Shown piece after piece: positions 1 to 64,000 of a stretch of 64,000 bases of DNA. The notes under the pieces were generated by a model, which ran no database searches, was not told the DNA's origin, and worked only from the letters and a program-made list of their open reading frames with translations. A program made the position numbers and the translations under genes. The stretch covers positions 3,552,001-3,616,000 of the forward strand of contig AP038806.1 in the NCBI GenBank assembly GCA_047150005.1, in the 5' to 3' direction. Source of the DNA: Nitrospira sp. GTDB lineage: Bacteria > Nitrospirota > Nitrospiria > Nitrospirales > Nitrospiraceae. The number at the start of each line of letters is the position of its first letter. The stretch's first letter is position 1.

Positions 1-1038
1 CTGGCCGTCATGACGGCGCTGCTGTCTGCCACGCTGGACAACGTGACAACCGTGCTCCTGATGGCACCCGTCACGCTCTCGATCACGAAGCGCCTCGAAC
101 TCAACCCTGTGACGTTCCTGATCGTGGAAGCGATGGCGTCGAACATCGGCGGTACCGCCACCCTCGTGGGCGATCCTCCGAACATGATGATCGCCAGCAA
201 GGCCGGGCTCGGCTACCTGGATTTTCTCGTCCGCTTGGGTCCGATCGCGACCCTCATCATGGCCGCATTTCTCGGGGGCCTCTGGCTGGTCGGCGGCCGG
301 TCCATGCGGGTCGATCCTCGTCTCAGAGACGCGGCCATGATCCTCCGGACCGACGATGCGATTCAGGACCGCGGCTCGCTGCGCCGGTGCATGTGGCTGT
401 TGACTGCCGTCAACCTGGCGTTTTGCGCGCACGGTTGGCTGCGGCTGGAGCCGGCGACCATCGCCTTGCTGGGCGCCAGTCTGTTCATGCTGTTTGGACA
501 CAAACGCGGAACGGGCGGGACCGCGGAAGAGCTGTCCTATCTCGCTGAGGTGGAGTGGAAGACCATCTTTTTTTTCATCGGGTTGTTCATGCTGGTCGGA
601 GGGCTGGTGAAGGTCGGGGTCATCCGGCAGGCCGCGCAGCTGTTGGTTGCCTATACGAGCGACAATCTGGCCGTAACCACGATGGCGATTCTCTGGGGGT
701 CGGCGCTGCTCTCGGCCGTCGTCGACAACATTCCCTACGTGGCGGCGATGAACCCACTGATCGTGGACTTGGCGCGATCGCATCATCCGTCCGTGCTTGA
801 CCAGTCGTCGTTGGTCCTCCAACCTGACATCGTGCCCTTGTGGTGGGCGCTGGCGCTCGGCGCCTGCCTGGGAGGGAACGCTACGATCATCGGCGCGAGC
901 GCCAATGTCATTGTCGTGGACCTTGCGCGGAAAGCCGGCTACCCCATCTCCTTCTGGCAATTCGCCAAAATGGGCGTGCCGGTCACCATCGGATCGATGC
1001 TACTCAGCTCGCTCTACCTCTGGTGGCTGTTCCTGTGA
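1..1038 (+). CDS. ArsB/NhaD (IT superfamily) membrane transporter, 5'-truncated by window
   Basis: Multi-TM; LDNVTTVLL, SNIGGTATLVGDPPN, VDNIPY and LGGNATIIGASANV motifs; frame open from position 1. Confidence 0.88.
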   Translation: MAVMTALLSATLDNVTTVLLMAPVTLSITKRLELNPVTFLIVEAMASNIGGTATLVGDPPNMMIASKAGLGYLDFLVRLGPIATLIMAAFLGGLWLVGGRSMRVDPRLRDAAMILRTDDAIQDRGSLRRCMWLLTAVNLAFCAHGWLRLEPATIALLGASLFMLFGHKRGTGGTAEELSYLAEVEWKTIFFFIGLFMLVGGLVKVGVIRQAAQLLVAYTSDNLAVTTMAILWGSALLSAVVDNIPYVAAMNPLIVDLARSHHPSVLDQSSLVLQPDIVPLWWALALGACLGGNATIIGASANVIVVDLARKAGYPISFWQFAKMGVPVTIGSMLLSSLYLWWLFL

Positions 1039-1091
1039 CGGCTCCTATCCCGAACAACGACCTCATCGTTCGATCGTCCACCTCCGCTCGG

Positions 1092-1319
1092 TCACGCCGA
1101 CGGGGCGATGGTCCCCCGGCCATAGAGCACCAACCGATCATAGGAGGTCGTGCAGTCAGGACAATAGGTCCGGGACAATAGAATGTCTTCCGCATGGACG
1201 AGATGTCGCTTGGCGTACTCGGTGATTGTGCACCACTCGGGACCGGTGGACTCGACCCGGTGCTCATCCTTCACTTTCCGACAGACCTCACAACAGAACG
1301 CAACGTGGATGTCCGACAT
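1092..1319 (-). CDS. Small Cys-rich (CCxxC...CPxC) putative Zn-binding protein
   Basis: CCEVC...SRTYCPDC; GGAG RBS; resembles 41449..41691. Confidence 0.65.
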   Translation of the reverse strand: MSDIHVAFCCEVCRKVKDEHRVESTGPEWCTITEYAKRHLVHAEDILLSRTYCPDCTTSYDRLVLYGRGTIAPSA

Positions 1320-1432
1320 CGCAATCTCCTCCCCACTTGGGTCATGTGGGATTGATACCCATGGCCTCACCGTCATGGCGTCATCGGTACGATGCCGGCG
1401 GCGGCGAGGGGTAAAACGAGGAAGCGGACGTT

Positions 1433-1720
1433 CTAGACGTCCGGATTCGGGGGACGCAAGAGGGTGCGATCGTCGCCGGTCCGGCGAAACTTCGGGAGAC
1501 GTTCGACCGCCAGGCCGATGATGGCGGGAGGGTGCAATTCAAGGTGGCTGACGGGAAGCGAGAACCCCTCAAAGAGCAAACTCTTGGAAAGGTCCGACTC
1601 AAATTCACAGGCCCAGAGCGTCAAGGTCGTGCCCAAGACCTGCATCAAGACGCAGAGGCACAGGAAGCCGAAGGTCAAAACCGTGAGGAGACGCCGCTGA
1701 GATCCGTGAGTCAGGGGCAT
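1433..1720 (-). CDS. Small hypothetical protein with N-terminal hydrophobic segment
   Basis: ORF with RBS-like GAGGA; no recognisable family. Confidence 0.45.
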   Translation of the reverse strand: MPLTHGSQRRLLTVLTFGFLCLCVLMQVLGTTLTLWACEFESDLSKSLLFEGFSLPVSHLELHPPAIIGLAVERLPKFRRTGDDRTLLRPPNPDV

Positions 1721-1787
1721 GGAAAGTCCTCAAGAGTGGGGCGCAGTGTAGGGACTTAGCAGTGGTCCTGTCAACGCCCTTGTCGAG

Positions 1788-4037
1788 TTACCCTTCGACC
1801 TTGATCGTGATGGAAGTCGCGGCCCAGTCCGGAGGTGGACCGGCAGAGACGGCCGGCTCCGGCATGACCGCTGCATCCGCCGGCATAGGAAGCTCGGTAT
1901 GCGCGACGGCCGGCACTGTCGCGGCCGGCTCCGGTTGCGGCTCCGCGGCAGCCTGGCCCGGTACGTGGGGCGTCGGGTCATAGACGGCAATGATGCCGCG
2001 CGCCGCTCTCGTCGTCAGACTCTCTCTGATGCCGCCGATCTCAGTGGAGACTGCGCGGGTGCCGACGGTTGGAGAGCGCTTGGCGGCCGCGGCAGCTTGG
2101 ATACTCCTGATCCGCTGGCGAAGCAGTTGGGCCGTGTCGAGATCCGTGCTGCTGAAGACACGGACAGTATCCGTTCCCTTGGGCGGAGCATAGTCCCAGT
2201 AGAATCCGGCATGGTTGCCGTTCTGCAATGAGTCGGGAATCAAGACCGTTTCGCCGGCCCGAACGTGCCCGTCGGTATAGAAGCCTGCCTTGGTGTAGTC
2301 GTTGGGAAACAACAGATTCACGCCGCCCTCTGCGTCTACGTCCACGACCGTCAGGTAAGAGTCCGCGCTGACTTTGATCTCGAGTTGAAGACTGTTCTCA
2401 GATGTGCGGGGTTTGCCGGATTTTCTGATGCGATATTTGGCCGGCTGCGTATTGGCCGCGACGACGGCGATGCCGCGTGTACCGATGGAGGGCTTTGCCG
2501 GCACCGGCGCATTGGCGACCCGTACGTCGATGCGCAATTGAGATGAGGGATTGTCGAGCGTGAGCAGTTCCGAGGCGGTGGCGGAGCGAGACACGACCAT
2601 CGCCAGACCGGCGCCCCAGTTATCGCCGTCACCGCCGAACGAACCGACCAATTGCAGCCCGTCGGCCGCGAAGAGCTTCACCTCGTTGTCCTGAGCCTGG
2701 ACCAGATAGCGGGGGGACTGATCCGGTCCCACGATCGCGACGTGGGGAATGTATTTCGCCAGGACATCCTCGATGTGCTTGCGCTTGCCGTCGGTCGCGT
2801 CGAGGACTTGAATGGGAATCCTGTCGCCAGTCGGAGCGGGCAGAAACGCCACGGCGCGTGCATGATCCGGAATCCTCCTGTCGGCCGGTTGAAATGTGGC
2901 CTTGGCGTCTTGCCCCGCCAGCTGGATGACCGTCGCGATCGCGATGGCGCGCCCTGGGGCAAATGCCGTGTCTCCCGGCGGATAGACAGCCCAGGTCGAT
3001 CCGGGCACGGCGCCGAGCAATAGTCCGTTGATCAATGTCATCGACCCGGCTTCGCCCGGCTTGACCTCGACCCAGGCCAAACGCGGATTCGAGCCGCCGG
3101 CGGCGAAAGTTCCCGGCGCGCCGGAGGAGCCCAACAGCGGGGTTTCCAGCAGATCCGGCGGCGCTTCAAGTTGGGGTTCGGGCATCGAGGCGCGGCCGAA
3201 ATGCAGTTGAATGCGCTTGAGTTCGGCTTCGACTCCGCGAAAGACTTCTCGCGGCGACGCGGAGGACGGCGCCGAGCGAAGGCTTCGCGACAGGGCATAG
3301 GAGAAAAAGCCGTGATACCGTCCCTCCACCGGACCGTCCAGCGCCTCCTGGTGCGAAGCGGCGCCTGTCATGAGCACGTAGCGCGCGGGCAGCGTCTGAA
3401 TGCCGCCCCTGGTCCTCACCTCCGATCCGGGAGCCGGCCGGTAGAGGTCGAGTCGGGTGTCTTGAGGAATGGACCGGGTTCGGATGTCGAGCGAGCGGGT
3501 CGCCGTACCGGAATGGCAGGAGTCGAGCACGATGAAGGCGCGGCTGGTCGGCAGACGTGTGAAAATGGCCTCCAGTTCGTCATCCGTAATGTCGGGAATC
3601 GTGCCGCTCCGTCCGTCCTGTGGGACGAGGGTTTCGTCGAGATTGTCCTCGGGCTCATCGCCGTTGAGATCCGCCACCTGCGAGCCGTGTCCGGAATAGT
3701 GGATGTACACCATGTCTTGCGGCCCGGTTTCGCCGACGAACTGATTGAGCGCCGCCAAGATGCCCGCGCGCGTAGCCTGTTCGTCGGTGAGCAGGCGGAT
3801 GTGATGTTCCGCGAAGCCCCATCGGGTGATGAGGATCTGTTTCATCGTGTCGATATCGTTCAACGAGCCTTGCAGTTTGGGTACGGCCCGGTACTTGTTG
3901 ATGCCGATCAGCAGCGCCCGCTTCGTGCCGCCGCCTGTTCCTCCTGCGGCCTGGCCCGCAGCGTGATCGTGAAGCGCGCACGCCCAGAGCATGAGGAGGG
4001 CGGCCAAGAAGACGCTGGAGCAGGACGGAGCCTTCAT
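1788..4037 (-). CDS. Secreted caspase-family (peptidase C14, metacaspase/orthocaspase-like) protein with C-terminal DUF4384-like domain
   Basis: Signal peptide; KRALLIGINKY, HYSGHG and LDSCHSG His/Cys dyad; YLTVVDVDAEGGVNLLFPN DUF4384 signature. Confidence 0.9.
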   Translation of the reverse strand: MKAPSCSSVFLAALLMLWACALHDHAAGQAAGGTGGGTKRALLIGINKYRAVPKLQGSLNDIDTMKQILITRWGFAEHHIRLLTDEQATRAGILAALNQFVGETGPQDMVYIHYSGHGSQVADLNGDEPEDNLDETLVPQDGRSGTIPDITDDELEAIFTRLPTSRAFIVLDSCHSGTATRSLDIRTRSIPQDTRLDLYRPAPGSEVRTRGGIQTLPARYVLMTGAASHQEALDGPVEGRYHGFFSYALSRSLRSAPSSASPREVFRGVEAELKRIQLHFGRASMPEPQLEAPPDLLETPLLGSSGAPGTFAAGGSNPRLAWVEVKPGEAGSMTLINGLLLGAVPGSTWAVYPPGDTAFAPGRAIAIATVIQLAGQDAKATFQPADRRIPDHARAVAFLPAPTGDRIPIQVLDATDGKRKHIEDVLAKYIPHVAIVGPDQSPRYLVQAQDNEVKLFAADGLQLVGSFGGDGDNWGAGLAMVVSRSATASELLTLDNPSSQLRIDVRVANAPVPAKPSIGTRGIAVVAANTQPAKYRIRKSGKPRTSENSLQLEIKVSADSYLTVVDVDAEGGVNLLFPNDYTKAGFYTDGHVRAGETVLIPDSLQNGNHAGFYWDYAPPKGTDTVRVFSSTDLDTAQLLRQRIRSIQAAAAAKRSPTVGTRAVSTEIGGIRESLTTRAARGIIAVYDPTPHVPGQAAAEPQPEPAATVPAVAHTELPMPADAAVMPEPAVSAGPPPDWAATSITIKVEG

Positions 4038-4121
4038 GAGATCACCTTTCGGGCCTCTTCAGACAAGGCCGGTTCACGAATGCCTTTCCTTCGCGCCATG
4101 TCGCGACTCCTCTGATCGTTT

Positions 4122-4147
4122 GTCGTTCGCATGCGTGAAGCGGTTCA
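4122..4147 (-). promoter_or_regulatory. Putative ECF promoter TGAACC-N16-CGAC upstream of the caspase
   Basis: Minus strand TGAACC-gcttcacgcatgcgaa-CGAC; -35 overlaps the anti-sigma stop codon. Confidence 0.7.
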
Positions 4148-4822
4148 CGGCCCAACGGCGTCGGCATGCAGGACGACGCGGTCTTGCCCCCGGAGCATGT
4201 TCAGGATCTGACGGGACGTTGCAGGATCCGCCGCCTTGACTTCGAGCACATAGGAGCCTCCGGCAGTGGGACCGTCGACGATACGCCCGTGGACTCGGTC
4301 GACGACCTCGCGGATTTGCGCCTCGGTCGCCTGGTCATGAAAACGAACGGTAAACCGCGCGGCGGGGCTGTCGATCGATCTGGTGCTCACCGGATCCCGA
4401 TCCACCGGCATCGTCACCCAGAGTAGCAACCCGAACTGCACGGCCAGCAGAACCGTCGCCATGGAAGGAACCCACGGAACATCGAAGAGCGAGCGGAACC
4501 AGCGATCGAGGGACGCGAGGCCGCTGCCTTCGCGATCGGCGTTGCGTGCGGAGAGGCGTGTTTCCGACGCCACGTTGGACAGCACGGTTTTGGCCAACGA
4601 CGGCCTCGGTTCCGGCTGGGCTGCGTACGCCTCGTGAAGAGTCCGCCGCAGGTCCGCCCATTCGCTCAGTTCTCTCCGGCAATCCAGACAGGATTCCAAA
4701 TGGCGGGCGACCAAACGACGCTCTTCTTCTCCCAACGTTTCGTTGGCGTACCAGGGGAGCAGGGTCGCTTCCGGATGGACTCCGGCCGGGATGTGTTCCG
4801 GCTCGTTCATACGCCCGTTCAT
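4145..4822 (-). CDS. Membrane anti-sigma factor, zf-HC2 (ZAS) type, with periplasmic C-terminal domain
   Basis: LLPWY...HLESCLDC (HxxxCxxC); one TM helix; overlaps sigma stop (ATGA). Confidence 0.88.
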   Translation of the reverse strand: MNGRMNEPEHIPAGVHPEATLLPWYANETLGEEERRLVARHLESCLDCRRELSEWADLRRTLHEAYAAQPEPRPSLAKTVLSNVASETRLSARNADREGSGLASLDRWFRSLFDVPWVPSMATVLLAVQFGLLLWVTMPVDRDPVSTRSIDSPAARFTVRFHDQATEAQIREVVDRVHGRIVDGPTAGGSYVLEVKAADPATSRQILNMLRGQDRVVLHADAVGP

Positions 4823-5406
4823 ACGATGGGTGCCTTCTGGTTCAGCCGATCCAGCGCTCGTTTGAGATGCTGCTTGGCGTAGAAGACTCGAGTCTTGACG
4901 GTGTTGGACGGGATACCCAACATCGTCGCGATCTCGTCGTAGGGCAGTTCCTCATAGAAGACCAGGCGCAAGACTTCCTGATGCTCGCGCGACAGCGCAG
5001 CCAGCGCCCGCTTCGTCAAAGCCTCGACTTGTTGTCGGTGGATCCCTTCCAGGGGACCGTCGCAGGTGTTCGGAAGTTCGGCGACCTCGTCGAGATCGAC
5101 TTCGCGCTGCCGGCGTCCGGTCCGTCGCAGGGCGTCCAGCGACTTGTGGCGCGCGATACCGAAGATCCAGGTGGAGAGGCGTGACGTACCGGAAAAGGTT
5201 CCGGCGCCCCGCCAGATGGCGATCATGGTTTCCCCGACCACGTCCTCGGCGACCGTCTGGTCGTTGACGAGGCTGTACACGTATTGGTACAGGCGCTTCT
5301 CATACAGATGGTAGAGACGTTCAAAGGCGGCTTGTTCGCCGGCTGCCACGGCACCAAGGAGGTCACTCTCCGAATCCTCACGGTCGTGAGTCGTGTCCAT
5401 GGCCAC
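4819..5406 (-). CDS. ECF RNA polymerase sigma-70 factor
   Basis: Region 2 (AEDVVGETMIAIW, STWIFGIARH) and region 4 (YDEIATMLGIPSNTVKTR). Confidence 0.95.
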   Translation of the reverse strand: MAMDTTHDREDSESDLLGAVAAGEQAAFERLYHLYEKRLYQYVYSLVNDQTVAEDVVGETMIAIWRGAGTFSGTSRLSTWIFGIARHKSLDALRRTGRRQREVDLDEVAELPNTCDGPLEGIHRQQVEALTKRALAALSREHQEVLRLVFYEELPYDEIATMLGIPSNTVKTRVFYAKQHLKRALDRLNQKAPIV

Positions 5407-5523
5407 CCAAGTTCAGTCTGCCGTCTGTATCGCCCGGGAGGCCTTTGCTGTAGCATATTTGCCTTGGCCCCTCAATAGGACAGCCTTTGATTGACCAGTC
5501 TTCCAGGGCGGTCTACAATGCGC

Positions 5524-5549
5524 TGAACCTTTTGCTGTATCGTCGCGAC
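5524..5549 (+). promoter_or_regulatory. Putative ECF promoter TGAACC-N16-CGAC
   Basis: TGAACC-ttttgctgtatcgtcg-CGAC ending 28 nt before GTG 5578. Confidence 0.7.
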
Positions 5550-5577
5550 GTACGGAACAGCATAGGGGAAATCAGAC

Positions 5578-7173
5578 GTGGTGAAACAATACTGGCAGGG
5601 CATGCGAGAGGCTGGAACGGGACGGGGAGTCGGACTTGCCCTGCTCGGACCGCTTGTCCTCAGCTCTTGTGCCGCCGCCCCGTTTCTGATTCCGATTGCC
5701 TTCGAATTTGCCAAGAATCTCTTCCAGACCGGCCTGCAGAACTACGGATCCAAGCATCGCGATAACCTGAGTAATCTGGTCAATCGGCTCTCCAGCCCCT
5801 ATATGCAGGGACTCCCTCCCATGGCGATGGGAGGACCGGGATTGCCCGGTCAACCGGGCCAACTCGGGCAGCCCGGCGTTGGAATGCCACCAGGCTTTCC
5901 AGGACAACCGGGAATGCCGCCACCTCAGTACCCGGGACAGGCAGCCTATCCGGGACAAATGGGAGGCTATGATCCAAACAGCGCGGGCATGACCTCCTCC
6001 GGTGCCGCCGCCTATCCCGGATCACCGACTAATCCCTATGGAGGCGCGCAGAGTCTTCCGGGTCAACCGGGAATGAATCCGTTCGATCCGAGCAATCCAT
6101 ATGGAACCGCCGCGGCGAATCCTTACGGGCAACAGACCAATCCGTACGGGACTGCTTCCCCCTATGGCCAGCAGATGAATCCATATGGGACGACGGGAGC
6201 GAATCCCTACGGCACACAGAATCCCTATGGTTCCCCGAATCCCTACGGACAGCCCACGAACCCCTACGGAACGGCGAATCCCTATGGAGCCCCTCCCGCT
6301 CAGATGCAACCGGGCTACGATCCGAACAATCCATATGGAGCAGGTGGAGCGATGCAGGGCTATGGCCAGATTCAACAAGGCTATGGCCAGGTCCAGCAAG
6401 GCTATGGCCAGGTTCAGCAAGGTTACGGACAAGCTCAGCCGGGCTACGGCCAAGTTCCGCAGGGATATGGTGCAACCTCAGCTTATGGAACGCAGCAGCA
6501 AGCCTACGCCAACTACGGAATGTCCGGCCAATCGTATGGAGGCCAGCCGTACGGAGCGGCCGGCATCTATCCTCGATCAGTGGACGGCGAACCGGTCGCC
6601 GTTGATGTGGCGCTGGTCAGACAGAAGCAGACGGCCGGCGGCAAAGAAGTCGTCTTGATGAACGACGGGGAAACCCTCAAGGACGGCGGAGCCAACAAGG
6701 AAGCAGGCGACCGCTTCAAGATCGTCGCGCGTACCAACTGCGATTGCTATCTCTACATCATTTCCATCGACGGATCCGGCTGGGCCGAAACGGTCTTCCC
6801 GGCCAAGGGCGCCGCGACAGCCAATCCCGTCAAGCAGGACCAGGAGTACGGCTTCCCCGAATCGACTTACTGGTACACCTTGGACCAGGTGAAGGGGATC
6901 GAAACGTTCTTTGTCGTCGCGTCACGGAACCGCCGAACAGACTTGGAAGAAAGCATGGAGCAACTGGCCGCGGAGGTTCGGCCGTCGACTCCGATCGTGG
7001 CGAAGGTCGAGGAACCTCCCATTATTCCGCGCGGCGTCGGTTCCGTCCAGACTCGCGGCATCGTGAAGATCCAGGACGACACCGGCACGAAGGTCCAGGT
7101 CACGCCGCTCTCCTACGCGGCGAACCCGCCTACCCAAGATGTGACGGTCACGCGGTGGTTCAAGCACGAATAG
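5578..7173 (+). CDS. Putative lipoprotein with Gly/Pro/Gln/Tyr low-complexity region and C-terminal DUF4384-like domain
   Basis: Lipobox-like LSSC; 11 NPYG repeats and QGYGQ heptads; GDRFKIV...[11 protein letters not shown]...[15 protein letters not shown]. Confidence 0.8.
6355..6470 (+). repeat. Imperfect 21-bp coding tandem repeat (QGYGQxQ)
   Basis: caaggctatggccagg-like units repeated about 5-6 times. Confidence 0.75.
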
Positions 7174-7182
7174 CAGGATAAT

Positions 7183-8079
7183 ATGCTTCACCTGGCATTA
7201 CGGCGCGGGGCGGCCTTGGCGGTTGCGGGACTTTGCCTGAACGTATTCTTGATGTCCTTAGAAGTCCCAGCTCAGGTGTTTCCACCTCGTCAACCGCAGC
7301 CGCCCGCTCCGGCGCCGCGCCCTCCGACTCAAATGCCCGGTCAGGCGGCCATGCCTCCGCAACCGGGCGCCCTGACGAGAAACATTCCCCTCACGGCGAT
7401 TCTCGGTGATCCGACCAAGTCGTTCATCCAGCTCACCAACATGCGGAGCCCCTTCGACACGAATTTCGCCCTGGGCCGTGGACTGACCGGACGGATTACC
7501 TTGGAGAAGTACACGTATGAAGCCGGCAACGGCCAGAAGGTGTTTGTGCACGTCACAGGAGTCTCCAATCCCCCCATGGTGACGTTGGAGGGACAGGAGA
7601 TTCGCTACCAATTTCTCTTCCCGGTCATCCAGTTGAAAACCTATTACAAAGACTATTCCGGCGAGGGGGATACGGCCCTCAGCGATCTGGTCGCGGAAAA
7701 AGTCGTGGTCGACGTCTTTCTCACCCCGACCATCGACCAGCGGCGTCTGCCCACCTATCATTCCGTGCGCATTGCCGTGATCGGAGCCGTCAAGGAGGCG
7801 GACAAGTGCACGCACTTTTTCGACATGATCTTTCCGGTCAATATCTGCAAGATCGGAGCGGAGTATTTCAAACAGATTCAACCGGCCCTTGAGAATGGTA
7901 TGAGGGAAGTCTTGCTCCAGCCGCCGACACGCATGCAGTTCGAACAGCAAATCTACCAATTCATCCGCGCGGAACTCTTGTCGAAGGCCGGCATCAACCC
8001 GATGAGCCCGGCGCAAGTCGAGATCCTGCAAGGGGAGTTTCGAGGAGCGGATTACGTCGCAAGCTACCAGCCTCGCTAA
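7183..8079 (+). CDS. Secreted hypothetical protein with Pro-rich N-terminal linker
   Basis: Signal peptide; AGGA RBS; 9 nt after the upstream gene. Confidence 0.75.
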   Translation: MLHLALRRGAALAVAGLCLNVFLMSLEVPAQVFPPRQPQPPAPAPRPPTQMPGQAAMPPQPGALTRNIPLTAILGDPTKSFIQLTNMRSPFDTNFALGRGLTGRITLEKYTYEAGNGQKVFVHVTGVSNPPMVTLEGQEIRYQFLFPVIQLKTYYKDYSGEGDTALSDLVAEKVVVDVFLTPTIDQRRLPTYHSVRIAVIGAVKEADKCTHFFDMIFPVNICKIGAEYFKQIQPALENGMREVLLQPPTRMQFEQQIYQFIRAELLSKAGINPMSPAQVEILQGEFRGADYVASYQPR

Positions 8080-8102
8080 CGCAGCTAAACTCCTCCCATC
8101 CC

Positions 8103-8663
8103 TCAGTTCCCAAAGAGGTTCGGACTTCCGGTCAACACCTGGCCGTTGCCGACGGCGCTTCCTACCGCGGCAAGCGGTTTGGTGCCGTCGTTGAGCCGCA
8201 TGGTGGCTCCTTTTGCACTCAGAGTGCCTTTCGCCTCGACGGTCATCCCAGCGGCCGTGTGAATCGTGGCGTTTCCGCCGCTCCTCAGGGCCATGGTCGC
8301 GCCGGATTCAATGTTCGTGTCCGTCCCGCTCCTTACGGCGATCGATCCGGCCGACTGGATCATCGTGCCGCCCGCGCTCACGAAGGACAACGCCGGCGCT
8401 TGAATGACGGTTCCATTCGGTGAGACGTGGACGACCGATTGGATCGCAGCCAGCTGCAGCTGTAATGACTGGATCTGCTGCTGAAGCGCGGCGAGCTGCT
8501 GCTCGACCGTCATGGCCGGAATGGAGGTTGTCGGCGCGCGAAAACCCGGCTGCTGAGGACTCGTCGGTCCGGGCACCGCCCGCTCGGTGACATCATCGGC
8601 CGCGACGATCCCGCAGGGCCCAAGTGTAAGCGTCAGCAGCATGACTCTACCCAGAATCTTCAT
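8103..8663 (-). CDS. Secreted spike-like protein: coiled coil, gp5/gpV-type beta-repeat and PAAR-like tip
   Basis: Signal peptide; DDVTERAV; heptad QQLAALQQQIQSLQLQL; about 8-residue beta repeats; C-terminal KPLAAVGS...GQVLTGSPNL. Confidence 0.6.
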   Translation of the reverse strand: MKILGRVMLLTLTLGPCGIVAADDVTERAVPGPTSPQQPGFRAPTTSIPAMTVEQQLAALQQQIQSLQLQLAAIQSVVHVSPNGTVIQAPALSFVSAGGTMIQSAGSIAVRSGTDTNIESGATMALRSGGNATIHTAAGMTVEAKGTLSAKGATMRLNDGTKPLAAVGSAVGNGQVLTGSPNLFGN

Positions 8664-8719
8664 GTGCTCCCCCTCGGCAAAGGTTTGAGTGACAGCCGAA
8701 CATGGGCCATGCCGAACGG

Positions 8720-9754
8720 TCACAGGATGCTCATGTTCATCGTTTCGCAATACATCTCCACACGAACCACGGTCCCCGCCTTGGCGTTCGCCGGCTCAAG
8801 GGCATACCGCACAATGCCCAATCCGCCAAGCTGGACTGACACATTGCCGGCCTTCGCACCTGCCTGATCGGTCCACGTCAAGTGCCCCGACATTTCTCCT
8901 ACCTGCATACCCTTTACAACCGTGTCATCGAACCACTTGTAAAAAGGACCGGCGTACGCTTCGGGTAATCTGATCACGACGGGTGAACAGTCGAGGACTC
9001 CAGGCTGCTGCAGGAACTTCTCCTGTCCGGCACGCGATGCCGCGACCGGCCGTTTGGCCACGATCGCATCAACGTTGATGATTCGTTTGCAGGCATCCTC
9101 GAATCCCTGAATGGTGAAGGCGAAATTGGAGCTGACGATTTTCGCCGACTTGGCTCCCGCCATCGAGAGCACGTTCTTTCCGCTCCCTCCGGAAAAACGG
9201 GTAGACTGCGGAGCGATTCGCAGGGACAGTGCCGCGGGAGCCTTCGCTCCTACCGGGTCACAGAGAGGGGTGCCGATCTCCGTGATGACGGCCCCCATGA
9301 ATTCGAGCCGCTTGACTTCCTTGTAGTTGAAGTCCGCGTACAATATGGCCCCGTTCCTGGGGGTTGGAATTTTCGAGAGGGTATCTCCAATCCAGCCGCT
9401 CAGGGGTTTGGTGATTTGGGAAAAGTCCACGTCCAGCACAATATCCTCGAACCTCGGTGGGCCCGGCCGCTTACGCTGGATCATATCCGGCCCGACACCT
9501 TCCGAGATGATGTCGGCAAACGGGTTGCCGCCCTCGACGCCGGACAGGAGACCGGCGAATTGCCCTTCCAGTTCGAGGCCAACCGTCCCGCTCGCATACG
9601 AGCCTTTCAAGGCTGCTTCAGCCGGACTTGTCGACTCGATAAGAAATTTCGGTAGGCCGAGCAACATCGCACCTCCGGCCGCAAGGCCGACTTTGGCGAA
9701 AAAGCTGCGTCGGGAGAGCACCCTGGTCTCATCGGCGCTGGAAGAGTCGTTCAT
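8720..9754 (-). CDS. Tat-signal protein with two tandem phage tail-tube (T4 gp19/Afp1-like) domains
   Basis: SRRSFF...AEA Tat signal; LELEGQFAGLLSGVEGG, KRPGPPRFEDIVL, RNGAILYADFNYKEVKRLEF; second degenerate copy. Confidence 0.65.
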   Translation of the reverse strand: MNDSSSADETRVLSRRSFFAKVGLAAGGAMLLGLPKFLIESTSPAEAALKGSYASGTVGLELEGQFAGLLSGVEGGNPFADIISEGVGPDMIQRKRPGPPRFEDIVLDVDFSQITKPLSGWIGDTLSKIPTPRNGAILYADFNYKEVKRLEFMGAVITEIGTPLCDPVGAKAPAALSLRIAPQSTRFSGGSGKNVLSMAGAKSAKIVSSNFAFTIQGFEDACKRIINVDAIVAKRPVAASRAGQEKFLQQPGVLDCSPVVIRLPEAYAGPFYKWFDDTVVKGMQVGEMSGHLTWTDQAGAKAGNVSVQLGGLGIVRYALEPANAKAGTVVRVEMYCETMNMSIL

Positions 9755-9795
9755 GAAGACTCCTTTCACAATAGGGGTAACGCATGGTCCATAGG

Positions 9796-11208
9796 TCACG
9801 GTCTGGGTTCCTCAGATGGATCGAACGGACTCGGTTGTTCGATCATCGGCTCATCCGTCTGCTCCCCTTCCACCCCTCGGCTCATGACGGCGGTGGTTCC
9901 GCTTCCAAGCACGCCTGACGAGATCGTGCCGCCGATCCGGCATGTAAACTCGCGGGACGCGCCCGGTGGGAATGTGCCGGAGAACTGAGCGAGGTTACCC
10001 GCAAAGGGAAGGGCCTGGGTTTGCGCGGCGCCGTTTGCAATTGTCGTCATGGTGAATCCGACAATCTGCGGCGGCCCAAATCTCCCGCTGGTCTGATTGG
10101 CATCGAGCTGGCAAATGATTCCTTGCGCCTGACCGCCATCACACATCGCGCCTTCTTCCACGCCCGCGACGTTGAGGGGGCCCCAATAGGGCGTGTTCGG
10201 GTGGCTGCAGCCCACCACGATCTTGCCCTTTGCCCCCCATCCGCTCCAGCGCACGCGCGTGTTGCCGGACAATGTGGCGTCCGTCTTGCCCATCGTTTGC
10301 AGAATCCAATCGCGGTAGACGAAAACATCGGTAAACACCGCCTCGCCGGTTGGGGTCATACAGTCTCCGACTGTGCCTTGCGAGGCGATCCCGCGTACGA
10401 CCGCGCGGCCGTTCTCGACCGTCACGAATCCCGAGCCGCTATCGCCCGGACAGAGCGAGGTGTTGCCGGCCGTGTTGGCCGGCACGAAAATCTTCGTGGG
10501 GGATGCGAGGGCCGAGATGGGCCCACGGAAGATAGCAGCCTGCCCAGGAGGAACCGGACCATCGTGCCTGATCGACGCCACAGTTCCCACTCTGCCTGCC
10601 TGGCGTGGCGTTCTCGGGAGTCCGACCGTCTGGAGCGCGAAGTTGACAGGAAACGGTGATGCCAGCTTGATCAGGGCGATGTCGTTCGCGTGATCATTCT
10701 GAGGGTTGTACTGGGGGTGCTTGAACGCGCCGCGGTTGGTCGCAGGCCCGACCGTTTGATCCGGCTGGCGCGACTCGGTGTACGCTCTGCCATACGAATC
10801 AGTTCGAGTATAGGTCACGCCGCTATGGGGATTGAAATCTAGACAATGGGCCGCGGTCAGGAACCATTGCGGATCGATGAGCACCCCGCCACAGCCGGCC
10901 ATCCGTCCGACCCAGGGATATTTGTAGTCGGGCTCGTTGATGCCGCCACCAACAACCGGCGCCGGTCCGGTCGGTCCGGCGGAAGGAGCCGGTGGCGCGG
11001 TCGGCGTCATCGTCGCACCTTGTTTCTGAAATACCCCCATGTCGCGCATCACGGCCCGTTCTTGGACAGCGTTGGGATCCCCGGCCGGTGTGGGTGAGGG
11101 CGCGGGATCACCCGTGCATCCGATAAAGAAGCTGCCTATGGCCATGACGAGGAACAGCGAGACCGCCGCACGCGGGGTTCGATACTGACGGCCATTGAGA
11201 GAGCTCAT
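9796..11208 (-). CDS. S1 (chymotrypsin-fold) serine protease, predicted lipoprotein
   Basis: FIGC lipobox; TAAHC / DIAL / GDSGSG triad; VQERAV and SRGVEGE motifs. Confidence 0.88.
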   Translation of the reverse strand: MSSLNGRQYRTPRAAVSLFLVMAIGSFFIGCTGDPAPSPTPAGDPNAVQERAVMRDMGVFQKQGATMTPTAPPAPSAGPTGPAPVVGGGINEPDYKYPWVGRMAGCGGVLIDPQWFLTAAHCLDFNPHSGVTYTRTDSYGRAYTESRQPDQTVGPATNRGAFKHPQYNPQNDHANDIALIKLASPFPVNFALQTVGLPRTPRQAGRVGTVASIRHDGPVPPGQAAIFRGPISALASPTKIFVPANTAGNTSLCPGDSGSGFVTVENGRAVVRGIASQGTVGDCMTPTGEAVFTDVFVYRDWILQTMGKTDATLSGNTRVRWSGWGAKGKIVVGCSHPNTPYWGPLNVAGVEEGAMCDGGQAQGIICQLDANQTSGRFGPPQIVGFTMTTIANGAAQTQALPFAGNLAQFSGTFPPGASREFTCRIGGTISSGVLGSGTTAVMSRGVEGEQTDEPMIEQPSPFDPSEEPRP

Positions 11209-11372
11209 GATGGACCTCCATTCGTCTTAGGATGCTCTTGGCACACGGGCGGCGGGAAGAATGTACGGAGTCATCCCCCCGTCATGGTTCCGGCCTCTTT
11301 GATTCGGCGCGTCCCCACAGGTCGGCCGGATGCGACACCTGGGCGCAGTCTCTGAAACTCCTCATCCTCCGC

Positions 11373-12434
11373 TCAGAATTGGTCGAACGGCATCAGCGCC
11401 TTGATGATCGTGTAGGTAATCCGCGCTACGCACGAATTGCCGCCAAATGCGCCCCGAAGTCCGGGCGGCCCTGTCGCCTCCTTCTTCAAGAAAAAGTCAT
11501 ACTTGGTCGTCGGTCCCGGCACCAAGGGTATGGCTGACGGTCCAAATCGAGTAGGGCTGTATTGAGGGAGCTGATAAAAGAAAGGATCGCCCTCTCTAAA
11601 TTGCACAGACGGCTCCATGAGCTTGTCCCGTGCAGCGACCTCCTTGCGGGTCCATGAGAATTGTGTGATCCCTCTTGCCTCGTCACCACCGAGTTTGAAC
11701 GTTTGCTCATGGAACTGACCGTCAGGCGAATACCACAAGAAGCCGATGTCACTTTTCCCAACGAGATCGCACTTGGAGGCCATGACGAATCTCAAATCCG
11801 TGACAAACACGTCATAGAGCGGGGTGATCGTGACCTGCTTGTTGAACCCGGTACCTTGCCCATTGGGGACCAACTCGCGCACAGTAATCTGGACGTTCAT
11901 CGGCCGAGGCTGCCCATTCCCTTCAGCATCGCGGTACGAGAGGGTCAGGCCAGTGGCGGGACTATAGGTTCGTTTCAGAATCTGCGATTTGAGCGGAGAG
12001 CTATAGAAGACTTCGACCTCGACGGGCACCGTCACCGGGAGATTGGGAGGAACGCGAAGATTGACGGAGATGCTCTTCGACGTCACCTTGATCGCGTTGC
12101 GGATGGCGGTGAGACTTGGGGTTGGGGCCGGAATAGGCAACAATTTGGCGCCGGGCGCCACAGCCCCCGGCAGGATCCCTCGTTCCTGAATGTCGGTGGC
12201 CTCGGACGCCGGCGCGGACTCGTCGGGCATCGTGGGAGCCATGGCGGGGGATGCCGGTTCTTGCTCGGTTGTCGCGGTCCCGGCCTCACCCCCGACTGCC
12301 CGTTCCTGTACATCTTTTGGATCTTGGTCCGGCGCATGATAAGGCTCGATTGGATCCCGAAACTGGGCGAAGGTTGGAGCCAGGAGAAAGGACCATCCCA
12401 TTGCGAGAAGGAGCACATGGCGGAGTGTTATCAT
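11373..12434 (-). CDS. Secreted hypothetical protein (paralogue family P1)
   Basis: Signal peptide; DVQERAV and DIQERGI; mature part nearly identical to 17994..18989. Confidence 0.8.
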   Translation of the reverse strand: MITLRHVLLLAMGWSFLLAPTFAQFRDPIEPYHAPDQDPKDVQERAVGGEAGTATTEQEPASPAMAPTMPDESAPASEATDIQERGILPGAVAPGAKLLPIPAPTPSLTAIRNAIKVTSKSISVNLRVPPNLPVTVPVEVEVFYSSPLKSQILKRTYSPATGLTLSYRDAEGNGQPRPMNVQITVRELVPNGQGTGFNKQVTITPLYDVFVTDLRFVMASKCDLVGKSDIGFLWYSPDGQFHEQTFKLGGDEARGITQFSWTRKEVAARDKLMEPSVQFREGDPFFYQLPQYSPTRFGPSAIPLVPGPTTKYDFFLKKEATGPPGLRGAFGGNSCVARITYTIIKALMPFDQF

Positions 12435-12504
12435 ATGACCTCTCCCATTCACATGACCATAACCGGTCTGCTGCTTCGGCACTCACTCTCGGTTGCGCCA
12501 TAGG

Positions 12505-15500
12505 CTACCAGGCGGGAGCACAGTTGACGCGTGCGTTTGTCTGGTGTTTTGCCACTGTCACACAACTGGCCCATCCCAACGTCTTCCAATCATCATAGTC
12601 GTTGTACGTGAGGTCGGCCATGCCATCGGCGTGAGGGCGAAAGCGAACATGGTTTTCAAGCGCAGGCTTGTGAATAGAGTATGTCATCGCCGCGCGAAGC
12701 GCTGTCTCACTTGGCGTCACCAGCGACATGCCGTAGACGAACGACCACACATTGTCAAAATACGAATTGAGGCCAATGCGCAACTTTCCGTCAGAGGCGA
12801 CATATGACATGGCCATGCGAGTTGCGTTGGTCGGCGGATAGCTCGGCGGAGGCGGTTGGTACTCCAGGAACAGTATGTAAAAGCGCCCTGTAGAAAGGAG
12901 CGTCGTGCCGGACGGGGGCGCCATTTCGGAGGGAAGCGGCGTCAGCACATCCAGCGGGAGCTTGCGCTGAACCGCGCGTTCCTGAATCTCCTCAGGGGGC
13001 GTCCCTTTCTGGGACGCTTGGTCCTGCTCGCTCAGCGAGGTGGGAGGAGCGGGAAGATCGGTTGCTGGCGGTATGTGCGGATCCCGCGGTTCTTGGATCT
13101 CCCCAGACGGCGGCTGGGCATGTTCCTCCTGCAACACCCCCCGGGATCGCGTAGACGTCGAAGCGGTTGCTCCCGACGTCGTCAGGATGCCTCCATCCCC
13201 TGGGCCCGGCGTCCATGCCATGACCGGCCGGCCCACGGACGAAGGCAGCGTGTCGTAGGGAATGGGGATTCGCCCCCATCCGGGGCCGGGCAATTGAGAA
13301 GCATAGAGCTGAATGCGGGCTTGTGGGTCAGTGAATGCACCGATCAGGTGCTCTTGTCCGGCCACGATGCCGAGAGGGAGGTAGACATATGCCAGCGCGG
13401 GTGACGTATTTGGATGCACCACGACCGACTGCCCTCCGACCGTCACGACCTGCTCAGCCGACCAACCAGCTCCTGTGAAACTGCGCACTCGGACCACGTT
13501 GTCGGTCCCTTTATACCCCAACGCCAAGCTGGCTAGGTTGCGGGAGTTGGCCAACGAAGGTTCGCCGGCGGCCGGCGACGATCCGTCGACGGTGATGACC
13601 GCGTTCCAGACATTCAATCCGGCACTCACGGTCACCCATGTATAAAACATTGTCCCGTCGGGGCGAATACCGACCAGAATGATCATCTCAACGCCCTTCA
13701 CCTTGACGGTCTTCGCATCGATCGCGGAGATCGGTCCGATATCACGAGTTCCCGGCTGCACAAATGTTGGCACGGGGCAACTGTCGACGTTGGGCGAGCA
13801 GTTCCAGGCCGACGTATAGCTGTAGGCGAGACGTCCATTCAGGTCGACGGCAAACATCCAGATCTGATTGTTGAAGCGCACGACCGCAGGACTGCGCTGG
13901 CTCTGGATTCCGGAATCTTGCTCACCTTGACGGGTAAACTCGCACATTCCGCCTGGCTGGTAATTGGCGTACGCGCGCACCCGAACGTTCGCGGGAGAAA
14001 AGATGCCGTCTCGGTTCCAATCGACGTGCCCTGTGAGCGGGTCAACCTTGTAACCAAAGATGTTGACGAGCACATCACGGAGGGGCTGATCGGAGGGGTT
14101 GAAGACATCGCTCTCCAGGAGGGAATGGTTATTCAACTGCAGGGAGCTACGCCGCCCATCGGAAAACTGCAAGGGGCCCGCGTAGCTCATGAGACTCAGG
14201 TAATTGGGCTTGCAATTGGGCTCGTTCAGGCCGAATGGGCCGTTGTGATTTATCCCCATGGTGTGGCCGAATTCGTGGGACGCAACGAAGACTGAATTCA
14301 TATTGAATCCGCAGGCGATACTACCTCCGGAGCAGGCTCCGCCACCGCTGGTATAGCCCATGACGTAGTGGAACACACCATGCCGCGATCGATCCATTTG
14401 CACCGACCAGACCTCCTCCGGTCTTTGTGGACCGGTCGGTAATGCGTCCACTGGATTGTAGCCACCCCAGTCGCCGTAGATGGTGGCATCCTCTGGTCGC
14501 TCAGGCGGCACCCCGGTATCGAGGTGGAGACGGATACCGGGAAGACCGTCTGGATTGGCGCTGCTCGCGGCATGCGCCGCGCGCAGCGCAGGGTCGGTGG
14601 TCGCGGCATCTGCATACACGGCCGCCATCTGGCGGGCCGCCTCCGGGGGCATGCGGCTCGAGACCCCCTGCTGGTTCTCAGCGAGGTTGAGACGGCGGAA
14701 GTCCACTTCGATAAATACATCCTTGTGGCGAGGGTTTGCCCCCCACCCAGGCAAATCCAGGAACACGGGCTTGTTCTGACTGTTGGTAGCCCGTTTTCCC
14801 AGCACCTCCCAGCCGTCCAGCAGTCCATCGCCATCGGTGTCTCGCGGATCGGCGATGGCATTACAATTGACGCCAGCGACGGAGCTCGTCTTCGATGCGC
14901 AAGTTCCGAGAGCTGCCTCGAGCTGGTCCCCGAGCCCATCCCCATCGGTGTCGTTCGCAACGTCGTTAGGAGGCAGTGACTGGCCTTGATGATCCCGTAC
15001 GACGGGTCCTCCACCACAGGAGGCCGGTGGCGCGCTCGCAGGATGGGGCGGTAATAGCGGAGCGACCACGGCAGTGCTATTGATAGGTGTTGTTCCGCTT
15101 GCTCGTTGGCGTTCCCAATGGCCCGCGACAAACTGGCCGTTTTGCACACTCGCTCGTGCCCAGACAAATCCCTGAGGATCAGGACTGCCAAACACGCAGA
15201 TGTACGAGAGCTTATCGCCAAAATTCACCTGTGAGAGATCGGGGCGGTCTTCCAATACATCTACTGAGAGACCATAGCCCCCTCCTGCATCGACGTGTTC
15301 GTAGAGGACCGCCACCAGACCTGGAGCGACTCGTATTGAGGACGCAACATCATTGAGCTCAGAGAATATATATCCACCAACACCGAGTGTTTGGCTCCGA
15401 CCCGCAAAATTGGGGTGCTCATAGATCACAACGCTTGGGGGTGCGACCACCGCAGCCGCACGTTGCACGGCCTGCGTGGGCGCGAGCTGCACGGCTTGCA

Positions 15501-15951
15501 TGACCGTAGCGGTCTTCGTCACGGCACGAGTCTTCACCCCGCTGTAGGTTCCGATTGCGTCCAACCCGGTTCCGCCCGGGAAGAGCAGCACCACATGCAA
15601 GACGTCCGGCTGTTCCGGATCGGGAACGGTGATGGGAACAGGACTCTCAACCGTCTGCTGGTGCATGAAGGTGCCCGCGTCGATCACCACCGACTCGCCC
15701 TTCTCGGCTGGTACGAGGCGGATTCGGTTAATGTCCTCGGCTTCCACGCGATAACTGCCCGGCCCGACAACCACATCCTGGCCCTTCGCGTCGGTGAAGT
15801 GCAGGGCCTGCGTCAGCGACACCATGCCCTCCCGTACCTCCCCAACTTGGTCTGGTTGACCCTTCTCTTCAGCGAAGGGGGGCAGGGAAGTAGTCTGGCT
15901 TAGCGTCAGCAACGTCAGAACTATGAGTAACACCCCGCGCTGGTTCTTCAT
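12505..15951 (-). CDS. Large secreted multidomain metzincin-like metalloprotease (domain A, beta/gamma-crystallin, Ca-binding DxDxDG, HExxHxxGxxH)
   Basis: VVIYEHPNFAGRS crystallin; DTDGDG x2; HEFGHTMGINH with SLMSY Met-turn; KTRAV, SRGV, EIQERAV. Confidence 0.78.
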   Translation of the reverse strand: MKNQRGVLLIVLTLLTLSQTTSLPPFAEEKGQPDQVGEVREGMVSLTQALHFTDAKGQDVVVGPGSYRVEAEDINRIRLVPAEKGESVVIDAGTFMHQQTVESPVPITVPDPEQPDVLHVVLLFPGGTGLDAIGTYSGVKTRAVTKTATVMQAVQLAPTQAVQRAAAVVAPPSVVIYEHPNFAGRSQTLGVGGYIFSELNDVASSIRVAPGLVAVLYEHVDAGGGYGLSVDVLEDRPDLSQVNFGDKLSYICVFGSPDPQGFVWARASVQNGQFVAGHWERQRASGTTPINSTAVVAPLLPPHPASAPPASCGGGPVVRDHQGQSLPPNDVANDTDGDGLGDQLEAALGTCASKTSSVAGVNCNAIADPRDTDGDGLLDGWEVLGKRATNSQNKPVFLDLPGWGANPRHKDVFIEVDFRRLNLAENQQGVSSRMPPEAARQMAAVYADAATTDPALRAAHAASSANPDGLPGIRLHLDTGVPPERPEDATIYGDWGGYNPVDALPTGPQRPEEVWSVQMDRSRHGVFHYVMGYTSGGGACSGGSIACGFNMNSVFVASHEFGHTMGINHNGPFGLNEPNCKPNYLSLMSYAGPLQFSDGRRSSLQLNNHSLLESDVFNPSDQPLRDVLVNIFGYKVDPLTGHVDWNRDGIFSPANVRVRAYANYQPGGMCEFTRQGEQDSGIQSQRSPAVVRFNNQIWMFAVDLNGRLAYSYTSAWNCSPNVDSCPVPTFVQPGTRDIGPISAIDAKTVKVKGVEMIILVGIRPDGTMFYTWVTVSAGLNVWNAVITVDGSSPAAGEPSLANSRNLASLALGYKGTDNVVRVRSFTGAGWSAEQVVTVGGQSVVVHPNTSPALAYVYLPLGIVAGQEHLIGAFTDPQARIQLYASQLPGPGWGRIPIPYDTLPSSVGRPVMAWTPGPGDGGILTTSGATASTSTRSRGVLQEEHAQPPSGEIQEPRDPHIPPATDLPAPPTSLSEQDQASQKGTPPEEIQERAVQRKLPLDVLTPLPSEMAPPSGTTLLSTGRFYILFLEYQPPPPSYPPTNATRMAMSYVASDGKLRIGLNSYFDNVWSFVYGMSLVTPSETALRAAMTYSIHKPALENHVRFRPHADGMADLTYNDYDDWKTLGWASCVTVAKHQTNARVNCAPAW

Positions 15952-16060
15952 GTTCACCCCCCCACGAGTCACGAAGTCCTGATTGGACCTCTTTGTCACT
16001 GATCCTCCGTGAAATGCTACAAGCCAGCCATGATCATCCATCGTTCATGAAAACTTTCAA

Positions 16061-17311
16061 TCACTGTAGGACCACCGGCGACGCCAGGCCGAACACGACC
16101 AACTGGAACTTCTCATTCGCCGTCGGGGCGCCGTCCCGGCGGGTGGTGAGTGATATGTGTCCCGACGAGTCCTTGTAGATGCCCATGAAGAAGTTGCTGG
16201 ACGTCTGAATCGAATAGGTACAGTTGCCTTGATCGATCACCCGGAACTTTTCCCAGGCCTTCACTTGGGTCGCATCGGTGTGAAAGATCTGCGTGAAACC
16301 TTCGAGGCAGGCGCCGGTGAGGCTGAAGCCGCATGTCGCGTATTTTTGGACCTGTCCCCCTCCGCCCAACGCGGTCAAGTAGTTCACGCCGTTCCCTGTC
16401 TGAAAGGCATAGGTCCCGTCGCTCTGTCGGAATAACTTGAATCTCGATCCGACTCCGGAGGGTCCGCTCAGCACGACATAATTGGATGAGCCGCCACCGT
16501 TACTGGCGGTGAGGAAGTAGCCATTGGCAGCCAAGATCCCGTACTCGTAGGCCGATCCTGGATCGCCGCACTTGACGATTCGGAACTGCTCCCATCCCTT
16601 AATCTGCGTGGCATTGGTGTGGATGGCATCCTGATACTTGCCTCCCGCGCCCATGGCTGTAAGGTAATTGCCTTTGATCGTTTGGAGGCCATAGTACGTC
16701 GGCGCCGCAGGTATGCCGACTCCTAAGTCGATCAGCCGGAATCGTTCCCAGTCCTTGGCCTGCGTCGCATCCGTGTGAAGGGCGTCGCTTGTTCGACCTC
16801 CACCGCTCACGGCAGTGACATAGTTGCCACTCGTGGTTTGAATGGTCTTGTCGTGCGGCGAGGGAGGCGTTGCGATGGCTAATTTGAATTTTTCCCAAGG
16901 GCCAGCCGACGTGGCGGCGGTAATGACGCTAGGATCAGCGGGTCGTCCACCCCCGTTCAGGGCTGTGAGGTAGTAACCCTTTTGGGTCCTGAACGCGAAC
17001 TCGCCGGGGTAGGCTCCTGTTGACAGGGTCACAACACCCTGGAGCGCCATGCCAGAGGCAAAGGCTCCTGGCGCAATCTTGCTCACTCCGCGCTCCTGCA
17101 CATCCCCCGACGCCTCTGCTACCGGTGGTTCTTGAACTGCCGGCGATTCTTGAGCGACTGATGGTTCATCCGGAATGACGGGGACTTCCATTGCGGTTGC
17201 GGGAACTCCTGAGCGGTCAGGAGAAGTTGGCTCTGTTGTCGTACAGCCAATAGTGAGCAGGCATACTCCGTACAAGAGTCTCACCAGAAGCATGAAGGAT
17301 TTCATGGGCAC
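16061..17311 (-). CDS. Lipoprotein with fascin-like beta-trefoil repeats
   Basis: TIGC lipobox; repeated QTxxGNYLTAxxGGG...HTDATQxKxWExF; DVQERGV. Confidence 0.8.
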   Translation of the reverse strand: MPMKSFMLLVRLLYGVCLLTIGCTTTEPTSPDRSGVPATAMEVPVIPDEPSVAQESPAVQEPPVAEASGDVQERGVSKIAPGAFASGMALQGVVTLSTGAYPGEFAFRTQKGYYLTALNGGGRPADPSVITAATSAGPWEKFKLAIATPPSPHDKTIQTTSGNYVTAVSGGGRTSDALHTDATQAKDWERFRLIDLGVGIPAAPTYYGLQTIKGNYLTAMGAGGKYQDAIHTNATQIKGWEQFRIVKCGDPGSAYEYGILAANGYFLTASNGGGSSNYVVLSGPSGVGSRFKLFRQSDGTYAFQTGNGVNYLTALGGGGQVQKYATCGFSLTGACLEGFTQIFHTDATQVKAWEKFRVIDQGNCTYSIQTSSNFFMGIYKDSSGHISLTTRRDGAPTANEKFQLVVFGLASPVVLQ

Positions 17312-17345
17312 CCCTCCTCCCGATACACCTGCACAGCGTGATGCG

Positions 17346-17801
17346 TCATTTAGACTCAGGTGCTGTGCCGGACGGATTGGCCATTCCCGCGTCCGGCTGC
17401 TCGCCCTCGACGCCCCGGCGCTGGATCGTTCCGGCTGGCGCAGGCATTCGACTGGGGGGAGGAGTCTTCGGCTGCAGCTGCGGCACCCCCCCTAGATCGC
17501 GAGCGGCGGAAGTACACGTCGGCAGCGGGTAATGGGGCTCACATTTCTGGCAATTGCTCAATTTCCCTGGGGTGAATGTTTGCCCCCCATCCACGGTGAA
17601 CCTACAGTCCTTGCCATTCGACATGCAGTTTGTCGTCATTGCCCAAGTCAGCTCCTTCCCGCTGCCATTGGAAGCCATACAGGAACACTTGCAATGGGTA
17701 GTATTGAACTCGGGCGGGAGCGCGACACTGACCGCTGCCGTTCCCACCAGCATGGCGAGGCTCAGGGTCCCGACCACGAACACTTTCACGATCGCTCTCA
17801 T
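17346..17801 (-). CDS. Small secreted Cys-rich protein
   Basis: AAGGAGG RBS; signal peptide; 8 Cys; C-terminal RRGVEGEQ tail. Confidence 0.72.
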   Translation of the reverse strand: MRAIVKVFVVGTLSLAMLVGTAAVSVALPPEFNTTHCKCSCMASNGSGKELTWAMTTNCMSNGKDCRFTVDGGQTFTPGKLSNCQKCEPHYPLPTCTSAARDLGGVPQLQPKTPPPSRMPAPAGTIQRRGVEGEQPDAGMANPSGTAPESK

Positions 17802-17993
17802 CGCTCTCCTCCTTGTGATTGTGGGTTTGATTGCGGTTGACACTCGCCTTTCGCTCCAACGCCCGTGTGCCTCACCGTTCATCGCGGTACAGCTCGCTTG
17901 CAGCTCACTTCCCATCTCTCGCCCGCGCGATCAATCCCTTCAGCCCCTTCTGAAGATCCAACGCTCGCGTCTCGGGTCGGATCGAACCCTCGC

Positions 17994-18989
17994 TCAGAAT
18001 TGGTCGAACGGCATCAGCGCCTTGATGATCGTGTAGATAATCCGCGCTACGCACGAATTACCGCCAAATGCGCCCCGAAGTCCGGGCGGCCCTGTCGCCT
18101 CCTTCTGCAAGAAAAAGTCATACTTGGTCGTCGATCCCGGCACCAAGGGTATGCCTGACCGACCATGGGGAGGGGTGTAATTCGCGAGATCACGCTCGAC
18201 AAAATTCACAGCCGGCTCCATGAGTTTGTCTCGTGCAGTGATTTCCTTGCGGGTCCAAGAGAATCGTGTGATCCCTTTTGCCTCGCCCTTACCGAGTTTG
18301 AACTCTTGCGTATGGCGCTGACCGTCAGGCGAAAACCACCGGAAGGTGATGTCACTTTTCCCAACGAGATCGCACTTGGAGGCCATGACGAATCTCAAAT
18401 CCGTGACAAAGACGTCATAGAGCGGAGTGATCGTAAACTGTTTGTTGAACCCGGTGACTTGCCCATTGGGGACCAGCTCGCGCACAGTAACCACGACGTT
18501 CATCGGGTGAGGCTGCCCGTTCCCTTCAGCATCGCGGTACGAGAGGGTCAGGCCGCTGGTGGGACTATAGGTTTGTTTCAGGATCTGCGATCGGAACGGA
18601 GAGCTGTAGAAGACTTCGACCTCGACGGGCACCGTCACCGGTAGGTTTGCGGGGATACGAAGGTTCACGGAGATACTCTTCGACGTGACCCGTATCGCAT
18701 TTCTGATGGCGGTCAAGCTTGGAGTCGGCGCGCTAACATTCGGATCGGCAAGTTGAAGAGTGGCGCCGGGCGCCACAAGCCCCGGCGCGACACTTCCCGG
18801 CAGGACCCCTCGTTCCTGAATGTCGGCATCCTCCGCCGGCGGAGCTGCTTCTTCGTGGATCACAGGTCCTGTGTCCGGCACCGCCGGTTCGTCCGCAGAG
18901 GTTACCGGTAGGCCGCACAGAAGCGTGGCGCTGCACAAAGACACTGCGCTAAACAGGCGCCCAAGCCGACGGCGAACGATGTGACTCAT
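17994..18989 (-). CDS. Secreted hypothetical protein (paralogue family P1)
   Basis: GGAGG RBS before ATG 18989; DIQERGV; paralogue of 11373..12434. Confidence 0.8.
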   Translation of the reverse strand: MSHIVRRRLGRLFSAVSLCSATLLCGLPVTSADEPAVPDTGPVIHEEAAPPAEDADIQERGVLPGSVAPGLVAPGATLQLADPNVSAPTPSLTAIRNAIRVTSKSISVNLRIPANLPVTVPVEVEVFYSSPFRSQILKQTYSPTSGLTLSYRDAEGNGQPHPMNVVVTVRELVPNGQVTGFNKQFTITPLYDVFVTDLRFVMASKCDLVGKSDITFRWFSPDGQRHTQEFKLGKGEAKGITRFSWTRKEITARDKLMEPAVNFVERDLANYTPPHGRSGIPLVPGSTTKYDFFLQKEATGPPGLRGAFGGNSCVARIIYTIIKALMPFDQF

Positions 18990-19081
18990 GATGGACCTCC
19001 CCTTGATCTCTCTATTTCTTAAGATCGCTCTTGTATCTCCTTTGAGGAACATCCTTTGCCAAGATCTTGTGCAATGACTTT

Positions 19082-19468
19082 TCATTGTCCAGACCGACAG
19101 GAGCAGATAAGAAGATTGAGGCTTGTCGTGCGAGCCGTACTCGGCATTACTTGCTTCGACAGTGCCGGCTCCTGAGGGGGCAGGGGAGGCGGCGGAGAGG
19201 CCGTCTGTCCGAGACAAAACTTCTCCCGTTTGCAGGGTTGCGGCTGCGCCATCTGATTGCAGTTGTCCTGGCCGACGCACAGACAGACTCCTGATCCGCA
19301 TGAGTAGGGAGGGGCCGTCACGACCCCCCTTTGTAGACCTCGCTCCTGCACATCAGATGCTTCTCCGGAAGAGTCTTGCTCGTCGGCAAAAGCGGAATCC
19401 ATACCAGCGGGTTCGAGGAAACACAGTACCGCTGCGAGCGTGCAAATCGTCCATCTCTGGCTATTCAT
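19082..19468 (-). CDS. Small secreted Cys-rich protein
   Basis: Signal peptide ending AFA; DVQERGLQRGV; YSCGSGVCLCVGQDNC...CSC. Confidence 0.7.
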   Translation of the reverse strand: MNSQRWTICTLAAVLCFLEPAGMDSAFADEQDSSGEASDVQERGLQRGVVTAPPYSCGSGVCLCVGQDNCNQMAQPQPCKREKFCLGQTASPPPPLPPQEPALSKQVMPSTARTTSLNLLICSCRSGQ

Positions 19469-19587
19469 GTTCTGCTCCAATTTCACGCGCACTTCAGTTA
19501 CTGATGACAATTATGAGATGTCACCTCTGTCCTTGACGGGAGCCAAATCACAGCAGACCGGCGGAGAGGACACCCTGTTGCCTGTGT

Positions 19588-28885: not shown

Positions 28886-30079
28886 TCATGGCTTCCTTTC
28901 CGTCCCGGTCGACTGATCCACGGTCTGGTTGCTCTCCGTTCCGCCTTTCTCGTCGACTCCGCGAGGCAAGATCACGGTGGTGTTCCCGAGGCCTTGCGAT
29001 GGTGTCGTCTGTGGCCGGAAAATGCTTGTACTGCTATTCATGGTCGAGCTTTTCTTTTTCCCTTCTACACCAAATGACGTTTCGGCTTTCGGAGCGGCAG
29101 CCGGATTCTGCATGTAGTACTCGAATTGCACCGACTCGCTCCAATCGCTCACTTTTGGCTGATTGATCCGGACCCGCATCTCCCAGCTGCCGGGGCCTAA
29201 ATAACTGTCGGGAGCAGCCATTCCGCCGGAACCGCCGATGAGCGCGATCGGAACGTCGTAGTTATAGAAGGCTTGTCCTTTGAGACTCGCGGGCGGATTC
29301 AGCCACGTCAACTGGACTTGGACACGGGATCCTGTGAGGTATTTCGAGGGTGTGATTTTGAAGACGCCCTTGCCCTTTACGACAAAGCCTTTCGGTAAGT
29401 CGATGGTCGGGGCGTTGGGAAATGCTGACGGAGCGTTCTTCGCTTGCGACGGTGGAGCCATCCCTGGCTGGAGTGGCACAAGCGGGCCGCAGATCAGACC
29501 CAGTGCATTAATGAATTGACCTTTTCGGCCATGGACCCCCCGGGCGAATTCAGGGCTGGGACATTGAGCACGGTGGGTCGGCCGTTCCTTCGTAAGGTCG
29601 ATGAGCGGAGCGGGATCATAGGTGCCGAACGCAGCCATAATCCCTTCTTGTCCCGATGCGGTAAAACATTCCCCGTTAATGCCTTTCACAAATTTCTGTT
29701 CTCCGTTATCTCCGATAATCATCCAGTGCAACAATACGACGATGACCGCATTTGTCCCGCACAGCCTTCCCGGGATCGGATTTCCTCCCCTACTTGTTCC
29801 ATGTACCTGCCCAACCATGGGAGCACCGAGCGTTTTTCTATCCGCCGACAACGGTGCGCACAGAGTTGCAAGCTGATCGATCCAGGCGCCGGTTCGCCCG
29901 GAGAAGCCGACCAAGAAGGAACCGGCAGGGCACTCAGCCCTAAAATTGACCCCTCCTTGAGCTCCTTGAGCCGGTGTATCGGTTGCGAAAGCTCCGGTCG
30001 GGAACCAGACCAACGCTCCGGCCAACACAATCAGGCAACGATATGGGGATCTCAAGGGTGGCTGACGATGTCGTGTCAT
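28886..30079 (-). CDS. Secreted protein: domain D, domain C and PRGV tail
   Basis: AFA signal; FRAECPAGSFLVGFSGRTGAWID; GSWEMRVR...SDWSESVQF; LPRGVDEK...ERKP. Confidence 0.75.
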   Translation of the reverse strand: MTRHRQPPLRSPYRCLIVLAGALVWFPTGAFATDTPAQGAQGGVNFRAECPAGSFLVGFSGRTGAWIDQLATLCAPLSADRKTLGAPMVGQVHGTSRGGNPIPGRLCGTNAVIVVLLHWMIIGDNGEQKFVKGINGECFTASGQEGIMAAFGTYDPAPLIDLTKERPTHRAQCPSPEFARGVHGRKGQFINALGLICGPLVPLQPGMAPPSQAKNAPSAFPNAPTIDLPKGFVVKGKGVFKITPSKYLTGSRVQVQLTWLNPPASLKGQAFYNYDVPIALIGGSGGMAAPDSYLGPGSWEMRVRINQPKVSDWSESVQFEYYMQNPAAAPKAETSFGVEGKKKSSTMNSSTSIFRPQTTPSQGLGNTTVILPRGVDEKGGTESNQTVDQSTGTERKP

Positions 30080-30123
30080 GACTACACCTCCTGCTGATGC
30101 AGGGTCCTTCTCGCTTCTCGTGA

Positions 30124-30149
30124 GTCGTCATTCGGCGTAACTTGGTTCA
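30124..30149 (-). promoter_or_regulatory. Putative ECF promoter TGAACC-N16-CGAC
   Basis: Plus strand gtcg-tcattcggcgtaactt-ggttca, upstream of 30079. Confidence 0.7.
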
Positions 30150-30182
30150 AACCCACCAAAAGACTGATTTTCCACGTACAGG

Positions 30183-30208
30183 TGAACCTCTGCCCCCCTG
30201 CTCTCGAC
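30183..30208 (+). promoter_or_regulatory. Putative ECF promoter TGAACC-N16-CGAC (divergent)
   Basis: TGAACC-tctgcccccctgctct-CGAC upstream of the 27-aa ORF. Confidence 0.68.
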
Positions 30209-30255
30209 ACACCGGACGAGAACCGTTCAACGTCGCTCATAAGGAGGATCTCCCC

Positions 30256-30339
30256 ATGTGGATCATCGCTGTTATGCTGGTCTCCCTCGTCGTCCTGGCC
30301 ATCGCCACCATGCTGCTTGAGCGGAGAGAAGCGGAATAA
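30256..30339 (+). CDS. 27-aa single-TM small protein
   Basis: TAAGGAGG RBS; MWIIAVMLVSLVVLAIATMLLERREAE; own promoter motif. Confidence 0.65.
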   Translation: MWIIAVMLVSLVVLAIATMLLERREAE

Positions 30340-30366
30340 ATCATTGGAAAAGGGCTCCACATTCTT

Positions 30367-31821
30367 CTATGGCGAAGTGACGGTGCAGGGCACCGGCACC
30401 CACCGCGGCCCAGTGTCGCTGGGATTAGGCCGACAGGGTGGAGAGGAAGCGGCTCTCGCACCGACTGACGCAGCAAGGACCGCCGCTTCAATGGTCTTGT
30501 CGGGGAGTGCAGATATCTTGTTGATGCTGCGAGGCGTTACTCCGGACGGAACACCGATCGTCTCAAATCGCCTCCCGTCCGCCGTCAGGAAGAGCAGGTG
30601 CAGATCGTCCGACGGACCTGGTATGACCACCGCAATGGTGCGGGAGATCGGAATCTGGTGGGTGTCCCGGTTCGCATTGAAGAGCACGGTCCGCTGCCCT
30701 TCTTGCGCGACTCCGAGTTGGAGATCCAGGATGGTCCCGATTTCATAAGCGCCGACTTTGAGTTCCACAGCCTCTCCCTTCGCATCCGTGGCGTGAAACG
30801 GCTGGTCGAGCTTAAGCGCAACCGATTCGGCAATTTCAGGCGTTCCTTCCTCGATGACGGCAGGATCAGACGTTTCGGAAGTCTGCCCGTCCTTTTCCTC
30901 CACGCCTCGCGCAAAAAGCCCTGATTGGGCGAGCGCGCCCATCGAGGCGCCGGGCTTCGGAAATTCCGCCGACGGTTGGGTCTCCATACCTTGTGCAGCC
31001 TGGGCTTGCGCGGCCTGAGCCTGAACAGCCCGGGATTGAGTAGCGACCTGGGGCTGTTGCGGTTGGACCGTCATGGCCTGCGTCGGCGGGGATTGCTTGA
31101 CGATCGGAGACTGTTGCGGCTGAGTGGTCATGCTTTGGATGCGCTGCTGGTTGCTCATCCGTGCCGATCCCGGCTGGTTTGCCGCCTGGTATTGTTTGAT
31201 GAGTTGCTGCTTCAGCTTTGCCGACAGGGAGTCCTTTGTTATTGGGAAAGGCTTGTCTTCGATGACGCGAGGAAACGCTTCGCGTACATCGCTCGGGACA
31301 TACTCGCCAAGGCGTTGACAAGTCCCGCCTTGAAGCCAGGGGTCTTTGGTGCAACGTGCCGTCCAATAGACGACAATTCTTCTCTCTCCCGATCCTTTCA
31401 TTTGTCGGTTTGGGAAGAATTGCTCGTAGTTCTCAATGAAAAGCGTTTCCACTGCATTTGGACGGTCTTGGCGTGTCTCTGTCGGGTTCCATCGTCCTTC
31501 GAAGAAGAGGTGGATGACACCGTCGTGGTACTGACCTTCTTGCAATCCCACAGGACATTGCTCTTCAAAAGGATAGGAGGCGAAGCCGGGAGGGTTGGAG
31601 GCAAACCTCGCCGGTTTTTTCATCACCGGCCCAGGGCACCAGAGGAAGACCTTGTCGTCCGTACAATCACGGCAGAAGAGGACCGACCCCATGGCTTCCA
31701 CAGTGGCAGGGGTTGCAGAGAGACCGAACAAGAGTGCCACGACAACCAGCCAGGCAATCCGTGGTTCACGATACTGCTTGGCTTGAGTGACTACTGGTGT
31801 CACGAACCGTCTGTGATTCAT
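30367..31821 (-). CDS. Secreted protein: domain B, Gln-rich linker and C-terminal domain A
   Basis: YWTARCTKDPWL; FARGVEEK; domain A ending SGVTPRSI. Confidence 0.75.
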   Translation of the reverse strand: MNHRRFVTPVVTQAKQYREPRIAWLVVVALLFGLSATPATVEAMGSVLFCRDCTDDKVFLWCPGPVMKKPARFASNPPGFASYPFEEQCPVGLQEGQYHDGVIHLFFEGRWNPTETRQDRPNAVETLFIENYEQFFPNRQMKGSGERRIVVYWTARCTKDPWLQGGTCQRLGEYVPSDVREAFPRVIEDKPFPITKDSLSAKLKQQLIKQYQAANQPGSARMSNQQRIQSMTTQPQQSPIVKQSPPTQAMTVQPQQPQVATQSRAVQAQAAQAQAAQGMETQPSAEFPKPGASMGALAQSGLFARGVEEKDGQTSETSDPAVIEEGTPEIAESVALKLDQPFHATDAKGEAVELKVGAYEIGTILDLQLGVAQEGQRTVLFNANRDTHQIPISRTIAVVIPGPSDDLHLLFLTADGRRFETIGVPSGVTPRSINKISALPDKTIEAAVLAASVGARAASSPPCRPNPSDTGPRWVPVPCTVTSP

Positions 31822-31931
31822 GGCGGTCTCCTGATTCCCCTGTCCTCCCATGAGGTCATGACTGCTTCCACTAAATACACGCGGCGTTGTCACGCCGATC
31901 GCTTCTCGTTCCCTCGCCCTGAGACCGCTCC

Positions 31932-32906
31932 TTATGGTCCGAACATCTTCGGCGCCTTCTGGATCGCTTTCTTCGGAGCAGTAACCACGAACTCCACCCA
32001 GTCGCTCCACCCGGTCGCCGTCGGCGAAGACATCTGAGCGCTTAATCGCCAGGCGCCCGGACTCGTTGCACCGCCGGGAGGCGTGCCAGAGCCAAAGCCT
32101 GTATAGCCTGTCGGCGATTCTGCCGGGACGGCGCCCACAGGCAGCGTGGTATGAGCTACCCAGTTGCCGGAGGGATCCTTCCGTTCGAGCCGCACCGTGT
32201 ACATACGATTGGTATTCACAGGCCTACCATCGAGTCCGACTTGAGTGTCCACCCATCCCTTCGGTGGCGCAAGCTTGATGGGGACGTGGGTTCCATTGAT
32301 GAATAGCGCGTTGGGCGTCGGTGACAGGATGATCGGTGCAATGCGAGCCGGCCTTGGTTGCACCCCTTGCGTGATTCGCTGATTCCGTCGCTGGAGAGCC
32401 GCCGCCGCTTCAGCCTTCAGGGCCGCCTCACGTTTTGCAAGGAGCGGCCGGCGATCATACTGAAGTCCCGGGGTCAGGGGACTTTGGCGCTGACTCACAA
32501 TGGTTGTGAGGATTTCATTGTAGAAAAACACCATCTGGCCTTGTGAGGAGGTTTGCACCCCACCACAGGTGGTGCTGCTCAGCCAGGGATCACTCCTACA
32601 CGTCATCACGCTCTGGATTTCGCCGCTGGCAGGATTGTGCACTTCGTCGATCAATACAATACGCTCCTGCACGCGACCGTCTTTTGAACGGTAGGCACCT
32701 TCCGCGGTCCAGCGATATGAAACGAAGTTCCTCACTCGGCAAGTACCGGAAAGTTTGTAGCTCGAACGGGTCGCGCTGATGTCGTCGACGATGGACACCA
32801 ACAGACAAGCGTTAACAAAGTCGTCTTCTTTCGTATATTCTATGGCTCGTGTCTCCTCCTCAGGCCACAATAGAACCACGAGCAGTACGGACCAGAACAC
32901 ATTCAT
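31932..32906 (-). CDS. Secreted protein: divergent domain B plus domain C
   Basis: MTCRSDPWLSSTTC; GAWRLSAQ...GWSDWVEF; ATGA overlap with lnt. Confidence 0.72.
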   Translation of the reverse strand: MNVFWSVLLVVLLWPEEETRAIEYTKEDDFVNACLLVSIVDDISATRSSYKLSGTCRVRNFVSYRWTAEGAYRSKDGRVQERIVLIDEVHNPASGEIQSVMTCRSDPWLSSTTCGGVQTSSQGQMVFFYNEILTTIVSQRQSPLTPGLQYDRRPLLAKREAALKAEAAAALQRRNQRITQGVQPRPARIAPIILSPTPNALFINGTHVPIKLAPPKGWVDTQVGLDGRPVNTNRMYTVRLERKDPSGNWVAHTTLPVGAVPAESPTGYTGFGSGTPPGGATSPGAWRLSAQMSSPTATGWSDWVEFVVTAPKKAIQKAPKMFGP

Positions 32907-34594
32907 GAGATACACTCCTTTGAGCGGGTATGTTTCATCGTTGCTGCCGAGACGTCGCCGAATCGACGATCTGGAGGGGCCGACGGTTTCGGCGGAATGG
33001 TCCTCCTACGCCCTACGGACCGAGCATGACAGATCATTCCCCCTGCCAAGCTCAATAGACCGACGAGCATGGCGCTATCGCCGGTGATCGTGTAAAGGGT
33101 GGGCCCGGCGCCAACCGTGACCTCACCTGTGACCACCCCCTCGTGGAACAGCCCTGGCACACCCGTGACCACCTTTCCATAGGAGTCGATAATCTGTGAC
33201 GGACCCGTGTTCGACGCGATCACAATCGGCACTCGATTCTCTACGGCGCGCATGACCGACATGAGGTTGTGCTGGAGCGGGGCCGCGCTTCGGCCGAACC
33301 AGACGTCGTTCGTCAGCTGCACCAGTACATTGGCCCCCTCGCGAACCGATTCTCGCGCAAGGGAAGCAAAAAGATTTTCCCAGCAGATCAGTGCACCGGC
33401 AGAGAGGTCGGTCGTCACGTTGAAGAGTTGCGAGTGATCGCCGGGTGTCATTTCTGTCACACGCGGCGCGAGCCATTCAGGCCATGGGATGATCTTCGAC
33501 TGAGGCAAGTACTCGGCGAAAGGAACAAGAACTCGTTTGCGATAGGGCTGACCCGATGGTTGACCGGGCTTGAGTAGATGAGCGCTATTAAATATGCGGC
33601 GACCGATCGTGATTTCCGAGTCTCCCGTCGCGAACTTCTCTACTTGGGCTGCGCCGACGATCAACGACGTCTCGATCTCGTCGACCAGGCGCTGCAATCG
33701 AGCGGTCAGGATTGAGTCTGATCGTAGCTCGCCTGGGATTGCGCTTTCCGGCCAGACAATGAGGGACGGACGATCAGCCGCGACCCGCCGTGTGAGTTCT
33801 TCCAGGCGTCCTAAGCTGGCTTCCCGCCCGTCTTCTGTTGTTCGGTCTGCAAGTTGAATGTTCGGTTGGATGGCGACGACTGAGACGTTCGCTCCTTGAG
33901 GCTGGTTGAACAATACCGTGGCGCCCCACAGATGCGTCAGCACGAGGGCGATGATGGCTATTACCGCCGATCGTCGATCGATGCCGAGGATCAACCCGGC
34001 AAGTGCAACATTGCCCAGCGCGACAAAGAAGGTCACGGCATGTTCACCGCCGAGACTTGCGATCTGAAGGACGGCGAGGTTGCTGTGTTGGGTTTGCGCG
34101 AGGGTCCCCCAGGGAAGGGCCAGAAAGCCGGCATGCGCACGCAGATAATCGGCGACGACCCAGAGGATCGGACCGGTGAGAATGAGAGGCGCATGGCGGC
34201 GGGCTACCCACGCCACGGCTGCGCACCATAGAGTGGGGTAGATCGCCACGTAGAGCGCCAGCACGATCGCATGGCGCAAATCGAAAGCGGGAACTTCAAA
34301 TAGCCAGCCATAAATACCGAAACTCGACACAATCCCAAACAGGAGGCCAAGGCCTGCGGCTCTGAGCGGCGCAAGGTCGTGGCACGCCACCATGAGGGGA
34401 ACCAACGCCACCCAGCCGAGCCAACCGACGTCCGGACTGGGCAACGAGCAGATCAAGAGCCCCGCGGACAACAAGGAGGACACAATTCTCGTGAAGGGAC
34501 ATTCGAGGGCCTGTTGACGGCGAAACGATCGCGGAGCAACTGCGAAGCTGCCTGATAACGAAAGGACAGGGCTTGTGTACGAGTCCTTGTTCAT
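32903..34594 (-). CDS. lnt: Apolipoprotein N-acyltransferase
   Basis: Multi-TM N-terminus; nitrilase triad WPES, YRKRVLVPFAE, ICWE; TNDVWFG; RAVEN. Confidence 0.93.
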   Translation of the reverse strand: MNKDSYTSPVLSLSGSFAVAPRSFRRQQALECPFTRIVSSLLSAGLLICSLPSPDVGWLGWVALVPLMVACHDLAPLRAAGLGLLFGIVSSFGIYGWLFEVPAFDLRHAIVLALYVAIYPTLWCAAVAWVARRHAPLILTGPILWVVADYLRAHAGFLALPWGTLAQTQHSNLAVLQIASLGGEHAVTFFVALGNVALAGLILGIDRRSAVIAIIALVLTHLWGATVLFNQPQGANVSVVAIQPNIQLADRTTEDGREASLGRLEELTRRVAADRPSLIVWPESAIPGELRSDSILTARLQRLVDEIETSLIVGAAQVEKFATGDSEITIGRRIFNSAHLLKPGQPSGQPYRKRVLVPFAEYLPQSKIIPWPEWLAPRVTEMTPGDHSQLFNVTTDLSAGALICWENLFASLARESVREGANVLVQLTNDVWFGRSAAPLQHNLMSVMRAVENRVPIVIASNTGPSQIIDSYGKVVTGVPGLFHEGVVTGEVTVGAGPTLYTITGDSAMLVGLLSLAGGMICHARSVGRRRTIPPKPSAPPDRRFGDVSAATMKHTRSKECIS

Positions 34595-34605
34595 CTTGCT
34601 CCCAG

Positions 34606-35568
34606 TTAGGCATCCTCCTGCACACTGACTTCCATAAACTCCGCCGTCCCTCGTTCCAGGTACCAATAGAAGTTGTGCGAGCCTGGTGCAAGGTGAACGT
34701 AACTCCAGTGGTTGTAGACATTGGCGCCCGATCCATAATCGAACTGCTTGACGACGATGCCGCCTTTTACAAGAGAAGCCTTCGCATTGCTCATGAAGCC
34801 CACAACATTCACGTAGTACATGCCTTCCCGAGGTACCGTGACATTGAACACCAACCATGATTTGCCCTGCGGACTTTCAATATGAATTCCCGCATCCAGC
34901 ACCGGCCTGAAAGGATCAAACTGCCAAATGCCCCTAAAGGTGAGACCGGAATTCTTGGGGTCTTTGGCAGTGAAGACCGCTTTGAAGGGTTCCGCAGCTT
35001 GTGCCTCACCTGGCCGGAAGAGGCTGGCCAGGGAGAACGCCGACTGTCCGTCTGAGGGGAGTTGCGAGAGGTGTAGTCCCCGCCGCTTGGCTTCCTCAAT
35101 CATCTCGCGGCCGCCCGGCTCGGCAAGCAGAAAACCTCGCAATTGCTGAATCGTAGGTGTGGGGCGTGGCGGCATATTTGGAGGCATCATCGCTCTTCCG
35201 GGCAGTTGCATTTCCGGTGGAGCAGCCTGTGCAGGCGGCAGGGCATTCGTCCGGCTGAACAAATTCAATTTGCCCATTCGTCCTTCGAACGTATTGGGAA
35301 ACGTCTGAAGGGGGGAGGGCGTGGCGTTCAATCGTTGCGTCTGTATCAATTCCGGTGGCAACGCCGTTTCGGCCGGAAATTTCGGCAGGAGAAGCGCACG
35401 AGGAGCGACTGGAGAGGCAACAGGGCTCGTCGGGGAAGGTTTCCCTGCTTGCACCACCGGCTGGATCAGTCTGTCGTTTGGGCCGGCCTTGACCTCGTGC
35501 GAAACCGTGAGCCATATCGTCGTCGCCCCGCCAAGAGCGATGGTCAGCATCAGAAGTGAGCGCCTCAT
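34606..35568 (-). CDS. Secreted hypothetical protein (family P3)
   Basis: Signal ending VKA; Pro-rich; C-terminal GMYYVNV...LAPGSHNFYW. Confidence 0.72.
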   Translation of the reverse strand: MRRSLLMLTIALGGATTIWLTVSHEVKAGPNDRLIQPVVQAGKPSPTSPVASPVAPRALLLPKFPAETALPPELIQTQRLNATPSPLQTFPNTFEGRMGKLNLFSRTNALPPAQAAPPEMQLPGRAMMPPNMPPRPTPTIQQLRGFLLAEPGGREMIEEAKRRGLHLSQLPSDGQSAFSLASLFRPGEAQAAEPFKAVFTAKDPKNSGLTFRGIWQFDPFRPVLDAGIHIESPQGKSWLVFNVTVPREGMYYVNVVGFMSNAKASLVKGGIVVKQFDYGSGANVYNHWSYVHLAPGSHNFYWYLERGTAEFMEVSVQEDA

Positions 35569-35631
35569 GGTGTCCCCCCCCGCATTGGGCCTGTTGCTCA
35601 TCCTAATTCAAACGGCCGGTGTCCATGACTC

Positions 35632-36216
35632 TCACCCTTCGATCTTGGCTTTGAGAATATGGGTTTCCAGGAATTCAACAGAGCCGCTCTCCAGGGTCCA
35701 GTAAAAGAAATGAACACCAGCCCTGAGCTCTACCAGCGCCGGATACAGGTGCATTCCCTGCGGCCGGTTCCTGTAATCCCAACTGGCTACATTCACCGGC
35801 GTCGGCGCGGCAGACGTTAAGCTGGCTCGGGCGCCCGGCCCGCTGATCACGCAGTTCACGATGTACCATCCATCTTTCGGAGCTTTGACCATGATCAGGA
35901 CGCGCGCCGGCCCGTTGTCGAGCGAATTGACGATGGTGGGGCTCGTCATCATCACCTTATTGTTGCCGGACATCGTGACGCCGATGAGAAAAATTGAGCT
36001 GCCTTGGAGGGAACGGTTCTCTCGCGGCGTCAGCGTTTCCGGCAGGGACTCGTCAGCAGGCCCGATCGGTCCGGACCGACCCACGGCCAAGGTGTCCGGA
36101 GGGGAGAGCCATTTCAAAGGCGATCCATTAGGCGGAAGGCTCAGCCAGAGGCATCCCGCCATAATGGGGACAAGAACTACCGGAGACAGAACGGCACGCG
36201 TTCGTCTTCGATGCAT
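35632..36216 (-). CDS. Exported hypothetical protein (family P3)
   Basis: GGAGG RBS; C-terminal GWYIVNC...LRAGVHFFYW. Confidence 0.7.
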   Translation of the reverse strand: MHRRRTRAVLSPVVLVPIMAGCLWLSLPPNGSPLKWLSPPDTLAVGRSGPIGPADESLPETLTPRENRSLQGSSIFLIGVTMSGNNKVMMTSPTIVNSLDNGPARVLIMVKAPKDGWYIVNCVISGPGARASLTSAAPTPVNVASWDYRNRPQGMHLYPALVELRAGVHFFYWTLESGSVEFLETHILKAKIEG

Positions 36217-36261
36217 ACGTCCTCCTCTCGGTTGGGACGGACCGGGGGTTCGTTCTCCTTT

Positions 36262-36286
36262 GTCGATGCATCTCCCTGAAGGTTCA
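36262..36286 (-). promoter_or_regulatory. Putative ECF promoter variant TGAACC-N15-CGAC
   Basis: Plus strand gtcg-atgcatctccctgaa-ggttca, upstream of 36216. Confidence 0.55.
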
Positions 36287-36295
36287 AGTCACCCG

Positions 36296-36931
36296 TCACT
36301 TTCCCGTTCCCTTCAGCGCATCCGTCCAGGCCTTCGCGGCCTTCGCGTCGGTCGCGGCGGGCTTCGTGCATTTCTTGCCGCGCACGCCGTAACTGATGGT
36401 TTCGGTCCGAATCGGGCAGGTGCCGAAGGGCGTACCGAACTGGACGACGCCCTCGATCACCGTGAGAATGCTTTGCCCGTCTTCCTGGACTTTCAGGTTG
36501 AACTCCGTTTCCTTCACCGCTGCTGTGGCCACCGGCGTCTCCACCTCGAACCGTTTCGGTCCGCCGGCGGTCTTCGCCCAGACTTCCCCCTCTTTCAAAC
36601 GGAGGATCCGCACCGTCGGCTTGTCCTTCTCCCATCGAGATAACAGTTTGAACGACGTGTTCTCGTTGAGCGCCACCTCGATGCCTTCCGTGAATGTGAT
36701 GAGGGCTTGGCTGCCGGCGTCGGTCTTGAGGACATCGCCTTCATAGAGGGGGACATTCCCTTTGCCCTGCAACCGTTGCTGTACGCCGTCGGTTCGGACG
36801 ATGACCAGCGTGCCGATGGCGTTGGTGGCCGTTCCCATGGGAGTATTGTCGGCGTAAGCCGTCGGAAGCGTGGCGAGGTTGAGCACTCCGAGCAGGAGAA
36901 CCGCGATCATCGCATCTCGTAGAATCGTCAT
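36296..36931 (-). CDS. Secreted FecR-domain protein
   Basis: AYA signal; LYEGDVLKT, VALNENT, LKEGEVW, VETPVATAAVKETEF. Confidence 0.82.
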   Translation of the reverse strand: MTILRDAMIAVLLLGVLNLATLPTAYADNTPMGTATNAIGTLVIVRTDGVQQRLQGKGNVPLYEGDVLKTDAGSQALITFTEGIEVALNENTSFKLLSRWEKDKPTVRILRLKEGEVWAKTAGGPKRFEVETPVATAAVKETEFNLKVQEDGQSILTVIEGVVQFGTPFGTCPIRTETISYGVRGKKCTKPAATDAKAAKAWTDALKGTGK

Positions 36932-36987
36932 GGTGTTAACTCCTTCAGGTCTTGGTCGATGTCCCTGTCCAGTGTGAGCACCGGTGG

Positions 36988-38028
36988 CTATCTGGAAACG
37001 ACGACTCGGATCGGCTTGCGGCCGACCGGCACCGTCGCGAGCGTTTGGCCGGTTCCCGTGTCGATCACGCGGATTTCATTTCCCTTGTCGTGCGCGACGA
37101 AGAGACGCGTGCCTTCCGGATTAGACCAAATACCGTTCGGGCTTTCACCGACGGCGATTTCGTCCATGATTTTGAGTTCCTTGAGATCGCCGCCGAGTCC
37201 CACCACCTTGTTCTGGCTGCCGACCGTCACGTAGGCCAGGGGACCGGTCGTGCCTTTGTACGCGAAGGCGATCTGTTGAGGCTTGTCGCCCACGGCGAAG
37301 GTGCCGACCTTCTCATGACTCTCCGGGTCCAGGACGTATACGTCGTTTTGGCCGGTATTGACGCCCCAGATATGTCCGTCCCGGCTCACGACCAGGAAAT
37401 GCGGATTGGCTCCGACTGGAATCGTCTTGACGACCTGATGGGACGTGATATCGATGACACCGACCGTTTTCTCTCCTTGAGAGCTGACGAACGCATACCG
37501 CCCGTCGTGTGAAAAGGTCAGACCGGTCGGACCCTTGCTCACCGGGATCGTCCCGAGGATTCTGAAGGTGGTGGTGTCGATGATCGAGATCGTATTGTCG
37601 CCGATGTTGGCGACCCAGAGCTGGCTATCGTCGTTGCTGAGCGCGACGACATGGCACCGTTCGCCAGTGTAGATCGATGCGATCGTTTCTCGTTTCGCCG
37701 TGTCGATGACGGAGACTCGCCCGGATGCCAAGTTACTGGCGTACAGGCGGCGGCCGTCTCGGCTCACGGCCAAGTCGTGTGTCGAATGGTTGAGCGCAGC
37801 AATCGTGCCGACCGATTGAAAATTCGTGGCGTCGATCACGCTGACGTCGTTGCTGCTCTCGTTGGCGACATAGATGCGGGAGGGGACTGGAGCGAGCGCC
37901 GACGTCGATGACGGCACGGAGGCCGTGGGCATGTCATACGACCCTATCTTGGTGGGTTCGAAGGCGCCGGCACAACCGGCGATCCCCGGCGCGAGGCACA
38001 CAAAAAGAGCGAACCGATCTATACGCAT
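36988..38028 (-). CDS. YVTN/YncE beta-propeller lipoprotein
   Basis: IAGC lipobox; YVANESSNDVSVID-type repeats. Confidence 0.85.
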   Translation of the reverse strand: MRIDRFALFVCLAPGIAGCAGAFEPTKIGSYDMPTASVPSSTSALAPVPSRIYVANESSNDVSVIDATNFQSVGTIAALNHSTHDLAVSRDGRRLYASNLASGRVSVIDTAKRETIASIYTGERCHVVALSNDDSQLWVANIGDNTISIIDTTTFRILGTIPVSKGPTGLTFSHDGRYAFVSSQGEKTVGVIDITSHQVVKTIPVGANPHFLVVSRDGHIWGVNTGQNDVYVLDPESHEKVGTFAVGDKPQQIAFAYKGTTGPLAYVTVGSQNKVVGLGGDLKELKIMDEIAVGESPNGIWSNPEGTRLFVAHDKGNEIRVIDTGTGQTLATVPVGRKPIRVVVSR

Positions 38029-38071
38029 GATGATGCCTCCATGATGACGATGGATGATGTGGAACGGGCAA

Positions 38072-41000
38072 TCAGCGCACCTGGCCCAGTATCAACTGTC
38101 CCTCGACCTCACCTTTCTTGACCGGATGCTGATTCTGGCCGGTCACCTCCGGAACTTTCTTCGACACATAGCCGTAGACTTCGTCGACCGTCACGATACC
38201 GTCCTTGTCGGCGTCGGCCTTGCCGCGCAACCCTTCCAGGAGATAGTAGGTGAACACGCCGTGTCCGAGATCTTCCCGCTCCTCGCTGACCTCGCTGGCC
38301 TTACTCGCGCTGAGCACGATCCGCCCCTTGCCTTTGGACAGCCGGGACAGAAAATTCTCGGAGACGACCGCCCGTCGGGAGGCGGTGGCGAACGTCCGGC
38401 CGGCCGTCGCGCCGCTGTAGCAGGAATCGCTGATGAAGATGATGCGTTCCGGGGTCAGGCGCTGGAAGATCGTTTCGATTTCCCTCATCGGCAAGCCGGT
38501 CGTATACAGGTCCCGCGGGTCCGCGTCGAAAGGGACGATGTATTTTTCCAACCCATCGTCGTCGCCTGCCGATGAATCGGCCTCCGGCGCGCCGTGACCG
38601 GCGTAGTAGACAATGACCGTATCTTTCTCTCCGGCCTTTCGTCTGAGATCGGTCCCCAGGGTTCTTTTGAGGTTCATCAAGGTGGCCTGATCGTTGAGCA
38701 ACAGGGTCGTCTGCTCCTTGGGAATGCCGATATGGTTGGCGAGATAATCATGGAAGGCCAGGGCGTCCTTGTCCGCATAGCGGAGCGGCTGTACCCCCTT
38801 ATAATGGGAAATGCCGATCACGACCGCCCAGATTTTCCCGCGATCGGCGACCCGCGTGACGTTGAGCGTGCGGGTGGCCGAGAGATTGTCGCGATCGACG
38901 GCGGTCACGACGATCTGATTCTTGCCTTCTCGCAACGCTAAACGTTCGGAGAACTCGATGTTGGTTTGAATATCCGACCCTTCCGATTTCACCGTGACGC
39001 CCCGGCTGTCCTTCTGGGTCACGAGCTGTCCGTTGAGGCGGATCTCGACCCGCGCAACCCCCTTCTCGCTCGCCGCCGCGCCGGCCAGATGGATCCGCTC
39101 GACGCCGACTTCCGTGCCGTCCGACGGGCTGGCCAGGGCGATGACCGGAGGCGCGTTCTGATAAAGCTTGACGACCGGCGTCCCGGAGATCGTCGGGACC
39201 GGCATGTCTCCCTTCACCGGTTCTTGTGATTCTCGAACGTCCGCCTTCGCAACCCAGCCGACTTCTTTGGGAGAAATCTGCACGCGATACCACTCGCCCA
39301 GTTCACCGGTCACGGCCAGACCCTGATCTTTCGGGGCGGAGGCGATGACGGACGCCTCGGCGCCGGCACCGCTGTGAATTGTCGCGGACTGGGCGCTCAC
39401 CGCGACCACTTTGTTGGTGACGACGATCTGCGGGGCGGTCTTGTGATCGACGGCGACCTTCATGGTGTCATCCAGGGTCGTGTGAAGGCCGCGCTCCTTG
39501 ATGAAGAGGCGAATCGGAATCTGCTCGTCTCGGATATCGCGGCCGACGAACAGGTTGACCGTGGCATGCTTGGCTTCGTCGGGCTTGAGCAGTCCGAGGT
39601 CTACCTGGCTCTTGCTGAGTTTCAAACTTGGGTTGGGCGGGATTGAGACATCCACGGTGGTGTTCTGGGCTTGGACCGCTCCGACGTTTTTGACGGTGAC
39701 AAGGAGGTCTACCGCTTCGCCCCGCTGCAGCCGCCCGTCGCCGTTTCCCACCGAGCTGCCGCTTCCGTCGTCGATGATTTGCAGAGTGTAGGCGAACCGG
39801 GGACGGGGCAAGCCTTTGAGTGCCAACACCGCATTCAGGTTCTCCGGCACGAAGCCGTTATATTCCTCGAATTCCACGCGAACAGGAATGCTGCCGTCCG
39901 GGCGGTCGGCCGGGACCTTGATCGTCACGACATCCTCTGCGCTCTGCCCCCCGTCGATCTTGCCCAAATAAAAGAGATGCCCGTCGAGGGCCGGATCGTC
40001 GCTCTTGATACGGGCTTGAAACCGGTAGAGCGGCCCTTTGCCTGCGTTTCGCACCGCCAGAGTCAAGGTCACTTCGCTTCCGGCCTTTGCTTCCATCGGT
40101 CTGATCGCCAGGTCTGCTTGGGCCAGCGGGGGAGGAGACGGCGGAGTACCAATCTCGTTGCCCCGCCGCTGCATCTTTTCGGACAGCTGCGCGCTGAGCG
40201 TCGGCGGCGTGGGCGGTTGCAACCGGACAATGCGGTCTCGACCGCCGGAGGCGACCAGGGCACCATCGGGCGACATCGCCAGCGACCAAACCGGTCCCTT
40301 GTGGCCGCCGAGGGTATGGCGTTCGTTGCCGGAAGCGACGTCCCAGACCCGCACGGTCCCGTCGGCGCCGGCCGACACCAAGGCACGGCCGTCTGAGGAA
40401 AACACGATCGTATGGACCTCTCCTTTGTGTCCGGTGAGCGTCAGGTGTTCCTGGCCGCTCTCGAGGTCCCACAGGCGGATCGAGCCGTCCGCAGAGGCGC
40501 TGGCCAACCATTGACTGTTAGGGTGAAACGCGAGGCCGTGCACGGCACCGGCATGTCCGGACAGGGCCTGCCGTTGCCGGCCGGTCGCCAGATCCCAGAG
40601 ATGCACCTGCATGTCGCTGCTGCCGGTCGCGAGTGTCTTGCCGTCCGGTGAGAACCGCAATGCGAAGACGACGCCGAATTGCCCGCGGACCGATTTCAGT
40701 TCTTTGCCGTTCGCGGTGTCCCACAGGCGGAAACTTCCGTCGTTCCCGCCGGAGGCGATCGTTTTTCCATCCGCCGCGAACGCCACCGCGCGGACCGCGC
40801 CGAACGTCGACGTCATGGCGCGCAACTCGCGTCCGGATGCCACGTCCCAGACGCGGATTGAAGTGTCGGCGCTGCCCGAGACCAGCAGGGTACCGTCCGG
40901 CGAGAAGGCCAGGGCATGCACTGCGCCCAAATGCCCGCGCAGGACACGTAAATCCCTGCCCGTGTCCGGTTCCCAGAGACGAATGGTTTGATCGGTTCCG

Positions 41001-41224
41001 GCCGAGGCGACGAGTCGGCCGTCAGGTGAGAACGCGACAGCGAGCACTTCGTTGCTGTGTCCGTTCAGTAGGCGGGTCGCCTGTTCGAGAGCCCGCGAAA
41101 CGAGAGGAAAACCCACGAGCCCAGAGATGAGCAGCCCGGCGAAGAAATATCGGCACATGATGCGGATGTTGCCCCGTCCGCTCACGGCGCTCTCCTCGGC
41201 CCAGCACACTGCAGAAACGGCCAT
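38072..41224 (-). CDS. WD40 (7 blades), Ig-like, SH3b and caspase-family (C14) protease; probably exported (alternative start 41158)
   Basis: 7 GH..V..AFSPDG-type repeats; GELGEWYRVQ...GWV SH3b; WAVVIGISHY, YYAGHG and ISDSCYSG. Confidence 0.9.
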   Translation of the reverse strand: MAVSAVCWAEESAVSGRGNIRIMCRYFFAGLLISGLVGFPLVSRALEQATRLLNGHSNEVLAVAFSPDGRLVASAGTDQTIRLWEPDTGRDLRVLRGHLGAVHALAFSPDGTLLVSGSADTSIRVWDVASGRELRAMTSTFGAVRAVAFAADGKTIASGGNDGSFRLWDTANGKELKSVRGQFGVVFALRFSPDGKTLATGSSDMQVHLWDLATGRQRQALSGHAGAVHGLAFHPNSQWLASASADGSIRLWDLESGQEHLTLTGHKGEVHTIVFSSDGRALVSAGADGTVRVWDVASGNERHTLGGHKGPVWSLAMSPDGALVASGGRDRIVRLQPPTPPTLSAQLSEKMQRRGNEIGTPPSPPPLAQADLAIRPMEAKAGSEVTLTLAVRNAGKGPLYRFQARIKSDDPALDGHLFYLGKIDGGQSAEDVVTIKVPADRPDGSIPVRVEFEEYNGFVPENLNAVLALKGLPRPRFAYTLQIIDDGSGSSVGNGDGRLQRGEAVDLLVTVKNVGAVQAQNTTVDVSIPPNPSLKLSKSQVDLGLLKPDEAKHATVNLFVGRDIRDEQIPIRLFIKERGLHTTLDDTMKVAVDHKTAPQIVVTNKVVAVSAQSATIHSGAGAEASVIASAPKDQGLAVTGELGEWYRVQISPKEVGWVAKADVRESQEPVKGDMPVPTISGTPVVKLYQNAPPVIALASPSDGTEVGVERIHLAGAAASEKGVARVEIRLNGQLVTQKDSRGVTVKSEGSDIQTNIEFSERLALREGKNQIVVTAVDRDNLSATRTLNVTRVADRGKIWAVVIGISHYKGVQPLRYADKDALAFHDYLANHIGIPKEQTTLLLNDQATLMNLKRTLGTDLRRKAGEKDTVIVYYAGHGAPEADSSAGDDDGLEKYIVPFDADPRDLYTTGLPMREIETIFQRLTPERIIFISDSCYSGATAGRTFATASRRAVVSENFLSRLSKGKGRIVLSASKASEVSEEREDLGHGVFTYYLLEGLRGKADADKDGIVTVDEVYGYVSKKVPEVTGQNQHPVKKGEVEGQLILGQVR

Positions 41225-41273
41225 CGACGAAATGACGTCGAGCGCTCTTCCCCGACAAGCCTTGTCTCCCTTG

Positions 41274-41299
41274 GTCGATTGCAGGCTCTGATCGGTTCA
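41274..41299 (-). promoter_or_regulatory. Putative ECF promoter TGAACC-N16-CGAC at the head of the cluster
   Basis: Minus strand TGAACC-gatcagagcctgcaat-CGAC. Confidence 0.7.
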
Positions 41300-41448
41300 A
41301 GCGGGGGCTAGTCTAGGGATACCCCCTGCGGGAAGTCAATGAAGAGGGGCCGCCCTATACGAAAGGTGGGGGCCATCTGACGGTAAGGATACGGCGAATG
41401 AACAAAATGGAGCGGACAACGGTGGGAGAGAGAGAGTAGGGGTACAGG

Positions 41449-41691
41449 CTAGGCAGCCCGGATCTTACTCATGAACTTGTGGTAGCACGTGGGGCAGTAC
41501 GTGTGCGTGAAGAGGCATTCCCGCGGATCAATCTGCTGTGTCTCTTCATAGAGACGCGACGTGACCCACCGCTCTGGGGCCGAGGGTCCCTCGGACTCCA
41601 CGCGGATCAGTCCGCATATGCAGCAGACGGGGAGCAACGACTTCTCCTTCGTCTGGTTTTCCATTCTTTCAGGCTGAGTGGCGTGTGTCAT
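41449..41691 (-). CDS. Small Cys-rich putative Zn-binding protein
   Basis: LPVCCICGLIR...FTHTYCPTC. Confidence 0.68.
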   Translation of the reverse strand: MTHATQPERMENQTKEKSLLPVCCICGLIRVESEGPSAPERWVTSRLYEETQQIDPRECLFTHTYCPTCYHKFMSKIRAA

Positions 41692-41848
41692 GACTGAGTT
41701 TCATCCAATCGCGAATGTCCTACTTTAACAGTTGCCGATCATCCTTGAAAAGATCGGCGAGAAAAAAAATGAACTTTTTTTCCACCGGCCCTAGGGGTCA
41801 CCCTAGGTCGTGACTCGAAAAAATACCAGGCGGCACTTGTGGGAATTA

Positions 41849-42063
41849 CTAGCCCGCATTATTCATGACGGTTCGTGACGAAACCGCCGAGACGCCAAGC
41901 GAGACGGGCACGCGGAGTCCCGCGCGGCCGAGACGTACTCGTGCAGTACGTTGAGGCCGCGTGGGGCGAGCCTGCCCGCTGGCCGCGCGAAGCTCGCGGC
42001 CAGGCTCGTCGCAGCGGCGTATGGGCGGTTGCAGTAGAAGCGGTCATGAATAATGCGGGCTAG
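41849..42063. mobile_element. MITE-like element, 215 bp
   Basis: Perfect 21-bp TIR ctagcccgcattattcatgac; CTAG at both ends; central acgtact-cgtgc-agtacgt palindrome. Confidence 0.85.
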
Positions 42064-42136
42064 GCGCTGCTTCAGTGCCGTGAATGCATCAAGAGAGGTG
42101 GACGTGACGCCCCGTCCTGCCGGTTTGTGACTTCGG

Positions 42137-43141
42137 TTATTGCGGGACGTGATCCCCTTTCGAAACGACCCAGATGTGACGAAACACGACGGGGTCGCCG
42201 TGACCTTGAAGATAGAGCACGTCCGGCAGCGGTCCTTCCGGCGCGCGGCCCGGAGTACCGTGAGACAATTCTAAATCGTCGTGAATCACCACACCATTGT
42301 GGCGGACGGTCACGCGGGCGTTCCGCTGCTTCTTCCCCTCTTGATCAAAGCGTGCAGCCGTGAAGTCGACATCGTAGGTTTGCCACGTGAGCGGTGGAAA
42401 GCTCATATTGACCGACGGCGCGGCAATACTGTAGATGCCGCCGCATTCGTCGTGTCCGGTCTCGAACCCAAAGGAATCCAGAATCTGCAGTTCGTACCGG
42501 TTTTGCAGATAGACGCCGCTGTTGCCGCGGCCTTGTCCTCTCGCCTCCGGTTTGAATGGAACGCGGAACTCTAGATGCAACAGATGGTCGCCGAACGTCT
42601 GTCGGCTTGCGGCATCCGCGGCCAGGAGATTCTTCATAACGATCTTGCCGTTCGTGAAGGCTTCGGCAGTGTTTCCGTCGAACAGGACGACCGCGCCCGG
42701 AGGCGGCGCGCTTCCCAGCGTGGGACTCTTCCGTTCAATGCGTGTCAAGGCTCCCATTTGCGACTGATCCTGACCGTAGAGGGTCAGGACTCCCTGTTTG
42801 ATGGTCGCGTGCCAGGAATCGAGATGAAAGGTCGTGCCATCCTCACCGGAGATTCCATCGGCTGTCATGCTTCGATCACCTGGTTGCCCGCCCTGTCCCG
42901 GCAAGCCACCCGAGAAGAGGACGAGATGAAACCGCTTCTGTCCCAAAGCGGTGACCTGTGCGCCCCAGCGGCCTTCGCCGAGTTCACTATGAGACATTCC
43001 GAGGTATTCGCCTTGGATTTCGAGATCCGGCCCGGCGTTGGTGGGATCCGTAAATACTCCGGGACGATCCTGCGCTCTACCGACTGTCGGGGCGATCAAC
43101 AGCAGGCAGAGTACCAAGACCTTCTCCCACCAGGTGCGCAT
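42137..43141 (-). CDS. DUF1080 (3-keto-disaccharide hydrolase family) secreted protein
   Basis: VLFDG, LHLEF, GNSGVYLQNRYELQILDS, WQTYDV, LQGHGDPVVFRHIW. Confidence 0.88.
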   Translation of the reverse strand: MRTWWEKVLVLCLLLIAPTVGRAQDRPGVFTDPTNAGPDLEIQGEYLGMSHSELGEGRWGAQVTALGQKRFHLVLFSGGLPGQGGQPGDRSMTADGISGEDGTTFHLDSWHATIKQGVLTLYGQDQSQMGALTRIERKSPTLGSAPPPGAVVLFDGNTAEAFTNGKIVMKNLLAADAASRQTFGDHLLHLEFRVPFKPEARGQGRGNSGVYLQNRYELQILDSFGFETGHDECGGIYSIAAPSVNMSFPPLTWQTYDVDFTAARFDQEGKKQRNARVTVRHNGVVIHDDLELSHGTPGRAPEGPLPDVLYLQGHGDPVVFRHIWVVSKGDHVPQ

Positions 43142-43318
43142 AGGTTCTCACTGGTAAGTCGATGGTACCGAGGTGGGGGCGGGCTTGCAAGACGTGCCGG
43201 CGACAGAGAGCTGCGGGCGACCTCGATGACCCGTTTCCTCTTGCGTCATGCCCGCGAAGGCGCGCATCCACTCCTCGATCAAGCCTCATCGCTGATGAGA
43301 AAGCCTTGACTGGATTCC

Positions 43319-44353
43319 CTAGATTCACAAACGAAGTGCAACACCTGTGGGGTAAGGTGTTGCAATGGGACGACACTATGCGCAGCTCTCCTTGGAAGAC
43401 CGGTGTACGATTGCCCGGGCTCGCGAAGCCGGGCAAACCATCCGCCAAATTGCAGCAGCTCTGGATCGCGCGCCATCGACCATTCTGCGGGAACTGAGGC
43501 GCAATCGCGGCGCCCAGGTGGGCTATGCGCCTGCCTATGCCCAGGAGCAGACCCGCAGCCGCCGCTGGCGCGGGAGTCGTCTGCTCCGGCAACCGGCGCT
43601 GCAGGCCCACGTCCTGCGCTGGTTGGGGCAGGGCTGGTCGCCCGCTCAAGTCGCCGGCCGGCTCAAGCGCGACGGCTGCGCGCTGCGCATCAGCTCCGAG
43701 TCGATCTACCGCTTCATCGCCAGCCAGATCCGCCGGACGAAAGACTATCGCTGGCGGCATTATTTGCCGCGGGGCAAAAGCAAACGCGGGTGGCGGGGGC
43801 GCAAAGGCGGCAGTGCCGTGGACCACATCCGCAGCCGCGTCCCCATTAGCGAGCGACCGGCGGCGATCCAGCAGCGGCAGGACCCTGGCCATTGGGAGGC
43901 CGATCTGATGCTGTTTGCGAAATATGGCCAGGCGGTCCTGGTGACGCAGGAACGCCGCTCGCGCGTGTTGGTGGCCAGCCGGCAACCCACGAAGGGGGCC
44001 CAGCCGGTGGCCGCCCGACTCACGGCGCTGTTTGCCGCCCTGCCTCCGGCCCTGCGCCGGACCATCACGTTCGATAACGGCACGGAGTTCGCGTATCACG
44101 ATCAGCTGCACCCGCTCGGCATGCGCACCTACTTTTGTGACCCGCATGCCCCGTGGCAAAAAGGGGGTATCGAAAACGGTATCGGCCGGATGCGCCGTGC
44201 CCTCCCCCGGAAAACTGACTTGGCCACGCTCTCCACCCGCCGCTTGCTGGCGCTGGTGCGGGCGTATAATCACACCCCGCGCAAGTGTCTCGACTATGAG
44301 ACACCGGCCGAGGTGTTTACTCGTGATCTGTTGCACTTCAAATGTGACTCCAC
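43319..44353 (+). mobile_element. IS30-family insertion sequence (ends approximate)
   Basis: Imperfect 25-bp IRs at 43319-43343 and 44329-44353 sharing gaagtgcaaca. Confidence 0.82.
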
Positions 44354-44375
44354 CTGCCCGCTTCCGCGGGAATGA
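43365..44375 (+). CDS. IS30-family transposase
   Basis: HTH RQIAAALDRAPSTILRELRRN; GHWEADL, ITFDNGTEF, PWQKGGIEN, PRKCLDYETPAE. Confidence 0.95.
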   Translation: MGRHYAQLSLEDRCTIARAREAGQTIRQIAAALDRAPSTILRELRRNRGAQVGYAPAYAQEQTRSRRWRGSRLLRQPALQAHVLRWLGQGWSPAQVAGRLKRDGCALRISSESIYRFIASQIRRTKDYRWRHYLPRGKSKRGWRGRKGGSAVDHIRSRVPISERPAAIQQRQDPGHWEADLMLFAKYGQAVLVTQERRSRVLVASRQPTKGAQPVAARLTALFAALPPALRRTITFDNGTEFAYHDQLHPLGMRTYFCDPHAPWQKGGIENGIGRMRRALPRKTDLATLSTRRLLALVRAYNHTPRKCLDYETPAEVFTRDLLHFKCDSTCPLPRE

Positions 44376-44471
44376 CAAACTTCAGACCTTCTGATGGCAA
44401 ACTGACCCGCTACAGGCCGGTTTGACAGGTTGTCTCACAGAGCGATATGTTTGGGTTTGCTGAGGTGTGAT

Positions 44472-44624
44472 ATGCTCGGCCGTCTGATTGCAGCCTTGTC
44501 TCTAACCACCTTTGTCGTTCTCTTCAAACGTCTGGTGACACGCAGGCGACGTCCGCTGCCGTACCGCAAAGCGGAATCCAACTGGCCTCCTCACAGCTAC
44601 CGCGAGCCCTCGTCACGCTCCTGA
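44472..44624 (+). CDS. Possible small membrane protein
   Basis: GAGGTG RBS; hydrophobic helix followed by a basic patch. Confidence 0.35.
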   Translation: MLGRLIAALSLTTFVVLFKRLVTRRRRPLPYRKAESNWPPHSYREPSSRS

Positions 44625-44862
44625 ATCCCTCTTTTGCTCCTTACATATGCCCATATAAAGGAGAGTGTCCTCCGGTGGCCAGACCAAGCTGCTCGACGGT
44701 TCCAAATCATAACAGATTGTTATCATTTATCTATTTCGATATTTCAACTCGTTGGCCGAACGGCAGGCAACCGACAGCCAGGACCTTCGGGGTCCTCACC
44801 TGGCTGATGCGCCAGGTGCGCATCCCTCTAATGGGAAGTAATCTATCGGTAGGTACTACGGA

Positions 44863-45240
44863 ATGGCCGATCCTCGCAGCCACACAAGGATTCCAGTCCG
44901 AGTCTCGGGCTGTTTTGCATTTGGATCGGGCGGTTGGGTCGAAGGGATTGTTGTCGATCTGGCCGCCGGAGGCTGTCGTATTGAAACCAGGGCCAGAATC
45001 CAGCCGCCCAGCTATCTGCAATTGATCCTGACTGCGTCCACCGAAGACCTGCCCATCAGTATCGATCTTGCCGTGGTTCGATGGGTAAAAGAGGGTCAGG
45101 TGGGAGTGCGCTTTCTCAGCCTACAGACCGAACAACAAGAACGACTCCGCTGGCTTCTCGCTCGAGACGGTCAGAGCCTCGATCTCCCCAGCATGTCACG
45201 GGTCCTGGAGACAGCAAGACTTTCCACTGAGAATGTGTGA
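44863..45240 (+). CDS. PilZ-domain protein
   Basis: RSHTR (RxxxR) and DLAAGG (DxxxxG); AVVRW...GVRF. Confidence 0.85.
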   Translation: MADPRSHTRIPVRVSGCFAFGSGGWVEGIVVDLAAGGCRIETRARIQPPSYLQLILTASTEDLPISIDLAVVRWVKEGQVGVRFLSLQTEQQERLRWLLARDGQSLDLPSMSRVLETARLSTENV

Positions 45241-45249
45241 AGCCTGTCG

Positions 45250-45456
45250 TTAGGCCTCGACGCTCACCGTCTTAATGGCCGCTTTTACTTTCGCCGCCAT
45301 TTCAGGTGGAATAGCCGTGAGCTTGTGACACATCTTGGCATGCTCGCCGGTCAGCCGTAAGACTTCATCCTCCGTTTCAGCCCGCACCTGAAACGCGCAT
45401 CCACCCTTCGGATCGACATCCAGACAACCGAGTTGTTTGTAGGGCTTTGAAGCCAT
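45250..45456 (-). CDS. DUF1059 small metal-binding protein
   Basis: CLDVD...CAFQVRAETEDEVL...HAKMCH. Confidence 0.85.
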   Translation of the reverse strand: MASKPYKQLGCLDVDPKGGCAFQVRAETEDEVLRLTGEHAKMCHKLTAIPPEMAAKVKAAIKTVSVEA

Positions 45457-45565
45457 GACGCCCTCCTGTTGGAAGGATTTGAAGGTCACGCACTCAGGAG
45501 GAATTATGAAGCATCGACGCCATCGACCGCAACAGGAAGATAGCCGTCAATTCTCGAAAGCCACA

Positions 45566-45960
45566 TCAGAGCATTTTCTGCATGTAGATCACATGCAGCC
45601 ATCGATCGAACTTGTGACCGACCTCATGGAGTCGACCAATTTGTGTGAAGCCGGCGGCGGCATGAAGCGCAATGCCGGCCGGCTGCTCGGAGTCGATGCC
45701 CGCAATCATCGTGTGATGGCCGACCGCGTGCGCGCGGATGATCAGGTCGGCCAACAAGGCACGGCCGATGCCTTTGCGCTGGTGGTCGTGGTGAACATAG
45801 ACTGAGTGTTCCACCGTGCGTGCATAGGCGGCACGGGGATGAAAACGGCTGAGCGATCCCCAACCTACAACGGTTCCACGGGCATCAATGGCGACAATGA
45901 CAGGGTACTTATCGGTGTGGTGTTCGAACCATGCACGACGAGCATCGAAGGTTTCCGATT
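45566..45960 (-). pseudogene. 5'-truncated GNAT acetyltransferase (Pat/YncA-like)
   Basis: TVEHSVYV...GIGRALL, LHAAAGF, VGHKFDRW; the usual N-terminal segment is not recognisable upstream of about 45955. Confidence 0.65.
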
Positions 45961-46167
45961 CTACCACTACCTCAAAGCGCGTCCTGATTGAGAGGTCTTG
46001 AGCGTGAATCACGGCTGTTACGGTAGCCTTCAAAGAGGAATCTACATATGATGTTATAGTTTATGTATATCTTGCATAATATCGATTATACGATAACAGC
46101 TATACTCGAACTGGCACCTTTACCATTCATCTCCAGTCCGCATTCGTTTCCGTGTATATTCTGCGTG

Positions 46168-47034
46168 ATGGCAAAAACCAATCCCGATGATCCTTCCACT
46201 AATCCCGGCCGCATCAACGTCAAAGCCTTCGAGCAAATCGACGCAACCGCGAACGTCCAGGACTATGTCCACATCCTCGACGTCTTCGACAGCCTCGACG
46301 GAATCCAACGGCTCAAGAAAGCCGCGATCGAACGAGGTCGCATCCGGCCAGGGCTGTCGGTACTGGACAACGGCTGCGGCGTCGGCCTGGAGACGATCAA
46401 GCTTGCCAGACTCGTGGCCCCTTCAGGTCAGGTCACCGGCCTCGATTACAGTCGCAAGTTTCTGGATGAAGCGCAGCGACGGGCGGCCGGCCTCAATCTT
46501 CCGATCACGTACCGGCAAGGAGACGCGCAGCAACTGCCGTTCTCCAACGGCACGTTCGACGTCTCGAGGAGTGAACGCCTCTTTCCGTATCTCAGCGATC
46601 CGCGGCAGGCTCTGACCGAATTGATCCGTGTGACGAAGCCGGATGGATATATCTACCTGATCGAGCCGGATTTCGAGACAGTGACGATCAATCTGACCGA
46701 TCGAAGTCTGGTTCGGAAGGTCCTTCACTACGACTGCGACCACCATACCAAGAACGGCTGGATCGGTCGGGAACTGCCGGGACTATTCAAGTCTTGCGGA
46801 CTACTCGATATCGCCGTCGAAGCCAGTGTCGTCGTCTTCGAACCGGAGGGTTTTGGCGCGTACTTTCTGGAGATCGGCCGCGCCGCGGCCCAGAGCCAAG
46901 TCATCACCGCACAGGAACTGAAGCGGTGGGAGGACGACATCCATGGATTGCACGACGCCCATGAGTTGTTCTGCACGATCAGTTATTTCATGGTTGCCGG
47001 CCGACTACGCGAAGGGTCACGACAAGAAGCCTGA
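46168..47034 (+). CDS. Class I SAM-dependent methyltransferase (UbiE/type 11-like)
   Basis: VLDNGCGVG, GDAQQLPF..GTFD, RVTKPDG. Confidence 0.9.
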   Translation: MAKTNPDDPSTNPGRINVKAFEQIDATANVQDYVHILDVFDSLDGIQRLKKAAIERGRIRPGLSVLDNGCGVGLETIKLARLVAPSGQVTGLDYSRKFLDEAQRRAAGLNLPITYRQGDAQQLPFSNGTFDVSRSERLFPYLSDPRQALTELIRVTKPDGYIYLIEPDFETVTINLTDRSLVRKVLHYDCDHHTKNGWIGRELPGLFKSCGLLDIAVEASVVVFEPEGFGAYFLEIGRAAAQSQVITAQELKRWEDDIHGLHDAHELFCTISYFMVAGRLREGSRQEA

Positions 47035-47114
47035 CTACCTCGGATCACTGCTGGTGTTTATCCGCCGCCGCAGCTAGGGGAATGCCAACGCCGACGAGGC
47101 TCCACATCCCAGGA

Positions 47115-47804
47115 TTATCTGACTAGTCTCCTATTGCGAAGCTGTTCACCATATTGCTTGTCAAAAGCTTTGGCATAGGTGCTCAGTCTCGGCAATAGTT
47201 CTGCAGCTCGAACCGAACGCCCTTTAGCCAAATCGAGGTCAGGGTAGTCTTGGGCCGCAACGAGATCCCAATCGTCGCCCTGAGGGACGCCGGCGAAGTC
47301 CAGACTCAATCCGGGAATTGAGATGATCTGGAGTTTGGACTGTTTGTCCGGTGCGGCCGAAATAATCTTCGCCAGATACGCATCACCAACCGTGCCGATA
47401 TGCCAGTTTCCTGCTTTCTTGTTCACTGTAGCGGTGGATTTGACGGTGTCTCCCGTCTGAAATGGGTACACCAATTCTTCATCGGTGGTAAACAGTTGGG
47501 CGAGAGAAACGCTTGGTTGATACTTCAGCAATTCGTCATAGGACACGATCCTACGCGGAACAGCGGCTCCCAGTTTGACGGCTCGCGCCTCATCAACCGA
47601 TGCAAATCCCATCCCCCGGTAGTTACCGGATTGAACCAACTGCGGTAAGGACATCAAGGCTTTTTGGGCTGCTTCTTCCGGTGTCTTCATCGTATTTGCA
47701 GGTGATGGATGCGTTGGAGTATCCACCGTGGCCGGTGTCGAATGACACCCTACGAGGTCACTTATCACGAACGCGAGGATGCAAACCATGCTTTTGGATT
47801 TCAT
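47115..47804 (-). CDS. Hypothetical lipoprotein
   Basis: GGAGG RBS; LVGC lipobox. Confidence 0.72.
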   Translation of the reverse strand: MKSKSMVCILAFVISDLVGCHSTPATVDTPTHPSPANTMKTPEEAAQKALMSLPQLVQSGNYRGMGFASVDEARAVKLGAAVPRRIVSYDELLKYQPSVSLAQLFTTDEELVYPFQTGDTVKSTATVNKKAGNWHIGTVGDAYLAKIISAAPDKQSKLQIISIPGLSLDFAGVPQGDDWDLVAAQDYPDLDLAKGRSVRAAELLPRLSTYAKAFDKQYGEQLRNRRLVR

Positions 47805-47824
47805 GATCCCTCCTCCTACCTTCA

Positions 47825-48406
47825 CTAATTCCTCCAGGTAATATCATAGGCCGTTTCCCAATGGTTCACCGTCGCAGAATTGCTATATTCTTCATATGTG
47901 ATGAATCGGTTCGTCCCATTGCATGGGGACCAGGGATCATTTAAGGCGAGGTATCGGATACCACCGATATCAACATAGCCGCTGACGACCAACACATGGC
48001 CAACCCCGCCGGTCTTCGGTCCGTAGGCATAGGACATCGGCTTGTCATGGCAGAACACTTGGCATTGCATTTTTTCCCATGTGAGGGGGGTTGAGGAGCC
48101 TTTGTAGTCAAAGCCGGATTCGTTATACATGGTCCAGCCCGGCATGTTGCACGCTTGATTCTTCGGACACCCGCCTGTGCAGCAGTCATTGCGTCCGAAA
48201 CGCTCGTTAGCAAGGTCGCATTGAACACGACCGTGTCCTAACGTTTCCGTTACCATCTGAGTTGTGGCAGCCCAACACCAGTTGTTGGTTTCTTGCGCTC
48301 GAAGTGCAACCGAGACAGAGCCAATTGTCGGGTTCGGTGTGCAACAGGCTTGGAGGAACAACGCAAAACCAAGAACGCATGGCAGGGAAAGTCTTCGATC
48401 GTTCAT
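47825..48406 (-). CDS. Papain-fold cysteine protease (C39-like/AvrRpt2-like) lipoprotein
   Basis: LQAC lipobox; QETNNWCWAA, GHVLVVSGY, NDPW. Confidence 0.82.
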   Translation of the reverse strand: MNDRRLSLPCVLGFALFLQACCTPNPTIGSVSVALRAQETNNWCWAATTQMVTETLGHGRVQCDLANERFGRNDCCTGGCPKNQACNMPGWTMYNESGFDYKGSSTPLTWEKMQCQVFCHDKPMSYAYGPKTGGVGHVLVVSGYVDIGGIRYLALNDPWSPCNGTNRFITYEEYSNSATVNHWETAYDITWRN

Positions 48407-48716
48407 GATTGCCCTCCTTGCGAAGGTTCAACCGTATTTGTGCAATAAATACGCCAGGATCTGAATATGATATCGGACGGTACAACGTCACGATTCTCCA
48501 GTTTGAATGAGCGGTTCTTGTGAAGTCACCTGTATCTCTTCTGATACCGGTCGAATCTCAAGTGATTCAGTCCGTACCTCCCCAAGAAGTGCGGCCGAAG
48601 TACGAATGTGTTAACCACAGAAGCGACCAACTCCTCTCCGCATACAGATCTGATCGAACGGTAGCGAGTCAGTTTGCCGCCAGAAACACTGAGGTGTGTC
48701 ATTCCCGCGGAAGCGG

Positions 48717-48770
48717 ATGGCTGTCTTCGATGATACATGCGGGAACCTCATTCAGGTGGTGCAGATGATC
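48717..48770 (+). pseudogene. C-terminal remnant of a VOC/glyoxalase-family gene
   Basis: AVFDDTCGNLIQVVQ, directly fused to a REP-like half. Confidence 0.55.
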
Positions 48771-48986
48771 GGTAAAGCAGGACTGAGCAAATTTAGAATC
48801 CGCAATGCAAGACGATGGGGGCCTTCTCAGATTTTTGTAGTGGTTATGGAGTGGGAGGCGGATGCCCGTCTTGACGCAGGTTTACCGGTGTTGGGCTTCT
48901 TGCTACACTGCGCCATGCCTCAGGAGGCGCGTGCCGTCTTACCAAAATTTGGAATTGAACCGTCAGGATGGTGAGAGGTAGTCGCC

Positions 48987-50228
48987 TTGCTAGTTTGTCT
49001 GAGTGACCTACATTTGAGTGACCTTCAATCTGATGATGAACTTGTTGAACGCCTGCTGGTGGAAACTCTAACCAGTCTTCCGGCAAAAGCTAAATCAATT
49101 GGTAGCAAGAAAATCGATATTCTTTGGTTGGGTGACATCATCGATCTGCTGGTTTCACCTCAGTGGGCTCAGAGGTCCCTTCGTCCTTGGGATTCGCCAA
49201 GTCCCGAACTCGGAAGCTTGATTGAGAACATTGTGGTTGCGACATGTGCCCGCTACGCGAGATTCTTCAGTACCATGCTCTTGCTCAGTGAGAAGAAGGC
49301 CGACGAGGTTCCAACTTTCTTCCACTACATCATTGGAAATCATGATTGGTTACTGAATTCATCCGTTGCTAGAAGCGCTCGCGTGAGAGTTGACAAGGCA
49401 TTCTGCTTGGCACCAAGACGTGAAGGATCACCTCTCGCCGAAGGTAAGTCCTTCAAGGCTTATGGTGTATATGCGACGCATGGGCACGAATTCGATCCTT
49501 CTAACGCAGCCGATGATAATTTGTGGCCATTAGGTGATGCCGTGGTTGTAGAACTCCTTCAAGGATTCTTTAATCAAGTGAAAGCACAATTGACAGAGCA
49601 AAGTGATAGGACACTCATCCGTAGCCTCGAGGATCTATTTTATGTTCGGCCAGATATGGGTGTCCCCTTGTATATACACGCTCGGTTACAGGATGAGGGC
49701 GTAAGCAAACGCCAACAATCAATTATTCGCGGGGCGTGGGAAACAGCCGTAAACAGTTTCATGAACATTCCATATTTTAACGACCGCATGGATGCGTATG
49801 AAAAGCGGGTAGGCCTAAAGCGCCTTCGTCAGTTACTGCGAGTAAGCCGACCGCTCAGGAGGGTTACAGACGTTCTAAGTCTCTTAAGTTGGCAACGAGA
49901 ACGGATTCTTCGGATCAACGATCCAGGTCAGTATGAACATCGTGCACTCGACAATCTATTAACAAACTTTCAGTCTCTCAAGTACTTCGTGATGGGACAC
50001 ACACATAAGGCTGCATTGAGTCCCTTATTCCCAGATAAAGACAAGGTGTCTAAGGCCTACGTCAATACTGGAACTTGGCGAAAAATCCACAGGCCTCTAT
50101 TCTTCGAGCGTCAGGCCTGGAAGGAATTCGCTGCCGAGACGGTATTAAGCTATGCGGTGTTTTATACTGCTGAAGAACAAAGGTCGACGATGGTTTCCTG
50201 CGAATTGCACCGACGATCTTGTGTGTGA
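48987..50228 (+). CDS. Calcineurin-like metallophosphoesterase
   Basis: SDLH, GDIID, GNHD, HGH, GHTH, NTGTW; AT-richer DNA. Confidence 0.88.
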   Translation: MLVCLSDLHLSDLQSDDELVERLLVETLTSLPAKAKSIGSKKIDILWLGDIIDLLVSPQWAQRSLRPWDSPSPELGSLIENIVVATCARYARFFSTMLLLSEKKADEVPTFFHYIIGNHDWLLNSSVARSARVRVDKAFCLAPRREGSPLAEGKSFKAYGVYATHGHEFDPSNAADDNLWPLGDAVVVELLQGFFNQVKAQLTEQSDRTLIRSLEDLFYVRPDMGVPLYIHARLQDEGVSKRQQSIIRGAWETAVNSFMNIPYFNDRMDAYEKRVGLKRLRQLLRVSRPLRRVTDVLSLLSWQRERILRINDPGQYEHRALDNLLTNFQSLKYFVMGHTHKAALSPLFPDKDKVSKAYVNTGTWRKIHRPLFFERQAWKEFAAETVLSYAVFYTAEEQRSTMVSCELHRRSCV

Positions 50229-50237
50229 GTCACAATT

Positions 50238-50801
50238 TTGACCAAGTTGATATCGATTGAGGACTTGGTTGAGGGGCTGAAGAGCTCTGTTTCTGATATT
50301 CGAGAGGTATCTTGCCGGGAAATTATTCGACGCTACTCGGGCCTGATTCAGAAAATTACAAGGAGTCTGACTTCTCGTCCTGAGCTCGCGGATGACATAT
50401 TCCAAGAATCCTTTCTCCGATTGTTTCTCAAGATAGACTTGCTTAAGGAACCCAAAGCCTTTCCTGGATTTTTCCGAAGCATCATTGTGAGCACAGCTTA
50501 CGATCTCTTGCGGAAGGAGGCGAAACATGTCTCACAATCCATCTCCAAAGGTTCCCTCGCCCAGACCATAGACCGACAATTCATGGACCAACTGGTGTTA
50601 GTAGGATATTTGCCCAGACTAGGCAAGGATGATCGACTTATCGTCGAGTCAAGTTTTTTTCTCGGACTCTCGGACCAAGAAATTGCAAGCCGTCTAGGTG
50701 TTGTCAGCGCCGAGGCCGTGCGAATGAGACGATCTCGCGCCCTATCCGCACTGCGGAGAATGATCGCAAGAGATGCTAAGGCATTGAAAGCATTATCATA
50801 A
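50238..50801 (+). CDS. ECF sigma-70 factor
   Basis: ADDIFQESFLRL...AFPGFF; SDQEIASRLG..AEAVRMRRSRA. Confidence 0.85.
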   Translation: MTKLISIEDLVEGLKSSVSDIREVSCREIIRRYSGLIQKITRSLTSRPELADDIFQESFLRLFLKIDLLKEPKAFPGFFRSIIVSTAYDLLRKEAKHVSQSISKGSLAQTIDRQFMDQLVLVGYLPRLGKDDRLIVESSFFLGLSDQEIASRLGVVSAEAVRMRRSRALSALRRMIARDAKALKALS

Positions 50802-50851
50802 ATGATGGAGCGACAACTGTTACATTCGGCGGGATTTTACCGTCTTAATAT

Positions 50852-51547
50852 ATGACAAACGATGAACTGACGAAGTTATCGACGTTTGGCCTATTTGACA
50901 ACATTTATGCTCTAGTTGCTCAGCGAGAGGTGTTAATCAATCGCAGGCAGAGTGAGATGCAGTATTCTCAGGTATTAGACGCTCTCGCCAAAGCAGTTGG
51001 CGAACTGAGTAGGCGATATATGCCTGCCACACAGCCGATCGTAGAGGCTCTGTGCAGTGCAACGACAGACGAGGATATTGCCGCAAATATTGAGATCAGT
51101 TATGAGGGAGCTTTTGCAAAGCATGCTGCGGTGGTTGCTTACAAATGTCCAGGTGCGGCCCTATGGTACTGTCCAATCCTCTTATGGACGGAACTTGAGA
51201 AGTTGTGGTACGCGATTAGCAATGAATACAATCTTTCTGTTGAGCAAAGCCTCAGTCTGTACTTGAAAAAGCGCTTTCTGGCCAGAGCATTTATTGATGA
51301 GCTAGACGATGATCCTCGCTATACCATGATCCAGTTTTTTTACAGTGTGGTTTCACCCGAACCCATGTCAAATGATGCGCAACGAATTCGGGATGCGGTG
51401 GCAGCTTTACACGTGAAGCTTTACTCATATAAGCGATTTATTGATGATTGGACTGACGGAGCCATTTCGGTCACCCTTCTTGAGAAGGTAGAACAAGAAC
51501 GGAATTACACAAGTCATTATCTAACCGGCTTGGGGCTGATTGGTTAG
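50852..51547 (+). CDS. Hypothetical protein
   Basis: 231-aa ORF in the AT-richer operon. Confidence 0.7.
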   Translation: MTNDELTKLSTFGLFDNIYALVAQREVLINRRQSEMQYSQVLDALAKAVGELSRRYMPATQPIVEALCSATTDEDIAANIEISYEGAFAKHAAVVAYKCPGAALWYCPILLWTELEKLWYAISNEYNLSVEQSLSLYLKKRFLARAFIDELDDDPRYTMIQFFYSVVSPEPMSNDAQRIRDAVAALHVKLYSYKRFIDDWTDGAISVTLLEKVEQERNYTSHYLTGLGLIG

Positions 51548-51557
51548 GAGGATCGAA

Positions 51558-51869
51558 ATGTTGAATAAGCATAAACACAAGGAATTTTTGAAGAGTCTCG
51601 GGGTCAGTGATGTTCAACTGCAGAAAGTTCCTGAAGGCGCAGATTTTACTGATGCACGACCTGATTTGACTGAAGGAATCATGCGCGAACTGAGGAAAAC
51701 GTATGATCACAAACAACCAATTGGTACGATCAGGGGAAAAGATTTGATCTTCAAAAAAGAAGAGATCAAAGCGACACGAGTCTCGATGCATAACCTCACG
51801 ATGAGATTGAAGACAGCCGAACATGAAGTGACGAAGGCCATAGTAGCCGAACAAGGAGGGCAGCCTTGA
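51558..51869 (+). CDS. Small hypothetical protein
   Basis: AGGAGG RBS; follows the 50852 ORF. Confidence 0.7.
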   Translation: MLNKHKHKEFLKSLGVSDVQLQKVPEGADFTDARPDLTEGIMRELRKTYDHKQPIGTIRGKDLIFKKEEIKATRVSMHNLTMRLKTAEHEVTKAIVAEQGGQP

Positions 51870-52040
51870 TCCTACGAGTGGCGTAGATGTGGATCATGAC
51901 CCTTCGTAATTTCCCTCCCTGGCACAGCCACACGTTACAGGATTATCGTACATCAACCGAGTGCACAAAACAGACGCAATCTCCATGTGACCTGCAGGAT
52001 ATCCAGAACTGACTCTCCTCGCCAACGATGGGACAGGTGT

Positions 52041-52286
52041 TCATCCTAAGTGGACTGGTGCACGTCTGGGAGTCTGACTAGAGTCAGATTTTTCGAATGA
52101 GACGACTCCGTCAAGTAACAAGAAGATGGCGAGGAGGAGCAGGAGGATCCCACCGATCCCCCAGCCGTGCGGAGTAAACCACCAAAGGTCTTTCGTGGTT
52201 GCCGCCAGCCCACCGAAAATTCCACACAGAGTGCCTAACCCTGCCAGAACTCGGGCTATGATCGTTCGCTTGGCACCAGCTTCCAT
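52041..52286 (-). CDS. Small two-TM membrane protein
   Basis: GGAGG RBS; two hydrophobic helices. Confidence 0.6.
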   Translation of the reverse strand: MEAGAKRTIIARVLAGLGTLCGIFGGLAATTKDLWWFTPHGWGIGGILLLLLAIFLLLDGVVSFEKSDSSQTPRRAPVHLG

Positions 52287-52336
52287 AGCGTACCTCCCAA
52301 AGCGGTGGTATGAGGTTCTGTAGTGCTCCCCTGAAA

Positions 52337-53170
52337 TCAAGCCACCTGGGTTGACTGTTGCGCGCGGAATTGGACGGGACTCCGATACGCCAAGGCGCTG
52401 TGCGGTCGTCCCTCGTTGTACCAGTGGAGCCAGTCCCGAATGATCCGTCGCGCCTCCTCAAACGTCTGGAACGTGTGTTGCCAGACGCACTCCTCCTTCA
52501 GACTCCGGAAGAACCGCTCGATGATGCCGTTCTGTTCCGGCGTATAGGGCGTAATGAATTCCTGTTGGAGCCGATAGTCCCGACAGGCTTGTCGAAACCG
52601 GCGACTCTGGAAGATCAGGCCGTTGTCACTGCGGAGGACCGGTGCGCCCGTAGGCCGCAACGTCCCGAACCGCTGCAGGCACGCCGCTTCGACGGCCCGC
52701 TCCGCCTCCTTGGCCCGACTGCGCAACGCGAACTCGTAGCCGATGACTTCCCGATCGTGACAGTCGATCACGGCCGCGAGATGGGCCCAGCCGTCCTGGC
52801 CACAGGGAATATGCGTCACGTCCATCGCCCACCGTTCATTGCTCTGCCCAGCCCGACTGCGCCAGCCTCGCACCCGAGGGCGCGGGGTCGCCACGCGTTG
52901 GTGGACGAACCAGCCCTGCTGCTTCAGCACGCGATACACGGCTTTGCGATTCACCAGGATCCCATCCTGATACCGCAACATCACCCAGAGTCGGCGATAC
53001 CCAAACGTGGGATGCTGCTGAATCCAATACCGCATCCGCTCCAGCCACGGGGGTGCCGTGGGGCCTCGGCGTCGTCCCTCCGTTGCTCTCGTCCGATGCA
53101 GACCGGCTCGGTTCACGCGGAGCACCTGGCAACTCCGTCGCTCGGAGACACCCGACACGCGGGCTCTCAC
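52337..53170 (-). CDS. IS3-family transposase OrfB (DDE)
   Basis: WAMDVT, RSDNG, PEQNGIIERFFRSLKEE, YNEGRPHSAL. Confidence 0.93.
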   Translation of the reverse strand: MRARVSGVSERRSCQVLRVNRAGLHRTRATEGRRRGPTAPPWLERMRYWIQQHPTFGYRRLWVMLRYQDGILVNRKAVYRVLKQQGWFVHQRVATPRPRVRGWRSRAGQSNERWAMDVTHIPCGQDGWAHLAAVIDCHDREVIGYEFALRSRAKEAERAVEAACLQRFGTLRPTGAPVLRSDNGLIFQSRRFRQACRDYRLQQEFITPYTPEQNGIIERFFRSLKEECVWQHTFQTFEEARRIIRDWLHWYNEGRPHSALAYRSPVQFRAQQSTQVA

Positions 53171-53523
53171 GCGTCGGATGTCTTCCGGTCCAAAGGGAAG
53201 GGTTTCAAGGCCTCCCGTAAGATGTCGTTGTCCACGACCAGATCCCCGATCTTCTGTTTCAGCTTCTTGATCTGCTCGTCCTTCACGGCCTCCTCGTCCT
53301 TGGGCCGAGTCCGGAGCGCGTTCTCGGCGCCGAGGAGAAACTTCTCACGCCACGCCTCCACCTCCGCCACGGTCAGGCCGTGCTGCCGGGCCGCCTCGGC
53401 CACCGAGGTCTCACCCTTCAGATTACTCACGACCAATGCCACGCGTCGCTTGGCCGTCCACCGTTCAATGGGTTCTGCTGCTTCTGCTGCCATCGCCACC
53501 TCCTCGGTCCGTCGTAGGACCAT
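53167..53523 (-). CDS. IS3-family transposase OrfA (HTH)
   Basis: RWTAKRRVALV...SVAEAARQHGL; GTGA overlap with OrfB. Confidence 0.9.
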   Translation of the reverse strand: MVLRRTEEVAMAAEAAEPIERWTAKRRVALVVSNLKGETSVAEAARQHGLTVAEVEAWREKFLLGAENALRTRPKDEEAVKDEQIKKLKQKIGDLVVDNDILREALKPFPLDRKTSDA

Positions 53524-53670
53524 GTCGTAGAGGTGGTCTCAATTTCAAGAGGAGCAGGATAGTTCCGTAGACCAGCCTATCGTCGGATTATCTAGTAGCG
53601 GTGTCAACCTCTTGCCCCACGGCTGAGAACCGGCTGAATCCGAGGAGTTACGAAGCAGCCTTCATCGGGC

Positions 53671-54168
53671 CTATCGGGGGTGAACGGCCAAAAAGTCGTT
53701 GGCGAATTGCTGAACCAGCTCTTCGCTGTGACGAGTGATTTCGCTTAGTCTATTCGTGCCAACGAAGCCGAGATAACCGGTCGACCAAGTGGTAGCGACC
53801 AGATTCTTGGTAGTAGACAATGACACATACTGTTTGAGTTCAACAGTCAGACAATACGAATATTGAGGAAGCGTTGGGTTTTTCAATGACGCGACGATGA
53901 CATGAAGTGACGGTGAAGAAGGGACCTCTAAAGATTCCTCGTCAGTGAGAATTCTAATGCCACTGGACCGCAGCACTTGTTCAACTGCTGTTCGAATGCC
54001 CTCTTGTGATAAACCTTGAGCCTTCATATCCAGAGCAACATTGTCGATCACGACTGACACCCCAGGTAGCCCAATCAATGAACTGCGTTCTGTCTTGGAG
54101 GCTGCGTAGAGATCACTGCAGTCCAATAGAGTTGAAATGAGAATCAGTAGCGTAACGATAGACCGCAT
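53671..54168 (-). CDS. Secreted hypothetical protein
   Basis: GGAGG RBS; signal peptide ending LYA. Confidence 0.72.
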   Translation of the reverse strand: MRSIVTLLILISTLLDCSDLYAASKTERSSLIGLPGVSVVIDNVALDMKAQGLSQEGIRTAVEQVLRSSGIRILTDEESLEVPSSPSLHVIVASLKNPTLPQYSYCLTVELKQYVSLSTTKNLVATTWSTGYLGFVGTNRLSEITRHSEELVQQFANDFLAVHPR

Positions 54169-54379
54169 AATGCCTCCGACACAGGATGAAGCGCCTCCAA
54201 GAGAACGGGGGCAATTAAGAGTTCCACCGTCTCCAGCCGCATCCCCAGCAGTTTTTCCACAATCCTCGTTGAGGACTCCGCTCGTTTCTAGGCAGCATCA
54301 TACGCCATCTTCAACGGGGTGAGCAGACGCAACACCGTGAAGGGCGCCGTGAAGCCTCCCATCTCCTCGTACTGCTCGG

Positions 54380-54569
54380 CTAGGAGTCTGTCCGAGTAAT
54401 CCTTCGTTGCGAGGCAGAAGGAGCTGCTGGCAGATGCAAGGCCGCAGGCTCGAAAAATCCGGAGGCGTATTCTCTGGAATACGTTGAGGAAGTTTTTGAG
54501 CCGAGAACGACGTAGATGCTCGCGGATCGTTTGCCGCAGTAGAAAGGCATTACTCGGACAGACTCCTAG
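54380..54569. mobile_element. MITE-like element, 190 bp
   Basis: Perfect 21-bp TIR ctaggagtctgtccgagtaat; CTAG ends; central cgtatt-ctctg-gaatacg-ttgagg core. Confidence 0.85.
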
Positions 54570-54751
54570 CGGCAGCATGTAGGACCAGGGGCCATACACG
54601 TGGGAGACTCCGTGGATTTCGAACACCTGGCGAATATTCTGCCAGAAAGTTCTCCGATCTTCGTGTCTCAGATTACGGGGAGCTGACATATCCGGCGGCG
54701 CAATGAAGAGAGGCTGCGCCTGGTGAGCCGCCGGAACGAGCAAGCTTGGTT

Positions 54752-54827
54752 TGGTGCGCCCGACAGGACTTGAACCTGTAACCCCCAGATCCGTAGTCTG
54801 GTGCTCTATCCATTGAGCTACGGGCGC
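54752..54827 (-). tRNA. tRNA-Arg(ACG)
   Basis: GCGCCCG acceptor; anticodon arm CCAGA-CTACGGA-TCTGG; GGTTCAAGTCC T-arm; encoded CCA; 76 nt. Confidence 0.96.
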
Positions 54828-55000
54828 GACCGAAGAAGTGCTGAGCGGCTGCCGCAGAACAGCGGTTATACAGGGCCCTGCCCCAATGGGTCAAGGGAGC
54901 AGGGGCCGCCGATCCATTCAGAAAAAACTCTATCCAGAATCCGGCCACTCCAGTAGGATGATGCTCTGGCGCTCAGGGGACTCATTCGTGAGGACTGGCT

Positions 55001-55324
55001 ATGCCCAATCTCCAGGTCGTGGAGCAGGTGATTGAACAGGCGGTTGAGCAAACGCTTCAGCAGCCGGGTCAGAAAGATCGGCCGGCCATAGAATCGCCAC
55101 AGCCTCGTTCCGGAGCTACCGGGACTATCGCGACGGTCATTCGATGGACAGTCGGCATTGTGGTGGCCTTTGCGCTCGGGAGTTGGCTGGTCTGGCTGAC
55201 CGCCTACCTGCAACGTCATTTCGTCCTTGAAGAGATCCGTTCGGCCTGTCAACGGGTCATGCCGGACACGGTCGAACGATGTGTGGATACCGTCATCATC
55301 CAGCGGGGCGGAGCGAGGCGATGA
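55001..55324 (+). CDS. Small single-TM hypothetical protein
   Basis: GAGGA RBS; TM helix; ATGA overlap with the next gene. Confidence 0.65.
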   Translation: MPNLQVVEQVIEQAVEQTLQQPGQKDRPAIESPQPRSGATGTIATVIRWTVGIVVAFALGSWLVWLTAYLQRHFVLEEIRSACQRVMPDTVERCVDTVIIQRGGARR

Positions 55325-56307
55325 CGTGGGGCCTCCTGGTCGGCAGGACCCTGCTGGCCGGCATCGTTGTCTGGACCTCTTCAACCTGGCTCGCCCTGGC
55401 CCAGGAGCCGGATGAGCCACGGCGGCCTGCGACTGAAATCAACATCGGCACCTGGATCAGCGTCGGCGAGACGAAGTGGGCGCACAATGCGTCTTCAGTG
55501 CCAGGCCTTGGCAATCCCACCTCCAAATTGGATTACAAGGACGTCGGCACGAACGTGATCGACGTGGCCGGGAAATTCTGGTTCTCTCCGAAAGTCTTTA
55601 CCAAGCTCAACGTCGGATTCGCCAATATCGGGGGCGGCCGCTTGACCGACGATGACTATGGAGCGGGACAGCAACTCTTCTCGAGCACACAGAGTAACAT
55701 CAACGGCAACAACATGTGGTATGTGAACGCGGATTTGGGCGGGCGCGTGACTGAGTTCGCGCACCATCGCGGCTATCTCGATGTCTTCGGCGGCTACCAA
55801 TACTGGCGTACGGAATATCAGGCCGTCGGGGTGGCGCAGATCTCCTGTAATCCGGCCGCGATTCCAGGCCTGACCTGCTTACCGCCCGGTACGAGCACAA
55901 ATCAGGGGCAGACCGTCATCACGAATACGACCTCCTGGCATTCATTTCGAATAGGCATGACCTCCGAGTATAAGTTCACCCGCCGGATCAGCATCCACGG
56001 CACCGCAGCTCTCATTCCCGCCAGCTACCTCGACAACAAGGACCAGCATCATCTGCGGCTCGACTTGCAGCAAAACCCGAGCTTCGCCATGACCGGCTAC
56101 GGCATCGGGGCGGATGGCGACATCGGGCTTCGCTTCCAGTTCATGAAGAATTTTGCCGCCGACGTGGGCTACCGCGTCTACTGGAATCAGCTCATCACCG
56201 GGAATCTCACCGTCTACCCGGTGAACGACTCAACCCAGTCTTTTCCTCTCACCGAGTTTCAGTCGCTCCGACACGGATTGACCGCCGGCCTCACGCTGAT
56301 ATTCTAA
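55321..56307 (+). CDS. Outer-membrane beta-barrel protein (omptin-like, tentative)
   Basis: ALA signal; SKLDYKD and GRLTDDDY; amphipathic strands; C-terminal Phe. Confidence 0.7.
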   Translation: MTWGLLVGRTLLAGIVVWTSSTWLALAQEPDEPRRPATEINIGTWISVGETKWAHNASSVPGLGNPTSKLDYKDVGTNVIDVAGKFWFSPKVFTKLNVGFANIGGGRLTDDDYGAGQQLFSSTQSNINGNNMWYVNADLGGRVTEFAHHRGYLDVFGGYQYWRTEYQAVGVAQISCNPAAIPGLTCLPPGTSTNQGQTVITNTTSWHSFRIGMTSEYKFTRRISIHGTAALIPASYLDNKDQHHLRLDLQQNPSFAMTGYGIGADGDIGLRFQFMKNFAADVGYRVYWNQLITGNLTVYPVNDSTQSFPLTEFQSLRHGLTAGLTLIF

Positions 56308-56457
56308 CGGGGACTGGCTCCGATTCCGATCGGTGCCTGTCCCCCTCGGTGTCACTCGATTCCTTGGGTCCAGAATCGTCTGAGACATCTACGGATCTGG
56401 GCATATTAGATTCAGTCCTTATCCTGCTCCCCTTGAAATTGAGACCACCTCTACGAC

Positions 56458-56814
56458 ATGGTCCTACGACGGACCGAGGAGGTGGCGATGGCAGCAGAAG
56501 CAGCAGAACCCATTGAACGGTGGACGGCCAAGCGACGCGTGGCATTGGTCGTGAGTAATCTGAAGGGTGAGACCTCGGTGGCCGAGGCGGCCCGGCAGCA
56601 CGGCCTGACCGTGGCGGAGGTGGAGGCGTGGCGTGAGAAGTTTCTCCTCGGCGCCGAGAACGCGCTCCGGACTCGGCCCAAGGACGAGGAGGCCGTGAAG
56701 GACGAGCAGATCAAGAAGCTGAAACAGAAGATCGGGGATCTGGTCGTGGACAACGACATCTTACGGGAGGCCTTGAAACCCTTCCCTTTGGACCGGAAGA
56801 CATCCGACGCGTGA
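56458..56814 (+). CDS. IS3-family transposase OrfA
   Basis: Protein identical to 53167..53523. Confidence 0.9.
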   Translation: MVLRRTEEVAMAAEAAEPIERWTAKRRVALVVSNLKGETSVAEAARQHGLTVAEVEAWREKFLLGAENALRTRPKDEEAVKDEQIKKLKQKIGDLVVDNDILREALKPFPLDRKTSDA

Positions 56815-57644
56815 GAGCCCGCGTGTCGGGTGTCTCCGAGCGACGGAGTTGCCAGGTGCTCCGCGTGAACCGAGCCGGTCTGCATCGGACGAGAGCAACG
56901 GAGGGACGACGCCGAGGCCCCACGGCACCCCCGTGGCTGGAGCGGATGCGGTATTGGATTCAGCAGCATCCCACGTTTGGGTATCGCCGACTCTGGGTGA
57001 TGTTGCGGTATCAGGATGGGATCCTGGTGAATCGCAAAGCCGTGTATCGCGTGCTGAAGCAGCAGGGCTGGTTCGTCCACCAACGCGTGGCGACCCCGCG
57101 CCCTCGGGTGCGAGGCTGGCGCAGTCGGGCTGGGCAGAGCAATGAACGGTGGGCGATGGACGTGACGCATATTCCCTGTGGCCAGGACGGCTGGGCCCAT
57201 CTCGCGGCCGTGATCGACTGTCACGATCGGGAAGTCATCGGCTACGAGTTCGCGTTGCGCAGTCGGGCCAAGGAGGCGGAGCGGGCCGTCGAAGCGGCGT
57301 GCCTGCAGCGGTTCGGGACGTTGCGGCCTACGGGCGCACCGGTCCTCCGCAGTGACAACGGCCTGATCTTCCAGAGTCGCCGGTTTCGACAAGCCTGTCG
57401 GGACTATCGGCTCCAACAGGAATTCATTACGCCCTATACGCCGGAACAGAACGGGATCATCGAGCGGTTCTTCCGGAGTCTGAAGGAGGAGTGCGTCTGG
57501 CAACACACGTTCCAGACGTTTGAGGAGGCGCGACGGATCATTCGGGACTGGCTCCACTGGTACAACGAGGGACGACCGCACAGCGCCTTGGCGTATCGGA
57601 GTCCCGTCCAATTCCGCGCGCAACAGTCAACCCAGGTGGCTTGA
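56811..57644 (+). CDS. IS3-family transposase OrfB
   Basis: Protein identical to 52337..53170. Confidence 0.93.
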   Translation: MRARVSGVSERRSCQVLRVNRAGLHRTRATEGRRRGPTAPPWLERMRYWIQQHPTFGYRRLWVMLRYQDGILVNRKAVYRVLKQQGWFVHQRVATPRPRVRGWRSRAGQSNERWAMDVTHIPCGQDGWAHLAAVIDCHDREVIGYEFALRSRAKEAERAVEAACLQRFGTLRPTGAPVLRSDNGLIFQSRRFRQACRDYRLQQEFITPYTPEQNGIIERFFRSLKEECVWQHTFQTFEEARRIIRDWLHWYNEGRPHSALAYRSPVQFRAQQSTQVA

Positions 57645-57662
57645 TTTCAGGGGAGCACTACA

Positions 57663-57742
57663 TCCTGTCGGGCGCACCAAACCGAGCTTGCTCGTTCCGG
57701 CGGCTCACCAGGCGCAGCCTCTCTTCATTGCGCCGCCGGATA
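57663..57742 (+). repeat. Inverted duplicate of the tRNA-Arg 3' end plus trailer (att-like)
   Basis: 79/80 match to the reverse complement of 54689..54768. Confidence 0.9.
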
Positions 57743-57961
57743 GACGCCTCCTGTGATCTTCTCTCTAGGATGGCACGTGGGCCGCTGCCTCATCGGCGCC
57801 AGCCATCCCCTATTGTTGGCAGCGGATAAACACCACACGTGATCCGATAGGGATTAATTCTTCGTACGGGCGCCTTTCGGGTGGATCTGAACCACGGTAC
57901 ATTCTCGATAGCGGCGTCTTTATCCAGTATGGGGACATTAGGCGAGACCCGGGGTGAACTG

Positions 57962-58564
57962 TCAGTCTAATTTCTTGCATCCGACCGGTGGTTGTTCCCA
58001 TGTTGCCTCCTTCTCTACTGAACAGAGTGCCGCCTGAATGGCCCAGTACGTTCCATTCAGGACGGCTTGTTCCGGTTCGGGGACCGCTTCTGGAAACGTG
58101 GCCAGTCCAGTCCAGATGATTTGCGAAGTTTCGACAGAGACTTCACGGACTGAAACCCTCACGTCATAGCTGCGATTGATATAGGCGGACCGGGGCGCAG
58201 CGATCGTGGCATCGCCGAGCACAACATAGCCGGCCTCCGCAATCCGGCCAACCTTGACCATATCCTGCAGATCATCGGTACTGTGATGGAGAATGATTTG
58301 TTGCTCGTCAAAGAGGCGTTGTGCCTTGCTATGTTCGACAACGCGCAGCTTATTTTTCAGATAAAACGAGGTGAGATATTGCGTCATATGTTCATTGTTT
58401 GTCCAAATGATACGGATGGCAGTTCGATAGTCGGATGGTAGCTGTGAACTATGGGTTCCGTTCGCGATCGGATGGAAAGAATGGCTACAACCAGGAACGA
58501 GGAGAAATGACAATAGCGACAAACGCAATATCATCATCAACGATGAGGAGGACATAACGAGCAC
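57962..58564 (-). CDS. Hypothetical lipoprotein (CsgG/LpoB-like alpha/beta fold, tentative)
   Basis: VPGC lipobox; RVVEHS...LFDEQ, VKVGRIAEAGYVVLG, VSVETSQIIW. Confidence 0.62.
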   Translation of the reverse strand: MLVMSSSSLMMILRLSLLSFLLVPGCSHSFHPIANGTHSSQLPSDYRTAIRIIWTNNEHMTQYLTSFYLKNKLRVVEHSKAQRLFDEQQIILHHSTDDLQDMVKVGRIAEAGYVVLGDATIAAPRSAYINRSYDVRVSVREVSVETSQIIWTGLATFPEAVPEPEQAVLNGTYWAIQAALCSVEKEATWEQPPVGCKKLD

Positions 58565-59013
58565 TGTTTTTCTTCTGGGAACGCGTTTCTATAGACGCCG
58601 CAATAAAAATAACGGCGTTGCAAGCCAATCGACTAGCTGATTAGCCCCGGTTTTCAGAGTCATACAGTGGACTGAAAACAGCGACGATTCTATGATCTGA
58701 CTGGACCATGTGCAACAGTCGCGGTAGATAAACTATCGTGTCTCTATCGCGGCCTTTTGGAAGCGCCTTCCTTGCGAGGATTCATGCTGACGCTTTACCG
58801 CTCCGTGTGCAGTAGTTCGTTAAATCTCATCAAGGACCAGTTTTCTAACAGCCTCCCGTTTTCAGGTATCGTGAGTTGCCGGACTTACGCTGCTCTTTTT
58901 AATGGGATTGCGATCCTTGTGGAGGAGTGGCTCGGCGTAGTTTTCCATGCGTTCCCCATCAGACCTGCTGTTGTAACGGGGACAGCCACCAAACGGAAGG
59001 GTGGCAGTCCCCC

Positions 59014-60078
59014 TCAGCGTCGGCGGCCGGACGGCATGGTTTCTTCTTCGTATCTGGCAAAGAGACGTTTGGCTTCGGGGTGCCAATGGCCGGCGTGGCC
59101 GTGGGGGATGCCGAGCGTGCGGAACAATGGGACGAGCTTGCCGTCGGGATGAAGATAGCCGGCTCGGAGCGGCACGGTTCGCTTACTGTGTTTGATCAGG
59201 TGGCAGGGAACCGGACGGATCGACGTGAGCCAGTCGGCGATGTCTTGTGGATTGCCGATCGACGCCGAAAGAAGCAACAGGCGCGCCTGCGACGGACAAA
59301 AGATGATGGTCTCCTCCCACACGACCCCTCGCTCCGGGTCGGCGATGTATTGGGATTCGTCCATGATCACAAGCCCGAGCGTGTCGAGCCGCAGGTCGAT
59401 CTCACCTCCTGCCGCATCGTACAGGAGGTTGCGCAGGATCTCGGTCGTCATGATCAGCAGGGGCGCCTGGCCGTTGTCGCGCCGGTCTCCGGTGAGAATC
59501 CCAACCCGATCCGCTCCGAAGATACGGGAGAATTCCGTAAATTTGGTATTGGACAGGGCCTTGAGCGGCGATGTGTAAATGACGGTGCGGTTGTCCTCCA
59601 TGGCGCGTCTGGCCGCTTCCACCGCCACATAGGTTTTGCCGCTCCCGGTCGGCACGCTCACGACCACATCCGTCTGCTGCAACCGTTCCACGGCTTCCAC
59701 TTGCCAGGCGTCCGGTACAAACGGCTGCGGCGCCGGCACGCCGATACCGGAAAGCCACTCTCCCAGCGACACAGACGGCTCGTGCGACTCAGGCTCGTGG
59801 TGAGGAGTCGTGTGGCGCGCCGGATGGTGCGTCTTCCCTGGTGCAGCATGGCGCGGAGAATGTGAGAGCGGAGCTGCCGGTTTCGCGGTTCGCTCGCCGA
59901 TCAGCGCCATGACGTCCGACTCGAAGCCGGCGCGGTTCTCCGCCGAATGGCGAAGCAGCATCTCGATCAGCCGGCGCTTGCCGAGGCGGAAGTGCCGGTG
60001 AACCCGGCCTCGGGCCAGGCGATGCAACAGAGCCATCGGTTGCTGCGCGAGGAGTGTTTCCAGTTCGTCAGTCGTCAC
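59014..60078 (-). CDS. Ski2/HelY-like helicase, N-terminal DExD/H ATPase half
   Basis: PTGSGKT, YTSPLKALSN, MTTEILRN, MDESQY, LLLSAS; GGAGG RBS with GTGA overlap. Confidence 0.88.
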   Translation of the reverse strand: MTTDELETLLAQQPMALLHRLARGRVHRHFRLGKRRLIEMLLRHSAENRAGFESDVMALIGERTAKPAAPLSHSPRHAAPGKTHHPARHTTPHHEPESHEPSVSLGEWLSGIGVPAPQPFVPDAWQVEAVERLQQTDVVVSVPTGSGKTYVAVEAARRAMEDNRTVIYTSPLKALSNTKFTEFSRIFGADRVGILTGDRRDNGQAPLLIMTTEILRNLLYDAAGGEIDLRLDTLGLVIMDESQYIADPERGVVWEETIIFCPSQARLLLLSASIGNPQDIADWLTSIRPVPCHLIKHSKRTVPLRAGYLHPDGKLVPLFRTLGIPHGHAGHWHPEAKRLFARYEEETMPSGRRR

Positions 60079-61934
60079 GGTAATTCCTCCAGCACGCCGC
60101 GCCGCAGCACGGCGATGGCCTTGGACGCACAGTCTGCCAGCTCGGGATGCGTGTTCTTGAGCCCGTGCAGCTGCGAGAGAAACTCCAACGTTCTGGCGAG
60201 CAGCCGGTAGATGTCTCCCTCGGCCATCGTCGTCATCTTGCAGAGACCGATCCATGTGAGGTTCGGATCGCCGATCCATCGTTCAGTCACCGCCGCGATG
60301 TCCGCGCGCAGGAGCGGCGGCTCTTCATAGGGGGCGAGGGATTCGGCCAGTTTCCGGACTTGTCCTAATAACGAGCCCAATCCCGGACTGATCCTTGGAA
60401 ACAGGCCGGGCCGGTCGTCGTCGTGCGCGATGCTCGACATGACCGCCGCCAACAGCGACGGGTCCCCGCCGGTGAAGGCCTCCGCGCGAATCAGCTCGGT
60501 GATGAGGAGCGAATGGTCGATGCGGATGAGGCGAGCCCATTCGCCCGCGTCCGTCAACTGCGCCGTGGCCGTGAGATAGCCGAACTTCTGCAGCGCTTCG
60601 ATCCGTTCCTGAAACCGGTGCCACAGGCTCGTGCGCAACGCTTGAATCGACTTCATGTGCCGTTGCTGTTCCTGCCGCAACTTGGAGGCGTTCGCGTAGT
60701 CCTTTTGGCAGGCGGACCGCGACGGACAGGTCGGACAGGAAAAGTCCCCGAGCGTCTGCACGATCGAGTCGGGGATCGGTTCATCATCCTTCGAGACGAG
60801 AATCGGCAGGATCGGCAGCCGGCCGGGGAGGTCCTTCATCGTGTCCAGCAAGGAATCGAAACTCTCGGGTGTGCACCAGGGATAAGACGGAGACTCCCGG
60901 CATTCCAACACCCGGTCGAAGACATCCGTGACGACGGCGGCGGGGCATTCCGTGATGGCGCCGTCCGGACGGAGCACCGTGACCATGGCGCTCTTCTGAC
61001 CCTTGCTCCGATACTGCCGCAGGACGACTCCGCGAGTCTTGGACAATCCCACCACGCGGCCGGGGCTCAGAAAATGGAACCGTGCCGTCACCTCCGGCGG
61101 CTCGTGCCGTTGAACCGCGGGGCGATGATGTCGCTGCCGACGAACCTGATCGAACATGTGCCATTGGGAGATCCAATCGGTGCACACACGCGGGCCGTAG
61201 GGTTCCATCTGTCGGTGCACGTCGTCCAGCTTCTGCTCGATCGCCTCGGCTCGTTGGTTCAACTGAAATTGCGCGAAGCTCTTGGCGAGGATGGACTGCA
61301 TCTGATCAAGCGGGTGGGCCTTCAGCAGATTGAGGACCATCGGATAGGTGATGACGAACTGGCTGTTGATCGCTTCCGGATGACCGCTGAACCCTTTGGT
61401 GAGCACCCCCAAGTCGATGTAAGGCGACGGCGTCACGATGGCGAACCCGACCAGGTCCTTGCCGCGGCGGCCGGCCCGTCCGGCGATCTGCTGAACTTCT
61501 CCGATCGTCAGGTCGGTGAAGTCGCGCGCCTTGCGGATGCTGGATTGCGTGATGATCACCGTGCGGGCGGGAAAGTCCACGCCGGCCGCCAGGGTCGTCG
61601 TGGCGAACACGGCGTCCAGGCAACCATGCCGCATCAGTTCCTCCACGGCGATCTTCCACGAAGGCAGATGGCCCGCATGATGGGCCGCGACGCCGATGCG
61701 CTGCACCGTGGGGATCAGCGGGTGTTCCGCGATGCTCGGATATTGGGTGATGACCTGTTCCAGCACCTTGGCGATGGCTTCCTGGCGGGCGGGAGGCAAG
61801 AGCGCCTCGGTATGGTCGAAGGCCTGCATCGCCTCGTCGCAGGCGCGGCGGGACGTCAAAAACACGATGGCGGGCGTCAGGTGTTTTTGTCTAAGGGCCG
61901 CGATTAGGTCAACCGGATGAATCGAGGGAGGCAT
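60075..61934 (-). CDS. Ski2/HelY-like helicase, C-terminal half (RecA2 plus DSHCT-like)
   Basis: PAIVFLTSRRACD, HHAGHLP, ATTTLAAGVDFPARTV, QIAGRAGRRG, EGDIYR. Confidence 0.88.
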   Translation of the reverse strand: MPPSIHPVDLIAALRQKHLTPAIVFLTSRRACDEAMQAFDHTEALLPPARQEAIAKVLEQVITQYPSIAEHPLIPTVQRIGVAAHHAGHLPSWKIAVEELMRHGCLDAVFATTTLAAGVDFPARTVIITQSSIRKARDFTDLTIGEVQQIAGRAGRRGKDLVGFAIVTPSPYIDLGVLTKGFSGHPEAINSQFVITYPMVLNLLKAHPLDQMQSILAKSFAQFQLNQRAEAIEQKLDDVHRQMEPYGPRVCTDWISQWHMFDQVRRQRHHRPAVQRHEPPEVTARFHFLSPGRVVGLSKTRGVVLRQYRSKGQKSAMVTVLRPDGAITECPAAVVTDVFDRVLECRESPSYPWCTPESFDSLLDTMKDLPGRLPILPILVSKDDEPIPDSIVQTLGDFSCPTCPSRSACQKDYANASKLRQEQQRHMKSIQALRTSLWHRFQERIEALQKFGYLTATAQLTDAGEWARLIRIDHSLLITELIRAEAFTGGDPSLLAAVMSSIAHDDDRPGLFPRISPGLGSLLGQVRKLAESLAPYEEPPLLRADIAAVTERWIGDPNLTWIGLCKMTTMAEGDIYRLLARTLEFLSQLHGLKNTHPELADCASKAIAVLRRGVLEELP

Positions 61935-63147
61935 GCAGCTTCATTCCCTTGGAGATCACGACAAGCCCGGATTCCGTGACGGTGAATCGCTGAGCGTCCG
62001 CTTCGCGGTCATAACCGATCTCCGTTTTCGCCGGAATGACGACGTCCTTGTCGATGATGGCGCGACGAATCCGGCTGTGCTCTCCGATTTCGACGTTTTC
62101 CATGATCACGGAGTCGCGGACGTCGGAATGGTCCTGGATCCGGACGTTGGGAGACAGCACGCTGTTCTGAACGCGTCCTCCCGAGATGATACAGCCGCCG
62201 CAGACGATCGAGTCCAACGCCACGCCCATGCGGCCGCCCTGGTAGTTCTGGGCGAAGACGAATTTCGCCGGAGGAAACTGGCCCTGATAGGTGCGAATCG
62301 GCCATTCCTGGTCGTACAGATTGAAGAGCGGGTCTACGGCGACCAGGTCGAGGTTGGCTTCCCAATAGGCGTCGAGCGTTCCGATATCGCGCCAGTACTT
62401 GACCGCCTTCCGGTTGGCGTCCTGAAACTTAAAGGCATAGACCTTCCGATTTGCGAGCATGCTGGGAATGATGTTCTTTCCGAAATCGTGGGCGCCGCCT
62501 TCCTTGGCGTCGGCGATTAACTCCTCGCGCAGACTCTTGGTGCGGAACAGGTAGATCCCCATCGAGCCGAATGCCACGTTCGGATCGTTCGGAATGGGAA
62601 TCGGGTTGGTGGGTTTTTCATCGAAGCGTGTGACCCGATAATCTTCGTCCACCGCCATCACGCCGAACCGGCCGGCGTCCTGAATGGGAATGTCGATGGC
62701 TCCGACCACCACGTCCGCATCCTTCGCGACCAACCAGTGAACCATCTCCATGTAGTTCATCTTATAGATGTGGTCGCCGGCCAAGATGAGCACATATTCG
62801 GCCTGTTCACCGTCCAGGAGAAAGAGATTCTGGTGCACCGCGTCGGCGGTGCCCCGGTACCACTCTTCGCTGATGCGCTGCTGCGGGGGGATCGATGCGA
62901 TATACTCGCCCAATTCGGCGTTCAGGACATCCCATCCGATCCGGATGTGCCGGTCGAGCGAATGGGACTTGTACTGAATCAGCACGGCGACGCGGCGCAA
63001 GCCGGAATTCAAACAATTGCTCAGGGTGAAGTCGATGATGCGATATTTCCCGCCGAACGGGACGGCCGGCTTGGCCCGATGTTCCGTCAAGGGCTTCAGC
63101 CGTTCTCCTTTTCCTCCGGCAAGCACCATCGTGAAGATGCTGTTCAT
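61909..63147 (-). CDS. glgC: Glucose-1-phosphate adenylyltransferase
   Basis: LAGGKGERL, RAKPAVPFGGKYRIIDF, WYRGTADAV, GDHIYKM, YWRDIGT. Confidence 0.97.
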   Translation of the reverse strand: MNSIFTMVLAGGKGERLKPLTEHRAKPAVPFGGKYRIIDFTLSNCLNSGLRRVAVLIQYKSHSLDRHIRIGWDVLNAELGEYIASIPPQQRISEEWYRGTADAVHQNLFLLDGEQAEYVLILAGDHIYKMNYMEMVHWLVAKDADVVVGAIDIPIQDAGRFGVMAVDEDYRVTRFDEKPTNPIPIPNDPNVAFGSMGIYLFRTKSLREELIADAKEGGAHDFGKNIIPSMLANRKVYAFKFQDANRKAVKYWRDIGTLDAYWEANLDLVAVDPLFNLYDQEWPIRTYQGQFPPAKFVFAQNYQGGRMGVALDSIVCGGCIISGGRVQNSVLSPNVRIQDHSDVRDSVIMENVEIGEHSRIRRAIIDKDVVIPAKTEIGYDREADAQRFTVTESGLVVISKGMKLHASLDSSG

Positions 63148-63263
63148 GGGCCGATTGTAGCAGGACGCTCGACCAAGTTGAAACCGAATTCGTTGACATC
63201 CGGCCACGGGCGGTTGATACTACGGCTCGTGACTGTGTGAGCGGACCGTGCAAAGGAGCTGAC

Positions 63264-63560
63264 ATGAAGCAGGATGTTGTGATTTCATCTCTCGGGAAGC
63301 GGGCCGCGGCGGCCGGCGCCAAACAATCGGAGGCCACTTCCTTGCAGAACACGCTCTGGCGGCTGGAACGGCTGGAAGCCCAGATGCAGAAACTCTCGGA
63401 ACTGGTGCGTGATCACGCGGAAGACGTCGACCGGCTCGTCCGAATCGTGGCCGAAGACCGCAATACGATCCGCCGCCAATTGCTGAGAAAACATCACGAG
63501 CAGGTCAGAGTCAGAAAACACCTCCGATCGGCCAATGCCAAGGCCGGCTTTGACGAATGA
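63264..63560 (+). CDS. Small coiled-coil hypothetical protein
   Basis: AAGGAG RBS; heptad pattern. Confidence 0.6.
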   Translation: MKQDVVISSLGKRAAAAGAKQSEATSLQNTLWRLERLEAQMQKLSELVRDHAEDVDRLVRIVAEDRNTIRRQLLRKHHEQVRVRKHLRSANAKAGFDE

Positions 63561-63780
63561 CAGCCGACCCCGTTCCGGGGCGGTACTCACTCCACCTGAC
63601 AGAGGTCTCTTCTCTTCAGGGCGGCCGAACAGCCTGTCTCTGCCAAGTCTAACCGTCGGTTTCTTCAGAGGTTCTTTGCATCGTGCGATAGACACGGTAT
63701 AATGCCTCATTTTTCAAGGGATGAGCCGCACCCAGGAGCGCCATAGTCCGCATTGACGGGACCTTGCGAGGAGACGGTTC

Positions 63781-64000
63781 GTGTCCGTTGCACCTCTTCG
63801 ACGACGGTTTCTATCCTGGATTCTTCTCGGTTGCAGCATCCTGACCATCAGTTACTCCATGGCCAGTGCGGCACAGCCTACCCAGCCACCTCTCCCTGGG
63901 CCGCCCTCGCCGTCGGAGCCACCCTCAGTCATCCAGCTGAGTCTCAACGAAGCGCTCGCACTGTTCATCAAGCAGAACTTGTCCGTTCTGATCACCAGGT
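63781..64000 (+). CDS. TolC/CzcC-family outer membrane efflux protein, 3'-truncated by window
   Basis: GGAG RBS; signal peptide; QLSLNEALALFIKQNL N-terminal motif. Confidence 0.6.
   Translation, partial: MSVAPLRRRFLSWILLGCSILTISYSMASAAQPTQPPLPGPPSPSEPPSVIQLSLNEALALFIKQNLSVLITR

Follow-up and report, generated by a model that had tools for sequence, protein, structure and literature searches.

A published parallel to the sigma/anti-sigma/exported-caspase core described here is DdvA/DdvS of Myxococcus. Passages of PMC11506125 propose a periplasmic caspase-like site-1 protease for the ECF anti-sigma in the case of DdvA, and describe DdvA/DdvS as controlling a defence island and as a proposed sensor of envelope attack. 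The idea of a periplasmic caspase that cuts an anti-sigma is therefore not without precedent. Operons combining a sigma factor with a metacaspase are described, in part of PMC3501461, from Myxococcus and others, and metacaspases and orthocaspases cleave after Arg or Lys according to the abstract of PMC6426788.

What is new in the locus considered here is a cargo regulon with conserved motifs. The locus lies in a window of 64,000 nucleotides from Nitrospira sp. (contig AP038806.1, positions 3,552,001 to 3,616,000), and coordinates below are those of the window.

Gene content of the island

The island is about 40 kb long. Two C14 caspases flank approximately 25–27 exported proteins, an ECF sigma factor with its zf-HC2 anti-sigma, DsbA, and a second copy of Lnt. 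Gene starts are longest-ORF guesses, and export was called with a Kyte–Doolittle heuristic together with inspection of the N-termini. An N-terminal signal-like hydrophobic segment was found by the heuristic in 30 of 33 ORFs, the exceptions being the sigma factor, the anti-sigma (which has one internal transmembrane segment) and the polytopic Lnt. The original prediction was that a secreted set lies between two caspases, each with a complete His/Cys dyad and an export-type segment at its N-terminus. This is confirmed, although the exported proteins number about 27 rather than about 30, and the sigma/anti-sigma pair, DsbA and Lnt were all verified using Pfam. The genes are as follows.

1788..4037, minus: exported C14 caspase with DUF4384, 749 aa (Pfam Peptidase_C14, E 5e-24)
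4145..4822, minus: zf-HC2 anti-sigma, 225 aa (Pfam)
4819..5406, minus: ECF sigma factor, regions 2 and 4 (Pfam)
5578..7173, plus: lipoprotein-like, long G/P/Q/Y-rich region, DUF4384, C-terminal IIPRGV and TRGIV sites (Pfam)
7183..8079, plus: exported core protein, 298 aa; its predicted model has weak BPI/LBP/TULIP-like fold matches
8103..8750, minus: cargo with an LGPC lipobox and the motif variant DVTER/AV, probably starting at M30
8720..9799, minus: exported protein, twin-arginine-type signal, no motif
9796..11208, minus: cargo, S1 (trypsin-fold) serine protease, lipobox (Pfam)
11373..12482, minus: cargo, N-type motifs at both residue 59 and residue 99; mature part modelled as a tandem β-sandwich
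12505..16041, minus: cargo, 1178 aa, N-terminal domain X, TSP3 repeat, EIQER/AV at 1020, 159-aa C-terminal domain
16061..17311, minus: lipoprotein cargo, DUF7910 repeats, DVQER/GV at residue 72
17346..17915, minus: small Cys-rich cargo, C-type IQRR/GVEGEQ 23 aa from the end
17994..19301, minus: cargo, 75% identical to its paralogue 11373, probably starting at M105, DIQER/GV
19082..19510, minus: small Cys-rich cargo, DVQER/GL
19588..21147, minus: exported protein, N-terminal domain X, no strict motif
21218..22489, minus: cargo, GIQER/GL
22362..23207, minus: Cys-rich cargo, VIGR/GVEGE, likely start M90
23131..24273, minus: cargo, distant paralogue of 11373, DVQER/GV
24332..25150, minus: DsbA-like thiol-disulfide oxidoreductase (Pfam DSBA)
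25096..25440, minus: small exported ORF heading the DsbA operon
25740..26237, minus: exported DUF3558-like protein, weak Pfam match
26382..27617, minus: cargo, C-type IRPR/GVDE 16 aa from the end
27614..28831, minus: cargo, IMPR/GIDKKE
28886..30079, minus: cargo, ILPR/GVDEK
30367..32010, minus: fusion-like cargo with a 27614-like domain, C-type LFAR/GVEEK (residue 368) and domain X
31932..32915, minus: exported protein; VQERIV probably not a motif
32903..34858, minus: second, island-borne apolipoprotein N-acyltransferase, Lnt (Pfam LNT_N and CN_hydrolase)
34606..35601, minus: exported protein, C-terminus paralogous to 35632–36216
35632..36216, minus: lipoprotein-like protein
36296..36931, minus: exported FecR-domain protein, kept beside the WD40 caspase (Pfam and conservation)
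36988..38028, minus: YncE-type β-propeller lipoprotein, kept beside the WD40 caspase (Pfam and conservation)
38072..41224, minus: exported WD40-SH3-Big-C14 caspase, likely start M23 (Pfam)

The products are exported lectin-like, β-sandwich, Cys-rich and protease proteins, plus DsbA and Lnt, and their role may lie in defence, antagonism or the matrix. The published operons and the DdvA/DdvS island suggest another function, namely defence or programmed death, in which the ECF/anti-sigma pair senses envelope attack, the caspases hit the cell's own envelope or invaders, and the motifs described below are incidental. Both caspases match the generic caspase model of PADLOC, which fits this. However, no other PADLOC family was matched among 24 island proteins, none of eight island proteins matched PHROGs, and the regulon does not consist of nucleases or known effectors. 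A defence or death island of this form, with incidental motifs, is considered to be highly improbable.

A promoter motif shared by the caspases and cargo

The pattern TGAACC-N15-17-CGAC has 49 matches on the two strands of the 4.07-Mb genome. Eight of these fall within positions 1–45000 of the window, where about 0.5 would be expected pro rata. It had been predicted that one promoter motif recurs seven times, and seven of the island matches are indeed intergenic, 54–110 nt ahead of start codons. The eighth, at 17597 on the plus strand, is antisense and inside a gene. The intergenic matches are:

4122..4147, minus: spacer N16, in the gap that separates the anti-sigma stop codon from the caspase start, 110 nt ahead of C14-DUF4384
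5524..5549, plus: ahead of the divergent DUF4384-protein gene, right after a conserved TTGACC-N17-TACAAT
25484..25509, minus: 69 nt ahead of the 25440 start
30124..30149, minus: 70 nt ahead of the 30079 start
30183..30208, plus: pointing towards a short plus-strand ORF whose ATG is near 30257
36262..36286, minus: spacer 15, 70 nt ahead of the 36216 start
41274..41299, minus: 75 nt ahead of the WD40-C14 start

The motif is kept ahead of 16/21 orthologues of C14-DUF4384, 11/13 of WD40-C14, and 17 of the DUF4384 protein. Its density is 109 matches per Mb in related loci (1.07 Mb) compared to 10 per Mb in the remaining genome. The spacer in the related loci is 16 in 90/117 matches, and two positions outside the search pattern are also conserved (A in 104/117 and C in 89/117). 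The results support the conclusion that one ECF-type promoter motif, conserved across genera, stands ahead of each caspase and of several cargo operons. We infer that it is read by the island sigma factor. The conserved elements upstream of the sigma gene itself are sigma-70-like in appearance, and therefore any positive feedback would run via induction of the caspase.

Two arginine motifs in the cargo

A single Arg motif had been predicted in most cargo proteins, both caspases and the anti-sigma. In the cargo it is real, but there are two motifs rather than one. The N-type, G-[DE]-[VI]-Q-E-R/[GA]-[VLI], is N-proximal, and occurs in strict form in eight cargo proteins and as a TERAV variant in a ninth. 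The C-type, [IVL]-x-x-R/G-[VI]-[ED]-[GE], is C-proximal in seven cargo proteins and is followed by an acidic tail of 15–37 aa. As anticipated, the motif is commoner in the island than elsewhere: 9/14 six-frame genome matches to the N-type lie in the island, within 13 kb, as do 7/15 of the C-type matches, one of them a chance antisense match. Among 77 N-type instances in related loci, Q-E-R is invariant and is followed by [GA][VLI]. Of 178 RG[VI][DE] sites, 85 lie within 45 aa of the ORF end.

Several of the cargo proteins are paralogous, and the motifs could be no more than a legacy of leader regions that were duplicated from a common ancestor, or simply chance. This is scarcely credible, however. 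BLAST shows no mutual similarity between several of the families that carry the motif, which stays fixed from genus to genus where its flanks vary, and in two unrelated families it is the sole conserved stretch in an otherwise variable linker. The motif codons show the same synonymous variation as the genome at large, implying selection at the protein level, and the clustering of N-type matches again argues against chance. In 12505 and 30367 the motifs separate domains that are found apart elsewhere. It is concluded that the cargo motifs are island-specific, selected at the protein level, and located at domain junctions or in linkers of otherwise variable sequence.

Alternatively, the motifs may never be cut, but act as docking or sorting signals for the WD40 and YncE-type propellers or for DUF4384, and so route, retain or assemble proteins at the cell surface, much as the C-terminal sorting tags of other systems do. 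The propellers and the FecR protein are strictly conserved beside cargo, and RG[VI]-hydrophobic strands flank the DUF4384 domains in two core proteins. The C-terminal tails have conserved content (QPSPFDP in one family, and a terminal K or KP in most), which might suit a recognition tag better than a discarded propeptide. The S1-protease cargo also fits: it has an N-type AVQER/AV at residue 49 and a C-type VMSR/GVEGE at residue 444, and the N-type site is about 35 residues ahead of the canonical VVGG mature N-terminus, such that a cut there would not equate to classical zymogen activation. Against this, the motifs also occur between domains, and no transmembrane or lipid-attachment feature follows the C-type motif. 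The invariant Arg-small-aliphatic in both motifs and in the caspase linkers is better explained as a shared P1-P1'-P2'. Docking or sorting is therefore rather unlikely, and the motifs are read here as putative processing sites.

The arginine core in the caspases and anti-sigma

Both caspases have a D-x-C signature, which we take to be that of the metacaspase/orthocaspase class. The dyad of C14-DUF4384 is H117/C174 (HYSGHG / DSCHSG) and is invariant in 19 aligned orthologues. The linker after the catalytic Cys contains conserved R181-S-L and R188-S-I, of which R181 and R188-S189 are invariant. WD40-C14 has the Pfam order WD40 x7, SH3_3, Big_7, Peptidase_C14 (E 1.5e-19), and a dyad (YYAGHG / DSCYSG) invariant in 13 aligned orthologues; its linker after the catalytic Cys has SRR/AV here, and SRRA[VMI] in 13/13 orthologues. 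The anti-sigma has invariant H41/C45/C48, one transmembrane segment at about 121–140, and a periplasmic domain of about 85 aa. Its R148 (STR/SI, with [SGA][IVL] following) is located about 10 residues outside the membrane, is invariant in 19/19, and is likewise invariant in A1.

The strict N-type and C-type motifs are absent from both caspases and the anti-sigma, so this part of the prediction holds only for the core R-[SGA]-[VIL], which stands at invariant positions. This core is common (5824 RG[VIL] in the six frames of the genome), and its weight lies only in its invariance and position.

Distribution among family genomes

Co-occurrence was analysed in 121 family genomes, sampled in a single draw. 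Of these, 20 have the anti-sigma, and in 18 of the 20 it is adjoined by full-length C14-DUF4384. The WD40-C14 mid-region is found in 17/121. Nine genomes have at least three matches to the N-type DNA pattern, all of them with both modules, compared to 0/101 without anti-sigma. At least two matches occur in 12/17 WD40-C14 genomes and 1/104 others; a reversed-pattern control never gave more than two matches per genome. The predicted association was thus recovered in this sample, in that clusters of motif cargo occur only in genomes carrying the caspase/sigma genes. The S1-protease cargo is present in 9/121 genomes, eight of which have the anti-sigma; the ninth, G055, carries the WD40-C14 mid-region and an orthologue of C14-DUF4384. 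Six genomes have the sigma/C14-DUF4384 module but lack both the WD40 caspase and motif clusters, and G124, a complete genome, has the WD40 caspase but no anti-sigma. The two caspases appear to have different partners, motif cargo tracking WD40-C14 and C14-DUF4384 being tied to sigma/anti-sigma.

In some genomes (G010, G146, G151, G139) the sigma/C14-DUF4384 module is far from the cargo. The cutter could be another protease, either a housekeeping enzyme or one unrecognised in the island, with the caspases being ordinary regulon members that have other targets. This is unlikely, given the clustering of the motif with the WD40 caspase and the occurrence of the same core in the caspase linkers. 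The S1 cargo, which is the one further protease recognised in the island, has Ser rather than Asp at the chymotrypsin-189 position, and so is not an obvious Arg-cutter.

Proposed cascade

We tentatively favour a reading, with a probability a little short of even, in which the island is an ECF regulon of precursors matured at Arg sites by its own C14 caspases, including a cut in the anti-sigma, and feedback. One Nitrospiraceae ECF sigma would transcribe the island from TGAACC-N16-CGACnnAC promoters, giving products that are nearly all exported. Many cargo proteins would be made as precursors, either with an N-type site, which a variable linker separates from the signal peptide or lipid anchor, or with a C-type site 15–37 residues before the C-terminus. 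Exported Arg-directed C14 caspases would cut at both motif types, which would free mature domains from the anchor and linker, strip the acidic tail, and split fused domains. The P side differs (Q-E in the N-type and hydrophobic-x-basic in the C-type), and one active site may not fit both.

WD40-C14 would be the likelier convertase, as it travels with cargo. The site-1 protease would more probably be C14-DUF4384, with R148, close to the outer face of the membrane, as its cutting site in the anti-sigma. Release of sigma would then fall to an M50 site-2 protease; M50 genes are present elsewhere in the genome, outside the island. C14-DUF4384 has its own regulon promoter, and the cascade would therefore be self-reinforcing. 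The positive-feedback circuit originally proposed is in keeping with the promoters ahead of caspases and cargo and with the invariant R148, and would pass through induction of the caspase, in view of the sigma-70-like elements upstream of the sigma gene. If the Arg motifs are cutting sites, bacterial caspases would gain defined natural substrates.

Organization of the island

The host genome is complete, with 4.07 Mb and 59% G+C. In the interval 1788-41299, where the minus strand carries almost all genes, the original prediction had described two exported-type C14 caspases with intact catalytic dyads, an ECF sigma factor paired with a zf-HC2 anti-sigma factor, DsbA, Lnt and a set of exported cargo proteins. 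This was confirmed by Pfam matches, by the dyads, and by signal-like N-termini in 30 of 33 open reading frames (ORFs), as judged by a hydrophobicity heuristic and not by SignalP, among them several lipoboxes and one twin-arginine signal. Gene starts are guesses based on the longest ORF. The main features are as follows.

Main features of the island (window position, strand, identity; from Pfam, except for the 298-aa protein)
1788-4037, minus: C14 caspase with DUF4384 and a signal-like N-terminus (C14-DUF4384)
4145-4822, minus: zf-HC2 anti-sigma factor, 225 aa
4819-5406, minus: ECF sigma factor
5578-7173, plus: DUF4384 protein, in a divergent pair with the 298-aa protein
7183-8079, plus: 298-aa core protein, in a divergent pair with the DUF4384 protein
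Between the divergent pair and the FecR gene, mostly minus: long run of mostly unnamed genes, including an S1 serine protease, DsbA and Lnt
Near WD40-C14: FecR-domain protein and YncE-type beta-propeller
38072-41224, minus: WD40-SH3-Big-C14 caspase, 1050 aa (WD40-C14)

By domain match and intact dyad, both caspases are assigned to peptidase family C14. PF00656 (C14 p20) is over its cut-off in each, with E 5.1e-24 for 1788-4037 and 1.5e-19 for the C-terminal part of 38072-41224. The H117/C174 dyad of C14-DUF4384 is invariant in 19 sequences, and the dyad motifs YYAGHG and DSCYSG of WD40-C14 are invariant in 13. Both proteins have a D-x-C signature ahead of the catalytic Cys, which we take to be the mark of the Arg/Lys-cutting metacaspase/orthocaspase class. 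Residues 377-791 of WD40-C14 also match, below the family cut-off (E 1e-69), TIGR03900, the MXAN_5808 family of long Prc-type serine peptidases, whose C-terminal part they resemble.

The sigma factor matches Sigma70_r2, r4, r4_2 and Sigma70_ECF (regions 2 and 4 only), with TIGR02937 over its cut-off, and its gene overlaps that of the anti-sigma factor by 4 nt. In the anti-sigma factor, zf-HC2 is the sole domain found, and its zinc ligands H-x3-C-x2-C (H41, C45, C48) are invariant. The periplasmic ectodomain is only about 85 aa long. It contains R148 (STR|SI, the bar marking a putative cut site), which lies about 10 residues after the membrane helix, and here the core R-[SGA]-[VIL] is kept in 19 of 19 orthologues. 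Genes for M50 (site-2 type) proteases are present in the host genome. A complex prediction for C14-DUF4384 (residues 30-749) with the anti-sigma ectodomain (138-225) had a score of 0.00, with no answer returned, and weighs neither way.

A dedicated promoter

The upstream region of the sigma gene, aligned from 19 loci, contains a conserved TGAACC-N16-CGAC-nn-AC, which faces the divergent gene and comes directly after a canonical TTGACC-N17-TACAAT. The pattern TGAACC-N15-17-CGAC has 49 matches in the genome (both strands), of which 8 are in window positions 1-45000. Seven of these eight lie between genes, their -35 element being 54-110 nt ahead of a start codon.

Intergenic copies of the promoter motif in the island (position, what follows)
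4147: C14-DUF4384
5524: DUF4384 protein
25509: DsbA operon
30149: a cargo operon
30183: small divergent ORF
36286: 36216 operon
41299: WD40-C14

One promoter motif recurring seven times had been predicted, in agreement with these seven copies; the coordinate of the last, 41299, is also where the predicted interval ended, which identifies TGAACC-N15-17-CGAC as the motif that was meant.

The motif has a density of 109 per Mb in the related loci (1.07 Mb) versus 10 per Mb in the rest of the host genome. Of the 117 matches in related loci, 90 have a spacer of 16, and conservation extends to two positions that the search pattern did not include. The motif precedes 16 of 21 C14-DUF4384 and 11 of 13 WD40-C14 orthologues, despite differing spacers. 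It is concluded that the island has a dedicated promoter of the -35 GAAC/-10 CG type, enriched and conserved ahead of the regulon. From linkage, we infer that the neighbouring ECF sigma factor reads TGAACC-N16-CGAC. As regards autoregulation of the sigma operon, the conserved elements upstream of the sigma gene itself look sigma-70-like; a TGAACT-N16-CGAC overlaps the annotated start of the gene at 5415, and the strict motif is found at the same place in two other genomes.

Our first promoter guesses (GGAAC...CGT, and 7-mer counts) yielded no promoter. GGAAC within CAG-GAA-CGN was rejected as a promoter element, being coding sequence for Q-E-R instead.

Two arginine motifs in the cargo

The proteins referred to here as cargo are exported island proteins that carry an N-type or a C-type arginine motif. 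The N-type motif, [VIL]QER[GAS][VILM], has 14 six-frame matches in the genome, of which nine lie within 11067-24060, all on the minus strand and in long ORFs; its carriers are nine cargo proteins, counting a TERAV variant. In the related loci, 77 instances converge on G-[DE]-[VI]-Q-E-R|[GA]-[VLI], with a P/A/S/E-rich stretch before it. The C-type motif, RG[VI][DE][EGK][EKG], has 15 matches in ORFs of at least 80 aa, seven of them in the island, including one chance antisense match, and this class is carried by seven cargo proteins. Its logo is [IVL]-[MRQL]-[RPSH]-R|G-[VI]-[ED]-[GE]-[EK]. RG[VI][DE] is at most 45 aa from the end of the ORF in 85 of 178 sites in related loci, and the C-type motif is followed by an acidic tail of 15-37 aa, with K or KP at its end in most cases.

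The linkers of the S1-protease and DUF7910 families are variable except for the motif, their single conserved element. The motif codons vary as they do in the genome at large, the carriers belong to several families without mutual similarity, and in 12505-16041 and 30367-32010 motifs are located between domains that elsewhere stand alone. Together these observations point to selection on the motifs at the level of the protein. An explanation at the DNA level was rejected, because codon use within the motif follows that of the genome.

It had been predicted that one arginine motif is shared by most of the cargo, both caspases and the anti-sigma factor. This holds for the cargo, with two motifs rather than one. 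The strict N-type and C-type forms are absent from both caspases and from the anti-sigma factor, which have the invariant core R-[SGA]-[VIL] instead: C14-DUF4384 has it at invariant positions after the catalytic Cys (R181 and R188-S189), and WD40-C14 has an invariant SRRA[VMI] in the same place.

Distribution in the family

The island occurs in synteny in five other genomes of the genus, its ends being conserved and its middle variable. The family was surveyed in one draw of 121 genomes, one of which (G092) is unpublished and carries none of the conclusions; the figures are counts and not tests, since kin are not independent. The anti-sigma factor was found in 20 of the 121 genomes, representing 10 of 39 genera. 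A full-length C14-DUF4384 gene adjoins it in 18 of the 20 and is on other small contigs in one more, while one genome, 72% complete, has the anti-sigma factor without C14-DUF4384. The mid-region of WD40-C14 was found in 17 of 121 genomes, and 14 genomes have both modules.

The N-type motif was followed using a degenerate DNA pattern for [DE][VI]QER[GA]x. At least three matches occur in nine genomes, all of which have both modules. At least two occur in 12 of the 17 WD40-C14 genomes versus 1 of the 104 others, and the reversed control never gave more than two. The six genomes that have the anti-sigma factor without WD40-C14 contain 0-1 matches. Beside these counts, we regard cutting of the motifs by some other protease as improbable. 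The S1-protease cargo is present in 9 of 121 genomes, eight of which have the anti-sigma factor; in the ninth, G055, there are an orthologue of C14-DUF4384 and the mid-region of WD40-C14. In four genomes (G010, G146, G151, G139) the modules are apart, and there the cargo lies beside WD40-C14. Motif-bearing cargo without caspases or sigma factor, which the original prediction had named as one case that would refute it, was not seen among the genomes searched in the 121-genome draw.

Outside the family, but in the same order, a locus in genome G390 (L065, G390:C2:1889001-1909000) contains an ECF sigma factor, an anti-sigma factor, C14-DUF4384 (45% identity, divergently placed), two DUF4384 proteins, proteins with domain X (a domain of several island proteins, for example the N-terminal part of 12505-16041 and the C-terminal part of 30367-32010) and the same promoter motif. 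No QER or RGVE cargo motifs were found in the 20 kb read there.

Outside the window, the host genome has a second, smaller caspase/cargo locus (C1:875000-893200). Three C14 genes lie there, together with a promoter copy (890606, minus strand), a domain-X protein, an RGVEGE site, and exported proteins in which the N-type motif takes the variant form VESRG[VM]. Within the window, 46000-52000 has a low GC content (0.47-0.54) and encodes a second ECF-type sigma factor (50238-50801), a C39/C70-like cysteine peptidase (47825-48406) and a methyltransferase; this is probably acquired DNA. Further on, 52337-53530 and 56451-57644 are inverted copies of one element of about 1.2 kb, flanking tRNA-Arg(ACG) at 54752-54827. 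The copies have identical ORFs of 390 and 277 aa, and the 390-aa frame has no Pfam match.

Cargo and other island proteins

The cargo proteins have no curated family names in Pfam or NCBIfam, none of eight island proteins matched PHROGs, and in the ESM Atlas the 7183-8079 protein and the 11373-12482 cargo gave only unnamed clusters or scores below 0.9. The 16061-17311 protein consists in part of DUF7910 repeats. The most common N-type family was modelled as a tandem beta-sandwich (pLDDT 82.6), with weak matches to FnIII pairs, transglutaminase barrels and the Vibrio biofilm protein RbmA, and to the SpaD pilin at rank 41 only. The 298-aa core protein gave a good model (pLDDT 87.9), with weak but consistent matches to the lipid-binding fold of BPI/LBP/CETP/Der f 7/YceB (TULIP-like); the ESM Atlas pointed in the same direction with a low score. 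The Foldseek matches of both models are weak (best E 3.4e-4 with TM 0.24; best E 2.4e-3 with TM 0.30-0.33), and are leads only.

Where kallikrein-2 has Asp189 (the chymotrypsin-189 position), the aligned residue of the S1 protease is Ser. This protease is therefore not an obvious Arg-cutter, and was rejected as first choice for that role.

The island Lnt (32903-34858, 267 bits) is a second copy, the better lnt (342 bits) being at C1:3739190-3740434. The extra copy suggests dedicated lipoprotein handling for the island. The lipoboxes agree with the extra Lnt, as do the small Cys-rich proteins with the presence of DsbA.

The DUF4384 protein 5578-7173 is lipoprotein-like, and G/P/Q/Y-rich repeats of the NPYG type make up about 250 aa of it. 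Its gene is directly behind the best-conserved promoter copy, which a canonical sigma-70 promoter precedes. At 8103-9799 are two adjoining exported proteins without a family match, one with a twin-arginine signal and the other a lipoprotein with a Gly/Thr/Ser-rich repetitive C-terminal half.

Proposed mechanism

The island had been interpreted as a periplasmic caspase/anti-sigma/ECF loop that matures a secreted arsenal of about 40 kb. The sequence features, their conservation and their co-occurrence were computed and support this interpretation in part; all its biochemical steps are inferred. The version that we prefer, to which we give a little short of an even chance, is that the island is an ECF regulon of exported precursors, which would be matured at R|[GA][VIL] by its exported Arg-directed caspases. 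WD40-C14 would be the cargo convertase, whose cuts would free proteins from a lipid anchor or linker, strip tails, and part fused domains. C14-DUF4384 would be the partner of the anti-sigma factor, probably as its site-1 protease at R148, and an M50 protease would act after this cut. Since the C14-DUF4384 gene lies behind the regulon promoter, the loop would reinforce itself.

Three observations go against maturation: the N-type site of the S1 protease is about 35 residues before the VVGG mature end, the N-type and C-type motifs differ on the P side, and the tails after the C-type motif themselves have conserved content. The motifs could instead be docking or sorting signals that are not cut, which we consider unlikely when set beside the motifs that separate fused domains. 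A motif pair could also provide donor and acceptor sites for transpeptidation by a caspase, in which the G[VIL] or A[VIL] amino terminus left by the QER| cut would resolve an acyl-enzyme formed at the C-type R|GVEGE. Secreted proteins would in this way be linked into a covalent extracellular matrix or surface layer, and a self-amplifying periplasmic loop of caspase, anti-sigma factor and ECF sigma factor would switch the process on, one caspase signalling and the other assembling. Transpeptidation is performed in clan CD by legumains, GPI transamidase and PorU; for the island we think it very improbable.

Comparison with known systems

The maturation reading combines features of several known systems. 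Its signalling half has a published parallel in DdvS/DdvA of Myxococcus xanthus, in which an ECF sigma factor is paired with a transmembrane zinc anti-sigma factor bearing a periplasmic TPR-CHAT caspase-like domain, and self-cleavage of the juxtamembrane linker before RseP was proposed, not shown (PMC11506125). In both systems a single-pass zinc-finger anti-sigma factor would hold the ECF sigma factor, and a periplasmic caspase-fold His/Cys site-1 protease is proposed. Unlike DdvA, with its fused CHAT domain, the island has a separate C14-DUF4384 protein and a 225-aa anti-sigma factor with zf-HC2 only; its regulon consists of secreted proteins with conserved Arg motifs rather than CBASS/CRISPR; and a second, WD40-bearing caspase travels with the cargo. 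The order of events would resemble that of DegS/RseA/RseP, with a single-pass anti-sigma factor, a putative periplasmic site-1 cut and then an M50 site-2 protease (PMC11506125), except that a caspase homologue, itself a member of the regulon, is the candidate for the site-1 cut.

Linkage of sigma-70 and metacaspase genes was noted by Asplund-Samuelsson et al. (2012), many of these caspases having N-terminal signal-like helices (PMC3501461). The island likewise links an ECF-type sigma gene to a caspase homologue; in the part of that paper available, the operons are cassettes of three or four genes that have no described regulon, promoter or substrate motif, whereas the island has a regulon of about 40 kb, a defined promoter and two cargo motifs.

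The Arg-gingipains RgpA/B (clan CD) of Porphyromonas gingivalis mature surface proteins and type V pilins, cut off an N-terminal lipidated segment, which leaves the mature protein able to assemble, and split polyproteins (PMC5954841). The island too has envelope precursors, many of them lipoproteins, which in the proposed reading an Arg-specific clan-CD cysteine protease would mature. The gingipains belong to family C25, whereas the island proteases are C14, come from another phylum, and are accompanied by an ECF circuit and a C-terminal R|G motif. As regards FimA-type pilins, the one modelled cargo fold had no pilin match of weight, and the resemblance to gingipains and the type V pilus is functional only.

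As in type III CRISPR Craspase/Csx30 and the type III-B cascade, where the targets of the caspase-like proteases resemble anti-sigma factors, a caspase-fold protease would act upstream of an ECF-type sigma factor. Those proteases are cytoplasmic and triggered by RNA or cOA, whereas the island players carry export signals. PADLOC, applied to 24 island proteins, returned only its generic model for caspases and, for the WD40 part, one HEAT-ARM model; no cas family matched. We see a slim chance that the island serves in defence or death.

Significance

Our literature search, which covered few subscription journals, found no publication on the island, its promoter or its motifs. The island joins two known kinds of system: a caspase-fold protease linked to an ECF/anti-sigma pair, and the maturation of surface proteins by clan-CD enzymes. 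What is unusual is the combination, together with defined, conserved candidate cleavage sites. To our knowledge, little has been established about what bacterial caspase homologues cut in nature, or about their roles. In one genome the island supplies about 15 candidate substrates, with many others elsewhere in Nitrospiraceae; it also provides two sharply defined sequences as candidate recognition sites, and R148 of the anti-sigma factor as a candidate regulatory substrate. If the proposal is true, the DdvA idea of a periplasmic caspase-fold site-1 protease would come to include a protease that is separate and diffusible and that processes its own regulon as well. Nitrospira are key nitrite oxidisers in soils and wastewater plants, where aggregation and surface biology are of practical weight, and a role at the surface or in a matrix would suit the cargo, which comprises lectin-like, beta-sandwich, Cys-rich and protease proteins.

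Follow-up and report, generated by a model that had tools for sequence, protein, structure and literature searches.

A predicted ECF33-like regulon of secreted proteins in a Nitrospira-like bacterium, with a secreted metacaspase as candidate anti-sigma protease

Introduction

The ECF33 sigma factors, among them B. japonicum ECF33_375 with its anti-sigma AS33_375, share with the locus described here a GAACC-N16-CGACnnAC promoter, a +1 gene for a zinc-finger anti-sigma with a single membrane helix, and a secreted protease gene after it (PMC3817407; PMC7826278; PMC3420878). The protease is a subtilase at +2 in ECF33 subgroups s2 and s3 only, whereas a metacaspase-DUF4384 gene holds that position here. 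ECF33 sigmas are usually self-regulated from an upstream promoter. The promoter Pecf33_375 was induced 141- and 210-fold by the two ECF33 sigmas, and less than 3-fold with the other 76 sigma columns shown (Rhodius, 2013). The group has been described as 100% Proteobacteria, in contrast to the Nitrospira-like host of this study, and deletion of the B. japonicum member that has an anti-sigma gave no phenotype.

DdvS/DdvA of Myxococcus xanthus likewise combines an ECF sigma, a zinc-binding membrane anti-sigma and a local island with multiple promoters; a caspase-fold protease has been proposed to make the first cut in the anti-sigma linker, followed by RseP (PMC11506125). M. tuberculosis SigL-RslA, of group ECF17, shares the TGAACC -35 element. 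On the protease side, the C14 metacaspases and orthocaspases, such as yeast Mca1 and TbMCA2, have in common with the enzyme encoded here a His-Cys dyad, acidic S1 residues and an Asp-rich loop. Metacaspases cut after Arg or Lys (PMC4357240), and, in our reading of PMC3501461, the natural substrates of bacterial caspase homologues are poorly known.

Results

The window, which is the whole 64,000-nt stretch of DNA analysed, contains seven exact TGAACC-N16-CGAC matches: one intragenic copy and the six reported in an earlier note, all recovered with coordinates and strands unchanged. By chance 0.18 would be expected (sd 0.41); none of 100 shuffles reached seven. The excess is local only. A genome-wide scan, proposed in that note together with an enrichment test, returned 23 N16 matches in 4.07 Mb, as against 5-29 for each of the other 13 spacers tested (10-23), and thus no genome-wide enrichment. 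Seven of these 23 fall in the window, where the other spacers have 0 or 1.

The site at 4122-4147(-) sits where the anti-sigma gene stops, with 84 nt from its CGAC to the metacaspase gene, and an exact N15 or N16 copy stands at the equivalent position in 10 of 12 relatives. The copy at 5524-5549(+), before a DUF4384 gene and divergent from the sigma gene, has the top score in the genome and is kept in all 12 relatives; its CGAC is 28 or 52 nt from the likely start. The site at 25484-25509(-) heads a minus-strand run from 25440 to 8103, with 43-46 nt to the likely start. A divergent pair follows, with 30124-30149(-) before gene 28886-30079 (44 nt from CGAC to the likely start) and 30183-30208(+) before a 27-aa hydrophobic ORF at 30256-30339 (47 nt), and an orthologous pair is found in relative G026. 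The N15 variant that had been claimed at 36262-36286(-) is indeed there, 45 nt from the likely start of 35632-36216. The copy at 41274-41299(-) precedes a WD40-caspase gene of uncertain start, at 49, 88 or 115 nt, and has orthologues in relatives G001 and G026. The seventh match, at 17597-17622(+), was not reported earlier. It is antisense inside ORF 17346-17801, lacks the nnAC extension and recurs at the equivalent place in relatives G001 and G006; it is probably set by coding sequence. Outside the window, a second caspase locus has high-scoring intergenic sites at G000:C1:890581-890606(-) and 892266-892290(-).

In the relatives the enrichment is spacer-specific. The neighbourhoods of the 12 orthologues (734 kb) hold 54 N16 and 16 N15 matches, with 0-8 for other spacers, and TGAACC-N16 is followed most often by CGAC (54 cases; no other tetramer exceeds 9). 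In its extended form the consensus reads CGACnnAC. Among the 50 sites on which our weight matrix was trained, the three positions after TGAACC are T in 26, 31 and 25, and the third and fourth positions after CGAC are A and C in 46 and 37. Since these training sites came from relatives and include orthologous sites, the matrix ranking is not independent. A -35 of TGAACC(TTT) and a -10 with a conserved AC are ECF33 traits, and by sequence comparison Pecf33_375 has the identical GAACC-N16-CGAC-nn-AC layout. This match bears out the earlier claim that the sites are ECF promoters and makes them of ECF33 type. That type was already described, which the earlier note had missed, and the result is therefore a sound regulon prediction and not a discovery.

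The motif also tracks a family of sigma/anti-sigma pairs. Around anti-sigma homologues, N16 matches number 26 in 14 Nitrospirota loci, 37 in 18 mostly Pseudomonadota loci and 13 in 6 basal loci. The 42 loci of a sister clade have two; there TGAACC is kept but the -10 differs, and the sigmas mostly have Lys where the local sigma has Asp, at a position that sets -12/-13 (PMC7776599). Genomes with the sigma have 3-12 copies of the extended motif, those without it 0-3. Because the motif follows homologous pairs across Nitrospirota, Pseudomonadota, Methylomirabilota and Acidobacteriota, and because of these per-genome counts, its assignment to the local sigma, which had been offered as an inference, is now well supported. 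It is very probable that the sites are real promoters read by this sigma.

The sigma gene, 4819-5400(-) with its ATG at 5400, encodes Pfam r2 and r4_2 domains; its best NCBIfam hit, PRK12515, is below cut-off. We file the protein as ECF33-like rather than as a formal member, on a by-eye comparison with two library members. Hand counts against ECF33_375 give about 40% identity over region 2 (34/84) and 55% over region 4 (24/44). The absence of a motif copy upstream of this gene, as reported before, holds for exact copies only: a degenerate copy, TGAACT-N16-CGAC-TC-AC, overlaps the ATG in sense orientation at 5390-5415(-). It recurs at 17 of 20 orthologous sigma starts, and sigma codon 3 is always NCG across orthologues though the residue varies (T/S/P/A). 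A transcript from this copy would lack the sigma start and include the anti-sigma. Further upstream, a conserved TTGAGG-17-TACAGC at 5447-5475(-), read by eye, is a candidate for a housekeeping promoter that serves the sigma gene; the promoter scan did not pick it up, and this identification is weak. On the other strand, a Sigma70-like promoter (TTGACC-17-TACAAT, 5491-5519(+), 10/12 matches) lies just upstream of the 5524 site and is conserved in the relatives' alignment.

The anti-sigma gene (4145-4822(-)) encodes a zf-HC2 zinc finger with an invariant HxxxCxxC motif, one predicted membrane helix at about residues 118-137, a disordered linker and an outer domain (153-225). The +1 anti-sigma of ECF33, with its zinc finger and single membrane helix, is thus present, and by eye the protein resembles AS33_375/blr3043. 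The linker carries S-T-R148-S-I, in which Arg148 is invariant in 12 orthologues and falls in a low-confidence stretch of the structure model. The outer domain has a ferredoxin-like fold. When it was compared for a specific kinship with subtilase prodomains, pro-subtilisin (Z 7.8, rmsd 2.5, 65 aligned) tied with Lrp/AsnC domains (Z 8.7, rmsd 3.0, 79 aligned); Foldseek on the anti-sigma model gave no match at E <= 0.001. The genome encodes RseP.

The +2 gene, 1788-4037(-), encodes a secreted C14 metacaspase with a C-terminal DUF4384 domain and six conserved Arg-small-aliphatic sites. Alignment to yeast Mca1 places the His117/Cys174 dyad, which is invariant, as are Asp61 and Asp172, in 14 of 14 metacaspases; motif spacing suggests that the acidic residues match TbMCA2 Asp95/Asp211. 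The C14 trait of a His-Cys dyad with acidic S1 residues is therefore present. Clan CD enzymes are processed in the inter-subunit linker, and Arg181, Arg188 and Arg210 are invariant there, right after the catalytic Cys. The metacaspase gene is found near the sigma gene in 11 of 12 relatives, the miss being a 9.7-kb contig.

Among 162 homologous loci, drawn from GTDB and metagenome sets that overlap, 106 have a subtilase, assigned with Pfam and a profile. The anti-sigma linker contains R-[SGA]-[IVL] in 30 of 31 loci linked to a caspase, against 1 of 106 linked to a subtilase and 4 of 25 with neither, but the caspase-linked loci all belong to one Nitrospirota-centred group, so the 30/31 amounts to one evolutionary event. 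As a counterpoint, AS33_423, an ECF33 anti-sigma of R. palustris, also has an R-S-L just before its outer domain. A complex prediction of metacaspase residues 36-300 with anti-sigma residues 138-225 scored 0.00 against a mark of 0.32 and favours neither side.

The gene at 5578-7173(+), present in 12 of 12 relatives, encodes a probable lipoprotein with a Pro/Gly/Gln-rich linker, DUF4384 and PR-SV, PR-GV and TR-GI motifs. The run at 8103-25440(-) encodes secreted proteins, among them tube-like (8720-9754), trypsin-like (9796-11208) and DsbA-like (24332-25099) members; most of the others fall outside any Pfam family. More secreted proteins, several with PR-G[VI]-[DE] tails, are encoded at 25740-36216(-), a group that includes an Lnt-like acyltransferase ORF (32903-34858); 36296-41224(-) holds genes for a FecR-domain protein (36296-36931), a beta-propeller (36988-38028) and the WD40-caspase (38072-41224). 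The second locus has three intact caspases. Most cargo genes between 8.1 and 25.4 kb have no promoter site of their own, so either a 17-kb transcript or other promoters would be needed. A terminator scan of 1.5-21.4 kb found 12 against 14.5 expected, both minus-strand ones inside ORFs. A PHROGs search with 13 island proteins returned no families.

Nine proteins of the 8103-25440 run carry [VI][QT]ER-[GA][VIL] in a linker or after an acidic N-terminal stretch. With protein motifs defined from the island proteins before counting, [VI][QTEK][ES]R[GA][VILM] occurs in 7 of 22 island proteins, 3 of 11 from the second locus and 1 of 872 other secreted-like proteins. The looser [ETPS]R[GAS][VI] is common background (106/872), and the narrower motif alone discriminates. 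The earlier note had also missed how this protease motif ties in with the regulon.

Discussion

Our overall explanation, to which we give a probability of about 0.8, is that the promoters of the ECF33-like sigma define a local regulon of secreted proteins spread over some 40 kb plus the second locus near 875-896 kb of the genome. Two rivals concern the promoters themselves. One is that the motif arose by chance or was picked out after the fact. It could draw on the missing genome-wide N16 excess and the intragenic exact match, but spacer-specific enrichment in 12 relatives and other phyla, positions conserved while the spacer sequence varies, and identity with a tested promoter leave it almost no probability. 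Real ECF promoters might instead be read by another sigma, such as an ECF whose gene lies some 14 kb before the window or the ECF-like product of the low-GC gene at 50238-50801. The genome has about ten ECF-like sigmas, TGAACC is the -35 of ECF17 and ECF111 too, and the local sigma gene lacks an exact upstream copy. Against this, on the family profile the local sigma reaches 269 bits and the runner-up 142, the motif tracks the local sigma family in unrelated phyla, and extended copies are few in genomes without it; we consider such a reader improbable.

For the regulon read by the local sigma, we infer transcription, cleavage, a signal and a biological purpose in the following model. The sigma would be made from a housekeeping promoter and kept in check by the anti-sigma at the membrane until the exposed linker is cleaved after Arg148 and the outer domain is lost; RseP would complete anti-sigma removal, and the freed sigma would turn on the regulon. 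As the cutter we favour the co-regulated secreted metacaspase, at slightly below even odds; other cutters could be the island trypsin-like protease, the second island caspase or the caspases of the second locus. The Arg-[GAS]-[VIL] sites would serve self-processing in the protease and maturation in secreted precursors, and so create a positive feedback loop. Transcription from the weak copy that overlaps the sigma ATG would yield anti-sigma without extra sigma and damp this loop, for which we see an even chance. That one metacaspase both cuts the anti-sigma and matures the regulon precursors is our best model, again at slightly below even odds. A wider reading is somewhat less likely still: a secreted metacaspase may have taken the place of the subtilase partner, with the anti-sigma cut site altered to match, so that one Arg-specific caspase-fold enzyme frees the sigma and matures at least 12 secreted precursors, each bearing the one short motif, while a second promoter serves the anti-sigma only.

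A substantial alternative, also short of even odds, keeps the promoters and the sigma but takes the Arg motif as a docking or folding strand (e.g., of DUF4384) or as another protease's site, with the anti-sigma released otherwise, for instance by zinc loss. In its favour, the motif lies immediately beside the DUF4384 domain in both proteins that have one, the regulon includes several further secreted proteases, EcfQ of the ECF33 group responds to reactive oxygen (PMC3420878), and the co-variation of linker motif and protease is a single event. Against it stand the invariant Arg sites right after the catalytic Cys, a linker motif that changes with protease class, and the trypsin-like gene, which is near the sigma gene in 9 of 12 relatives, fewer than the metacaspase.

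The metacaspase model differs from the described systems in several respects. Unlike typical ECF33 loci, the sigma gene has no exact upstream promoter, and a large local set of secreted targets shares the Arg motif. The DdvA protease is a TPR-CHAT domain inside the anti-sigma and the DdvS island is CBASS/CRISPR, whereas here a separate secreted C14 enzyme accompanies secreted precursors. RslA aligns with the N-terminus of the local anti-sigma (Z 6.3, rmsd 4.2, 60 aligned) and SigL, like the local sigma, has Asp at the RpoE Asn84 position, but the ECF17 -10 is CGT instead of CGAC, and outer domain and gene context differ. Compared to Mca1 and TbMCA2, the local metacaspase adds a signal peptide, a DUF4384 fusion, predicted ECF control and candidate substrates in the same regulon. 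Literature searches, mostly without subscription papers, found no ECF33-like sigma with a caspase and no report of the motif in Nitrospira.

To our knowledge, the proteases making the first cut in most anti-sigmas are poorly known. In this regulon the prediction takes in a protease, a site on the anti-sigma and numerous precursor sites at once. If true, this would yield a catalogue of natural substrates of a bacterial metacaspase that works outside the cytoplasm and in signalling instead of cell death. The wider pattern, in which the anti-sigma linker varies with the kind of protease encoded next to it, also predicts how ECF33-like sigmas turn on, and the regulon outlines an extensive secretion programme, predicted to be inducible, of Nitrospira-like nitrifiers. 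Kinase control of the ECF43/EcfK kind was considered and rejected. ECF43 has a Ser/Thr kinase at +1 and DAED replaced by Ser/Thr; here the +1 gene is the anti-sigma, not a kinase, and the sigma keeps the acidic motif VAED.

Results

The pattern TGAACC-N16-CGAC has seven exact matches in the window, against 0.18 expected, and none of 100 shuffles reaches seven. All six N16 sites of the earlier note (starting at 4122, 5524, 25484, 30124, 30183 and 41274) are among them, and its N15 variant at 36262-36286(-) was found as well. Leaders to the likely starts span 28-84 nt, close to the 30-85 nt it had estimated, the start behind 41274 being uncertain. The seventh exact match, 17597-17622(+), lies antisense within an ORF and lacks the CGACnnAC extension. 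Across the 4.07 Mb genome (59% GC) there is no N16 excess (23 matches, with 5-29 for other spacers), but 7 of the 23 fall in the window, and the excess is therefore local.

Orthologues of the local sigma were found in 11 of 32 same-genus genomes and 1 of 28 others searched. In the 734 kb around these 12 genes, N16 gave 54 matches and N15 gave 16, against 0-8 for other spacers. All 12 relatives retain the divergent site and 10 retain the one before the caspase gene, with variable spacer sequence. Of the 70 sites in this set, 50 lay outside long ORFs, and these yielded the consensus TGAACC(TTT)-N16/15-CGACnnAC. The 12 genomes that have the sigma contain this extended pattern 3-12 times each; the 17 in which no such sigma was found contain it 0-3 times each, but many of the 17 are incomplete, and kin are not independent.

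A weight matrix scan of the window's own genome placed the seven reported sites at ranks 1 and 3-8, a ranking that is not independent because the training set includes orthologous sites. Ranks 2 and 9 were new sites in a second locus (G000:C1:875747-896272, in the same genome). Besides three caspase-domain genes, all intact, that locus holds a short duplicated caspase tail and genes for secreted proteins bearing VESR-G/A and PR/TR-G motifs. Promoter-like sites lie there at 890581-890606(-), 892266-892290(-) and, weaker, 882268-882293(+). The genes at 8.1-25.4 kb of the window have no strong motif site of their own, a point against the reading discussed below, though relatives have sites in the matching block.

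Pfam and profile searches identified the ECF sigma (4819-5400), a zf-HC2 anti-sigma (4145-4822), a C14 caspase-domain protein with DUF4384 (1788-4037), a DUF4384 protein (5578-7173) and a WD40-caspase (38072-41224). Some 25 proteins are encoded between these; most look secreted, with signal peptides assessed by eye or from a hydropathy rule, and few have a Pfam family. One, 8720-9754(-), has a Tat-like signal, and its nearest Atlas clusters carry Phage_T4_gp19 (score 0.98, 77% of members) and tube/Hcp-like folds; a small repeat protein (8103-8663(-)) adjoins this tail-tube-like gene, with no recognisable sheath or baseplate gene close by. A 27-aa hydrophobic ORF at 30256-30339(+), also present in the relative G026, has a ribosome site and its own ECF promoter, and a small Cys-rich secreted-looking ORF with DVQER-GL (19082-19468(-)) lies outside the automatic gene calls. 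Internal duplications comprise paralogous cargo genes (11366-12110 and 17988-18713, 86%; 26598-26908 and 27893-28194, 72%) and a 78-nt remnant of the end of the DsbA-like gene (22977-23053, 83%). Farther on are two secreted-looking genes at 47115-48406(-), one with weak C39/C70 papain-like matches; a low-GC block (46-48%) at 48987-51547(+) holding a metallophosphoesterase-like gene, a divergent ECF-like sigma and an unknown gene; and two IS3-like copies in opposite orientation, 52337-53523(-) and 56458-57644(+), on either side of an outer-membrane-protein gene.

Discussion

The sites are confirmed, and their interpretation as promoters probably read by the local sigma is supported by sequence comparisons. 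The motif follows homologous loci. Among the best 80 of 411 anti-sigma homologue loci, the 14 from Nitrospirota (248 kb) contain 26 N16 matches, the 18 mostly from Pseudomonadota (229 kb) contain 37, with a copy in 17 of these loci, and the 6 basal ones (89 kb) contain 13. The 42 loci of a sister clade (655 kb) contain 2; TGAACC is retained there upstream of the sigma, but with another -10. The residue aligned with RpoE Asn84, a position that sets -12/-13 specificity (PMC7776599), is mostly Lys in that clade and Asp in the local sigma; ECF33_375 has Ser, so the link to the -10 is not restricted to Asp. Furthermore, a profile of the sigma homologues scored the local sigma at 269 bits and the next sigma of the genome at 142.

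The promoter has the ECF33 layout and is of an already known type. ECF33 is classified with the -35 TGAACCTTT and a conserved AC in the -10; its members, all from Proteobacteria in that account, have a zinc-finger one-helix anti-sigma at +1 and, in two subgroups, a subtilase at +2 (PMC7826278). Pecf33_375, a tested promoter that contains CGAACC-N16-CGAC-CA-AC, responded to ECF33_375 and ECF33_423 with 141- and 210-fold induction (PMC3817407). By hand count, the local sigma shares 34 of 84 region 2 residues and 24 of 44 region 4 residues with ECF33_375; on this comparison, rather than by group profile or the other library sigmas, it classes as ECF33-like. ECF43 was rejected as its identity (PMC13147305). 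EcfQ and Blr3042 are the studied ECF33 members, the latter having shown no phenotype (PMC3420878). In promoter and anti-sigma the locus works much as ECF33 does, and it varies the ECF33-like module by pairing it with a metacaspase and with motif-marked cargo.

We tentatively propose, with a probability of about 0.4, a cleavage loop in which the metacaspase would cut the anti-sigma. The anti-sigma has an invariant Arg148 within [TSPE]-R-[SAG]-[IVL]. This site lies immediately beyond the membrane helix, in a stretch modelled with low confidence ahead of a ferredoxin-like domain. Across 162 homologous loci (80 GTDB, 80 metagenome and 2 plasmid, in overlapping sets), the linker carries R-[SGA]-[IVL] in 30 of 31 loci with a caspase neighbour, the exception being frameshifted, in 1 of 106 with a subtilase and in 4 of 25 with neither within the DNA covered. 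Because the sets overlap and all caspase-linked loci belong to a single Nitrospirota-centred group, this amounts to one partner swap, not 30. In subtilase-linked loci the linker is mostly [YF]-x-T-L-[SG] or P-L-G. Separately, the anti-sigma orthologue at G007:C8:320438-321082, in a relative, seems frameshifted right after the membrane helix, through assembly error or real truncation.

On the protease side, the best solved relatives are metacaspases, which prefer Arg/Lys (PMC4357240); His117, Cys174, Asp61 and Asp172 are kept in 14 of 14 orthologues, and Arg sites are conserved at 181, 188, 210, 521, 661 and 680. The motif [VI][QTEK][ES]R[GA][VILM] has 11 matches in the island, all of them on the minus strand and none on the plus strand; nine secreted-looking proteins and the WD40-caspase contain them. 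Among secreted-like called genes it marks 7 of 22 in the island, 3 of 11 at the second locus and 1 of 872 elsewhere; relatives' islands carry 0-9 per region, with none in the relative G010. Were the loop real, the metacaspase would release the sigma and mature motif-marked cargo within one regulon. RseP is encoded in the genome. The model proposed for DdvS/DdvA likewise uses a caspase-fold first cut (PMC11506125), and metacaspases were noted in a survey to be numerous in Nitrospirae, with export probable for some of them (PMC3501461). Counting against the metacaspase link, the linker of AS33_423, an ECF33-group anti-sigma, also has R-S-L (PMC3817407), and other co-regulated proteases could make the cut instead.

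In eight subtilase-type loci (L073, L074, L075, L078, L083, L092, L118, L130), two genes upstream of the sigma (about 610-760 and 380-410 aa) have the same promoter motif and no Pfam family at E <= 1e-6. The sequence ahead of the mature subtilase (such as FHTLA, YRLQG, FEGLQ; L069, L073, L078, L083, L126 and others) loosely resembles the linker motif of the same-locus anti-sigma, a likeness that would fit shared specificity.

The sigma gene itself has, as the earlier note held, no exact copy upstream; only a degenerate one lies over its ATG. Of 20 orthologous starts, 17 have a fixed 9 nt between TGAAC[TCGA] and the ATG; these 17 cover all 12 same-genus genomes, this one counted, and include two duplicate strings. 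CGAC is kept although codon 3 is Thr, Ser, Pro or Ala. A transcript from this copy would skip the sigma start yet include the anti-sigma. Of the 18 loci mostly from Pseudomonadota, again among the best 80 of 411, 11 have a motif copy 36-107 nt ahead of the anti-sigma ORF, which would have a similar outcome. The copy over the ATG could act instead by blocking. A conserved TTGAGG-17-TACAGC, read by eye, may drive the sigma gene, and TTGACC-17-TACAAT precedes the divergent site.
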